Assembly (NCBI GenBank): GCA_048939465.1
Contig: JBHLPL010000012.1
Span: 1-26,878 of the forward strand
Length of the DNA: 26,878 nt
From: Promethearchaeota archaeon
GTDB lineage: Archaea > Asgardarchaeota > Odinarchaeia > Odinarchaeales > JBHLKK01
Direction: 5' to 3'
The translations under genes were made by a program, and so were the position numbers. Positions 1 through 26,878 of this stretch are shown here, one piece after another; positions within the stretch are counted from its first letter, which is position 1, and every line of letters starts with the position of its first letter. Below the pieces are notes generated by a model. That model had not been told where the DNA came from and ran no database searches. It saw nothing but the letters and a program-made list of their open reading frames with translations.

Positions 1-503
1 GTTGTGATCCAATCTATTCCCTGTTGAACTCGAGGATCGTGTAAATAGTCAAATCTAATCAGGCTCCAAATCATGTTACCCGTCAGACAGGGTATTACCC
101 TATTGTGTCTGCCTCCACCACCTGGCGCGCTCAGATATGAGAAAGCACCGCTTTCTCTATCCTGGGATTTGTCGAGGATGAATTCACATGCTTTTCTCAC
201 ACGCTCATCTCTTGAATCTGTTCCAAGCTCCGCAAGAATCATGAGTTGCCAGACCGTACCCTTGAACTTGCCTGGACCATAGAAGTCTTCAGGCGATCCC
301 CAATAGCCTTCATCGCTTTGTCTAGCCAAAATCCTAGGTACTACCCCCCTTTCCATAATCTTATCTTTTGTATCTCTCACTTCAGAATCATTTTCAACGT
401 TATCACAAATATCAGTTAATGTAAAGTATCGCACTGAGGGATTATCCTTTTCCAGCAGCCACCTTGTAGGGTCCGCATTCAACAAGGATCTCCAATTACT
501 CAT
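1..503 (-). CDS. Partial CDS (runs off left edge; not in ORF track): prenyltransferase/squalene-cyclase-repeat-like alpha-alpha barrel protein
   Basis: Manual translation from ATG at 503 is open to position 1: MSNWRSLLNADPTRWLLEKDNPSVRYFTLTD...ILARQSDEGYWG...KFKGTVWQLMILAELG...VIPCLTGNMIWSLIRF...PRVQQGIDWIT. QxxxGxW repeat-like motifs suggest the terpene-cyclase/prenyltransferase fold (from recall, not searched). Confidence 0.75.
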   Translation of the reverse strand, partial: MSNWRSLLNADPTRWLLEKDNPSVRYFTLTDICDNVENDSEVRDTKDKIMERGVVPRILARQSDEGYWGSPEDFYGPGKFKGTVWQLMILAELGTDSRDERVRKACEFILDKSQDRESGAFSYLSAPGGGGRHNRVIPCLTGNMIWSLIRFDYLHDPRVQQGIDWIT

Positions 504-587
504 ATCTCAACACTTCCTATTAGGTGGCATAACTGTAGCATTTCTATAATTGGTTTGATAAGCGTTTCTAATGCAGTAGAAAAATGT

Positions 588-609
588 GGGTAGGTTTAAT
601 TACCTACCC
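588..609. repeat. Perfect 8-bp inverted repeat GGGTAGGT-ttaatt-ACCTACCC in the divergent intergenic region
   Basis: Arms at 588-595 and 602-609 are exact reverse complements. The repeat is directly visible; its function is unknown. Confidence 0.8.
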
Positions 610-730
610 TCGGCTCTTAGTTTTCACAACCTTCATCTTCTTTGTTCATTTGTTTCACATCCGTTATTTACGGGTTGGAATACCAATTATTTGAAGGGAG
701 CATATCACCAGTTATGTTAAATACCGATTA

Positions 731-2122
731 ATGCAATTTAGGATGAGAGTGGTTACCGTGATTTATAATAAAAAGACTATGGGAAGATTGCCTGTTGCAT
801 TGACCATTGCTGGATCAGACAGTGGTGGCGGGGCCGGAATAGCCACCGACCTCAAAACCTTTGCAGCTTTAGGCGTCCACGGCGTTTGCGCTGTTACTGC
901 TGTGACGGCGCAGAACTCGGTTATGATTACCGGCGTGGTTGATGTGACCTCAAGAATGGTCGAAAAGCAAATTGACGCCGTCGCATCGGATATGTGTATC
1001 ACTGCTGCAAAAACTGGATTATTACCTAATGAAGACATTGTTAGAATTCTCATTAGCAAGTTTGATCAATATAGATTCCCGCTTGTCGTTGATCCAATAA
1101 TATTTGCGGGAGTAGGTTTTCGTTTAATCACGAAAGAATCCGAAAAAGCCATTCTGGAAGAGCTCATACCCAAAGCGACTGTTTTGACACCAAACATAGT
1201 AGAGGCAGAAATGCTTTCTGGCAGAAGAATTGAAGGAGCCAGTGATTTTGCCAAGACAGCAAAAGAACTCGCGAAACTGGGTCCGGAGGCTGTGGTAATT
1301 AAAGGCGGCCATTCATCTTCCAAAAAGGTAACAGACGTACTCTACTGGAAAGGACAAATTAAGACTTACTCCAAGCCAAGAATTGAACCGGAGAATATCC
1401 ATGGTTCTGGGTGCGCTTTTTCGGCAGCAATAGCGGCATTCTTAGCAAAGGGGCATCAAATTGATGAAGCAATAAATGAAGCCGAAGAATTCATTCAGAA
1501 TGCTCTTTCATCTCCGATTGGTGTAGGATATGGAGCACCGATACCGAATCCACTCGCAGGCATACAACCAGTGGAGGAAAGGTTTAAAGTCCTAGCCAAT
1601 CTTCGCTTGGCTGTAAAGAATATAGAAAACGCTCCTAGATTCAGTGAATTGGTTCCTGAATCTCGGGCAGATATACTGATGGCTCTGCCAAGCGCAAAGT
1701 CTCAAGATGAAGTTGCGGCAATAGATGGGAGAATAGCCGTGGTCAATGGACGCCCCAGAACCGTTGGTTTTCCATGGTTTGGAGTCTCTACTCGTGCGCC
1801 CATGATTCTGGCCATGATAAAACACAATCCAAATCATCGTGCATCCGTTATCTTAAGATATTCTGAGAAGATTGTCGGTGCCTGCAAAGCTGCGGGACTG
1901 ATCGTTTCAAGTTTTGATCGCAGAGATAAACCAAAGAAGCTGAAGACGGAAAGGGAATTGATGAATTGGGGTATTAGCGAAGCCGTCAGAAAAGCAGGAC
2001 ATATTCCTGAAGTAATCTGTGATAAGGGTGATATAGGTAAGGAGCAAATCATTTGGATTTTTGCTCCTTCTGGCTTGGAAGCTGTTAAGAAGAGTCTTGA
2101 TCTTTTAAAAAGAATGGAATAA
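731..2122 (+). CDS. thiD: Hydroxymethylpyrimidine/phosphomethylpyrimidine kinase with C-terminal ThiN domain (ThiDN); real start may be ATG 779
   Basis: [41 protein letters not shown] and HGSGC are ribokinase-family ThiD motifs. The C-terminal ~180 aa has ThiN hallmarks ([23 protein letters not shown]). Confidence 0.95.
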
Positions 2123-2215
2123 AATGTCTTACTCTTGGATATCAGGTTCGAGAAAAACAAAATAAAGAGCAAAGAATGAACTTGCCCAAATATAGAAGAG
2201 GGTTAACCCCTCACT

Positions 2216-3883
2216 TTAATACGGTGGCATGCCGGGCATTCCTCCAGGCATAGGAGGGCCGCCCCTGGGCATTTCTCCCTTGCCCATTCCTTTAGACGCT
2301 ATAACATCGTCTATCCTCAGTATCATTTGAGACGCTTCGGTAGCTGAGCGAATGATCTGTCGCTTCACTATGCTGGGCTCGATCACTCCTTGCTTATGCA
2401 TGTCCCTTGCTTTGCCCTTGGCAACATCTACTCCGTACCATAGTCCGCCTTCCTTTTCTTCATGTTTGGCTCTGAGTTCAACAAGAAAATCGATAGGGTC
2501 GTGCCCTGCATTCTCCGCCAGGGTCGACGGTATTACTTCCAAGGCATCAGCAAAAGCCTCGATAGCCAGTTGTTCTCTGCCACCAACGCTTCCGGCATAG
2601 CTTCTCAACCTCTTGGCGATTTCTATCTCAGGCGCACCACCGCCTGCAACGATCTTGCTGGTTTCCATTACATTCCTAACAACACAAAGACTGTCATGGA
2701 GTGCCCTTTCTGCTTCATCAACTACGTGCTCAGTTCCTCCGCGGATTACAACACTGACGGCTCTGGGATCCTTGCATTCTCGAACATATATTAGTTTGTC
2801 TTCTCCGATCTTGACTTCTTCCACAAGTCCGCACTTACCAAGGCTCTTGTGATTCAAATCGTCCATGTTTGTTAAGATGACACCGCCAGTGGCTTTGCTG
2901 AGTTTCTCCATGTCGCTCTTCTTAACTCTTCTGACTGATAAAATGCCTTTCTTGGATAAGAAGTGTTGAGCCATATCGTCGATTCCTTTCTGGCAGAATA
3001 CCACATTTGCGCCAGAATCTGAAATCCTATTTACCATCTTTCTTAGCATATTCTCCTCTTCTGCAAGGAATTCCTTCATCTGAGTAGGATCCGATATCCT
3101 TATTTGTGCATCAAACTCTGGTTTCTCAACCTCTAATGCGGTATCAAGCAATGCGATCTTGGCGTCCTCAATTCGCTTGGGCATTCCTGAGTGAACTACC
3201 TCTTTGTCAATCACTATACCGTTAACCAGCTCGGTTTCTTTCAAGCTCTTTCCTTGTTTTTTGACTATGCCCACCATATCAATGTCAACGTATAGTCCGC
3301 CATCCCTGTCTTCTGCGATCTGATTAAGTGCGTCAACCGTTATTTCTGCAAAATGTTCTTTCGCTCCGGCAATAGATTTGCTGTTCATGGATGTCAAAGC
3401 AATCTTCATAAGGACTTTCCTATCTCTAGGTTCTACTGTAATTGATATATCTTCCAGAGCCCTAATTGCCTCGTCGGCAGCCTTTTTGTATCCTGAAACT
3501 ATTGTCGTTGGGTGGATGTTTTGCTCAATAAGAGTTTCGCCTCTCTTAAGAAGCTCACCTGCTAATACCACGGCGCTCGTAGTTCCATCTCCGACTTCGT
3601 CGTCTTGAGTCTTGGCAACTTCTACCATCATCTTTGCGGCTGGATGTTGAACATCAATCTCATCTAAGATCGTTGCTCCGTCGTTTGTGATTGTCACATC
3701 TCCCAAGCTGTCTACAAGCATCTTGTCCATTCCACGAGGCCCTAGTGAAGTTCTTATTGCTTCACCTATTACTTTTGCAGCCATGATGTTTGATTTTTGT
3801 GCTTCCTTACCACGACTTCTTGCTGTACCCTCTTTAAGTATTAAGACGGGTGTTCCACCAATCTGTGCTAGTTGTGCTGACAT
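2216..3883 (-). CDS. ths: Thermosome subunit (group II chaperonin)
   Basis: [37 protein letters not shown] and a Gly/Met/Pro-rich tail. Perfect GGAGGTGA Shine-Dalgarno on the minus strand at 3893-3900. Confidence 0.98.
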
Positions 3884-3947
3884 GGAACCCCTTCACCTCC
3901 AAAAACATCTTGTTAACGTAAAGTCCATTGGCAAGTGGAAATTAAAC

Positions 3948-3966
3948 TTCTATATAAACATTTCTA
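3948..3966 (-). promoter_or_regulatory. BRE/TATA promoter of the thermosome gene (TAGAAATGTTTATATAGAA)
   Basis: TTTATATA at 3958-3951 on the minus strand, preceded by purine-rich AGAAATG, about 70 nt upstream of the ATG. Confidence 0.65.
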
Positions 3967-4152
3967 CATTCAATACTACCGGTTCTCGAGTTGCATACAA
4001 CCAATTACTATCAAGCTGATAAAGAGTTCTTCTGATTCATTTTATTGAAGGTTTTGGGGTTTCCTGCGTCAGTTGCTATCTTGATAAGGTTTTTATCACA
4101 TAATTGAAGATTAGATATTAGAGACCGAGTAGCGCATCAACAGTGAGTTATC

Positions 4153-4677
4153 ATGGCCAGCTATAGCTATCTTTTTAAGACAATTGTGGTTGGAGATGGA
4201 GCAGTTGGAAAGACATCCCTCACAGCTAGATTTAGTGAGGGACATTTCAGTGATCAGTATAAACTGACCGTTGGCGTATCATTTGCGATAAAGAGTATCG
4301 ATGTGGACGGAATAAAAGTAAAACTACAAATCTGGGATACGGGCGGTCAAGAACGATTCAGTGACTTGAGATCTCTCTATTACAAAGGTGCCAAAGGATG
4401 TCTACTTGTCTATGATGTAACAAGACGTGAAACATTCAGCCACATAGAGAATTGGTTTAATGAAGTTGTGTCTCAATGCAGGATTATTCCTATGGTTTTG
4501 GTTGCAAACAAGGTGGATTTGACCGATTCTCGAGCAGTAAGTCGTGAAGATGGAGAACAGCTAGCTTACAGCCGAGGATTCCCGTATTATGAGTCATCTG
4601 CAAAGTTTGGAGTGAATGTGATTGACTGTTTTTCATTGCTGGCCCGAATGATGGTGCGAAAAGTGCTCTCTGAATGA
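4153..4677 (+). CDS. Rab-like small GTPase (Ras superfamily, eukaryotic signature protein)
   Basis: G1 GDGAVGKT, G2 TVGVSF, G3 WDTGGQE, G4 NKVD, G5 ESSAK. RabF-like KLQIW, YYKGA, LVYDVT. No C-terminal prenylation cysteines. Confidence 0.95.
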   Translation: MASYSYLFKTIVVGDGAVGKTSLTARFSEGHFSDQYKLTVGVSFAIKSIDVDGIKVKLQIWDTGGQERFSDLRSLYYKGAKGCLLVYDVTRRETFSHIENWFNEVVSQCRIIPMVLVANKVDLTDSRAVSREDGEQLAYSRGFPYYESSAKFGVNVIDCFSLLARMMVRKVLSE

Positions 4678-4710
4678 GTTTTGATACCCGCCTCACCTGA
4701 GTGATTTTAT

Positions 4711-4963
4711 CGATTTTTCGCAAGAAGATCCGATCTGTGAATGTGGGGACGAATTTCATCGCGTTTAAATATCTTATTGCATTAATATGGTAACAGGCTC
4801 TTGGACCATATGGTTCAGAGTAGGGCTGTCCAGCAATCAGTACTTGTGCAAAGCTGGAAGTTCTGCCCCAAACCTCCCCAGAATTCATAGCTCCGAAAGG
4901 AGACCTATTGACGATACGGAGAGCGAGGGAGGACATCTCTTGCGAAAGCTGGGGACGGTTCAC
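4711..4963 (+). mobile_element. E1: non-autonomous IS200/IS605-derived mini-element (PATE-like), no transposase or TnpB
   Basis: The left end aligns ungapped to E2 (TTTAT|cgattttt-CGCAAGAAGA-hairpin; about 37/51 identical by hand). The last 39 nt (4925-4963) align ungapped to the E2 end (29/39) and finish TCTCTTGC-GAAA-GCTGGGGA-CGGTTCAC. Internal TTTAAATA at 4764. Confidence 0.7.
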
Positions 4964-5189
4964 AAAGATTAAACCTATCAAATGTCAAACCAGGAGGATG
5001 AGGTTCGACTATTTACCTTTGGACTAATACGGGGACAGTGATGAGGAAAGGATGTATCTTATTTAAGCTCCCTTATCTTATCCTTCTTTTGATTTCGTCT
5101 TGCTTTCAGTCTTAACTTAAATAATAGCGACTGATAAAAGGAGAACACTATCCTTAACGGGTGCCTAGCTTACAGCCGGGGAGATCCAA

Positions 5190-6920
5190 TTGAAACTGGA
5201 GGAAATTGCGCGTAGGTATGCTTTGCTTAACGCAGTCAAGTATGGCGGAAAAGCTAGTTTCAAAGCTGTTATGGGCAAGATTATTTCAGAGCAGCCAGAA
5301 TTTAAATCGAAAACAAGAGAGCTTTCTGCTATACTCAAGAAGATTGTAGAGGAAATAAACAAGATTTCTTTCAAAGAGCAAAAGCTACTAGCATCTCAAT
5401 TTGCTATGCCAGAAAAAGAAGAGGAGGCAGAAGATAAGGTTCTCCCAACCTTACCCAACGTTGATCGTGTTGAGACTGTCGTAATGCGATTAGCGCCATA
5501 TCCATCCGGCCCACTACATATCGGAAATGCAAGGATGGTTGTTCTAAATGATGAGTATGTGAAGCGTTATAACGGAAGCCTGCTTTTGGTATTTGATGAT
5601 ACGATCGGCAGTGAAGAGAAAGTTATCCTTCCTGAAGCCTATGATCTCATCTTAGAAGGACTAGATTGGCTGGGAGCCAAATGGCATAAAACTCTTTACA
5701 AGTCGGACCGACTACTCATTTTTTATAAGTGGTGTAGAGAACTCCTGGAAGATGGATTTGCTTATGTGTGTACCTGTGAGCCTTCCAAGTGGCGAGAGCA
5801 ATACAAGCTAACTAAGCGCCCCTGTCCTTGCAGGAGTCTGAGCGTAGAAGAGAATCTTCATCGTTGGGATAGAATGATTGATGGCACGTACGGTGCAGGA
5901 GAGGCTGCTGTTAGGCTAAAAACGGGCATGAAGGTAGATGATCCTGCACTTAGAGATCACGTAATTATGAGGATTTCAGATCGAGTTCATCCAAGAGCAG
6001 GATCGAAGTACCGTGTCTGGCCACTATTAGAGTTCTCTTGGGCGATTGATGACGCACTCTTGGGCATTACTCATATTCTGCGAGGAAAGGACTTAATCAA
6101 GGAGGATAGGGTTGAAAGAATCATCTGGGATCTTTTGGGATTCAAAGATCGTGAGTTCATCCATTATGGAACGATTAGGTTTTCCGATCTTTCCCTCAGT
6201 AAGTCTCGGTCCCGCCGTTTGATTGACAAAGGAGTCTATCGCGGTTGGACTGATCCCCGAACTTGGAGTCTTCAATCACTCCAGAAACGAGGACTCAAGC
6301 CCGAAGCTGTCAGACAAGCAGTCCTGGATCTTGGCCTGAGTTTGACCGATATTGATTACAGTCCAAGCATACTGTACGCTGTCAATCGGAAGATGATCGA
6401 TCCAGTAGCAAACCGACTGTTCTTTGTTGACATTCCGGTGGAGTTGATTGTGGAAGATGGGCCAGACGATGAAGTAATAGCTGCCAACCCCCCCAGACAT
6501 CCAGATTATCCAGATAGGGGAAAGCGACACATTAGCGTAGCCATTGAAAATGGCCGTTTCTCAGTATACATATCGAAAAGCGATGTTGGGAGATTAAGAA
6601 TCGGAGACGTTATTCGATTGAAGGATTTGGCTAATATTAAGATAAGGTCCATCAACGAAGCACGAATCATGACCTCCTATCATAGCAGGACTATCGGTAA
6701 CGCAAGGCAATCGGATGTGAAAAGAATAATTCATTGGGTTCCCACTGATGATAATGTTCCGCTGGAGGTCGTTATGGAAAACGGGGAGATTCTAAAAGGT
6801 CTTGGAGAACCTGAGTGCATCGATCTATCTGAAGGTAGTATCGTTCAATTCGAGAGATATGGTTTTGTGAGGGTAGATCGCCTGAAACCCGTGACAAGGG
6901 TGTATTTTGCTCACCCTTGA
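5190..6920 (+). CDS. gltX: Glutamate--tRNA ligase (archaeal-type, class I), TTG start
   Basis: MRLAPYPSGPLHIGN (HIGH-like), FDDT, THILRGKD, LSKS (KMSKS-like), VQFERYGF; archaeal N-terminal helical domain. Confidence 0.97.
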   Translation: MKLEEIARRYALLNAVKYGGKASFKAVMGKIISEQPEFKSKTRELSAILKKIVEEINKISFKEQKLLASQFAMPEKEEEAEDKVLPTLPNVDRVETVVMRLAPYPSGPLHIGNARMVVLNDEYVKRYNGSLLLVFDDTIGSEEKVILPEAYDLILEGLDWLGAKWHKTLYKSDRLLIFYKWCRELLEDGFAYVCTCEPSKWREQYKLTKRPCPCRSLSVEENLHRWDRMIDGTYGAGEAAVRLKTGMKVDDPALRDHVIMRISDRVHPRAGSKYRVWPLLEFSWAIDDALLGITHILRGKDLIKEDRVERIIWDLLGFKDREFIHYGTIRFSDLSLSKSRSRRLIDKGVYRGWTDPRTWSLQSLQKRGLKPEAVRQAVLDLGLSLTDIDYSPSILYAVNRKMIDPVANRLFFVDIPVELIVEDGPDDEVIAANPPRHPDYPDRGKRHISVAIENGRFSVYISKSDVGRLRIGDVIRLKDLANIKIRSINEARIMTSYHSRTIGNARQSDVKRIIHWVPTDDNVPLEVVMENGEILKGLGEPECIDLSEGSIVQFERYGFVRVDRLKPVTRVYFAHP

Positions 6921-7030
6921 AACTGACATAATCCTCAGAATGGAATGAAGAAAAAGAGAATAGATCGAAAACTATTTTTCTACCTTTCAGACTATACTAT
7001 ACCTATACAACACCTTAACATCTGGTTATT

Positions 7031-7738
7031 ATGTTCAAGGGGTATGGAATGATGTCAGAGCTCGCTGAGTCGAAAGAAAGTAAAGTGTGGAGAATAGAGC
7101 ACGTTCTTCTGCTGTGGGCTATAGTCCTGATAATGATTGTTTCTTTTAGCTTTATTAATTTGTACAGTATCTGGCTCGGGGTAGCTTTGACTGAGTTTGC
7201 TATTCTGCTTGTAACGGTTGTGGTGGCTACAAGATTCTTTGATGCGTCCCACGATGACCTTGGGGTGAAAAGAACCTCTTCTAAATGGATACTTCTGGCA
7301 ATGGTCTCAAGCATCGCGGCTATTGGATTAGGCTACGCTGGTGTTACTATTCAAGTTCTAATTCTGGGATCTCCTCCCGAATCGTACCAACAATATATGG
7401 ACGTACTGGCACCTCGTGATATCGTCTCTCTAACTGCTTGGATCCTGCTGTCGTTTCTAGTTATTGCGCCGTGTGAAGAGATTTTTTCCAGAGGTTTTGT
7501 GCAGAAAGGATTAGAGAATTCCCTGGGAGGGAACTGGGGTTTGATACTTGCATCTGTTTTGTTTGGCGTACTCCATGTAGAACTGTTTCGTATATTCCCG
7601 ACAGTACTTGAGGGACTTGTAATAGGGACTGTTTACCTTAAATCAGGACATAATGTTGTAGCATCAACAATCTCACATGGGTTCCTGAATTCAATGATCT
7701 TTGTTCTGGTGTATTTCACTTACATCCCAATAGTGTAG
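7031..7738 (+). CDS. CPBP family intramembrane metalloprotease (CAAX/Abi-like)
   Basis: Multi-TM protein with PCEEIFSRG (EExxxR), FGVLH and SHGFLN motifs. Confidence 0.9.
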   Translation: MFKGYGMMSELAESKESKVWRIEHVLLLWAIVLIMIVSFSFINLYSIWLGVALTEFAILLVTVVVATRFFDASHDDLGVKRTSSKWILLAMVSSIAAIGLGYAGVTIQVLILGSPPESYQQYMDVLAPRDIVSLTAWILLSFLVIAPCEEIFSRGFVQKGLENSLGGNWGLILASVLFGVLHVELFRIFPTVLEGLVIGTVYLKSGHNVVASTISHGFLNSMIFVLVYFTYIPIV

Positions 7739-7767
7739 TACGTTGCTGGGGAATAAGCGAATGAATC

Positions 7768-8150
7768 CTATTCTTCCTCAATAAGTTCTTTTTCCTTGAA
7801 TTCCTCTCCCCGCAGAGACAGATAGGCCAATAAGAGGATCCCCGTTATGATTGTCGCGGCGTCCAGTGTTGAAAACACCCGAAAGTCCCTAAGACTCCGA
7901 CTCCGAACCACGCCGTATGCCCATTTTTTAAGACTGTATGACCCGATTGACACCGCGATACCGGGCGATCTCCGGATCAAAGACGCGACTCTGGAATAAG
8001 CTAAGGCTTTATAACAGGATCACAACAGACTGCCCAGAGAGCAATAACCTGCGGTCATGGTAAACCTGCGGGCCCCCAGATTACTCCAGATAGAAAAATC
8101 AAGATGCTTAGCAAAATCGCTCCCAAGGGCTCGATTCTGTCCTCAGACAA
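7768..8150 (-). pseudogene. Probable frameshifted small membrane-protein gene, split over track ORFs 8055-8291 and 7768-7980
   Basis: Fragments EPLGAILLSILIFLSG, LKKWAY and ITGILLLAYLSLRGEEF lie in different frames with stops between them. A 9-bp direct repeat (AACCTGCGG at 8046 and 8063) sits at the first break. The pattern resembles the archaeal 'RPLGV...LKKWAW...ILYYL' membrane proteins (from recall). Confidence 0.5.
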
Positions 8151-8335
8151 AACTTCTCTCTCATCATTTGCTCTGACTCTTTCTTGAAGGAGACCCCTAT
8201 TATTCTTTCCAATGAAATGAAGAAGTCTGTTCCAAAATCCCTCTGGCCCGACGATTGTTAGTAGAAAATCTTTTAAACTACTTGCAAGCAATAAAGACCC
8301 GCTTCCAAGTCAATAAAAAGGAGGTAAAAAGCAAC

Positions 8336-10468
8336 TTGATACCCTACGCTGCGTGGCTCTGTTGGGCTATTCCTCTCATTGGCTCGGTCCTTACGCCGGT
8401 ATTTGCCAAAATCAGTCCAAGAGTTAGGGATTACGCGGCAGTTGTCTTTGGAGCTTTAGCCATGATCATGGCAATCTCCATGATACCAGACATTGTGGCC
8501 GGTCAGGTTGTAACGCTCGACGGGATCCCTCATGAAATACCTTATGACTGGGTAGTACCATGGATGCCTACGATAGGACTTAACGTGGGTGTTCTTATAG
8601 ATCCACTCAGTGTCCTGCTTGCAAATGTGGCAGCTGATATCGGGTTTCTTATTCTCCTTTATTCAATAGGATATATGCATGGAGATCCAGACAAGACTAG
8701 ATACTGGTTTTTCATGCAATTCTTTGTTGGCTCCATGGTCTTGCTCGTAATGGCGGATAACTTCCTCTTGATGTTTATAGGTTGGGAGGGTGTAGGACTG
8801 TGTAGTTATGCACTGATTGGTTTCTGGCACAAGAAAACTACACCAAGCCCCGTCCCTGGATATGCATCGGAGGGCGACTATAATGCACACGCCGGACTGA
8901 AAGCATTTATAGTAACCAGGGCCGGCGATATTACTCTCCTGATTGCAATCCTGATCATCTTTGTGACTGCAGGAACTTTCAACTACATTGAGCTCCAGAG
9001 CGATTTTGCTTGGATGAGCATTCTTTCAGGTATGGGCCTTTCCTTAATCGTACCTCTGCTCCTCCTTGGAGGCCCTATAGGAAAATCTGCCCAATTCCCT
9101 CTGCACGTTTGGCTTCCAGAAGCCATGGCTGGTCCGACGACAGTTAGTGCACTGATTCATGCTGCAGCCATGGTTAAGGCTGGTGTCTATCTGGTTGCAA
9201 GGAGCTTACCTATATTCCATGAAGCGTTTATTACTCACGGTTATCCAGAACTCTATACCTTCTTTCAGGTTGTTTCCTGGATCGGAATATTCACTGCATT
9301 TATGGCTGCTACCATGGGCATGGTGGCCAAAGAGATTAAGAAAGTCCTGGCATTTTCAACCATAAGCCAACTCGGATATATGTTCTGCGCACTAGGTATA
9401 GGCGGAATGGCAGTAGAATTCGGAGCTGGATTCACAGCTGGTGTATTCCACCTGGCAGCTCACGCGATTTTCAAAGCTCTCCTGTTCTTGGCAGCCGGTT
9501 GTGTGCTTCACGCCACCGATACCAAAGACATGTTCGAGATGGGGGGTATTAGAAAGGAGATGCCTTGGACTTACCGAACTATGCTTGTGGGCGCTCTATC
9601 GCTCAGTGGAGTGCCCTTCTTGTTTGCTGGTGGTTGGAGCAAAGAAGCCATCCTTGTTGCCGCTTTGGAGACTGATCAGATCTTGCTCTTCGCTGTGGCG
9701 GCGCTCACAGCAGCCATAACAGCCTTTTACAGCCTCCGTATGCTCGGAATAACCTTCTTTGGACCAAAGAGCGATTTTCTAAAGAAAAGAGAGGCTGAAG
9801 GCAAACATGTTCACGAAGCCCCACTCAATATGCTTGTCCCTCTACTGGTACTTGCTGGGTTCACAATATTGATAGGCGTTCTGTCAATACCGGATTTCTT
9901 TGGCTTGTTTGGCTTTGAGGGAGCCTTACATACTTATTTCGGAGCAATACTGGGTCACGGCCCCGCAACACTTACTGCTCCGATCCTGAACCCGAGTGTA
10001 CAGATCGCATTGGGGACAAGTCTCCTAATGCTTGCCATCGGCTTTGCTCCTGCGCTAATCTTATACATCCGAAAAGATGGGAAAACCGCGAAGCCAACCA
10101 TAAAACCGATCTACCAGTTTCTCCGTAACCGGTGGTATATAAATGAGGCCTATCGTCGGGTCTTTGTTCGGGGAGCGGTGAAGCTTGGCAGTGGTCTGTA
10201 CAAATATGTTGAAACAAGAGGCATCGACAGATTTAATTATGCAGTTGCAGGCGCAGCCAAGCGTGTTTCAAACTGGCTTTATAGGTATCCGGAGATGAAA
10301 GGTCTGGAAGGCTTTAATAGAGGAGTTGCTAAAGCCTTCTCATCGTTCGGAAAGAGATTTAGAAGACTACAGACAGGCGTGCTATCCTATAATATGATTG
10401 GTGTATTAGCTGGTATGATTGCCATAGTTTCAATCCTAGTATTGTATTTCCTAGTAATAGCTCCATAA
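8336..10468 (+). CDS. nuoL: NADH-quinone oxidoreductase subunit L / MrpA-like antiporter subunit; start probably TTG 8336 rather than 8255
   Basis: FIGWEGVGLCSYALIGFW, GKSAQFPLHVWLPEAMAGPTTVSALIHAA, AFSTISQLGYM, HAIFKALLFL. TATA-like TTTTAAA at 8271-8277 and SD GGAGGT at 8320-8325 lie inside the track ORF's first codons, which supports the later start. Confidence 0.92.
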   Translation: MIPYAAWLCWAIPLIGSVLTPVFAKISPRVRDYAAVVFGALAMIMAISMIPDIVAGQVVTLDGIPHEIPYDWVVPWMPTIGLNVGVLIDPLSVLLANVAADIGFLILLYSIGYMHGDPDKTRYWFFMQFFVGSMVLLVMADNFLLMFIGWEGVGLCSYALIGFWHKKTTPSPVPGYASEGDYNAHAGLKAFIVTRAGDITLLIAILIIFVTAGTFNYIELQSDFAWMSILSGMGLSLIVPLLLLGGPIGKSAQFPLHVWLPEAMAGPTTVSALIHAAAMVKAGVYLVARSLPIFHEAFITHGYPELYTFFQVVSWIGIFTAFMAATMGMVAKEIKKVLAFSTISQLGYMFCALGIGGMAVEFGAGFTAGVFHLAAHAIFKALLFLAAGCVLHATDTKDMFEMGGIRKEMPWTYRTMLVGALSLSGVPFLFAGGWSKEAILVAALETDQILLFAVAALTAAITAFYSLRMLGITFFGPKSDFLKKREAEGKHVHEAPLNMLVPLLVLAGFTILIGVLSIPDFFGLFGFEGALHTYFGAILGHGPATLTAPILNPSVQIALGTSLLMLAIGFAPALILYIRKDGKTAKPTIKPIYQFLRNRWYINEAYRRVFVRGAVKLGSGLYKYVETRGIDRFNYAVAGAAKRVSNWLYRYPEMKGLEGFNRGVAKAFSSFGKRFRRLQTGVLSYNMIGVLAGMIAIVSILVLYFLVIAP

Positions 10469-10492
10469 AAACTCAACTCGGAGGAAAAATAG

Positions 10493-11992
10493 ATGATAAT
10501 ACCATATGCCCCAATACTGGCGTTATTGCTGCCAACGGTATCCCCTGTAATTATATACCCAGTTGGAAAGAGGTACGGCAAGTTCGCAGAAATAGGATCC
10601 ATAGTCGTTTCCATATTGACAGCAATACTCGTTTTTTCCATGATTCCCGATATAGTTGCCGGATCAACCATTTCCTACTATCCTGGCTACGAGTTTGCTC
10701 CAACACTAGGAATATCGTTCGGTGTTCTTGTTAACGCAGTAAGCTACCCTTTGATGAGCATCATTGCACTGGTATCGTGTTTTGCCACCATCTACAGCTA
10801 TAACTATATGAAGGATGAACCGGGACATGCGGGGTATTATGCCAACTTGTTACTCTTCTTCGGCGGTATGATGGGCGTAGTTCTGGCAACCAATCTCATA
10901 CAGTTTTATATATTCTGGGAATTGATGCTGGTTCCGAGCTGGCTACTCATTGATTTCTGGGGAACACCAGGACAAGGTCCGAAGATTGGATTTAAGTATT
11001 TCATCTTTACACATATTGGAGCCCTATGTATGCTACTCGGCATCTTCGTGCTATTTGCCTTTACGGGAACATTCGACATGGTCGTCCTTGGTTCATTAAT
11101 TGCATCGGCGAGCATACCATTCAATACGATGGCTGCGATTCTGTTCCTATTCATGATCGGTTTTACTGTAAAAATGGCAGCCTTTCCAGTACACACGTGG
11201 TTACCCGATGCACACGGCGAAGCTCCAACGCCCATATCTGCCATGCTGTCTGGCATAATGATAAAACTCGGTGCATTTGCACTGGCCAGAATTGCCCTAA
11301 CTTTCATGGGTAACGTTGTTCTATCAGCTAGGACAATAATCTCAGCCCTTGCGGTCGTAACGATGGTTTGGGGAGGCTTTATGGCCATCGCGCAAACAGA
11401 CATCAAGCGGTTGCTGGCATACTCCAGCGTAAGCCAGATGGGATACATTCTCTTCGGTCTATCAGTCTATTCAGAATTAGGATTAACCGGTGGACTCTTT
11501 CATATTGTTGCTCATGCTCTTGGTAAAGGTGCCCTGTTCATGTGCGCAGGTACTCTTATGCATGAGGTAGGGACAAGAGACATTCGAGAAATGGGTGGAC
11601 TGGCGAGTAAGATGCCAATTACGGCAATAGTATTCCTGATTTCAGCACTTTCCCTAAGCGGTACCCCACCCTTAGCTGGCTTTACATCGGAGTGGCTGAT
11701 CTTCACCGGAGGTCTGGCTCAGATTGCAACCAGTCCCGAAATGCTTTGGATAACTGCAGTAGCTCTAATATCTACAATACTGACTCCCGCTTACTATTTG
11801 TGGACAGTCTGGAGAATCTTCTTTGGAAAAGAACGCAAGAACCAAGATAACGTCCATGAAGCACCTTCAAGCATGTGGGTTCCCATGATTCTGATGGCTG
11901 CATTAACTGTCATTTTTGGAATCTTTCCCAATCTACTACTCAATGTAATCTCGCGAGCAGTTGCTGACATACTGGGTGGCGTGTTCCTCTAG
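10493..11992 (+). CDS. nuoM: NADH-quinone oxidoreductase subunit M / MrpD-like antiporter subunit
   Basis: FYIFWELMLVP, VKMAAFPVHTWLPDAHGEAPTPISAML, LLAYSSVSQMGY, GTPPLAGFTSE; SD GGAGG; 24 nt downstream of nuoL. Confidence 0.9.
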   Translation: MIIPYAPILALLLPTVSPVIIYPVGKRYGKFAEIGSIVVSILTAILVFSMIPDIVAGSTISYYPGYEFAPTLGISFGVLVNAVSYPLMSIIALVSCFATIYSYNYMKDEPGHAGYYANLLLFFGGMMGVVLATNLIQFYIFWELMLVPSWLLIDFWGTPGQGPKIGFKYFIFTHIGALCMLLGIFVLFAFTGTFDMVVLGSLIASASIPFNTMAAILFLFMIGFTVKMAAFPVHTWLPDAHGEAPTPISAMLSGIMIKLGAFALARIALTFMGNVVLSARTIISALAVVTMVWGGFMAIAQTDIKRLLAYSSVSQMGYILFGLSVYSELGLTGGLFHIVAHALGKGALFMCAGTLMHEVGTRDIREMGGLASKMPITAIVFLISALSLSGTPPLAGFTSEWLIFTGGLAQIATSPEMLWITAVALISTILTPAYYLWTVWRIFFGKERKNQDNVHEAPSSMWVPMILMAALTVIFGIFPNLLLNVISRAVADILGGVFL

Positions 11993-12052
11993 CTTCCAGA
12001 TGAATTTCGGACATAAACGTTTGCTGGGTTATCTACCCATTCCTATTTTTAT

Positions 12053-12395
12053 CTATCTTCCGCAAGAAGACTCCGTCAGAGAGGGTGGAGATGAATTCGA
12101 TGTGTTCATGTAATTTTTCGGAAATCAAGTCTTGGGTAAGACACTCAAAAGAGGAAGGGTTCTCAACGGTGTGGGCGTGAAACCCGGCCTGGGAGAGCGG
12201 GTCTTGTGGGTACATCCTGCTTGACAGGGCTGTCCCGTGCCTGTGGCACGTTATGGAGTGAACCAGCCCGAGGGTCTACCTCCTGCGCAGCCGTGGATTC
12301 GGACCACAGAACCCCCTCTGCGAAGCCAAAGTGTCCTCAGACGCAGGAGGCAGAGAGAGGGAGGAGACTCCTTGTGAAGGCTAGGGGTAGTTCAC
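12053..12395 (+). mobile_element. E2: non-autonomous IS200/IS605-derived mini-element
   Basis: TTTAT at 12048-12052, left hairpin CTCCGTCA-GAGA-GGGTGGAG at 12071-12090, right end CTCCTTGT-GAAG-GCTAGGGG-TAGTTCAC at 12368-12395. Interior is GC-rich with several stems and has no convincing ORF. Confidence 0.75.
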
Positions 12396-12411
12396 TGTTC
12401 TTCCGCCTATA
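12220..12411 (+). ncRNA. Candidate omegaRNA-like scaffold plus guide within E2 (boundaries approximate)
   Basis: Hairpins at 12223-12234 and 12236-12250, a 13-bp stem 12275-12287/12342-12354, and internal GTGAAC (12258) complementary to terminal GTTCAC. Confidence 0.4.
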
Positions 12412-12738
12412 TTCCTCTAGAAGACCCTATGAGTAAGGGTGGGAACTGATTGCGTTGTGCTTAAGTATTCTCCTGGATATTTGATTTCGAGGTCTGTGAC
12501 CTTGAAGGCTAAATTCGCATAATTGTTCAAAGAGATGCATCAAAGATCTTGGGAATTCCGTTAAGGACTTCTGTTCTTGCCCGCGCACAAACCTCAGGTA
12601 TCTCGCCCTTGTTAATCATGAACTCCGATGTTTTCCCGTTACCGCTCGTTGATACTCCTCGGGGATAAAAGCAGGAATAGATACATTTTTAGAATAAACC
12701 CGTATATTATTAATTGATAAGATCTTGGAGGACAACCG

Positions 12739-13305
12739 ATGATTAATCCAGGTAAGGACCTAGAGAAGGCAATCGTGGATATTGTTAAAGGTTTGGCCTC
12801 GGTTGTAAAGAAACTGGATGATTCTACTAACCAGCTTACAACAAGAATGAGTGATTTTGAAAAGCGGGTTCTGTCAAGGTTAGAAAAACTCGAGAGTCAA
12901 TTTAGTGGACTGGAAAAGACTAAGGATCTTATCGATGAAATCAGCTTATTGGTACCAGTTCTACAAGTATCCAATCTTTTGAATAATGTAAAGGGAATGG
13001 TACAACCATCTAGACCTCTTACACCAATGAGGAAGGAAATAGTAGCACCTGCCCGAGTTCCAAGACCGGCGCCGACAAAAGACATTGAACCTACTCCCAT
13101 GCCCGCCCAAGAACCTCTGTTTGAAGAGCCAAAAGCGCTTTTTAAGGAAGAGGAATCAGCTCCAAGTTCCCCTTCTTTATCCGATGAGACGGAACCTGAT
13201 GAGAAGGGAGAACCTGAAGTGGTGGTTGGCGAGCGTGTCCCTTCTTACATTAAGAAGAAAGTAAAGCCAAAATCTATATGGGAAGGTATCCGTGACGAAG
13301 AATAA
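12739..13305 (+). CDS. Hypothetical protein: N-terminal coiled coil, Pro-rich/acidic disordered linker, short C-terminal motif
   Basis: Heptad-rich aa 1-90, then PSRPLTP...PARVPRPAPT...EEESAPSSP, ending KPKSIWEGIRDEE. SD GGAGG and AT-rich promoter upstream. Confidence 0.85.
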   Translation: MINPGKDLEKAIVDIVKGLASVVKKLDDSTNQLTTRMSDFEKRVLSRLEKLESQFSGLEKTKDLIDEISLLVPVLQVSNLLNNVKGMVQPSRPLTPMRKEIVAPARVPRPAPTKDIEPTPMPAQEPLFEEPKALFKEEESAPSSPSLSDETEPDEKGEPEVVVGERVPSYIKKKVKPKSIWEGIRDEE

Positions 13306-13326
13306 TTCGGAACGGGTTGAAGGTCT

Positions 13327-13734
13327 TTACTCAAGTTTCTCTAGGACTTCCGTAAGCTGTCTGCTCAGAGATGTTAGCTGAACAAGCCAGGCTGCACTCC
13401 TAGTCTTTTTGAGTAATTTGTCAAGGGTCTCAATCATTTCCTTTGGGGTTCTATTCTTGACTTCCGAAAGAATCGATTGCAGATCTGAATGGGCTTTGTT
13501 CTCGAGTTCTGAGACCTTGCCTATCATGCTTTTCCTTAAGTCCTTGTTATATTTCCCCAGTTGTTCTACCTGCTTTGCCATTGACTTAGTATTCTCATCG
13601 AAACTTTGCTTTAAGTCCTTGAGTGTCTTATTAAGTTCAGTCATGGACTCTATGATGTTATCTGTCCTTGAATAAATGTCATCTAATGCTCTGGTAACAA
13701 ATCTCAACACTTCTCCTGGAACATCTTCACTCAT
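13327..13734 (-). CDS. Hypothetical all-helical coiled-coil protein
   Basis: 135 aa amphipathic heptads, no TM segment; SD GGAGG on the minus strand; 20 nt downstream of 13755-14171. Confidence 0.85.
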   Translation of the reverse strand: MSEDVPGEVLRFVTRALDDIYSRTDNIIESMTELNKTLKDLKQSFDENTKSMAKQVEQLGKYNKDLRKSMIGKVSELENKAHSDLQSILSEVKNRTPKEMIETLDKLLKKTRSAAWLVQLTSLSRQLTEVLEKLE

Positions 13735-13754
13735 TATTTACGCCTCCAGGTTTC

Positions 13755-14171
13755 TTAATTGGTCCTGGCTTTTCGGGCGAGAAGTTTGAGCCCCTCTCTC
13801 ATTTTGTCGAGGTCAATTCCGCTCAGTACACTCTGACTCATTTCATCGATCTTGCCTATGGCTCGATCCAGTCTCTTTATATCAAAAGTATTCTTAATGC
13901 TGTCAATTCCTGCGTTGAGATTCCTAATCAGGAAATTGGTCTGTTCATCAAACCTCTGCGTTTCAGCCCCGATTGCCTCAGTGAGTTGATTAATCATGTT
14001 TCCAAGCTCTTCTGTGTTGCTCTCGAAAGCTTGAGCTAAATCCTCTCTTATGGTCTTCGTAACTTCATCGATGCTTCTGGCAACTTCATCGAGCTTATTC
14101 ATTAGGTTAGAGAACTTCTCTTCTATCTTCTTGCTCAAAACTTTATCACCATATTTAGAGGTGCCGAACAT
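13755..14171 (-). CDS. Hypothetical all-helical coiled-coil protein
   Basis: 138 aa amphipathic heptads, no TM segment; probably co-transcribed with 13327-13734. Confidence 0.85.
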   Translation of the reverse strand: MFGTSKYGDKVLSKKIEEKFSNLMNKLDEVARSIDEVTKTIREDLAQAFESNTEELGNMINQLTEAIGAETQRFDEQTNFLIRNLNAGIDSIKNTFDIKRLDRAIGKIDEMSQSVLSGIDLDKMREGLKLLARKARTN

Positions 14172-14363
14172 ATTTAATAAAAGTATTCATGAACTTACAT
14201 CTTGAGTGCGAATCCATCTTAGAAGTTTGGCAGCAAAAGTCGAGTGCCGTGAGCTATTGTATACGCTCCCTTATCCAGAATCGATATTAATGCATTAGCG
14301 AAGATTGAGCTATCCAAATTTAAATAGCCACGTCACTCAGACTGGACGAAGGGGATAGAGTAG

Positions 14364-14636
14364 ATGGTCATAATTAGGGGAGTAATCAAAAGCATAAGTC
14401 CTCCTAAAACAAAGAGGATTAGTCACCGCAGAGTGTTCGCGTATCTGATCTTTACCATAGAAGATGAACAAGAGAAGCTGTATTCTGTCCTTATACCCGA
14501 TAAGATATTTAGAAAATCAGGCTTTGTCCCAAGAGTTGGACACGAAGTCGAACTTGAAGGGTACAGGAGTGAACCTCGCTATGCTTTGGTCGATTATGAA
14601 GTTAGTAGAGTTAAATGGATCAGGAGAATAGGATGA
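14364..14636 (+). CDS. Small basic single OB-fold protein (RPA/SSB-like topology)
   Basis: Beta-strand pattern VIIRGVIKSI...YLIFTIEDE...YSVLIP...VGHEVELEGY...YEVSRV is typical of OB folds; Lys/Arg rich. Confidence 0.7.
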   Translation: MVIIRGVIKSISPPKTKRISHRRVFAYLIFTIEDEQEKLYSVLIPDKIFRKSGFVPRVGHEVELEGYRSEPRYALVDYEVSRVKWIRRIG

Positions 14637-14638
14637 TT

Positions 14639-14875
14639 CAGGGGTCTTGTGCGAGTAAACTACTCCTCCCTTGCGGAAGGAACTTATGACTGTGCTTGGC
14701 CGCAATTCCTTTTCAGGCTTTGGCTTCATCGCACGTCAAGTCAGGGCAGTTTACGGTGCCCCAGCCCGGTAATCCGCATGTAGCGTCGGGCTTAAGAGTT
14801 TACCTCATCCGTTCCCATTCTCCTTGCAGGTCTTTAACCGTTTCCACATCGGAGAGAGGTGTGCCTTTAGACCTA
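14639..14875 (-). ncRNA. Candidate omegaRNA-like scaffold plus guide within E3 (boundaries approximate)
   Basis: Hairpin GGGCA-CCGTAAAC-TGCCC displays GTAAAC (14754-14749), complementary to terminal GTTTAC. GAAGCCAAAG is shared with E2 at the same distance from the end (72 vs 73 nt). Stem TAGGTCT/AGACCTG. Confidence 0.45.
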
Positions 14876-14957
14876 TTAGCACGTTTGGCACGGGCCTATT
14901 TTAAGACCACTCAGTCCCTCTCCGTCCTCTCGGACGGAGTCTCCTTGAGGTGGCTCA
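14655..14957 (-). mobile_element. E3: non-autonomous IS200/IS605-derived mini-element (left boundary approximate)
   Basis: Minus strand: perfect left hairpin CTCCGTCC-GAGA-GGACGGAG (14939-14920; 24/28 identical to the E2 left core), CTTAAAAT at 14905-14898, right end TTCCTTCC-GCAA-GGGAGGAG-TAGTTTAC (14682-14655). Confidence 0.75.
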
Positions 14958-15142
14958 GACGAATGAAGCTGGTGCCGAAAAATCCTCATATATTAGAAGT
15001 ATTTATGATTCTGTTTTCTGGGTAATCTTTGTTGCGAGTTATATGACGAATACGTTTATATCTGGAGATAAGTACAACCAATATTGTGAAAAGATGAAAA
15101 ATAAACAATGATACTCAAGGATTCATCAATCATCAGCTCCCA

Positions 15143-16054
15143 ATGATTAGAGACAATGGAGGAATGGTTTTGTCCTATGAGCAAATACCGATATTGGTTG
15201 ATCAACTAAGAAATGGGGTAAGAAGACTGCAGGAAACCCTTTTATCCGAACTAGATTTTGGACTGCAGCATTACAGTGAGGAACTAGATCGATGCAAGAC
15301 GAGAATACCTGTTCGCCTCAAAGGATTTGGCGGTATAGACATCTTTGCCAAAATAGTAGAACGGATAGTAGACGAGGAAATAATATCGACTATTGTAGAT
15401 TGTGAAGAAAGAATCTGGAACAACGTGAAGAGTATTCTATCGGGCGCAATAGGCGGTATTAACCAATCTGCCGAAGAGATTTCAGATCACGTTACAGCTC
15501 TTGTCAACCGAATTGAAGCTTCTCCTGAGATTTCCATGTTAAAGAGCAAATTGACTGAAAAAGAAGAGAGAATAACAGAACTCCATCAAGCAATTGAGGA
15601 ACGTAAGATCGAAGTGGAGACTTTGAAGGCGAAAGTAGCAGAGCTAGGGTCAGAACTTCACGCCAAGGAAAATGCGCTTGAAGAAATGAGAGATGAGCTA
15701 CCCAGAGATATCAAGAAACTTACAAGTACTGTCGAGAGCCAAAGAAATCAGATAGAGGTCCAAGAAGCTAATATACGTGAACTCTCTGAGAGAGCCATGG
15801 AAATGGAAAGAGAAATACACATCACGGGAGAACGCTGGAATCGTTTAGTAAACGTCGTTACGGATGATACACGCTATGGTTGGTTCTTCAAACTAACCGA
15901 TCAACATGGATGGACGGAATTGAAAAGGCTGATAGTTGGGCATCCTACAGTTTACGTTTTGGAACGCTGGGTCAGACCCTTTGAAGACAAGGGACTGGTA
16001 GAGCTCAAAGAAGAAGATGGAAAAGTAATGGTTAAGGCTTTAGAATTTGAGTAA
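15143..16054 (+). CDS. Hypothetical protein: helical N-terminus, long coiled coil, probable C-terminal winged helix
   Basis: Coiled coil at about aa 125-230 (LKSKLTEKEERITELHQAIEERKIEVETLKAKV...); C-terminal LERWVRPFEDKGLVELKEEDGKVMV looks like a wHTH recognition helix plus wing. Confidence 0.85.
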   Translation: MIRDNGGMVLSYEQIPILVDQLRNGVRRLQETLLSELDFGLQHYSEELDRCKTRIPVRLKGFGGIDIFAKIVERIVDEEIISTIVDCEERIWNNVKSILSGAIGGINQSAEEISDHVTALVNRIEASPEISMLKSKLTEKEERITELHQAIEERKIEVETLKAKVAELGSELHAKENALEEMRDELPRDIKKLTSTVESQRNQIEVQEANIRELSERAMEMEREIHITGERWNRLVNVVTDDTRYGWFFKLTDQHGWTELKRLIVGHPTVYVLERWVRPFEDKGLVELKEEDGKVMVKALEFE

Positions 16055-16174
16055 TCATCAGGTAGTCTTGTCAATTAATTTTGGAACGGTTGCTTCTCCG
16101 ACCGTTTAGATTTCACGGGCAAATCTTATTAATGAGGGTCTTTCTTAAAACCCTCGTATTGTTTTGTTCCGGGG

Positions 16175-17116
16175 GTGTCTGTACTGTCGGAGGAGGAGCG
16201 TGCAGATTACATCTGGATGGACGGGAAACAGGTCAAATGGGATGACGCCAAAGTTCACATAAAGGCCCATGTACTATCCTATGGGACCGGAGTATTTGAG
16301 GGGATACGAGGTTATGCTTATAATGATAATGTCAACATCTTCAGACTAAGAAAACACTTGGATCGGTTGTATTATTCTGCCATGATTTACAGGATGAATA
16401 TACCTTTTACGAAAGAGGAATTGAAGAATGCTATTGTCAAGCTCATTATAGACAATGAGATGAGAGTAGATTGCTATATTCGTCCTCTCGTATATCGTGG
16501 CTATGGCCCCTTTGGCGTGAATCCTTTAAGGAGCCCAATAAATGTGGCAATTTATGTCATTCCAATTGGAGAATACTTGGGAAAAGGAGCCACAAAACGT
16601 GGCATAAAATGTTTGGTCTCATCGTGGCAGAGAATTCCATCCCATGCAATCCCAATTCATGCCAAGGCATGTGGGAATTACCTGAATTCTGTGATTGCAA
16701 GACTCGAGGCCATAGAGAGGAACTATGATGAAGCCATATTCCTGGACCATCGAGGGTTTATTTCGGAAGGAACCGGGGAGAACTTATTCGCTGTAAAAGA
16801 CGGAAGAGCATCAACACCACCAAGCTATGCATCGATACTAATGGGCATAACGAGAGACTCCTTAATTACTCTGCTCAAAGAAGAACTCCACATTGAGGTT
16901 GTGGAGACTGATATTACCCGAGCCTCACTCTACGATATGGATGAGGTTTTCATTTGTGGAACTGCAGGAGAGATAACGCCAGTTGTAGTCATAGACCATA
17001 CGGAGGTTGGGGATGGCAAACCGGGCCCCTTAACAAAGAGATTACAGCGAGTATATCTCGATACAGTACGTGGAAAAATCTCAAGATATTCTAACTGGAT
17101 TATGCCCGTGTATTAG
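16175..17116 (+). CDS. ilvE: Branched-chain amino acid aminotransferase (PLP fold IV), GTG start
   Basis: LSYGTGVFEGIR, YIRP, KACGNY (PLP Lys), EGTGENLF, ILMGITR, CGTAGEI. Confidence 0.95.
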   Translation: MSVLSEEERADYIWMDGKQVKWDDAKVHIKAHVLSYGTGVFEGIRGYAYNDNVNIFRLRKHLDRLYYSAMIYRMNIPFTKEELKNAIVKLIIDNEMRVDCYIRPLVYRGYGPFGVNPLRSPINVAIYVIPIGEYLGKGATKRGIKCLVSSWQRIPSHAIPIHAKACGNYLNSVIARLEAIERNYDEAIFLDHRGFISEGTGENLFAVKDGRASTPPSYASILMGITRDSLITLLKEELHIEVVETDITRASLYDMDEVFICGTAGEITPVVVIDHTEVGDGKPGPLTKRLQRVYLDTVRGKISRYSNWIMPVY

Positions 17117-17118
17117 AG

Positions 17119-18051
17119 CTAAAGCTTGATTGAAGAAGCTATCAGATCACATTCGTTAATTCTCTCTTCTTTCAGTTTTTCCCGATAAAGGGAGACTACT
17201 GTATGTTTTGGTGTTACAGCAAAGACCACTCCGCGTTTTGCGTAACCTATCTCATCGAATCCTTGGGTTCTCATTAGATTATCAAGTCTATTATTCATCT
17301 CTTCCAAGTTTGCGCCTCCATATGGAGGGGGTTCCAAAACTATCTGTCTCTGAGGAAAGACGTTATACGTCGAAATGGCCAATACATCGTGATTCACATC
17401 ATGTCTAATCCAGAACTTGAGTGTATTCCCCCAACTGTGAATGTGATGCACAACCAGAACTGCATTCAAACCTTCAATCAGTGATAGAAAAATGCCAAGC
17501 CCCTCCTCATAGGTTGCCTTACCGAGCCTTTCAAGTATGTCTCTTCCTGCACCTATTACGTTTTCAATCCCTACCCCCTTCTTCTTCAGCTCATCCTCCA
17601 AAAGATGAGGCAATACTTCACTGTCGACTATTCCTCCTTGATTTACGGTTTTGAATTGGTGTCCTTGCTTTGAAAGCAGACTGTAGCGTTGCTCATAGTC
17701 ATTGACTGCACCATTGTGTACCACGTAGATTGAATTATTGCAATCTGAATAGGGATGCACGAATCTCTCTTCTACCGGTACGATGATATCGGAAAATCGT
17801 GTATGGCCAATCAGAATTTCTTCGCCACGCCAACCAGCATCTTGAGCTTTTTCGAAAGCGTCTCTGGCAAAAGAGCTACTCCTAATACGAGATAATCTAT
17901 GATCTAAAAGACGCATCAACCCTGTTCCAGAACCACCCATATTGCCAAGAAGTCTAAAGGCATTTCTCCCGCCGACGTATTCTTCGAGGATTTCAAGTAT
18001 TGAAATCGTTAAATCCAAGTTTCCTGGGATTGTACATATTATGCCGCACAT
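17119..18051 (-). CDS. Stand-alone class II glutamine amidotransferase (Ntn-hydrolase) domain protein
   Basis: N-terminal MCGI (nucleophile Cys), IGHTRF, VHNG, VDSE; no SIS, PRTase or synthetase domain recognisable. Confidence 0.85.
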   Translation of the reverse strand: MCGIICTIPGNLDLTISILEILEEYVGGRNAFRLLGNMGGSGTGLMRLLDHRLSRIRSSSFARDAFEKAQDAGWRGEEILIGHTRFSDIIVPVEERFVHPYSDCNNSIYVVHNGAVNDYEQRYSLLSKQGHQFKTVNQGGIVDSEVLPHLLEDELKKKGVGIENVIGAGRDILERLGKATYEEGLGIFLSLIEGLNAVLVVHHIHSWGNTLKFWIRHDVNHDVLAISTYNVFPQRQIVLEPPPYGGANLEEMNNRLDNLMRTQGFDEIGYAKRGVVFAVTPKHTVVSLYREKLKEERINECDLIASSIKL

Positions 18052-18119
18052 AATTCTCTCCCTTAGTTTCTGGAATTAATATGACCGTCGAACCTGGACG
18101 ACTGATTTCTATACCGGCA

Positions 18120-20024
18120 CTAATAGAACTCAAAAGGGGAAACATAATCCCCGTGTTTCTTTCTTACAGCCAACAGTCTCCGTCTTTGCTCTTTCAGCAA
18201 TCTAAATACCTCTATGGGTGTGTAGAGAGTATCAGTCGTGTATGTTTTCATTAACCTATCACTCTTCGCTAGATTTTCTGGGACTCTCAGTGTGAATTGC
18301 TTAATATAGTCTTCTTTTGAGTAGTTCTTGTCAAGGACTTCTTTGAATAACCTCTTAAGGTCTTCATGTTTTGGTATAAGTCCTGTTGGTGTCTTTGCTG
18401 CTTCAATCTCCTTATGAGATCTTAATTCCATCCATTTGAGCCAGACTGCTTTGTCAATTTTATCATTTACGAAATTCCCTTCAGAGTCTCTCAAGAAATA
18501 ATTCACAGAGAAAATCGGAGGAGGCTTATTTAGCATAGTACCGAATTCAAGATGCTTTTCAATATATCTTTCCAGCGTTATCGATAAGAAATCTAGGTTG
18601 GACATTGGATTAAACATTCTTACGCCCACCCTTCCTAAACTGGCCGGCGTGGTTTCGGACTCCAGAGACGCACCCTTTGTGATTACGCCATGAATCCAAT
18701 CAAAAGCCTCCTCAACAGGGACCCATGTGTCTGGGTCTCTGCCACCATATATTATTCCGCCTATCTTGACGCCTTCAGGGTCGTTTAATCTTGGATCTGC
18801 ATTTTCCAGGAGTTTCATATCAACAGTAAACCGAGCATTCTTATGAGCAGGAGGTATTTCATTCCCCTCAGCATCTTTTTTTCCTAAAGTCCACTCTCCG
18901 GAGTGATTGATTCCTCTTTCTGGGACTTTGCCATCTTTTCCAATCCAGTAGACACTCCCGGTTTCATTAACTAAGATATTCGAAAATATAATCTCACCTG
19001 TTGAATTTAGCACTCTCCATAATATTGGATCGTCTTCCGAGTTAATACCCTGTATTATTCCAAATATCCCTTTCTCAACATTAGCTGCTCTTAATTCACC
19101 GTCTTTCTCTCTAAGATACGCAATATCATCTCCGATTATGCTTTCGCCTTCCACCATTGAAGTAGATGTCTTTCCGCACAAGGAAGGAAATGCACCCGCA
19201 AAGTAAGTTACTCTTCCATAAGGACCGTGAACACCCATTATGAACATGTGCTCAGCCAGCCAGCCTTCCTTTGATGCCTTGTTTATCGCCAATCTTAGCG
19301 CCAACTTCTTAAGTCCGATAGTATTCCCGCCATATTGGGTATTCGCACTATATACTGTGTCATCTTGGAGATCAATGTATATTCTGCGCTTTTCAACGTC
19401 TTTACTTACGTTGTTTTCAAGTCTCCCTTCTGAATGTATAAACTTAAAGAAGCGAGCACCTCTTCCTAGTCTTATGAATTCATCATATCCTGGCCTATAA
19501 AGCAAGTACTCACTGTGAGCCACGTAGCTGGAATCGGTAAGTTGGACGCACGGTATGGAGAATTTGGAGTTCATGGGACCTAACGTAAAGAATAGTATGT
19601 AGAGCTTGTGTCCCTTCATAATGTTCTTCAAGATAGTGTGTATCTCTTTAAGTCCCTGCTTCCTATCCATCCAGTTTATGCCAGGGCCCAAATACTCCTC
19701 TTCATCTAGAAGAAATTTCGTCTGTTCCTTGTCCCTGGCTTGATCGTAATAACCATCAAAGTGAGCGGTATGTCCCTCCGTAGCAAGTACCATCTCCTCC
19801 CCTGTTCTTGCAGCCTCTTCTCGAATGTACTGCGTGTCTTCCGGGGAATCTGAAGAAACAAAGGCGCTATCTGGATTACAATGTTTCAAATACTTCGAAA
19901 TAAGTCTGTCAAGTTCTGGATTATTTATTGCCTTGAGCCTCTTATAGTGCTCGTCACTCAGCCTAGTTCTAAGTATGTTGTGTGCTCCGCCTATTTCCTG
20001 TTCCTCTTCAGGCAAATAAACCAC
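18120..20024 (-). CDS. pckG: Phosphoenolpyruvate carboxykinase (GTP), archaeal type
   Basis: YGGNTIGLKK, WLAEHM, FPSLCGKTS, IGDDIA, HKNARFT, IIYGGRD, FNPMSNLDF. Confidence 0.97.
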   Translation of the reverse strand: MVYLPEEEQEIGGAHNILRTRLSDEHYKRLKAINNPELDRLISKYLKHCNPDSAFVSSDSPEDTQYIREEAARTGEEMVLATEGHTAHFDGYYDQARDKEQTKFLLDEEEYLGPGINWMDRKQGLKEIHTILKNIMKGHKLYILFFTLGPMNSKFSIPCVQLTDSSYVAHSEYLLYRPGYDEFIRLGRGARFFKFIHSEGRLENNVSKDVEKRRIYIDLQDDTVYSANTQYGGNTIGLKKLALRLAINKASKEGWLAEHMFIMGVHGPYGRVTYFAGAFPSLCGKTSTSMVEGESIIGDDIAYLREKDGELRAANVEKGIFGIIQGINSEDDPILWRVLNSTGEIIFSNILVNETGSVYWIGKDGKVPERGINHSGEWTLGKKDAEGNEIPPAHKNARFTVDMKLLENADPRLNDPEGVKIGGIIYGGRDPDTWVPVEEAFDWIHGVITKGASLESETTPASLGRVGVRMFNPMSNLDFLSITLERYIEKHLEFGTMLNKPPPIFSVNYFLRDSEGNFVNDKIDKAVWLKWMELRSHKEIEAAKTPTGLIPKHEDLKRLFKEVLDKNYSKEDYIKQFTLRVPENLAKSDRLMKTYTTDTLYTPIEVFRLLKEQRRRLLAVRKKHGDYVSPFEFY

Positions 20025-20142
20025 CTAGAGCGTAATTACCATTATCTGCCCATGCAATATTTATAAGATTTGTCGAAAGAACCAGTCGAAACGATAAACA
20101 TTAAAAGTCCGTTGCGCATAGTCAGTTTTGGAGGGCAAAATA

Positions 20143-20694
20143 ATGCAAATAATGGAATTCTTCATGTCTCTTGCAGATTTCAAAGGGCCAATCTTGATTA
20201 TTGCAGGTCTCATTTCTGCGATCAGTATATTTCAATGGCTGGCTGGACGTGATAAGGAAGAAGAATGGAAAACAACAATAAAATTGGCTGCCTTCATAGG
20301 CTTTTTTGTAGGGATAATATCCTTGATCGTTGGCGGGACCGTATGGAGTATGGGAGTTGCGGACTGGATAACGATTGCGCTTTTCATAATAGTCGGGTTG
20401 GCTTTGTGTTTGGGCCCGATTAAGAAACTGCCTCTGGCCGGGATAGCTGCACTAGCTATAGGCAGTTTGGTTGCTGCTTTCGTTTCAGGATTCTTTGGTT
20501 CAATTAAGATCGTGGCAGCTGTCTTCGTAATTATCTTCATATTAGTATTCGTATTTGCCAAAGCAATTGAAACCATATTGGATGGCATTGGTACCGTACT
20601 GAGCTTCCCGCTAGTATCAATTCCCTTAGGTCTGATCTGCATTGTTCAGGGAGTACTGCTACTCTTAGGGACTTCACTGGCTGCGCTCTTTTAA
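20143..20694 (+). CDS. Hypothetical polytopic membrane protein (about 6 TM); start probably ATG 20143
   Basis: Almost entirely hydrophobic helices; GGAGG SD precedes ATG 20143 (the track begins at TTG 20128). Confidence 0.85.
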   Translation: MQIMEFFMSLADFKGPILIIAGLISAISIFQWLAGRDKEEEWKTTIKLAAFIGFFVGIISLIVGGTVWSMGVADWITIALFIIVGLALCLGPIKKLPLAGIAALAIGSLVAAFVSGFFGSIKIVAAVFVIIFILVFVFAKAIETILDGIGTVLSFPLVSIPLGLICIVQGVLLLLGTSLAALF

Positions 20695-20920
20695 ATACAC
20701 TCTTTCTCTATTTCTTTAGCTTCTCTATTTCACGCAGACCCAAGCAATAGGATTTCTTCTCATTTCTGGATTTATATTGCCGAAAGCTTTAATGATAATT
20801 CAATCACTGAGAGTATCGCAACCTAAAGTCGAATGATACTAAAAAAGCTTAAATTACCATTCGCAATAAGTATATATTGGGTACTTGAGCTGAAACATAT
20901 GTGACTAACTATTAGCCGTA

Positions 20921-22408
20921 TTGAGAAGACCGCAAAAGAGGTATTCACTGTTGTTAGACGGACTCCAGAAGAGCAGTTTGGAGAAAACGGGAATTGATTT
21001 GCTAGACAATATGTTAGAAGGTGGTCTTCCCTCTTCAACTGCGATAGTGGTCGTAGGGGAGTCAGGAGTCGGAAAGTCTATAATGTGTCAGAAATTCCTT
21101 CATGAGGGACTGAAGAACGGTGATGGGGCGATATACGTAGCTTTGAGTGAATCCTCAAATACGATCGCCTCCACGATGAAACGTATGGGATGGGATATAA
21201 CCAATTATCTGGAAAATGAGCAGTTGATGTTTATCGAAAGTTACCCCTCGAAAACTCTCTTTGTTGAAGGCAATTACTTTGACCCAAGAAATCTCTCTCT
21301 CCTAAACCTGAAGATTGCTTCCGCATTTAGCTATATGAGAAAGTATGACAAAGTGCGTCTTGTGATAGATTCATTGTCCGATCTAATTGAGTATGACAGA
21401 GAAGGTAGATATATTGGGAATTTCCTCGATGAACTCATAGCAAATATTCATTTGGACAATGTCTCTTGTCTATGCACACTAACGCCCGAAGTCCAACCGG
21501 AGGAAGTGAGAGAACAAGTCCAAAGCGGCTTCGACGGTGAGATTGAGTTTAGGTTCACTGAGGTTGCAGGAAGCTACCAAAGGCAGGTTAGAGTAAAGAG
21601 AGTGAGAGATGAATATCGTAATTCAAAGTGGACAAGCTTTGCATTGACAAACAATGAGGGAATGGTTCCTCTGTCGGCGACGGGAGAAGGAAGCGAGCCA
21701 GAAATACTTGCTCTTGCGCCGCAAATATACGATGTTTACATAATCGACAGAAACGGCTATTGCTTATTTAATGCGAAAACCAAAGATGCTGAATATGAAG
21801 TGGACGTAGTCTCTGCTTTTTTGACTGCTGTATCAACCTTTGCAAAGCAGATGCTACCTAGCGAAGGCGAATTATCAGGAATCCGGAAGGGAAATCTACA
21901 GATACTGTGCGAATGGGGACAAAATATCTGTGTTACCGTAGTATGTACAAACGATACTGCAGAAGATGAAGTAAGATACAAGATGAGAATTCTCGCAGAT
22001 ACGTTTGAAGTGAGATTTAATCATTTACTTGAGTATTGGGACGGAGACCTCTCTGTGTTCAAACCAGTGGAGCGATTGGTAAGAAGATACTTCGGCTCAC
22101 ACCTCTCCCGGATAGATGATGGTGATGCTACTGAACCTCGAACACAACTATACTCCATCGATGATCTCGGCTCAAAAGCATATTGGGATTACTACAGGGA
22201 TTCGAAGGGCTTTGGACTATTTAGGAGAAAAAACCAAATTCCAATTAATGAAGTTGACAAGCTAATTGACTTAATATCTGCAGAGAGGCTGAGTGTTGAT
22301 GAATTGGAGAGAGCCATTGAAAAGGGTAGAATAAAATTAACAAAAGAACTAGCTATGAGGGCATTGATGAATCTGCATAGGAGAGAGATCATTTATTTGA
22401 TATCTTAA
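20921..22408 (+). CDS. KaiC/RAD55-like RecA-fold ATPase fused to a longin-type domain and a probable C-terminal winged helix
   Basis: KTGIDLLDNMLEGGLP, Walker A GESGVGKS, Walker B LVIDS. Then IYDVYIIDRNGYCLF...VSAFLTAVSTFAKQ...FEVRF...WDGDLSVF, the typical Asgard longin pattern. Start uncertain (TTG). Confidence 0.9.
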   Translation: MRRPQKRYSLLLDGLQKSSLEKTGIDLLDNMLEGGLPSSTAIVVVGESGVGKSIMCQKFLHEGLKNGDGAIYVALSESSNTIASTMKRMGWDITNYLENEQLMFIESYPSKTLFVEGNYFDPRNLSLLNLKIASAFSYMRKYDKVRLVIDSLSDLIEYDREGRYIGNFLDELIANIHLDNVSCLCTLTPEVQPEEVREQVQSGFDGEIEFRFTEVAGSYQRQVRVKRVRDEYRNSKWTSFALTNNEGMVPLSATGEGSEPEILALAPQIYDVYIIDRNGYCLFNAKTKDAEYEVDVVSAFLTAVSTFAKQMLPSEGELSGIRKGNLQILCEWGQNICVTVVCTNDTAEDEVRYKMRILADTFEVRFNHLLEYWDGDLSVFKPVERLVRRYFGSHLSRIDDGDATEPRTQLYSIDDLGSKAYWDYYRDSKGFGLFRRKNQIPINEVDKLIDLISAERLSVDELERAIEKGRIKLTKELAMRALMNLHRREIIYLIS

Positions 22409-22428
22409 TTTTGTAATCTGAAAAATAG

Positions 22429-23448
22429 GTGGGGTCGATGGCAAAAAGTATCAGAAACACCATTCTAAAGTTGAAAGTCATGGGAAAGGCTCTCTTCTCT
22501 GACATAAGATCCTTAGATAAAGGAACCCGTCAGCTGAGCGAGAGATTACTGACACAGATCGCCATAAAGGAAGGCTATCCGAGCCTGCTTATGAGCCCAC
22601 TAACACTCGAACAGATTATCGAACAGATGAGATACAAGAATACAGACCTTGCTGCTGATTTTATGAAGGTCCTAGTTGAAATTGGTGTAATTCGAGAGAA
22701 TGGTGGAGTATATGTATGGAAAGGAAAGAAGATTAAGATAGGAAAACATGAGCGAAGACTGCAGAAAATAGGGTTAGCTTTTGCCAGAATCTCGGAGGTA
22801 TTCTCCACATATATGCCATATGCATTACGAGGACACGGAAAAACACGCGAGTTTACTAGAGAGCTGCTACTTGCTATTTGGGATAGTTTATATTCAAGTG
22901 AATTCTACAAATTTGCAAGAGGACTTGTGATCGACTGGGCAAGACTCCCTAAGTATCAAACGATCCTTGACATAGGGTGTGGTACTGGCTGGAGCACAAT
23001 TAACATAATACAAAAGACCAATGCTGAAAAGGTATTTGCAGTAGATCGTTCACAGAAAGCAATTGATATTGCGAAAGAGAACATCAACATCACAGGATAC
23101 GATGACAGAGTTGAGTTCATCGTTTGTAATATTTCGAAGAAGCCTCCTACTGAAAAAGAGGTAGACGGTGCATTCTCTTCATTGTTTTTCCACTGGCTCA
23201 ATCGAGACGAGATTGTCCAGGCCCTTAAAAATATTAGAGCCTCATTGAAGCCTGGAGCTATTTTCTGTGGATTACAGCCCTTAAACAAGAGAACTGATAG
23301 AATGGCTTATTTTGATGTTTTGTTTCGTGCCTCCATTGACTTTAAAGGGTATCCTCAGAGGGATTTCTTTATTGAAGCCTTCAAAAATTCCAATTTCGAA
23401 GATCTGAGTATATGGTCGAACGGAATTTTTTCATGCAAGGCAATCTAA
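22429..23448 (+). CDS. Class I SAM-dependent methyltransferase with N-terminal helical/wHTH domain; start possibly ATG 22438
   Basis: ILDIGCGTG, FAVDRS, FFHW, LKPGA; 20 nt downstream of the KaiC-longin gene. Confidence 0.9.
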   Translation: MGSMAKSIRNTILKLKVMGKALFSDIRSLDKGTRQLSERLLTQIAIKEGYPSLLMSPLTLEQIIEQMRYKNTDLAADFMKVLVEIGVIRENGGVYVWKGKKIKIGKHERRLQKIGLAFARISEVFSTYMPYALRGHGKTREFTRELLLAIWDSLYSSEFYKFARGLVIDWARLPKYQTILDIGCGTGWSTINIIQKTNAEKVFAVDRSQKAIDIAKENINITGYDDRVEFIVCNISKKPPTEKEVDGAFSSLFFHWLNRDEIVQALKNIRASLKPGAIFCGLQPLNKRTDRMAYFDVLFRASIDFKGYPQRDFFIEAFKNSNFEDLSIWSNGIFSCKAI

Positions 23449-24749
23449 GAGACCTCCTCACCAACGTTGGAAATTATATGTCTAGTTCTTGCAGAAGGGG
23501 TTTCCTTTATCTTTTCTGTAAATCGGACCTTTAAATCCGCCCCTTTGAAGAGCTCTCCACAAATCCTCTCAACTTTTTCGGCAGTTCTATCGCTGAAATC
23601 CTTACCTTTTACTAAATACACTTCTATTTTATCTCTTTGTGGTTGTATTACTTGATAGTTCTCGAGCTGCAGGATGTCTCCTAATTCTCCAATAACTATT
23701 TGTGGATAAACCAGCTCCCCGGCAGGGAGTCTGATAATATCCTCAGCTCTCCCCTCTATAACATCAATTAAAGGAAATGTTCTGCCACAGCTGCATTCGT
23801 TGCCACCAGCTCTGACGATGTCCCGTGTATCATATCTGATTAGTGGCATCGCCTCTCTCATCAATGGCGTCAGAATAAGCCGCCCTCTCTCACCTTCAGC
23901 TACCGGTTCATTATTTTTGTCTACCACTTCCATGATAGCTGTGTCGATATTCGTATGAAGTCCCATATGTTCAGAACATTCATATCCAAAAACATTAATC
24001 TCGGTTATTCCGTATGCATCAAAGACTTCAGCATTCAATGATTCTTCAATTCCTCTTCTTATTTTATCATTAAGAATCTCAGAGCCTGTCACTACCGTTC
24101 TAAGATGCGGGAATTCCAAATCATGGTCGGCCATGTACTGTCCTATTGAATATGCCACTGATGGATATACACTTAGTAATGTGGGATCGTATTTCAGAAG
24201 CTCTTCAACTATTTCGGGCAAGGGCTTTTTTATTGAAATCATCTTTACTTTGGCAAGGAGTTTGACGATTCCGCCAAAGAGCGTTTTTACCAAGGTCGCT
24301 CCAATAAAAGGCCCAATCATGAGCAATTGAGCTACCCTATCTTTCAAAGTTCTAAGACCTGCTGCTTCTGACACTCTTGAAGCTGTTGCTGCAACAATCG
24401 CTATGTCGTTTTCTGTGAAAAAGATCTCTACGGGCTCCCCAGTACTTCCTGAAGTGGTTACTCTGATTAATTTCGTATCTTTGACTTCTTTTGAAATCAT
24501 ATTGTTATACCTTAACGTACTTTTCTTGGTCAGAGGCAGTTTTCGTAAATCCTCTTTCGTGTTTATGTCATCTGGCTTGAGGCCAAGTGAGTCGAATAAT
24601 CGATGATAGTATTCAGTGTTTTCGTAGGCTATATGAACCTCTTTTTTCAATTCCTTCAACTGCAGTTTCTCGAGTTCATCCATTTTCTTGTACGGGTTTT
24701 TTCTCAACTTGCGCCTTGCTCTAAGAAGTTTGTATAACATGCCCCCCAC
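23445..24749 (-). CDS. Phenylacetate-CoA ligase-family (PaaK-like) adenylate-forming enzyme
   Basis: TTSGSTGEP P-loop, DAYGITE, RYDTRD, CSCGRTFP, EGRAED. The substrate cannot be inferred. Confidence 0.9.
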   Translation of the reverse strand: MGGMLYKLLRARRKLRKNPYKKMDELEKLQLKELKKEVHIAYENTEYYHRLFDSLGLKPDDINTKEDLRKLPLTKKSTLRYNNMISKEVKDTKLIRVTTSGSTGEPVEIFFTENDIAIVAATASRVSEAAGLRTLKDRVAQLLMIGPFIGATLVKTLFGGIVKLLAKVKMISIKKPLPEIVEELLKYDPTLLSVYPSVAYSIGQYMADHDLEFPHLRTVVTGSEILNDKIRRGIEESLNAEVFDAYGITEINVFGYECSEHMGLHTNIDTAIMEVVDKNNEPVAEGERGRLILTPLMREAMPLIRYDTRDIVRAGGNECSCGRTFPLIDVIEGRAEDIIRLPAGELVYPQIVIGELGDILQLENYQVIQPQRDKIEVYLVKGKDFSDRTAEKVERICGELFKGADLKVRFTEKIKETPSARTRHIISNVGEEVS

Positions 24750-24877
24750 CTTCTTCTCTTTTCACCTATTATGTTTTCTAGTGATATAAAAGCTCTAGTA
24801 CGATTTGTTGTATTCTCTGCTTAACTAAGCAAAGGGTTTTTTATAAAAACAAAGACATACTTTCTATCTGAATTCGC

Positions 24878-25350
24878 TTAGGCACAGGCAGCTTCTCCAA
24901 TTCTTGAGATCATGTGCCATCTCCTAGCAGAGGGAGTTTCTGGCATCTTCTCTGTGAAGTCAATATTCACATTTGTGCCCTTAAAAACGTCTCTGCGAAA
25001 TTTCTCAACTTTCTTACCGCCCCCATCAATGAAATATCTACTTCACTGTCCTTCTCTATGGTGCCCATTTGAGGCTTTACGCCTCGATAATTCCTAAGCC
25101 CCTTAATTTCGCCCCACTCACCAGTTGAAGTTCGTGGATGGATGAAACTTCCATCGGGGGCTTAATCGCTTCCTCAACTCGCCCCCCCATGATATCAATT
25201 GAAGGAAAGGTTCTTCCGCAGTTGCATTCATTTCCACCGATTCTGACAATGACGTATGTCAGATCTGATTAACTGCATTGCCTCTCTCGAAGACAGTGTT
25301 AAAATAAGTTTTCTTCTCCCCCCTTCAGATATTGGCCTATGTTAAATATC
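24878..25350 (-). pseudogene. Degraded 3' fragment of a paralogue of the adjacent PaaK-like gene
   Basis: Minus-strand fragments KLILTLSSREAMQLIR, VRIGGNECNCGRTFPSIDIMGGRVEE, PDGSFIHP and KKVEKF...FKGTNVNIDFTEKMPETPSARRWHMISRIGE* are colinear with aa ~295-434 of 23445-24749, with frameshifts and a stop. Confidence 0.85.
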
Positions 25351-25653
25351 GGCTGGAGATCCCGTCCGTAGGGGTGGGGAGGAAAGCCGACCTCCCGCAA
25401 CATTTGAGTTTTTAAATCCTGATGAAGACTAAATATGGGTGGAGCATCAGGAAAGACAATCGTCGTTGCTGTTAAATCGGCTGTGGTGCGGGATCATTCT
25501 CAAGGTCAAGGTCTCAACCTCTTTTCCCAGTCTACCAGGCCCTGAGTCTCTGTAAACAGGCTCTTTCGTCCGGGTGATGAGGTTTTGAGTGGTGCGGTGC
25601 ACTATACTCGGCCTCTGATGGAAAGCTCCCTGCGATAGCTGGGAGTAGTTTAC
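25351..25653 (+). mobile_element. E4: non-autonomous IS200/IS605-derived mini-element (left boundary approximate) abutting the PaaK pseudogene
   Basis: Left hairpin TCCCGTCC-GTAG-GGGTGGGG at 25360-25379, TTTTTAAAT at 25409-25417, right end CTCCCTGC-GATA-GCTGGGAG-TAGTTTAC at 25626-25653. Confidence 0.72.
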
Positions 25654-25669
25654 AGCTCCCCCTCTCGTT
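25440..25669 (+). ncRNA. Candidate omegaRNA-like scaffold plus guide within E4 (boundaries approximate)
   Basis: Hairpin GAGTCT-CTGTAAAC-AGGCTC displays GTAAAC (25552-25557), complementary to terminal GTTTAC, about 101 nt from the end (about 99 in E3). Confidence 0.42.
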
Positions 25670-25882
25670 TCCTTATCTAGATCTAAGCACGGTCTCTATT
25701 TCTGGCCAAGAATGGTTGGAATTGACGAAAAATAGTCAATAAAAATCTTGTGTTTTCAGTAATATAAGCGAAAATGGGCGGGGAAAGAAATGGCTTTGTT
25801 ATTACAGGGGTGAAAGGGGAAGGGGGCCATAAAGAGCTGGTGGATCTCAATTCGATTTGTTTGTAAATGACTCGAGTATCTA

Positions 25883-25933
25883 GTTTACGAACTTTTTTAT
25901 CCTTGGCTTTTCAAGTAATGCACAGCATTTGAG
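25883..25933 (+). repeat. 51-bp direct repeat, copy 1 (promoter/5'UTR-like module)
   Basis: GTTTACGAACTTTTTTATCCTTGGCTTTTCAAGTAATGCACAGCATTTGAG; 45/51 identical to copy 2, with the first 24 nt identical. Confidence 0.9.
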
Positions 25934-26318
25934 CAGATTAGACAAGCAGAATAGATCTTCTGAGGTGAAGCGTTTGAAGGATTCGGATGCTCTCAAGAGA
26001 ATAGCGAAGGAATTGGATGATCTTGAGAGGATGGATAAGGAAGATCAGGAGAAAATTCGAAAATCATTTTATGAAGACTTGACCAAATTCGATATAGACA
26101 TTCTGAGAATATTGAGCAGAGATTTACTTATTACAGGGAAAGGTGAGTCAATAGCAGTGAGGGCAACGAAAGAGCATATGGATGCCTTGGTGAGATTAAT
26201 AATACTTGGTTTTGCAGAACTGAAAAAGAGGGAAAATGGCAAATATTTATTGAAGGTATCAAAATCGGGAAAGAGATTCCTCGAGGATACTGAGCAGGGG
26301 GCTGATTTTGAGGACTAG
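25929..26318 (+). CDS. Hypothetical protein with charged N-terminal helix and probable C-terminal winged helix (TTG start uncertain)
   Basis: FDIDILRIL...ALVRLIILGFAELKKRENGKYLLKVSKSGKRFL is a wHTH-like pattern. Confidence 0.7.
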   Translation: MSRLDKQNRSSEVKRLKDSDALKRIAKELDDLERMDKEDQEKIRKSFYEDLTKFDIDILRILSRDLLITGKGESIAVRATKEHMDALVRLIILGFAELKKRENGKYLLKVSKSGKRFLEDTEQGADFED

Positions 26319-26334
26319 TCCCCAAAAAGATTAG

Positions 26335-26385
26335 GTTTACGAACTTTTTTATCCTTGGATTTTCAAGTACTAAACAGTGTTTGAG
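26335..26385 (+). repeat. 51-bp direct repeat, copy 2
   Basis: GTTTACGAACTTTTTTATCCTTGGATTTTCAAGTACTAAACAGTGTTTGAG; 452 nt downstream of copy 1, directly upstream of the next gene. Confidence 0.9.
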
Positions 26386-26395
26386 GGGAGTTTAG

Positions 26396-26878
26396 ATGGT
26401 AATTGATGAACTAACCGTTGCGCTCGTGGGGATACTTGGGGCACTTGGTGGAGTATTATTAGGAGGGCTACTCAATTATTTCATCATTCATCAACAGATA
26501 AAGTCTCAAGAGAAAAGAACGATATTCGAAAAAAAAGCAAGTTACATTGATGATTTCTATTTTCCACTTGGTGATAGAATATTTAATATTATGTACTATA
26601 CTGGTATTTGCTCGACTCATATCGGTCTTGTAGAGTCGGGAGGAGACGTTATCGAAACATACAAGAACTTTGGGGAATCGGCTAAGGAATATGTTGATTT
26701 CGTTTTTTGTAATTTGTCAAAGGGAGATTTACTTCTCCCTAAAATGAGATGGCATCTCTTTCTGCATTTAAGGGATTTGCTTCATCCTTTGATAAAGAGG
26801 ATTAGGAATATCTCATTGGAAACTTCAGCACTGCAATTGCTTAGTGAACTGTTAGCAGTCATAGAACTTAGATCAAGC
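26396..26878 (+). CDS. Partial CDS (runs off right edge; not in ORF track): N-terminal TM helix plus soluble helical domain
   Basis: ATG 26396 after GAGGGG is open to the window end (161 codons): MVIDELTVALVGILGALGGVLLGGLLNYFIIHQQIKSQEKRTIFEKK... Confidence 0.8.
   Translation, partial: MVIDELTVALVGILGALGGVLLGGLLNYFIIHQQIKSQEKRTIFEKKASYIDDFYFPLGDRIFNIMYYTGICSTHIGLVESGGDVIETYKNFGESAKEYVDFVFCNLSKGDLLLPKMRWHLFLHLRDLLHPLIKRIRNISLETSALQLLSELLAVIELRSS

Follow-up and report, generated by a model that had tools for sequence, protein, structure and literature searches.

What are the four intergenic segments, E1–E4, that recur with one end architecture along this 26,878-nt contig of an Asgard archaeon (the window), and how did they come to lie there? 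Our analysis shows that they are real copies of a ~100-locus family of gene-less IS200/IS605 relatives, and chance is excluded for all four because their nhmmer E-values against the subfamily profiles are 1e-43 (E1), 1e-97 (E2), 1e-89 (E3) and 7e-93 (E4). With lengths of 253–343 nt, their sole similarity to TnpB is a C-terminal remnant of 20–40 codons. They are very probably protein-less, non-autonomous derivatives of tnpB-only (IS1341-like) IS200/IS605 elements, that is, palindrome-associated transposable elements (PATEs). Their coordinates and parts are collected in Table 1.

Table 1. Mini-elements of the window, their parts and an adjoining remnant.
Feature	Position	Strand	Description
E1	4711..4963	+	253-nt mini-element, short variant of subfamily C
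E1 left-end hairpin	4729-4748		
E1 box	4765-4772		TTTAAATA
E1 right-end hairpin	4936-4955		
E1 terminus	4956-4963		CGGTTCAC
E2	12053..12395	+	343-nt mini-element, long variant of subfamily C
E2 left-end hairpin	12071-12090		
E2 internal hexamer	12258-12263		GTGAAC
E2 right-end hairpin	12368-12387		
E2 terminal hexamer	12390-12395		GTTCAC
Left-end remnant	12399..12501	+	fifth, decayed; from a second C-type element; starts 3 nt after the terminal TTCAC of E2
E3	14655..14958	-	304-nt mini-element, subfamily B
E3 left-end hairpin	14939-14920		
E3 TATA-like box	~15 nt past left-end hairpin	-	CTTAAAATA
E3 hairpin-loop hexamer	14754-14749		GTAAAC
E3 right-end hairpin	14682-14663		
E3 terminal hexamer	14660-14655		GTTTAC
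E4	25341..25653 (start approximate)	+	~313-nt mini-element, subfamily D
E4 left-end hairpin	25360-25379		
E4 hairpin-loop hexamer	25552-25557		GTAAAC
E4 right-end hairpin	25626-25645		
E4 terminal hexamer	25648-25653		GTTTAC

Each copy follows the same layout, in which ~19 nt of left end precede a top-strand hairpin, a TATA-like box stands ~15 nt further on, and the tail of a tnpB element leads to the right-end hairpin and TAGTTYAC. The original prediction had described a common right-end module (a hairpin with an 8-bp stem and a 4-nt loop, followed by YRGTTYAC), which is present in E1–E4, and a T.T mismatch at stem position 6 of E1, E2 and E4, which we confirm and which lacks standard pairing in all 12 E1-type copies (pair 173:182). 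It had also proposed a related 8-bp hairpin at the left end, decayed in E1; of the 8 pairs of this hairpin, E1 keeps 6 and the other three copies keep 7–8. The segments themselves stand as drawn, except that the starts of E3 and E4 move from ~14957 and ~25351 to 14958 and ~25341.

The hairpins at the two ends lie in direct orientation, without terminal inverted repeats. The left boundary falls 18–19 nt from the hairpin foot, and the left flanks are T-rich, mostly TTCAT, TTTAT or TTTAC. In IS608 of Helicobacter pylori, one strand likewise carries an imperfect hairpin at each end, the left boundary is 18–19 nt 5' of the hairpin foot, the right boundary is a few nt 3' of the foot, and the element inserts 3' of a short motif without duplication. 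Our family shares the one-strand hairpins, the boundary spacing and the motif-directed insertion without duplication. Unlike in IS608, however, the right-end motif TTYAC resembles the target motif, and therefore tandem insertions occur behind right ends. For example, the remnant that begins at 12399, behind E2, corresponds to positions 2–96 of subfamily C (nhmmer E-value 2e-5), and a solo copy lies ahead of tnpA on contig C105.

That these segments are insertions emerges from comparison with two congeners, G001 and G002. At the site orthologous to E1, G002 has TTTTAT joined to AATCG, whereas in the window E1 stands between TTTTAT and AAAGA; G001 carries an element at this site. E3 is absent from both congeners, which have 39–41 nt where the window has 345 nt. 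At these empty sites, which set the boundaries of E1 and E3, left flank joins right flank directly and no target duplication is seen; the insertion points lie 3' of TTTAT or TTYGT. The copies inserted 3' of a T-rich, TTYAT-like pentamer without target duplication. A comparison of orthologous loci for empty sites had been proposed; for E2 and E4, clean ones were not found. On the left of E2, homology to both congeners ends at 12052, right after TTTAT, and its right side is rearranged, with a Clp1-like gene missing; at E4, synteny and homology with G001 break at 25336, on the left side. No excision joint skipping E1, E2 or E3 appeared among contigs and reads from four DNA runs (region 4400–15400), although metagenome contigs are unable to reveal rare excision. 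E1 and E2 sit inside contigs of other samples, and extra read depth, found only over E3, is the signal of a repeat family.

The family extends far beyond the window. A scan of the 1.96-Mb assembly, which is 91% complete, recovered 104 related loci, bearing out the expectation of further copies; 60 are full-length and fall into four subfamilies, and ~19 are 47-nt 'solo' copies consisting of a single hairpin unit. Mini-element copies are only ~75% identical to one another, and ~60 of them share the genome with ~3 tnpB genes.

Gene-bearing partners with matching ends, also foreseen, connect the family to IS200/IS605 transposons. The same left and right ends occur on a 1.3-kb tnpB element (C2:25977-27281), on a ~1.25-kb tnpB element divided between contigs C70 and C55, and around a tnpA+tnpB pair on C105; in the congeners, A-, B- and C-type tnpB elements carry matching ends. 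Together with the empty sites, these partners uphold the earlier proposal of IS200/IS605-derived, non-autonomous PATEs. The TnpB encoded on C2 aligns over its full length to ISDra2 TnpB (E-value 1e-60), and its three RuvC acidic residues line up in an alignment to a related designed nuclease. The single tnpA of the assembly, on C105, matches PF01797 (E-value 5e-37); its motif reads Y-F-H, with Tyr replacing the first His of the HUH motif, which takes the form H-u-H in 104 of 120 homologues. The two congeners, with assemblies that are 78–82% complete, yielded no tnpA, and this 91%-complete assembly yielded no cognate tnpB for subfamilies C and D; for subfamily D, the search gave only a G001 tnpB followed by a weak match to the final 33 nt. 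The closest relatives of both proteins are in Sifarchaeum, Borrarchaeum and Odinarchaeia, which fits the Asgard host that had been proposed.

The interiors had been taken for divergent, non-coding filler, and here the original prediction was wrong. They can be aligned with the 3' part of the tnpB coding sequence and the right end; in E1, the final 170 nt correspond to the 3' ends of tnpB elements in the congeners. The interiors are the putative tnpB promoter region fused to the last 100–220 nt of a tnpB element, that is, to the predicted omega-RNA (guide RNA) region. The copies arose through internal deletion of tnpB elements, and the match of their 3' parts to tnpB 3' ends and the right end is what would be expected of an omega-RNA scaffold. 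At the promoter side, 33 of 52 copies have a TTTAAATA-like box, in most cases at the same position, compared with 6% in shuffled sequence. A sigma-70 promoter and terminator scan around E1 was uninformative, as its model is not meant for an archaeon. Moreover, positions 86–233 of E3, which begin at the predicted transcription start (position 86), form a contiguous block to which loci without tnpB in another family of the phylum are 74–79% identical.

Does this retained RNA region still fold as an omega-RNA? Single-sequence folding is unremarkable for E2 (z = -0.8), E3 (-1.3) and E4 (+0.5), and only E1 stands out (-3.6). RNAalifold gave poor or competing structures for whole elements and for a mixed subfamily C alignment; therefore, structures were set by hand or with constraints and their pairs then counted. 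In the subfamily B fold, 88.9% of cells are paired, compared with 41–48% in slid controls, and 18 cells carry double changes, compared with 8.3 in shuffles, none of which reaches 18 (0/500). E1-type copies aligned with tnpB-linked 3' ends gave 82.7% paired and 16 double-change cells (0/500). An internal hexamer pairs with the terminal hexamer as a pseudoknot, GTGAAC with GTTCAC in subfamily C and GTAAAC with GTTTAC in subfamilies B and D, and the compensated pairs GCGAAC/GTTCGC and GTAGGC/GTCTAC are present. Hence, both the pseudoknot and the conserved stems of an omega-RNA are supported by compensatory changes and by pairing far above slid controls, with the exception that E1 has lost the partner hexamer through a 3-nt deletion. 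Of two possible partners in subfamily B, GTAAAC in the hairpin loop (alignment columns 226–234) fits better overall than ATAAAC (columns 177–182), although one copy, C139b, has its compensatory change at the latter.

These features suggest how the mini-elements could be mobilized and kept. A Y1 (HUH) TnpA supplied in trans would move the copies as single-stranded circles (peel and paste). The kept promoter could transcribe an omega-RNA with the 3' flank as guide, the few TnpB nucleases of the cell could take up this RNA in trans and cleave the donor joint left empty (TAM plus flank), and the element would be regained by recombination with a sister copy. Retention by donor-joint cutting is established for full tnpB elements. 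For the mini-elements, promoter, transcript and TnpB loading are all predicted, and by analogy we lean slightly towards the whole step, from omega-RNA transcription through trans loading and donor-joint cutting to restoration from a sister copy. Copies are only ~75% identical, and metagenome contigs from other samples show the elements in place, without excision joints, so that current activity is at most possible. More tentatively still, the mini-elements may be kept by selection as self-promoted, trans-acting guide-RNA cassettes, with ~3 TnpB proteins serving ~60 omega-RNA genes that each guard their own site, and this architecture may have spread as a lineage of its own across Asgard families, independent of a linked nuclease gene. 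We regard this proposal as plausible, if somewhat less likely than not.

Alternatively, the copies might be inert deletion relics that were spread by a past TnpA, retained the tnpB tail by chance and encode no functional omega-RNA. The age of the copies implied by ~75% identity would fit such an origin, as would the missing pseudoknot hexamer of E1, the altered HUH motif of TnpA, the lack of excision variants in metagenome contigs and the weak folding z-scores of three of the four copies; moreover, the PATEs of Haloquadratum have been attributed to repeat-mediated core deletion alone (PMC3119063). However, neutral copies at 75% identity should have lost their pairing, whereas the helices and pseudoknot stay paired through compensatory changes among diverged, tnpB-less copies. 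The fixed position of the TATA-like box also speaks against relics, as does the stretch beginning at the predicted RNA start, which is conserved at loci without tnpB in another family; we consider relics unlikely.

Very improbable, in our assessment, is that the host has domesticated the copies as stand-alone omega-RNA genes that, for example, guide TnpB to regulatory targets elsewhere and are no longer selfish. The excess of ~60 guide cassettes over ~3 tnpB genes and the conserved RNA fold could be read in this way, but none of the 16-nt 3' flanks is matched exactly anywhere else in the genome, and allowing ≤2 mismatches gives roughly one match per guide, about as expected by chance; the listed contexts reveal no preference for a TAM. 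In addition, presence and absence vary between congeners, as for mobile DNA, and the RuvC acidic residues of TnpB are intact.

The original prediction had also suggested a genome-wide, REP/REPIN-like family. The 104 loci substantiate its genome-wide spread, but a REP/REPIN system moved by a domesticated RAYT transposase is contradicted by the evidence and has hardly any probability left. Short hairpin repeats do lie scattered in intergenic DNA and would depend on a Y1 HUH enzyme, as in REP/REPIN–RAYT systems, ~19 copies are single 47-nt hairpin units and one database homologue of the C105 TnpA is labelled RayT. No RAYT is present, however: the only Y1 transposase is inside an insertion sequence, adjoining tnpB. 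Inverted doublets are not formed: each copy is one directional unit whose left end differs from its right, and the interiors are tnpB-derived. Least credible of all is an origin as host non-coding RNA genes or regulatory structures that were inherited vertically, a reading compatible with the conserved fold and with the lack of any Rfam match across the whole window (E ≤ 1; a tRNA scan likewise found none), but contradicted by the exact-boundary empty sites of E1 and E3, and at odds with 104 dispersed copies and with ends that tnpB elements share identically.

The ISDra2 system offers a useful comparison for the guide RNA predicted for these IS200/IS605 derivatives. The TAM of ISDra2 is TTGAT, the TAM/target predicted here is TTYAT-like, the two scaffold sequences are unrelated and the RNA of the mini-elements is encoded without a protein. 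Nevertheless, the scaffold in both cases overlaps the 3' end of tnpB and stops at the right end. In the ISDra2 omega-RNA, positions -5..-3 pair with about -104 (Nakagawa et al. 2023, PMC10097598), and here too the pseudoknot joins the last scaffold bases to a site ~100–140 nt upstream.

More broadly, PATEs, often with omega-RNAs, have already been described in Haloquadratum and Geobacillus, and the Asgard family is a further member. The PATEs of Haloquadratum walsbyi (Dyall-Smith et al. 2011, PMC3119063; defined in its Table 4) are too short for a transposase, have near-terminal palindromes related to IS605-type ends, lack inverted terminal repeats and target duplications, form heterogeneous families and far outnumber intact transposons, all as here; some contain the C-terminal region of tnpB, and 52-bp terminal-only versions resemble our 47-nt solo copies (PMC3119063). 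By contrast, our host is an Asgard genus rather than a haloarchaeon, the sequences differ, and the omega-RNA fold and pseudoknot, uninterpretable in 2011, are shown here by covariation. In Geobacillus stearothermophilus, PATEs often encode omega-RNAs that need a TnpB encoded elsewhere, in trans (Meers et al. 2023, PMC10055086), and one tnpA mobilises ~50 elements without tnpA (PMC10055086). Those PATE-like elements are also protein-less with IS605-family ends, but they are bacterial, and small-RNA data show omega-RNA expression from several transposons, whereas expression of ours is a prediction; the ratio of mini-elements to tnpB (~60 to 3) is much higher here.

There are several implications. 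First, the finding explains ~100 unannotated intergenic segments, ~1% of a small Asgard genome, and guards against misreading them as novel host RNAs or regulatory elements. Second, it supplies exact boundaries, a target/TAM motif and candidate guides for several Asgard TnpB lineages, which could be tested as compact editors. Third, it makes it possible to ask in a natural setting whether omega-RNAs can act in trans when they greatly outnumber their nuclease; if copies do serve as trans-acting guide cassettes, they would represent a natural intermediate, with dispersed guides, between transposons that encode one guide each and CRISPR-like arrays. Finally, a survey of archaeal insertion sequences reports a mean of 8.5 protein-coding copies per Asgard genome and did not profile gene-less derivatives (PMC13343696); surveys of this kind would miss most of the mini-element family because they count protein-coding copies. 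Within the family, subfamily D, to which E4 belongs, has a 5' half that resembles subfamily B and a distinct 3' half.

Comparison with two congeneric genomes (G001 and G002) shows that E1 and E3 are insertions, not inherited DNA. At the E1 locus, G001 carries an element, and the G002 alignment breaks off after window position 4710 and picks up again at 4969, with 5 nt in between; in G002, TTTTAT is joined directly to the right flank. The E3 locus measures 39–41 nt in both congeners versus 345 nt in the assembly holding the window (G000); the joint reads ..TTTGT followed by TCCCACAG.. in the congeners versus ..TTCGT, E3 and then TCGCACAAG.. in G000. The empty orthologous sites sought after the original prediction thus exist for E1 (in G002) and E3 (in both genomes), and comparison with them reveals no target duplication at either site. 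Across copies, similarity starts immediately 3′ of a T-rich pentamer (TTCAT, TTTAT or TTTAC) and stops at GTTCAC or GTTTAC; the mini-elements inserted next to a TTYAT-like motif, on its 3′ side, and left no duplication. At E4, synteny stops 5 nt ahead of the element. At E2, homology with both congeners ends exactly at 12052, to the right of which each congener has a gene for a 463-aa Clp1-family P-loop kinase (PF16575). Only codons 3–28 of this gene are left in the window (12396–12752 region), with no other copy found in the assembly, the loss taking the form of a ~1.3-kb deletion adjoining E2 and a decayed left-end remnant.

Direct reading and alignment of all four segments bore out the predicted right-end module, an 8-bp stem, 4-nt loop and 8-bp stem followed by YRGTTYAC, with T-G wobbles in the stems and, as had been noticed, a T.T mismatch at stem position 6 in E1, E2 and E4. 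The expected related hairpin is likewise present at all four left ends, weakened in E1, with a ~19-nt conserved leader (..CGCAAGAAGA or ..CCTCAAGGAGA) 5′ of it. The elements are intergenic because ordinary genes flank them.

Coordinates of mini-elements, solo copies and associated features (window positions unless a G000 contig is named)
Feature	Position	Strand	Remarks
E1	4711-4963	+	Subfamily C, short variant; neighbours Ras-family GTPase and Glu/Gln-tRNA synthetase genes (ordinary host genes)
E2	12053-12395	+	Subfamily C, long variant; Mrp/Nuo antiporter subunit gene (ordinary host gene) ahead
E3	14958-14655	-	Subfamily B
E4	~25341-25653	+	Subfamily D
Ras-family small GTPase gene	4153-4677		PF00071, E 1e-56; directly upstream of E1
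Segment with apparent strain-level indel	7738-8210		471 nt
Clp1-family gene remnant	12669-12746		
5′ block in E3	14873-14829	-	E3 positions 86-130
tnpB-only element	C2:25977-27281		
Left leader and hairpin; solo-like unit	C105:997-1043		
tnpA	C105:1150-1554		Locus L055:251-655
tnpB	C105:1557-2837		
Right end	C105:2817-2845		
Solo copy	C73:16332-16378		
Solo copy	C5, near 3078-3117	-	

The window is one entire contig (C10) of an assembly of 1.96 Mb, 152 contigs and 43% G+C, in which a stringent search with the right-end motif returned 39 sites, most having CTCC..GGAG-type stems with covarying arms. After pairing of left and right ends, element lengths were about 223, 300, 350 and 315 nt, clustering into four subfamilies, A–D. 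Subfamily profile searches then gave 104 related loci (60 full-length, 25 partial and 19 shorter than 60 nt), upholding the proposal of a genome-wide repeat family; full-length copies number 15 in A, 18 in B, 23 in C and 4 in D. Averaged over the genome, there is one locus per 19 kb, and the five loci in the window represent a ~2.7-fold enrichment. Short copies, about 19 in G000, are 47-nt units in which the 19-nt left leader is followed by a single hairpin and TAGTTYAC. They resemble the terminal-only palindrome-associated transposable elements (PATEs) of Dyall-Smith et al. (PMC3119063), which were attributed to deletion between two near-identical hairpins, and they probably arose in the same way from near-identical left and right hairpins. 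The solo-like unit directly ahead of tnpA on C105 may be the left end of the tnpA element itself or else an independent copy used as an insertion target.

Gene-bearing elements with matching ends, another expectation of the original prediction, are present in G000 and in both congeners. The G000 assembly contains one Y1 transposase gene (C105) and four TnpB zinc-ribbon domain matches above the cut-off; by tblastn, only three tnpB genes are intact (C2, C70/C55 and C105), accompanied by fragments. The 1.3-kb C2 element starts after TTTAT with the family left end and a TTTAAAT box, its tnpB stop codon lies 41 nt ahead of its end ...CAGTTCAC, and its final 96 nt are matched by the subfamily A profile. 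Contigs C70 and C55, which overlap by 77 nt, jointly carry a ~1.25-kb tnpB element with B-type ends, and on C105 a left leader plus hairpin and a right end enclose both tnpA and tnpB. Each congener has 6–8 tnpB loci, among which profile scans identify complete A-, B- and C-type tnpB elements of 1.24–1.31 kb; the stretch immediately 3′ of tnpB in G001:C76, G002:C94 and G002:C180 is 76–79% identical to the last 185 nt of E1. The C2 TnpB matches ISDra2 TnpB from end to end (E 1e-60), and its three RuvC acidic residues align with those of its best match, a related designed nuclease, in the printed alignment. The sole TnpA has DKDYFHM, that is, D-Y-F-H in place of the D-H-u-H of the HUH motif, which occurs in 104 of 120 TnpA homologues and in ISDra2 TnpA; four other homologues have Y-u-H. 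Its catalytic Tyr (KKYIENQ) is retained. The altered motif may mark a weakened or inactive transposase. The adjacent TnpB has IIVGDLEV at the site of the RuvC-II glutamate seen in the other two TnpBs (FENL, IEDL), and its reading frame passes through the right-end hairpin, with the stop codon inside TAGTTCAC.

Interiors had been described as divergent non-coding sequence. Alignment to tnpB elements instead reveals that the mini-elements, which are deletion derivatives of such elements, retain their left end and 3′ end as well as a TTTAAATA-like box. Of 52 copies, 33 have this box, 27 of them at one fixed position ~15 nt past the hairpin (6% in shuffled sequence), and the same box lies ahead of the tnpB start codon in tnpB elements. 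The retained 3′ portion starts just past the RuvC-III motif of TnpB, and TnpB guide RNAs (omega-RNAs) are encoded in the tnpB region just after this motif. E3 includes a 5′ block (AAAGGCACACCT ... GTGGAAACGGTT) that hardly varies among the predicted subfamily B RNAs. This block matches two 12-mers within the C70 tnpB coding region, ~470 nt 5′ of the right end, which flank a 7-bp hairpin that is shortened in the mini-elements.

The ISDra2 omega-RNA contains a pseudoknot in which the final bases of the scaffold pair with a segment ~100 nt upstream (PMC10097598). Similarly, the terminal hexamer of the mini-elements is complementary to an internal hexamer (GTGAAC/GTTCAC in subfamily C, GTAAAC/GTTTAC in B and D), with compensated variants within subfamilies (GCGAAC/GTTCGC, GTAGGC/GTCTAC). 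In B and D, the internal hexamer is a hairpin loop whose stem shows compensatory changes at five of six pairs. With folds partly specified by hand and aligned sequences that are mutually related, the 18 B copies fitted to a pseudoknotted fold have 88.9% of cells paired, versus 41–48% when slid, and 18 double-change cells versus 8.3 in shuffles (reached in 0/500); nine E1-type mini-elements plus three tnpB-linked 3′ ends give 82.7% paired and 16 double-change cells (0/500 shuffles), the right-end T.T position being unpaired in all 12. Many pairs switch between G-U and G-C or A-U, an alternation that makes sense on this strand only. Single-sequence folding energies are unremarkable for E2, E3 and E4. 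The mini-elements form a large, diverged family with a conserved strand-specific fold that includes a pseudoknot. E1 looks like a decaying copy, because its pseudoknot partner has lost three bases and its left hairpin is weakened.

In a sample of 201 genomes of the phylum, full-length B and C mini-elements were found in this genus alone. E3 positions 86–233, which begin at the predicted transcription start, are contiguous and 74–79% identical in tnpB-less loci of another family of the phylum. By title, the closest TnpB relatives are from Candidatus Hodarchaeota (83%, at the same location as the G001:C3 tnpB match), Sifarchaeum, Borrarchaeum and Promethearchaeota, then Methanoperedens and others. 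At their right ends the hairpin and TAGTTCAC are kept, and the stems differ yet covary. Given this retention in diverse relatives, the end architecture is, by sequence comparison, a widespread archaeal type.

By analogy with IS608 and ISDra2, TnpA would move the mini-elements through single-stranded circles, and TnpB could use their predicted RNAs in trans, recutting empty donor joints as Meers et al. proposed for PATEs (PMC10055086). No excision variants were found in metagenome contigs. IS200/IS605 is the commonest IS family in archaea and occurs in most Asgard genomes (PMC13343696), a survey in which gene-less derivatives were not profiled. The mini-elements show all defining features of PATEs (PMC3119063), and Meers et al. 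(PMC10055086) have already suggested that PATEs frequently carry omega-RNAs for use in trans; it is therefore well supported that they add a new sequence family to a known kind of element. What stands out here is the high ratio of mini-elements to tnpB and the clear covariation evidence for retained guide-RNA scaffolds.

Two further observations concern the window itself. The Ras-family GTPase gene is of a kind typical for Asgard genomes and fits the taxonomic assignment. In a contig of one metagenome run (X7), the 471-nt segment at 7738–8210 is replaced by 30 other letters, which looks like a strain-level indel unconnected with the mini-elements.

Follow-up and report, generated by a model that had tools for sequence, protein, structure and literature searches.

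The window analyzed here, a 26,878-nucleotide stretch of a Promethearchaeota archaeon genome (contig JBHLPL010000012.1), contains four elements, E1 to E4, and a truncated fifth. All five are protein-less IS200/IS605 derivatives (PATEs). E1 to E4, at 253-343 nt, are too short for a tnpA or tnpB gene and lack terminal inverted repeats. No tRNA was found in the whole window, and a search of the whole window against Rfam 15 gave no match with an E value of 1 or less, which is weak evidence because Rfam contains few omega-RNA models. The elements, their TAMs, TATA-like boxes and putative guides are as follows.

4706..4710, plus strand: TAM TTTAT of E1 (G002 empty site; TAM logo over 98 left ends)
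4711..4963, plus strand: E1, 253-nt PATE (family alignment, empty site, same-site copy in G001)
4764..4771, plus strand: E1 TATA-like box TTTAAATA, matching 8/8 at the position that is fixed in the family
4964..4979, plus strand: E1 putative guide, 16 nt of flank directly 3' of the right end
12048..12052, plus strand: TAM TTTAT of E2
12053..12395, plus strand: E2, 343-nt PATE (13-copy family alignment)
12105..12112, plus strand: E2 degenerate box TTCATGTA, a 5/8 match only; E2 relatives carry TTTAAAT
12396..12411, plus strand: E2 putative guide (flank)
12411..~12520, plus strand: truncated fifth element that lacks a right end and retains just the left end, the first stem and box CTTAAGTA (12460-12467)
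14639..14654, minus strand (read 14654-14639): E3 putative guide (flank); predicted E3 target TTCAT/TTCGT followed by TCGCACAAGACCCCTG
14655..14958, minus strand: E3, 304-nt PATE (18-copy family; absent from both congeners)
14898..14905, minus strand: E3 TATA-like box CTTAAAAT, aligned with the C70 box 22 nt before the tnpB ATG
14959..14963, minus strand: E3 TAM TTCGT, a variant of TTCAT (G002 empty site)
25336..25340: pentamer CCTAT at the upstream TAM position of E4
25341..25653, plus strand: E4, 313-nt PATE (small family, about 4 full copies)
25409..25417, plus strand: E4 TATA-like box TTTTTAAAT, a 7/8 match, weaker in other E4-family copies
25654..25669, plus strand: E4 putative guide (flank)

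The boxes of E1, E3 and E4 lie exactly where a sequence-only reading of this DNA had placed them; the same reading had claimed none for E2, in which a degenerate box is nevertheless present. The fifth element was recognized from an nhmmer match (C10:12406-12507) and a left-end alignment, with its start at 12411 and its limit near 12520 set by eye. The right ends of E1 to E4 close with GGTTCAC, GTAGTTCAC and GTAGTTTAC before the 3' flanks, and the four flanks all differ from one another, as had been noticed earlier. The best-preserved copy is E3, in which the left hairpin (8 bp), the box, the scaffold and the right hairpin (7-bp stem) are all intact. E4 has a strong right hairpin, and the subterminal hairpins of E2 are weak. 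According to the family alignment E1 has had its first stem-loop deleted, and its left hairpin has decayed and has no stable DNA form; E1 and E2 are visibly decaying.

These elements belong to families that are dispersed across the genome as single units rather than forming one repeat-spacer locus. The 1.96 Mb genome contains about 68 right ends and 98 sequences that resemble a left end; it is a metagenome-assembled genome (MAG) that is 91% complete and in which assembly may have lost near-identical repeats. Terminal-only micro-elements of about 47 nt are also present. The family limits are sharp, with column information in the element alignment falling to zero beyond TTYAT...GTAGTTYAC. The TAM logo of the 98 left ends reads T-T-Y-A-T, and the right-end terminus TTYAC differs from the TAM TTYAT by one base.

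Comparison with two congeneric genomes, G001 and G002, reveals the sites as they are without the element. E1 is absent from G002, where the syntenic empty site has TTTAT joined directly to AATCGTTAAACC (beginning AATCG). E3 is absent from both G001 and G002, and the G002 empty site has ATTTGT joined directly to TCCCACAG (beginning TCCCAC). For E1 and E3 in these two genomes the joints are exactly TAM followed by flank, with no target duplication, and insertion is scarless, 3' of TTYAT/TTYGT. At the E1 site G001 carries a copy in which the TATA-like box is kept. Flank matches of the E4 locus in the congeners are rearranged. A G002 sequence on contig C171 that is 84% identical to E3 was rejected as its orthologue; the flanks share nothing and it is a paralogous insertion. 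Insertion sites differ between the congeners, so these families have moved about within the genus.

Three tnpB genes and one tnpA are encoded elsewhere in the genome, as the sequence-only reading had anticipated for TnpB. Joined across a 77-nt overlap, contigs C70 and C55 give a single full-length element whose only gene is tnpB. The left end of E3 aligns with the left end of this joined element, and the E3 body aligns with its C55 part, over about 190 nt at the 3' end of tnpB (from the RuvC-III codons through the stop) and the right end; judged from this alignment, the E3 body is the omega-RNA-coding region. A longer derivative on contig C5 retains zinc-finger codons. The joined TnpB keeps GVDLG, IEDL and SDLNGARN and so a D-E-D RuvC triad. 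The TnpB of C2 (383 aa), which matches ISDra2 TnpB with an E value of 1e-60, keeps D, E and D as well as the zinc finger. The third, on C105, shows VGDL at the aligned position of the RuvC-II glutamate, with G for Glu; this could be a rearranged site of the kind described in TnpB-type proteins (PMC10691335) or an inactive site. A weak sixth PF07282 match, on contig C60, was discarded as a TnpB candidate, being a membrane zinc-ribbon protein. The Y1 TnpA is the single PF01797 match in the genome (C105:1180-1545, E value 7.5e-37).

At its left end E2 matches the corresponding end of the C2 element. An E2 match on C105 was set aside; it falls in a micro-element of about 47 nt beside the left end of the C105 element. 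The 91%-complete assembly yielded no full-length element with a cognate TnpB for the E1, E2 or E4 families. Within the window, as judged from sequence, only E3 combines all parts intact with a demonstrable cognate TnpB.

The TATA-like box is a property of the families and not only of the copies in the window. Among the 85 copies that bear a left end, at least 7/8 positions agree with TTTAAATA in 42 and at least 6/8 in 67, compared with 3% and 27% of shuffled sequences, and in nearly all matching copies the distance between left end and box is the same. The box is therefore beyond chance, and shared ancestry accounts for part of the signal. In an archaeal promoter the transcription start follows the center of the TATA box by about 26-27 nt. 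In the full-length C70 element 22 nt separate the end of the box, ATTAAATA, from the tnpB ATG, and the C105 tnpA has the same spacing of 22 nt from box to ATG, as is expected of leaderless mRNAs. By its position, the box that follows the left hairpin is the predicted tnpB promoter of the parent element itself. No purine-rich BRE is evident by eye upstream of the box, and in the E3-family alignment the box is conserved no better than its neighboring columns. If transcription begins some 22 nt beyond the box and the 16-nt guide is included, the predicted transcripts are 186 nt (E1), 237 nt (E3) and 230 nt (E4), in agreement with the 185-235 nt estimated earlier.

We consider it probable that the elements are PATEs that carry the promoter of their parent together with an omega-RNA module, and that this module has a selfish role in homing and retention. 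An internal deletion of almost all of tnpB would have joined the left end to the last ~200 nt, a history that the E3 alignment documents and that family resemblance suggests for E1, E2 and E4. The left end would thereby have brought along both the hairpin recognized by TnpA and the TATA-box promoter, from which a leaderless tnpB mRNA would start in the full-length element. Transcription from a point about 22 nt past the box would yield what is in essence a ready-made omega RNA, and because this transcript is predicted to cross the right end into the flank, each copy would have a different 16-nt guide. TnpB made elsewhere would cut the site vacated after TnpA excision, and recombination would restore the copy. 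This homing and retention model is a published one, as is the finding that PATEs often encode omega RNAs that need TnpB in trans (PMC10055086), and the summary of Altae-Tran et al. 2021 given in PMC10691335 describes stand-alone omega RNAs that work in trans.

Since the left end carries the predicted promoter of the parent, the omega-RNA region follows it and TnpB is encoded elsewhere, a cassette architecture is supported. The earlier suggestion that each element is a self-contained cassette holds to the extent that a left end with the predicted promoter is joined to the right part that would encode the omega RNA, and fails where the box is degenerate (E2) or the hairpin and stem-loop are lost (E1). 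The further suggestion of protection against excision loss fits well, in that the guide and the upstream TAM rebuild the element's own empty site. As the guide beside a TTYAT TAM matches only this empty site, the role is likely to be selfish.

It is possible, if rather doubtful, that the elements are instead inert fossils, of PATE origin but with box and scaffold as mere leftovers and with no present transcription or TnpB loading. Several observations favor this reading. Pairwise identity among copies reaches 87% at most and the median to the best paralogue is 79%, so the copies are old and show no recent activity. E1 is 71% identical to its same-site counterpart in G001, the flanking intergenic DNA being 70% identical (orthology is uncertain); its divergence is thus close to the neutral intergenic rate and gives no sign of constraint, and E1 has lost its left hairpin and suffered an internal deletion. 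The box of E2 is degenerate, and three of the four families are without a cognate TnpB found. Single-copy folding z scores are -3.4 for E1, -1.3 for E2, -1.1 for E3 and +0.2 for E4, so that only E1 stands out and folding of E2 to E4 is weak.

Against the fossil reading stands the E3 family. Its consensus fold, obtained with RIBOSUM-scored RNAalifold, has 62 pairs with 87% of cells pairing, and double changes occur at 19/62 pairs, compared with 10.8 ± 2.4 in shuffled alignments (0/500) and 6-14 in slid controls, the structure being derived from the same alignment. These compensatory changes are above both controls. The E2 family gives 16 double changes against 11.9 in shuffled alignments (40/500), with one slid control higher and the structure again from the same alignment. 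A default alignment fold of alignment A2, without a covariation term, gave a different, poorer structure and was not used. The modules of E3 are intact, the genome holds an intact cognate tnpB element with D-E-D, and insertion sites that vary between congeners speak for families mobile within the genus.

When only TTYAT counted as the TAM and whole 16-mers were compared, the 68 flank guides were as far, by minimum Hamming distance, from all 13,105 TTYAT-adjacent genomic 16-mers as shuffled guides were. Perfect matches of these guides to the genome number just two, both self, and the best TAM-adjacent genomic match of the E1 guide has 5 mismatches. A search with 12-nt seeds, at most one mismatch and a TAM pattern also taking TTYAC returned mostly self matches. 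The four window guides with their TAM gave 0 matches each in IMG/VR under exact matching, which diverged protospacers would escape. The host and virus searches proposed with the sequence-only reading thus returned neither a host excess over shuffles nor an exact viral match. Gene-less cassettes outnumber tnpB genes about 20 to 1 in this lineage. We regard as highly improbable a self-promoted pool of guide RNAs that a few TnpBs use beyond homing, for instance to police loci or regulate neighbors, in which the difference between TTYAC and TTYAT would be the switch that averts self-cleavage.

The same searches bear on a guide repertoire co-opted by the host, in which TnpB or a nuclease-dead, TldR-like protein would be sent to other targets, in the genome or in viruses, to serve regulation or defense. 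Some 65 cassettes to 3 nuclease genes, and a C105 TnpB whose VGDL at the RuvC-II glutamate could mean a rearranged or inactive site, are what such a repertoire might look like; nonetheless we give it hardly any credence. The guides are no closer than shuffles to TAM-adjacent genomic sequences and those of the window lack exact viral matches. They are simply the flank at the landing site and drift along with it, as E1 and its G001 counterpart illustrate. Two TnpBs have the full catalytic triad, and the weak sixth PF07282 match is no further TnpB. The CRISPR-array-like repertoire proposed earlier is accordingly not borne out for dispersed single units without TAM-adjacent targets beyond chance or exact viral matches, and a nuclease-dead reading sits badly with D-E-D kept in two of three TnpBs and with guides that lack TAM-adjacent host targets beyond chance. 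Scarcely credible, too, is the idea that the elements are mobile promoters reading out into a co-oriented downstream gene, for although all four window copies are co-oriented with the next gene, the genome-wide count is 32 co-oriented to 32 opposed, and in tandem intergenic regions the antisense excess of 20 vs 10 is not significant.

Elements of this kind have been described before (Altae-Tran et al. 2021; Meers et al. 2023), and the promoter and omega-RNA module proposed here involves no new mechanism. What the window adds is a documented archaeal case of a TnpB transposon reduced to a promoter and a guide-RNA module, complete with exact ends, TAM, empty sites in sister species and a parent element. 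It may aid the annotation of Asgard genomes, in which such repeats could pass for novel structured RNAs, and the mining of compact TnpB/omega-RNA pairs with ties to the ancestors of Fanzor nucleases in eukaryotes.

TldR systems (PMC10705468) likewise combine an omega-RNA-like guide with a protein of the TnpB fold; however, they have an inactivated RuvC, are immobile and have guides that match a host promoter, features that we did not find here. In OMEGA systems (Altae-Tran et al. 2021), stand-alone omega RNAs are, as far as the account in PMC10691335 describes them, mobilized loci without an effector or transposase, in genomes with effector loci of their own, as in this genome; those are bacterial and were shown to work in trans, whereas here the architecture alone is known. 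The PATEs of Haloquadratum walsbyi and other haloarchaea (Dyall-Smith et al. 2011, PMC3119063) are also archaeal and transposase-free, have palindromes near their termini and leave no target duplication. They too are IS605-type core deletions that are heterogeneous and far outnumber their parents, and their terminal-only versions of about 50 bp recall the micro-elements of about 47 nt found here. They belong to another phylum and to other sequence families, and their description pre-dates guide RNAs and is without omega-RNA or promoter analysis. Among the closest counterparts are the PATE-like elements of Geobacillus stearothermophilus (Meers et al. 2023, PMC10055086), which are similarly gene-less, have ends in common with tnpB-bearing elements and depend on TnpA and TnpB in trans, with the flank as guide and the donor joint as target. 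In contrast to these, the copies described here are old (70-87% identity), and their mobility and guide function are predicted from sequence. Their host is an archaeon, and the promoter would therefore be a TATA box inherited, within the left end, from the promoter of a leaderless tnpB.

Aligned with one another, the four gene-less repeats of the window, E1-E4, have left parts (...CGCAAGAAGAC-hairpin-GAATT...TTTAAAT) and right ends (...GTAGTTYAC) in common, and every string quoted from them by the sequence-only reading was located at its position in the window. When the whole genome (1.96 Mb, 152 contigs, 91% complete, with the window as contig C10) is searched with blastn and iterated nhmmer, each proves to belong to a dispersed family; the totals are about 68 right ends and about 98 sequences resembling left ends. 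The family alignments have sharp limits: the flanks carry almost no column information, which climbs at the 5-nt TTYAT directly before the left end (the TAM) and returns to zero immediately 3' of ...GTAGTTYAC.

4711-4963, plus strand: E1, of a type with about 10 copies in the genome
12053-12395, plus strand: E2, of a type with 13 full copies
12411-12520, plus strand: a truncated fifth element
14958-14655, minus strand: E3, of a type with 18 full copies
25341-25653, plus strand: E4, of a type with about 4 copies
Genome: a further family, the 225-nt type
Genome: micro-elements of ~47 nt, about 13-16

The truncated element begins 15 nt past the right end of E2, so that the 16-nt 3' flank forming the E2 "guide" extends into another element's TAM. 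Its left end, its box (CTTAAGTA, 12460-12467) and a first stem-loop of the E1-type family are present; a right end is lacking. Micro-elements combine the opening bases of the left end with a single hairpin and the tail of the right end, TAGTTCAC; they are preceded by TTYAT/TTTAC and carry neither promoter nor scaffold; examples are L010:997-1043 (C105), C73:~16326-16370, C23:~2007-2050 and one nested in the copy at C48:18817-19219.

Syntenic comparison with two congeneric genomes, G001 and G002, found the E1 site empty in G002, where the TAM TTTAT abuts the flank AATCGTTAAACCTATC, and occupied by a copy in G001; the E3 site is empty in both, ATTTGT being followed directly by TCCCACAG.... These empty sites fix the ends of the elements and show scarless insertion 3' of TTYAT or TTYGT without target duplication, the signature of IS200/IS605 elements. 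E1 is present in the window's genome (G000) and G001 and scarlessly missing from G002 (window 4711-4963, G001:C1 and G002:C69 compared), a genome much nearer to G001 (94% coding identity) than to G000 (79%). Two histories would account for the pattern: the element was naturally and precisely excised in the G002 lineage, or insertion at this one TTTAT happened twice independently.

Pfam-profile searches of the window's genome identified three tnpB loci and one tnpA. The C2 tnpB (383 aa) stands alone, and the C105 tnpB (427 aa; L008:985-2268) immediately follows the genome's only Y1 tnpA. The third lies at two contig ends, C70:1-1010 and C55:5690-6043; because these overlap by exactly 77 nt, they make up one full-length tnpB-only element, encoding a TnpB of about 381 aa, that was split by the assembler inside the repeat. 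The C2 protein matches ISDra2 TnpB at 1e-60 and retains the RuvC Asp (GVDVG), Glu (FENL) and Asp (DRDVN) together with both CxxC pairs, and the joined C70+C55 protein retains GVDLG, IEDL, SDLNGARN and the zinc finger. The C105 protein, whose ORF extends to within the right-end terminus, has VGDL at the aligned position of the RuvC-II catalytic Glu, and its site could be rearranged, as is known for other archaeal TnpBs (PMC10691335), or inactive. A weak sixth PF07282 match was rejected as a TnpB, being a membrane zinc-ribbon protein. The 91%-complete assembly yielded no parent element for the E1, E2 or E4 families.

The joined element reads TTCAT, then CTGAGACACC...hairpin...GGAATTGAGGTGGAC ATTAAATA, then 22 nt and the tnpB ATG; in the C105 tnpA, ATTTATAG likewise precedes the ATG by 22 nt, the box-to-ATG spacing expected of leaderless archaeal mRNA. 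The E3-family box YCTTAAATAC aligns with the tnpB box of the joined element, and in the E1 and E2 families the corresponding position holds GTTTAAAT. Among 85 left-end-bearing copies, the box TTTAAATA is matched at 7/8 or better in 49% and at 6/8 or better in 79%, at a nearly constant position, against 3% and 27% in shuffles. The TATA-like boxes that had been proposed as internal promoters are therefore real, conserved in position and inherited; they would be the transposon's own promoter and are not newly evolved. Genome-wide, with crude ORF calls, the left-end-side gene points away from the element in 44 cases and toward it in 18 (p 0.001), and the right-end side is even (32 vs 32). There may be a preference for landing near promoters, perhaps through the TTTAT found in TATA boxes. 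Sorted by class of region, again with crude ORF calls, element counts match the intergenic-length expectation.

From about position 95 on, E3 can be aligned to the final ~190 nt of the full-length element, comprising the codons for ...CGHTLNSDLNGARNIAQRY... to the stop, the right hairpin and GTAGTTTAC. Zinc-finger codons survive in a longer derivative, on C5. In characterised TnpB systems the tnpB 3' end and right end form the omega-RNA-coding region, and the E3 body corresponds to that region. Folded as a consensus with RIBOSUM scoring, the 18 E3-family copies give 62 pairs in 9 helices, among them a long-range AAACU/AGUUU closure adjoining the guide; on this fold 87% of cells are paired, and double changes occur at 19 pairs, against 10.8 +/- 2.4 in shuffles (0/500) and 6-14 in slid controls. 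Since the structure was derived from the same alignment, this covariation lends the model modest support. In the E2 family 16 pairs have double changes, against 11.9 in shuffles (40/500), and one slid control scores higher. Single-copy folding energies are mostly unremarkable, and an Rfam scan of the whole window gave 0 matches. The proposed cassette architecture of promoter plus guide-RNA part has support from homology to the tnpB-bearing element.

The guide is whatever flank adjoins the right end. When the 68 flank 16-mers were compared with all 13,105 TTYAT-adjacent 16-mers of the genome, their minimum-distance distribution was that of shuffled guides, and the best TAM-adjacent match has 5 mismatches for each of E1-E4. 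Exact TAM+guide scans of IMG/VR with the four guides of the window gave no match. The suggested CRISPR-like or TldR-like repertoire, the latter serving a nuclease-dead repressor, is therefore not supported. The only perfect matches in the genome belong to two decayed copies (G000:C69:28752 and C77:51872) in which mutation has turned the right end itself into a TAM (TTCAT/TTTAT), making their own flank a perfect TAM-adjacent target. By contrast, TAM plus guide reconstitutes the empty site of each element, precisely the sequence targeted under the published homing model (PMC10055086). A putative function as homing guides is plausible on this analysis. Where G001 carries its copy at the E1 site, the guide differs at 3 of 16 positions, having drifted along with the flank. 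At all right ends the last five bases, TTYAC, differ from the TAM TTYAT at the final base only, which may prevent self-targeting of occupied sites.

E3 is intact in all modules (8-bp left stem, 7/8 box, scaffold, right hairpin); the genome encodes a cognate TnpB for it, and neither congener has the element. In E1 the box is perfect, but the left hairpin no longer folds and 26-57 nt of the first stem-loop are missing; its divergence from the G001 copy is that of neutral flanks (71% identity against 70%; coding 79%). E2 has lost its box, and E4 has the best box within its small family. The highest identity between any two copies in the genome is 87%, although the MAG assembly may have lost younger copies.

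Window genes include thermosome, ThiDN, an archaeal-type GluRS and a very strong Ras-family GTPase (1e-56), consistent with the Asgard assignment. Upstream of E4, 24750-25340 (~590 nt) lacks a long ORF, and 24892-25336 matches G001:C1 in rearranged order. Both congeners have a Clp1-type P-loop kinase gene (463 aa; PF16575, 4e-43; G002 copy L043:2289-3680) between an Mrp/Nuo-like gene and the gene that follows. Of this kinase gene the window keeps only the first ~31 codons (12654-12746, minus strand), adjoining E2 and the truncated element, and the 91%-complete assembly shows no other copy; the loss suggests an element-associated deletion.

Protein-less IS605 derivatives have been named PATEs in haloarchaea, where ~52-bp terminal-only forms are included (PMC3119063), and a 2021 report, summarised in PMC10691335, described stand-alone omega RNAs that act in trans. 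The central idea of the sequence-only reading is therefore an independent rediscovery of a described arrangement, to which the present analysis adds the empty sites in congeners, the 77-nt contig join that yields a parent element, and the genome-wide guide test. The ~47-nt micro-elements resemble the 52-bp terminal-only PATE of Haloquadratum.

Follow-up and report, generated by a model that had tools for sequence, protein, structure and literature searches.

The window analysed here, a 26,878-nt stretch of DNA from a Promethearchaeota archaeon (GCA_048939465.1, JBHLPL010000012.1:1-26878), contains several short mobile elements without genes. It raises the question of whether such elements can keep an intact TnpB omegaRNA (reRNA) scaffold once tnpB itself is gone. 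A first-pass annotation had proposed this for three of them (E2, E3 and E4) on the grounds of a co-varying pseudoknot between an internal and a terminal hexamer, and had seen in it the mark of selection on the RNA. Our analysis shows a complete omegaRNA-type scaffold in all three. We consider it probable that they are non-autonomous derivatives of tnpB-carrying elements whose scaffold, with its canonical pseudoknot, can be used in trans.

Gene-less elements and their borders

The PATEs of Haloquadratum walsbyi are reportedly gene-less IS200/IS605 elements, and E2, E3 and E4, at 308-343 nt, are gene-less IS200/IS605 mini-elements of the PATE type. There are more than 70 copies of such mini-elements in the 1.96-Mb Asgard (Odinarchaeia) genome; the right-end-bearing copies (>70) form four families, and the left ends are common to the tnpB elements on contigs C2, C105 and C70. 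The features of the window are as follows:

12048-12052, + strand: TTTAT, TAM-like target motif 5' of E2 (conserved 5' of the family's left ends and also present in the flank in the congener G002)
12053-12395, + strand: E2, 343-nt gene-less mini-element of subfamily E2a (nhmmer family matches)
12403-12507, + strand: left end of a further element, solo and degenerate, directly adjoining the right end of E2
14655-14962, - strand: E3, mini-element of ~304-308 nt (family matches)
25341-25653, + strand: E4, 313-nt mini-element (family matches, left-end flank alignment)
4705-4963, + strand: E1, degenerate mini-element of E2b type with a 3-nt deletion within the pseudoknot hexamer

At the left border of E2 the flank in common with G002 extends to TTTAT, and the right end is set by the family alignment together with loose ends at 12395. 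For the left border of E3 two placements 4 nt apart are possible, depending on whether it is set at TTCAT (14963-14967) or at the homologous TTCGT (14959-14963). Between the ends of E2-E4 there is neither a transposase nor a tnpB gene, only short remnants of the TnpB C-terminus that overlap the scaffold. The ends match those of gene-bearing elements: the profile of left ends with a subterminal hairpin has matches upstream of tnpB on C2, C105 and C70, the right-end hairpin followed by AGTTYAC is common to the minis and the tnpB elements of the genome, and TTYAT stands 5' of left ends, with no target duplication.

E3 is missing at the orthologous site of the congeners G001 and G002, where TTCAT is present. 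The orthologous locus of E4 is rearranged in both and yielded no empty site; at the E2 locus the congeners hold ~1.3 kb of unrelated sequence that matches neither the elements nor TnpB, again with no empty site. Contigs from four DNA runs, compared with positions 4500-24400, bridged E2 but did not yield a clean empty-site joint for either E2 or E3, and the loose ends seen at element borders come from other copies. E2-E4 thus show the PATE features that were tested: absence of genes, ends shared within a genome that holds a Y1 tnpA, and a target motif, with an empty site in relatives for E3.

A TnpB-type scaffold in the right part of each element

The right 112-145 nt of E2-E4 fold like the solved omegaRNA of ISDra2 TnpB, with a stem-1 hairpin, a stem 2 that encloses a variable stem 3, and a right-end hairpin. 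The stem-1 loop carries on its 3' side GTRAAC, which can pair with the terminal six bases, GTTYAC, at six of six positions in E2, E3 and E4, the internal hexamer lying at -138, -100 and -102 from the element end, respectively. The parts lie as follows:

12227-12269, + strand: E2 stem 1, GGGCTG (12227-12232) with CAGCCC (12264-12269)
12279-12364, + strand: E2 stem 2, CCTCCT (12279-12284) with GGGAGG (12359-12364), around a long variable stem-3 region
12367-12395, + strand: E2 right-end hairpin (12367-12388), then AGTTCAC
14897-14904, - strand: TATA-like box TTAAAATA in the left end of E3
14744-14761, - strand: E3 stem-1 hairpin, GGGCA/TGCCC, with the 8-nt loop CCGTAAAC
14655-14683, - strand: E3 right-end hairpin (14663-14683) and terminal TAGTTTAC
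25544-25563, + strand: E4 stem-1 hairpin, GAGTCT/AGGCTC, with the 8-nt loop CTGTAAAC and the pseudoknot 5' strand GTAAAC (25552-25557)
25564-25623, + strand: E4 stem 2 (25564-25570 with 25617-25623) around stem 3 (94% and 88% of cells paired)
25625-25653, + strand: E4 right-end hairpin (25625-25646) and terminal GTTTAC (25648-25653), the pseudoknot 3' strand and TEM

All letters of the hexamers named by the first-pass annotation are where it had placed them. E2 carries GTGAAC at 12258-12263 and ends in GTTCAC (12390-12395), which serves both as 3' strand of the pseudoknot and as TnpA cleavage motif (TEM); E3 and E4 carry GTAAAC and end in GTTTAC, the internal copy lying ~100 nt from the end in 8-nt loops of hairpins with different sequences. 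On the + strand, the two hexamers of E3 occupy 14749-14754, inside the loop CCGTAAAC, and 14655-14660 (3' strand and TEM). These internal hexamers, that of E2 included, are the canonical 5' strand of the pseudoknot. For GAAGCCAAAG, the match shared by E2 and E3, the annotated distances likewise hold: its start is 73 nt from the end in E2 (12322) and 72 nt in E3 (14727, minus strand). A second GTAAAC occurs in E3 at -149.

Stem 1 of E2 encloses an inserted hairpin (12236-12250) besides GTGAAC; in its relatives in G004 and G016 the same stem is a plain hairpin whose 6-nt loop is GTGAAC. When all families were aligned together with MAFFT, another internal hairpin of E2a (loop CACAGAAAC) was instead matched to stem 1 of E3; this alignment was rejected because that hairpin belongs to the variable stem-3 region enclosed by stem 2, and the covariance model puts GTGAAC in the stem-1 loop. 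RNAalifold folds of the E2a and E2b alignments were unconvincing; the structures of both were drawn by hand on the E4/ISDra2 layout and then tested, and stem 2 of E2 is paired in 93% of cells of the E2a alignment. The 13-bp stem described earlier in E2 (12275-12287 with 12342-12354, one A.C pair) exists; as a conserved feature it does no better than shuffles (64% of cells paired), and the caveat about strand that it had raised is moot since the stem is private to the window copy. The TnpA DNA-guide tetranucleotide 5' of the right-end hairpin (in E4, AAAG with TTAC) was also considered as a partner of the terminal bases and set aside, and a consistent rule for it was not found across the families.

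Almost every left end has a conserved TTTAAATA-like box, those that precede tnpB among them. The box in E3 is a predicted promoter of the scaffold transcript; that of E2 is mutated.

Cognate tnpB genes

Intact TnpB and TnpA genes are present elsewhere in the genome, namely one Y1 tnpA (C105:1180-1545) and tnpB genes on C2, C105 and C70+C55. The C2 protein matches ISDra2 TnpB at E=1e-60, and the C2 and C70/C55 proteins both have the D-E-D residues. While the tnpB 3' end on C55 matches the right part of E3, E3-type scaffolds also lie directly behind ~400-aa TnpB genes in four other genomes (G024, G033, G043 and G058; 66-70% identity to the C70/C55 protein) and behind a more distant TnpB gene in G075 (28% identity). 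E2-type scaffolds lie behind tnpB in G001, G004 and G016, and an E4-type scaffold behind a 454-aa ORF with TnpB similarity (G004:C16). All three scaffold types are therefore found at the right-end location behind tnpB that is expected of a TnpB omegaRNA. Within this 91%-complete assembly a cognate tnpB, with D-E-D residues, is present for E3 alone; for E2 or E4 none was found in it.

Comparison with Rfam models, proposed by the first-pass annotation as a check, returned nothing relevant for the mini-elements: the window has no match that reaches the gathering threshold, and a limit relaxed to E≤5 gave only chance-level matches for ten loci.

Covariation of the stems and of the pseudoknot

The scaffold stems covary strongly, as the multi-stem fold of a TnpB omegaRNA should. 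The E4 family fold is paired in 90% of cells, with 10 pairs changed on both sides (4.7 in shuffles), and the E3 family fold in 90.5%, with 12 such pairs (6.2 in shuffles). Phylum-wide, in alignments of related sequences that were fitted to the model's stems, the 79 E3-type sequences are 91.5% paired (81.3% shuffled, ≤45% slid) with 22/32 pairs compensatory, the 56 E2-type sequences are 89% paired (79.5% shuffled) with 30/40, and in each case 0/500 shuffles reach the observed score. Stem 1 of E3 shows compensatory changes phylum-wide in all 6 of its pairs, the loop hexamer staying constant.

The pseudoknot is mainly conserved, not co-varying. Across the 135 aligned copies (56 + 79) from more than 20 genomes, 92-95% of its cells are paired, against ≤48% in slid controls. 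A-U to G-C switches occur phylum-wide at two positions, in 7 and 2 sequences, and the same stem-fitted alignment of related sequences has 9 double-change cells against 1.3±1.0 in shuffles (0/500). The difference between E2 and E3/E4 that had been read as compensatory is truly so, and it recurs within one scaffold type, the E3-like scaffold of G075 having GTGAAC/GTTCAC; C139_2539, C106_4449, C137_10725 and C69_8432 are further compensatory cases. Within this genome, however, covariation of the pseudoknot is not significant (within-family permutation p=0.105), nor is it in E2a alone, where 63/500 shuffles reach the observed value. Co-variation of the pseudoknot is thus weaker than the first-pass annotation had it: double changes exceed all shuffles in the phylum-wide alignment, but significance comes only from between-family or phylum-wide switches, that is, from few evolutionary events.

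Maintained scaffolds or relics

Under the reading that we favour, internal deletion of tnpB-carrying elements would have produced E2, E3 and E4, each mini keeping a left module (TnpA hairpin and TATA-like box) and a right module of 112-145 nt, which overlaps the tnpB 3' end in full-length relatives and would encode the omegaRNA scaffold. A transcript starting in the left end would run through the scaffold into the flank, which would serve as guide; TnpB acting in trans would cut the empty site (TTYAT plus flank), and the element would be restored by recombination. Transcription of the minis, TnpB binding and present activity are predicted on this basis. Activity is plausible for E3, because its cognate tnpB is present, and doubtful for E2 and E4, because theirs was not found in the assembly.

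The minis might instead be decaying relics, deletion derivatives whose scaffold was left by chance breakpoints and which TnpA mobilises through their ends, with no RNA function maintained; the pseudoknot and scaffold of E2-E4 would then be intact only because the copies are young and the terminal hexamer is needed for TnpA cleavage. We judge this unlikely, although several observations speak for it. Phylum-wide, 17 of the 18 tnpB-linked copies have the perfect pseudoknot arrangement, the sole exception being poorly aligned, as compared with 48/67 and 30/50 gene-less copies, so that imperfect pseudoknots are found in 33% of the minis against 1/18 (Fisher p=0.014). E2a diverges equally in paired, pseudoknot and unpaired columns; E1, in which no clear internal hexamer had been seen at first, has indeed lost three hexamer bases; and both the E5 mini family and at least 12 end-only forms of ~50 nt are multi-copy without the stem-1/pseudoknot part. 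The lack of a cognate tnpB for E2 and E4 in the assembly points the same way. Because the terminal hexamer doubles as the motif for TnpA cleavage, its conservation needs no RNA.

Against relics, the E3 and E4 minis diverge less in paired (12-13%) and pseudoknot (7-12%) than in unpaired columns (18-29%; pooled Fisher p=2e-4), minis with one common deletion junction show compensatory changes, and the internal hexamer, not known as a TnpA requirement, is about as conserved as the terminal one. The full module is, moreover, kept by all three independent scaffold types. Selection on the RNA after loss of tnpB, as first proposed, is consequently only partly supported: the lower divergence in E3/E4 minis argues for it, but E2a shows no such effect, just 67% of minis against 17/18 tnpB-linked copies have a perfect pseudoknot, and a cognate tnpB is present for E3 only.

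It is highly improbable that these structures act at the level of DNA, with stems and loop-to-end pairing arising in the single-stranded transposition intermediate and working for TnpA instead of an RNA. TnpA does use folded single-stranded ends, with short internal DNA guides that pair with the cleavage sites (PMC10055086). Modelled pairs contain more G.U than A.C (314:83 and 177:89), which favours the tnpB-sense strand; G.T pairs form in DNA too, so this bias is also compatible with a structure in DNA. The DNA guide of studied systems such as IS608, however, lies directly 5' of the subterminal hairpin and not ~100 nt away, the ~50-nt end-only forms are multi-copy here, the module is the tnpB 3' end in full-length elements, and the ISDra2 TnpB structure has this layout in an RNA. 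That short hexamers in related repeats are complementary by chance can be rejected as having a negligible probability: an exact complementary hexamer occurs within 150 nt in 1.6-4.2% of shuffles per element (E2, E3 and E4 not being independent cases, because they are related) and E3 has its second GTAAAC, but in four scaffold types the hexamer occupies the same place with respect to stem 1, and it pairs throughout the 135 copies far above slid controls.

A more far-reaching reading, which as a whole we regard as quite improbable, is that the minis form a maintained repertoire of trans-acting guide RNAs and are not mere relics. The single C70/C55 TnpB would then serve dozens of E3-type scaffolds, and those of E2 and E4 would be kept through a non-cognate TnpB or a host-recruited TnpB-like protein, with a possible role in homing or in RNA-guided regulation at insertion sites.

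Comparison with known systems

Setting that repertoire aside and returning to non-autonomous minis with a scaffold usable in trans, both the kind of element and the loop-to-TEM pseudoknot are already described, and the current picture of TnpB biology is unchanged by our finding. It puts on record three omegaRNA scaffold types, widespread across Asgard archaea and lacking an Rfam model, and the covariance models and alignments could seed RNA families. Pseudoknot integrity separates tnpB-linked from gene-less copies, which bears on a possible use of PATE guide RNAs in trans.

PATEs and non-autonomous IS200/IS605 elements encoding omegaRNAs have been published (Meers et al. 2023, PMC10055086). 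Like them, the elements described here are gene-less and multi-copy, have the ends of tnpA/tnpB elements of the same genome and are presumably moved in trans by TnpA. Unlike them, they reside in an Asgard host in which at least three scaffold types coexist, two with no cognate tnpB in the assembly, and they are very numerous for a genome of 2 Mb, in which gene-less elements far outnumber nuclease-bearing ones. The omegaRNAs/sotRNAs of Halobacterium salinarum (PMC12558985) are tnpB-linked and expressed, whereas the present elements are gene-less and known as DNA sequence.

The closest structural reference is the ISDra2 TnpB omegaRNA (reRNA) of Deinococcus radiodurans (cryo-EM structures 8H1J / 8EXA; Nakagawa et al. 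2023, PMC10097598), whose pseudoknot joins the stem-1 loop (-106..-102) to -6..-2, just before the guide. The Asgard scaffolds differ from it in having no detectable RNA sequence similarity and no Rfam model, in a pseudoknot strand that abuts the 3' strand of stem 1 and, for E2, in an extra hairpin within the stem-1 loop and a long stem 3; the window copies, which we know from their DNA, also lack tnpB. As in ISDra2, the scaffold lies at the right end, overlaps the tnpB 3' end and consists of stem 1, a stem 2 that encloses a dispensable stem 3, and a final hairpin. With -107..-95 (-138 in E2a) joined to -6..-1, the Asgard scaffolds share the loop-to-TEM pseudoknot of the solved bacterial TnpB RNA.

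Mini-elements in the window and their families

E2, E3 and E4 are non-autonomous IS200/IS605 mini-elements of the PATE kind, that is, without genes of their own. Each carries an internal GTRAAC hexamer complementary to its last six bases, GTTYAC (hereafter TEM), at the positions first proposed from the sequence:

12053-12395: E2, following TTTAT, with its flank shared with congener G002 up to TTTAT; terminal GTTCAC at 12390-12395, internal GTGAAC at 12258-12263
14655 to 14958 or 14962, minus strand: E3; terminal GTTTAC (plus-strand 14655-14660), internal GTAAAC (plus-strand 14749-14754) within the 8-nt loop of GGGCA/TGCCC
25341-25653: E4; terminal GTTTAC at 25648-25653, internal GTAAAC at 25552-25557 in the 8-nt loop of GAGTCT/AGGCTC

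As previously noted, GAAGCCAAAG begins 73 nt from the end of E2 and 72 nt from that of E3. Shuffling yields an exactly complementary hexamer within 150 nt in 1.6-4.2% of cases per element. Since the orthologous site in both congeneric genomes lacks E3 and has TTCAT, E3 is a lineage-specific insertion. At the E2 locus, congeners G001 and G002 have ~1.3 kb between conserved flanks, without a match to the element families or TnpB; here its place is taken by E2 and, over 12396-12700, by a solo left end (12403-12507) with ~200 nt of further DNA, which suggests an element-associated deletion. Separately, two 51-nt direct repeats (25883-25933 and 26335-26385; 88% identical, both beginning GTTTACGAAC) lie just upstream of small ORFs (25929-26318; 26396 onwards). 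They have no third copy in the genome and may be promoter or leader sequences that exist in duplicate ahead of paralogous genes.

Iterative nhmmer searches of the whole source genome (1.96 Mb, 152 contigs, 91% complete, the window being contig C10) returned 27 E2-like, 22 E3-like and 9 E4-like copies bearing a right end, and many additional matches to the shared ~80-nt left end. A fourth family, E5, comprises 16 mini copies of ~190-230 nt (C130:5154-5380, C141:1219-1445 and 14 others) having only the last ~112 nt in common with a tnpB element on contig C2; E5 retains no recognisable form of the latter's stem 1 (GCGAT/ATCGC) or of the CTGAAC loop at -108, and so seems, judging by sequence, to be a family without an intact pseudoknot. 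At least 12 micro-elements of ~50 nt (e.g., C73:16322-16375, C23:2007-2054, C68:5933-5980, C105:988-1043) have a TTTAT-like flank and a left-end hairpin that runs straight into TAGTTCAC or TAGTTTAC. One such element directly precedes the sole tnpA gene of the genome, on C105, and an E2a subfamily copy (C48:18816-19220) has an end-only micro-element nested in its stem-1 region in the opposite orientation.

The left end of the mini-elements is also found upstream of tnpB on three contigs:

C2: tnpB, 384 aa
C105: tnpA and a 433-aa tnpB
C70:1-1100 and C55:5720-6043: E3-type tnpB at two contig ends

The C70 and C55 parts share an identical 25-aa overlap and merge into 385 aa; the assembly broke at a repeat here, and the gene itself is not broken. 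Its right end is of the E3 type. ISDra2 TnpB matches the C2 protein at E=1e-60, and the RuvC D-E-D residues are found in both the C2 and C70/C55 proteins. In a three-way alignment, the tnpB beside tnpA (C105:1539-2840) has G-D in place of the RuvC-II glutamate of the other two. No E2-type or E4-type tnpB was found in the 91%-complete assembly, only remnants inside mini-elements.

The right part as an omegaRNA scaffold

The central proposal of the first-pass annotation, that these mini-elements keep the scaffold of the TnpB guide RNA (omegaRNA), is real and correctly read from the sequence. The right part of E3 and the 3′ end of the C55 tnpB are homologous. Covariance models of the E3 scaffold (R1) and of the scaffold of E2 subfamily E2b (R2) matched in 25 and 18, respectively, of 151 Asgard genomes sampled. 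Among 79 aligned E3-type copies 12 are tnpB-linked. In eight, the scaffold directly follows the gene for a ~400-aa TnpB that shares 66-70% identity with the C70/C55 protein; the remainder comprise the partial copy on C55, L118 (alignable over only 83 aa), L081 (at 28% identity) and L080, which is E4-like. R2 matches include tnpB-linked copies in congener G001 and in two other Asgard genomes, G004 and G016, and G004 also has an E4-like scaffold behind a 454-aa ORF with TnpB similarity.

Pairing across the fold is summarised below; shuffle counts overstate support because the sequences are related, and the phylum-wide alignments were fitted to the stems of the model.

Paired cells and pairs changed on both sides
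E4, this genome (7 sequences): 90.1% paired; 10 pairs changed vs 4.7±1.6 shuffled (0/500)
E3, this genome (19 sequences): 90.5% paired; 12 pairs changed vs 6.2±1.9 shuffled (0/500)
E3-type, phylum-wide (79 sequences): 91.5% paired vs 81.3% shuffled and ≤45% slid; 22/32 pairs changed
E2-type, phylum-wide (56 sequences): 89.0% paired vs 79.5% shuffled; 30/40 pairs changed

Phylum-wide covariation scores were 0.366 vs 0.201 (E3-type) and 0.270 vs 0.150 (E2-type), neither reached by any of 500 shuffles. All six stem-1 pairs changed on both sides while the loop hexamer stayed constant. G.U outnumbers A.C (314:83 and 177:89), which favours the tnpB-sense strand.

GTGAAC at 12258 proved to be the correct pseudoknot partner in E2. 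The equivalent scaffold of G004 and G016 has a plain stem 1 (GGGCGT/ACGCCC) whose entire loop is GTGAAC. Members of this genus carry an additional hairpin within the E2-type stem-1 loop, and E2a also has a longer stem 3, which places its hexamer at -138; in all scaffold types the hexamer abuts the stem-1 3′ strand. The 13-bp stem of E2, with its single A.C pair, does exist (12275-12287 with 12342-12354) but is private to the window copy, its pairing holding in 64% of alignment cells, no better than shuffles. The conserved stem 2 is 12279-12284 with 12359-12364 (93% of cells paired).

Pseudoknot conservation and covariation

The pseudoknot had been described as co-varying. It is strongly conserved with a few independent switches, but not richly co-varying. 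With its columns outside the covariance models, 95.0% of cells pair in the E3-type alignment (93.0±0.3% shuffled, at most 48% slid) and 92% in the E2-type alignment. An A-U to G-C switch affects one E3-type pair in seven sequences (G027, G043, G069 and G075, other Asgard genomes), and a second pair switched in two; double-change cells number 9 vs 1.3±1.0, reached by 0/500 shuffles. Within this genome compensatory cases are GTAGGC with GTCTAC in one E4 copy, and GCGAAC with GTTCGC and GTAAAC with GTCTGC in E2a copies. Permutation within families gave p=0.105; the unstratified value (p=5e-5) rests on the difference between E2 and E3/E4, and for E2a alone 63/500 shuffles reached the observed score.

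Possible maintenance after loss of tnpB

Evidence for the suggested RNA-level selection after tnpB loss is mixed, and a look for sequencing runs containing this DNA turned up none of RNA. In its favour, mini-elements of this genome diverge from their family consensus by 12.4% in the pseudoknot and 15.4% in stems vs 19.7% in unpaired columns (Fisher p=2e-4 and 1e-4, respectively, against unpaired), a difference due to E3 and E4 and absent from the E2 subfamily. Against it, the pseudoknot is perfect in 17/18 tnpB-linked copies vs 78/117 mini-elements (p=0.014). The missing E2-type and E4-type tnpB, the mutated TATA-like box of E2 and the loss in E5 of the stem-1/pseudoknot part present behind the C2 tnpB also count against maintenance, as do the ~50-nt forms, which indicate that ends alone can be multi-copy, and the terminal hexamer, which doubles as the TnpA cleavage motif.

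Comparison with known systems

In the E4 family the order is stem-1 hairpin, stem-2 5′ strand (directly abutting stem 1), stem-3 hairpin, stem-2 3′ strand, right-end hairpin and terminal hexamer. The ISDra2 omegaRNA has its parts in the same order, and there the stem-1 loop (-106..-102) pairs with -6..-2 (PMC10097598). Loop-to-TEM pseudoknots have already been described for bacterial and archaeal omegaRNAs. What is added here is an explicit pseudoknot test, a contrast between tnpB-linked and gene-less copies, and three Asgard-wide scaffold types for which Rfam has no family. Both the kind of element and the pseudoknot are already known, and the Asgard scaffolds add members.

Follow-up and report, generated by a model that had tools for sequence, protein, structure and literature searches.

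Genes for a longin-HTH protein and a class I methyltransferase form a conserved pair in Asgard archaea, with the longin-HTH protein fused in one genus to a KaiC/RAD55-type ATPase domain

The conserved unit at the locus described here is a pair of genes, encoding a longin-HTH protein and a methyltransferase, and not the three-domain KaiC/RAD55 ATPase-longin-HTH fusion to which the longin-HTH part belongs in this genome. Fusion and pair together point to an undescribed regulatory complex linked to SAM and ATP, and not to a small-GTPase circuit. The fusion gene lies in a stretch of 26,878 nucleotides (the window) on contig JBHLPL010000012.1, from a genome of a sister family of Odinarchaeum. Among 400 Asgard genomes, 13 from seven GTDB families (f1, f2, f3, f10, f26, f27 and f28) carry the two genes of the pair next to each other in the same orientation, and the pair is also present in two further metagenome lineages. 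A strong match to the HTH tail (E ≤ 1e-27) was detected in 14 of the 400 genomes and all 14 encode the methyltransferase as well (E ≤ 3e-53), a co-occurrence that amounts to about seven observations because the families are related; one of these genomes, G162, carries the two genes on separate contigs. The link between fusion and methyltransferase proposed in the initial annotation is indeed real and stronger than was proposed, given this conserved pair and the modelled direct interface described below. We found no description of the pair in the literature, within a search of incomplete coverage. A paralog of the tail, G014:C162, has no methyltransferase beside it.

The fusion is encoded by the open reading frame 20921-22408 of the forward strand (495 aa), present as described earlier. 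From the sequence, its likely start is the TTG at 20951, which gives a protein of 485 aa (20951..22408, +). This codon agrees with the called start of P0003, and AAAAGAGG stands just 5' of it in all three fusion loci, where the ribosome-binding-like motif and the probable start (20931..20953, +) are conserved. Residue numbers of the fusion protein run from 20921 and not from the TTG. Further upstream, an A-run and TTAAAT followed by TATATATT (20841..20878, +) are invariant in the three loci while their flanks diverge, and may represent a putative archaeal promoter of the fusion gene. Pfam and structure comparison place a KaiC/RAD55 ATPase domain, a longin domain and an HTH tail in one reading frame. 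Three independent assemblies each carry the fusion as one uninterrupted frame, which rules out an assembly or frameshift artefact, and purifying selection acts across the gene, with dN/dS below 0.25 in every domain among the three fusions.

The hydrophobic multi-TM gene that precedes the fusion (20128..20694, +; no Pfam match), noted earlier as a 6-TM gene, is not supported as part of the operon. It is syntenic in the genus only. Since a conserved T-rich tract (20702-20715) lies 3' of this gene, a conserved TATA-like region precedes the fusion, and the Odinarchaeum ortholog of the gene is unlinked, it is probably a separate unit outside the operon. On the other side, a convergent gene for a PaaK-like adenylate-forming ligase (23445..24749, -) is likewise syntenic in the genus only. 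Neither gene being conserved, both were rejected as core parts of the module.

The N-terminal domain (aa 22-247; 20984..21661, +) matches PF06745 with E = 4.6e-35 (121.5 bits against a cut-off of 26.6, profile positions 2-223 of 231). All the motifs quoted in the initial annotation are there: GESGVGKS at aa 46-53, LSES at 75-78, LVIDS at 147-151 and RQVRVKRVRD at 221-230. Walker A (G46-S53, with K52/S53) and the Walker B D150 are kept in all three fusions, and the dN/dS of the domain is about 0.1. The signatures of a canonical active KaiC-like ATPase (catalytic Glu, TE, EEF, K-x-R-G-x-x-H) were not found: in S76-E77, Ser replaces the first Glu of the EE pair, TE has become TLT, EEF has become QSG or QSS, and KMRG-H has become RxR or RxK without G/H, with the basic pair kept as R227/R229. 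E183 of KaiC is presumably catalytic too; having found no paper for this role, we used the TE motif as a family signature only. The Ser stands at the position of E318, the catalytic glutamate of KaiC (PMC9171630). ArlH can still autophosphorylate when its catalytic position carries Gln (10.1101/2021.03.19.436134), so that loss of this Glu is no proof of a dead enzyme. As had been suspected, the ATPase is probably weakened or degenerate, to judge from its residues. The domain scores below every NCBIfam KaiC/ArlH cut-off. It is not a circadian KaiC, being single (78.8 bits against a cut-off of 408), and no kaiA/B-like gene was seen in the window; nor is it ArlH/FlaH (85 bits against an equivalog cut-off of 215), and no archaellum genes adjoin the fusion.

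The middle domain (aa 268-395; 21722..22105, +) is 91% identical among the three fusions. In a structure model covering the C-terminal half of the protein, longin and HTH tail (pLDDT 77.6), it best resembles longins: Sec22b (Z 13.4, rmsd 2.7, 121 residues aligned), synbindin (Z 12.7) and VAMP7 (Z 12.4), with roadblocks scoring lower (MglB Z 9.7, LAMTOR Z 8.5). A longin has a five-stranded sheet with one helix on one face and two C-terminal helices on the other (PMC10933270), and the modelled order b-b-a-b-b-b-a-a, without the N-terminal roadblock helix, is that of a longin. The model thus bears out the longin assignment made earlier.

The initial annotation went further and connected KaiC signalling with small-GTPase regulation, perhaps with methylation as input or output; in such a model the longin would serve a small GTPase as a GEF/GAP platform that the KaiC domain switches. 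The true longin fold and the dozen or so Rab-like GTPases that the genome encodes are compatible with this, and in family f3 a Rab gene is found upstream, two genes from the pair. However, the pair has no adjoining GTPase in the other six of the seven families, and the Rab gene of the window is 16 kb from the fusion. The strand 4-5 loop, where we take the arginine finger of NPRL2 and FLCN to sit, has no conserved Arg here. The NPR2 family profile PF06218 was silent on the longin, as it was on all controls. With 5243 clusters of widely differing architecture containing this longin type, the fold by itself is a poor guide to function; longins also work without GTPases, and in Asgard genomes gene layout seldom reveals their partners (PMC10933270). 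What backing a GTPase link has is indirect and comes through a distant sister family of the methyltransferase, a member of which shares an operon of this genome (G000:C12) with roadblock-like, Rab-like GTPase and Zn-finger genes, while those of G127, G132 and G095 adjoin GTPase genes. We therefore regard GTPase regulation by the fusion, for lack of a conserved GTPase neighbour, as not supported and quite unlikely; it does not exclude the explanation that we prefer.

The methyltransferase open reading frame (22429-23448, +; 339 aa) is also as described. Its likely start, preceded by a conserved GGTG, is the ATG at 22438 (22438..23448, +; 336 aa). The gene does follow the fusion, as was noted, with a gap that is then likely 29 nt and not 20 nt. 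The protein matches PF13649 (E = 7e-19) and its model (pLDDT 87) has the Rossmann-like seven-strand core of class I SAM methyltransferases, with the canonical motif I DIGCGTG (G180-G182-G184), the acidic D203 after strand 2, and H252-W253. The N-terminal region, previously read as an HTH, is a helical lid/dimerisation subdomain, arranged on the core as in PKS C-methyltransferases, AmxMT1 and O-methyltransferases; CurJ is the top full-length structural match (Z 26.1, rmsd 3.5, 316 residues aligned) and AmxMT1 reaches Z 24.5. Among 20 copies, the acidic ribose-binding residue is kept in 18, but the middle Gly of GxGxG is replaced in 15 (by K or R in 12); the canonical motif is found in the three fusion-linked enzymes and in G014. 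By sequence position, 8 of 20 homologs have another residue in place of the His after strand 4 (H252 here), and a Gln stands at the end of strand 5. A related-loci search with the methyltransferase gave a single match, bacterial and unrelated.

These structural matches raise the possibility of a metabolic holoenzyme, in which the longin-HTH protein would activate a small-molecule or lipid methyltransferase or present its substrate, in a Trm112- or carrier-like role, together with the neighbouring adenylate-forming ligase, the KaiC domain serving for tuning only. CurJ and AmxMT1 methylate carrier-bound acyl substrates (PMC9821293), the PaaK-like ligase stands beside the fusion pair, the Odinarchaeum pair has a GH3-like ligase upstream, the fusion copy keeps the canonical SAM motif and H252, and the predicted binding would be fully compatible. 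Yet the two ligases belong to different families and are absent from the loci of the other five families, and the frequent replacement of motif I and of the His would be odd for one conserved reaction; no carrier-protein gene was found near the methyltransferase. We consider this reading unlikely.

In the model, the C-terminal tail (aa 404-495; 22130..22405, +) consists of three helices arranged as an HTH and a single strand at the end. Of its description as wHTH-like the three helices hold, whereas the model shows no full wing and the sequence resembles MarR/Lrs14-type HTHs only weakly (E 0.02-0.05), which makes the description fair, not proven. One homolog is annotated as MarR family. In co-folding, the methyltransferase was bound through this tail and not through the longin, with a score of 0.61 against 0.01 for the best of three controls; 58 of 80 solved and 2 of 110 mismatched pairs attain the co-fold mark, counts that are only roughly valid with our own alignments. 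At least 77% of contacts are shared between runs, with partner pLDDT of at least 82, although methyltransferase complexes of known structure, memorised in training, may have shaped part of the model. The predicted surfaces are aa 416-437 and 484-490 of the tail, and aa 137-155, W185 and 207-219 of the methyltransferase. Interface residues of the tail are more conserved than its remainder (0.60 vs 0.42, permutation p 0.002), in a comparison that is partly circular since the model used the same alignments, and the surface is eroded in paralogs that adjoin KaiC instead of the methyltransferase. On the enzyme side the interface as a whole is no more conserved than the rest (0.49 vs 0.48, p 0.35); within it, W185 and N215 are invariant in the family and different in three outgroup enzymes. 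Modelling hence supports direct binding of the methyltransferase by the HTH tail.

Alternatively, the tail could bind DNA, the protein being a transcription factor controlled by the methyltransferase or the KaiC domain. The weak MarR/Lrs14/ArsR matches and the MarR annotation fit such a role, but these matches fall short of thresholds, the modelled chain stops at a single strand without a full wing, and the last helix has its conserved end hidden inside the predicted protein interface. Such a function appears highly improbable.

Conservation of the KaiC-longin-wHTH architecture beyond one genus is not supported. The whole query is spanned in only 2 of the 400 Asgard genomes (G000 and G001), both of a single genus of the Odinarchaeum order, and a wide family was rejected on this basis. 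Among the best 150 longin representatives, only the fusion protein has an N-terminal KaiC domain; no longer forms were found, which is weak evidence, and the ESM Atlas returned generic KaiC or longin clusters only. P0075 was left out as a likely chimera. In our incomplete literature search, the KaiC-longin combination was not found described. The same-genus genome G002 (82% complete) yielded no fusion; the neighbouring TM gene is missing there too, so that this absence means little.

A link between KaiC and longin nevertheless recurs in Asgard genomes, as the earlier interpretation implied, and arose in at least three ways. All 7 genomes of the order have an operon of longin-HTH, uDENN-like and canonical KaiC genes, and Atabeyarchaeia have reverse-order Ig-longin-degenerate KaiC fusions. 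A profile comparison with the uDENN-like operon protein found nothing. Descent of the fused domain from the KaiC of the order's operon is not supported: it falls in a different clade, outside canonical KaiC (support 91/95), with a long-branch caveat. This origin, the restriction to one genus, a KaiC-domain ortholog beside no other pair and the frequency of narrow KaiC fusions in archaea (PMC5847659) would suit an incidental event, in which a stand-alone degenerate KaiC gene joined the first gene of the pair and the domains act independently. Against this stand the in-frame purifying selection in three species-level lineages and the repeated origin of KaiC-longin links, and we hold it to be very unlikely.

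The explanation that we prefer, computational in all that concerns function and with a probability of about one half, is a longin scaffold with a SAM-binding methyltransferase, to which an ATP-binding, KaiC-docking domain was added; direction and substrate are conjectural parts of it. Its core would be a two-protein module of several Asgard lineages, an adaptor of about 230 aa and a lid-type class I enzyme, co-transcribed and bound to each other. The tail is predicted to dock next to the SAM-binding loop; the enzyme, judging by its motifs, would bind SAM/SAH, and SAM occupancy and partner binding may influence each other. The methyltransferase would be a regulated enzyme in the fusion copy and probably a SAM/SAH sensor where motif I is altered, and the longin, by the known habit of its fold, would be left free to pair with another longin or roadblock protein. 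The degenerate KaiC domain would have been added to a second copy of the pair in a single genus of the Odinarchaeum order; it may bind Mg-ATP with poor or no hydrolysis and oligomerise or dock on the ring of a canonical KaiC, which would connect the complex with the archaeal KaiC network and the adenylate state. The fusion would be a lineage-specific rewiring and not the ancestral form. A bolder version, in which the pair is a SAM/SAH sensor on a longin scaffold, analogous but not orthologous to SAMTOR on GATOR1, KaiC adds ATP sensing and the platform controls a small GTPase, seems distinctly unlikely.

Of the dozens of longin proteins that Asgard genomes encode, hardly any has a known partner. 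For one longin family a partner can now be named that is conserved and has been modelled, and it is a methyltransferase instead of a GTPase. As a one-genus novelty the fusion is less important than the pair, but it is a small natural experiment linking the archaeal KaiC network to the module. If SAM controls the complex, a methyltransferase used as nutrient sensor on a longin scaffold would exist in archaea too.

Among known systems, PKS C-methyltransferases and AmxMT1 (CurJ, AprA MT2, DszA, 8hd2) and plant-type O-methyltransferases share the helical lid and class I core (Z 23-26 over about 310 residues), whereas the enzyme of the pair has 13-19% identity, stands alone and has a longin partner; no PKS or carrier-protein gene was found near the pair. 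Trm112 holoenzymes also place a small partner on a class I methyltransferase, and the archaeal 6f5z is among the core matches, but here a longin-HTH partner without the Trm112 fold would bind through helices. SAMTOR with GATOR1-KICSTOR (PMC10883374) and fly Unmet (PMC10245982) resemble the pair in logic, by a class I methyltransferase that has a helical N-terminal domain, the altered GxGxG, a partner near the SAM site and attachment to a longin-containing complex. The fusion-linked enzyme differs by its canonical motif, with no Rag GTPase or TOR link; PF11968 (SAMTOR/Bmt2) gave no match, nor did it in controls, and SAMTOR was not among the best 50 structures. We read the likeness as analogy and not orthology. 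Asgard longin/roadblock proteins (10.1101/2020.10.19.343400; PMC10933270) share the longin fold, lineage-specific multidomain fusions and prokaryotic signalling links, but the main text of these papers mentions neither KaiC nor methyltransferases. From KaiC/RAD55 and ArlH/FlaH proteins the fusion differs by its longin-HTH partner and by lacking both a second ATPase domain and clock phosphosites; with them and the archaeal 'iKaiC' fusions (PMC5847659, citing Makarova, Galperin and Koonin 2017) it shares a single RecA-fold domain with Walker motifs kept and catalytic signatures eroded, and, like the 'iKaiC' fusions, it joins a KaiC-like domain to a lineage-specific one with a narrow spread.

The source organism is an Asgard archaeon whose family is sister to that of Odinarchaeum, since its order is shared with the Ca. 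Odinarchaeum yellowstonii genome, where the longin-HTH protein is OdinLCB4_000555. Its genome measures 1.96 Mb and is 91% complete, and the window is the entire contig C10. For its congener, labelled 'Ca. Hodarchaeota' at NCBI, the genome-based placement was preferred. The reading frames and motifs that the initial annotation had described for the fusion (with its revised start, 20951-22408; residues counted from 20921) and the methyltransferase (likewise revised, 22438-23448, 336 aa) are present. Two full-length fusion relatives were found (79-80% identity), one in a GenBank assembly and the other on a Logan contig, both with the methyltransferase gene adjoining downstream. In a DNA alignment of these three loci, the fusion probably starts at TTG 20951 after a conserved purine-rich motif and the methyltransferase at ATG 22438; conserved TATA-like elements lie at 20841-20878. 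Every fusion domain is under purifying selection, with dN/dS of about 0.09-0.10 for the ATPase, 0.02-0.03 for the longin and 0.16-0.24 for the tail. The 6-TM gene upstream probably does not belong to the operon: in the same alignment a T-rich tract follows this hydrophobic gene, and in the loci compared neither it, nor the PaaK-like ligase, nor GTPases have conserved adjacency to the pair. We also observed that window 24892-25336 shares 71% identity with the 3' end of the relative's PaaK-like gene; because it stands upstream of the intact ligase gene, it is probably what is left of a second copy. Next to it comes a repeat (about 25340-25655) that also occurs on seven other contigs. Window 12739-14171 and 15143-16054 encode several coiled-coil-like proteins outside the known families, syntenic in the congener.

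Residues 22-247 match the Pfam KaiC/ATPase family (E 4.6e-35) and score below all named NCBIfam KaiC and ArlH families. The domain is degenerate, as had been proposed: Walker A and B are intact, Ser76 occupies the first Glu position of the EE pair, which in KaiC is the catalytic E318 (PMC9171630), and the archaeal signatures TE, EEF and KMRG-x-H are all substituted, with two basic residues still at the finger position. In the tree it falls outside the canonical KaiC clade (91/95), on long branches, and its nearest relatives in 400 Asgard genomes are stand-alone proteins of about 30% identity. It agrees with the 'iKaiC' class (PMC5847659) and likely binds ATP with weak or no hydrolysis; some activity can persist in ArlH-type proteins with such losses (10.1101/2021.03.19.436134).

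We folded the C-terminal half with 25 homologs (pLDDT 77.6). The model has longin topology in the middle domain, with Sec22b as best structural match (Z 13.4, rmsd 2.7, 121 residues), then synbindin and VAMP7; roadblocks rank lower, and Foldseek adds AP sigma/mu and zeta-COP. On this model the middle domain is a longin, as annotated, and the annotation withstands its structural check. Asgard proteins carry this fold very often, in 5243 clusters at 50% identity, and the variety of architectures is consistent with the domain shuffling already reported (10.1101/2020.10.19.343400). In the tail, helices form an HTH-like domain, for which the word 'winged' comes from weak matches.

The KaiC-longin-HTH architecture, supposed to be conserved, spans its full length in G000 and its congener G001 only, among the 400 genomes. 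The link itself recurs. In 7/7 genomes of the order, a canonical KaiC gene shares an operon with a small uDENN-like gene and a longin-HTH paralog (G000:C78:3508-5814, L039; L094-L099), and Atabeyarchaeia encode Ig-domain proteins whose C-terminal part is a longin followed by a degenerate KaiC. For this reason a purely accidental fusion is less likely, and we consider an incidental joining, for all its narrow distribution, quite improbable. Contig C64 of G000 carries a second uDENN-like and KaiC pair. Three large Ig-domain proteins, one Atabeyarchaeial (P0189, WXG43812.1; P0103; P0141, L136), have the reverse domain order, and the P0141 gene is convergent to a canonical KaiC gene. Nitrososphaera-type proteins (P0014-P0037) are built alike, with a degenerate KaiC domain fused to an output domain, here a class 3 nucleotide cyclase.

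Elsewhere the C-terminal half is a stand-alone gene of 230-250 aa immediately 5' of a homologous methyltransferase gene, so the annotated link to a methyltransferase holds as a gene pair across several Asgard lineages: four Odinarchaeum-family genomes; G014, G007 and G018; four genomes of Helarchaeota type, in one of which 1.3 kb separate the genes; G000 and G001, which hold it as a second copy; and two metagenome lineages. The methyltransferase is present in 14/14 genomes with a strong tail match, which represent about seven related lineages and not 14 independent cases; a fifteenth genome with the methyltransferase, G028, carries a weaker tail match at another place. The second, unfused pair (G000:C20:5231-7040, L040; G001:C34, L041) encodes a methyltransferase whose motif I reads GCRTG and which ends in a zinc ribbon, as in the Odinarchaeum copies, with which it clusters in the methyltransferase tree (85/92). 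The fusion pair, a separate copy, groups weakly with G014 in both trees. G014 also has a longin-HTH paralog with tail and no adjoining methyltransferase (C162, L137:2403-3128). A GH3-family ligase lies immediately 5' of the pair and uvrABC 3' in 4/4 Odinarchaeum-family genomes (L034:7017-8591, L035-L037); in three Helarchaeota-type genomes (L068, L069, L071), the gene for a membrane-anchored protein of about 325 aa with a FLDERG (uDENN-like) motif is divergent from the pair. A 1570-bp ENA contig (L131, P0075) with a molybdopterin-binding N-terminus, a truncated fusion-clade longin-HTH and a methyltransferase start was set aside as a likely assembly chimera.

The methyltransferase model (pLDDT 87) aligns along its entire length with lid-type enzymes: the CurJ C-methyltransferase (Z 26.1), AprA, DszA and AmxMT1, then O-methyltransferases. 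The N-terminal 'HTH' is therefore their usual lid and does not indicate DNA binding. We regard a transcription factor, despite the HTH-like tail, as very improbable. The fusion-pair enzyme has canonical motifs. Of 20 copies compared, 15 carry another residue in place of the middle Gly of GxGxG and eight in place of the His after strand 4, and 18 retain the acidic residue that follows strand 2; this pattern suits a family in which cofactor and partner binding are better preserved than a single chemistry. A metabolic holoenzyme, to which the enzyme matches would be congenial and the motif pattern less so, seems rather unlikely.

When the C-terminal half was co-folded with the methyltransferase by ESMFold2, the score was 0.61 vs 0.01 for the best control; this mark was reached by 58/80 solved complexes and 2/110 mismatched pairs, a calibration roughly valid with own alignments, and a pass may reflect memory of similar solved complexes. 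Runs share at least 77% of contacts, with partner pLDDT of at least 82. Confident contacts join tail residues 416-437 and 484-490, the longin not being involved, to methyltransferase residues 137-155, 185 and 207-219, adjoining the SAM loop. In a partly circular check, tail interface positions are conserved above remaining tail positions (p 0.002) and eroded in paralogs without a methyltransferase neighbour. The methyltransferase interface overall shows no excess conservation (p 0.35); its D149, W185 and N215 are invariant, the last two family-specific. A direct contact between tail and methyltransferase is thus predicted by the model.

The proposed small-GTPase circuit fared unevenly: GTPases do lie near the pair in family f3 and near sister methyltransferases, and a conserved GTPase neighbour of the pair was not found. 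A Rab gene stands upstream of the pair in f3 only. A distant sister methyltransferase belongs to an operon of roadblock-like, Rab-like GTPase, zinc-finger and lid-type methyltransferase genes (G000:C12:3515-6505, L147), and related ones adjoin GTPase genes in G127, G132 and G095. Because of these neighbourhoods a GTPase link for the module is possible; a full GTPase circuit is unlikely. About a dozen Rab-like proteins are encoded in the genome, and the one at window 4153-4677 (PF00071, E 1e-56) lies at a distance of 16 kb from the fusion and closely resembles the f3 Rab in sequence (E 4e-60).

The fusion, its domain folds, the lost catalytic signatures and the conserved pair are the established part of our reading, namely a SAM-binding methyltransferase docked on the longin-HTH tail, with an added ATP-binding/docking KaiC domain, to which we give a probability of about 0.5. 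The tail would contact the methyltransferase, whose SAM binding would be coupled to the complex; the KaiC domain may bind ATP and dock, and the longin may engage a further partner. Every component belongs to an established type, and KaiC fusions of narrow distribution are to be expected; our literature search found no published description of the fusion or pair. An orphan Asgard longin family thereby gains a named, testable partner. Family searches, which were silent for the controls as well, and structural matches did not show a SAMTOR or NPRL2 homology of the module. SAMTOR itself has a comparably altered motif and a partner bound near the SAM site (PMC10883374), and in its altered GxGxG and partner contact beside that site it resembles the Asgard methyltransferase family, where this contact is predicted.
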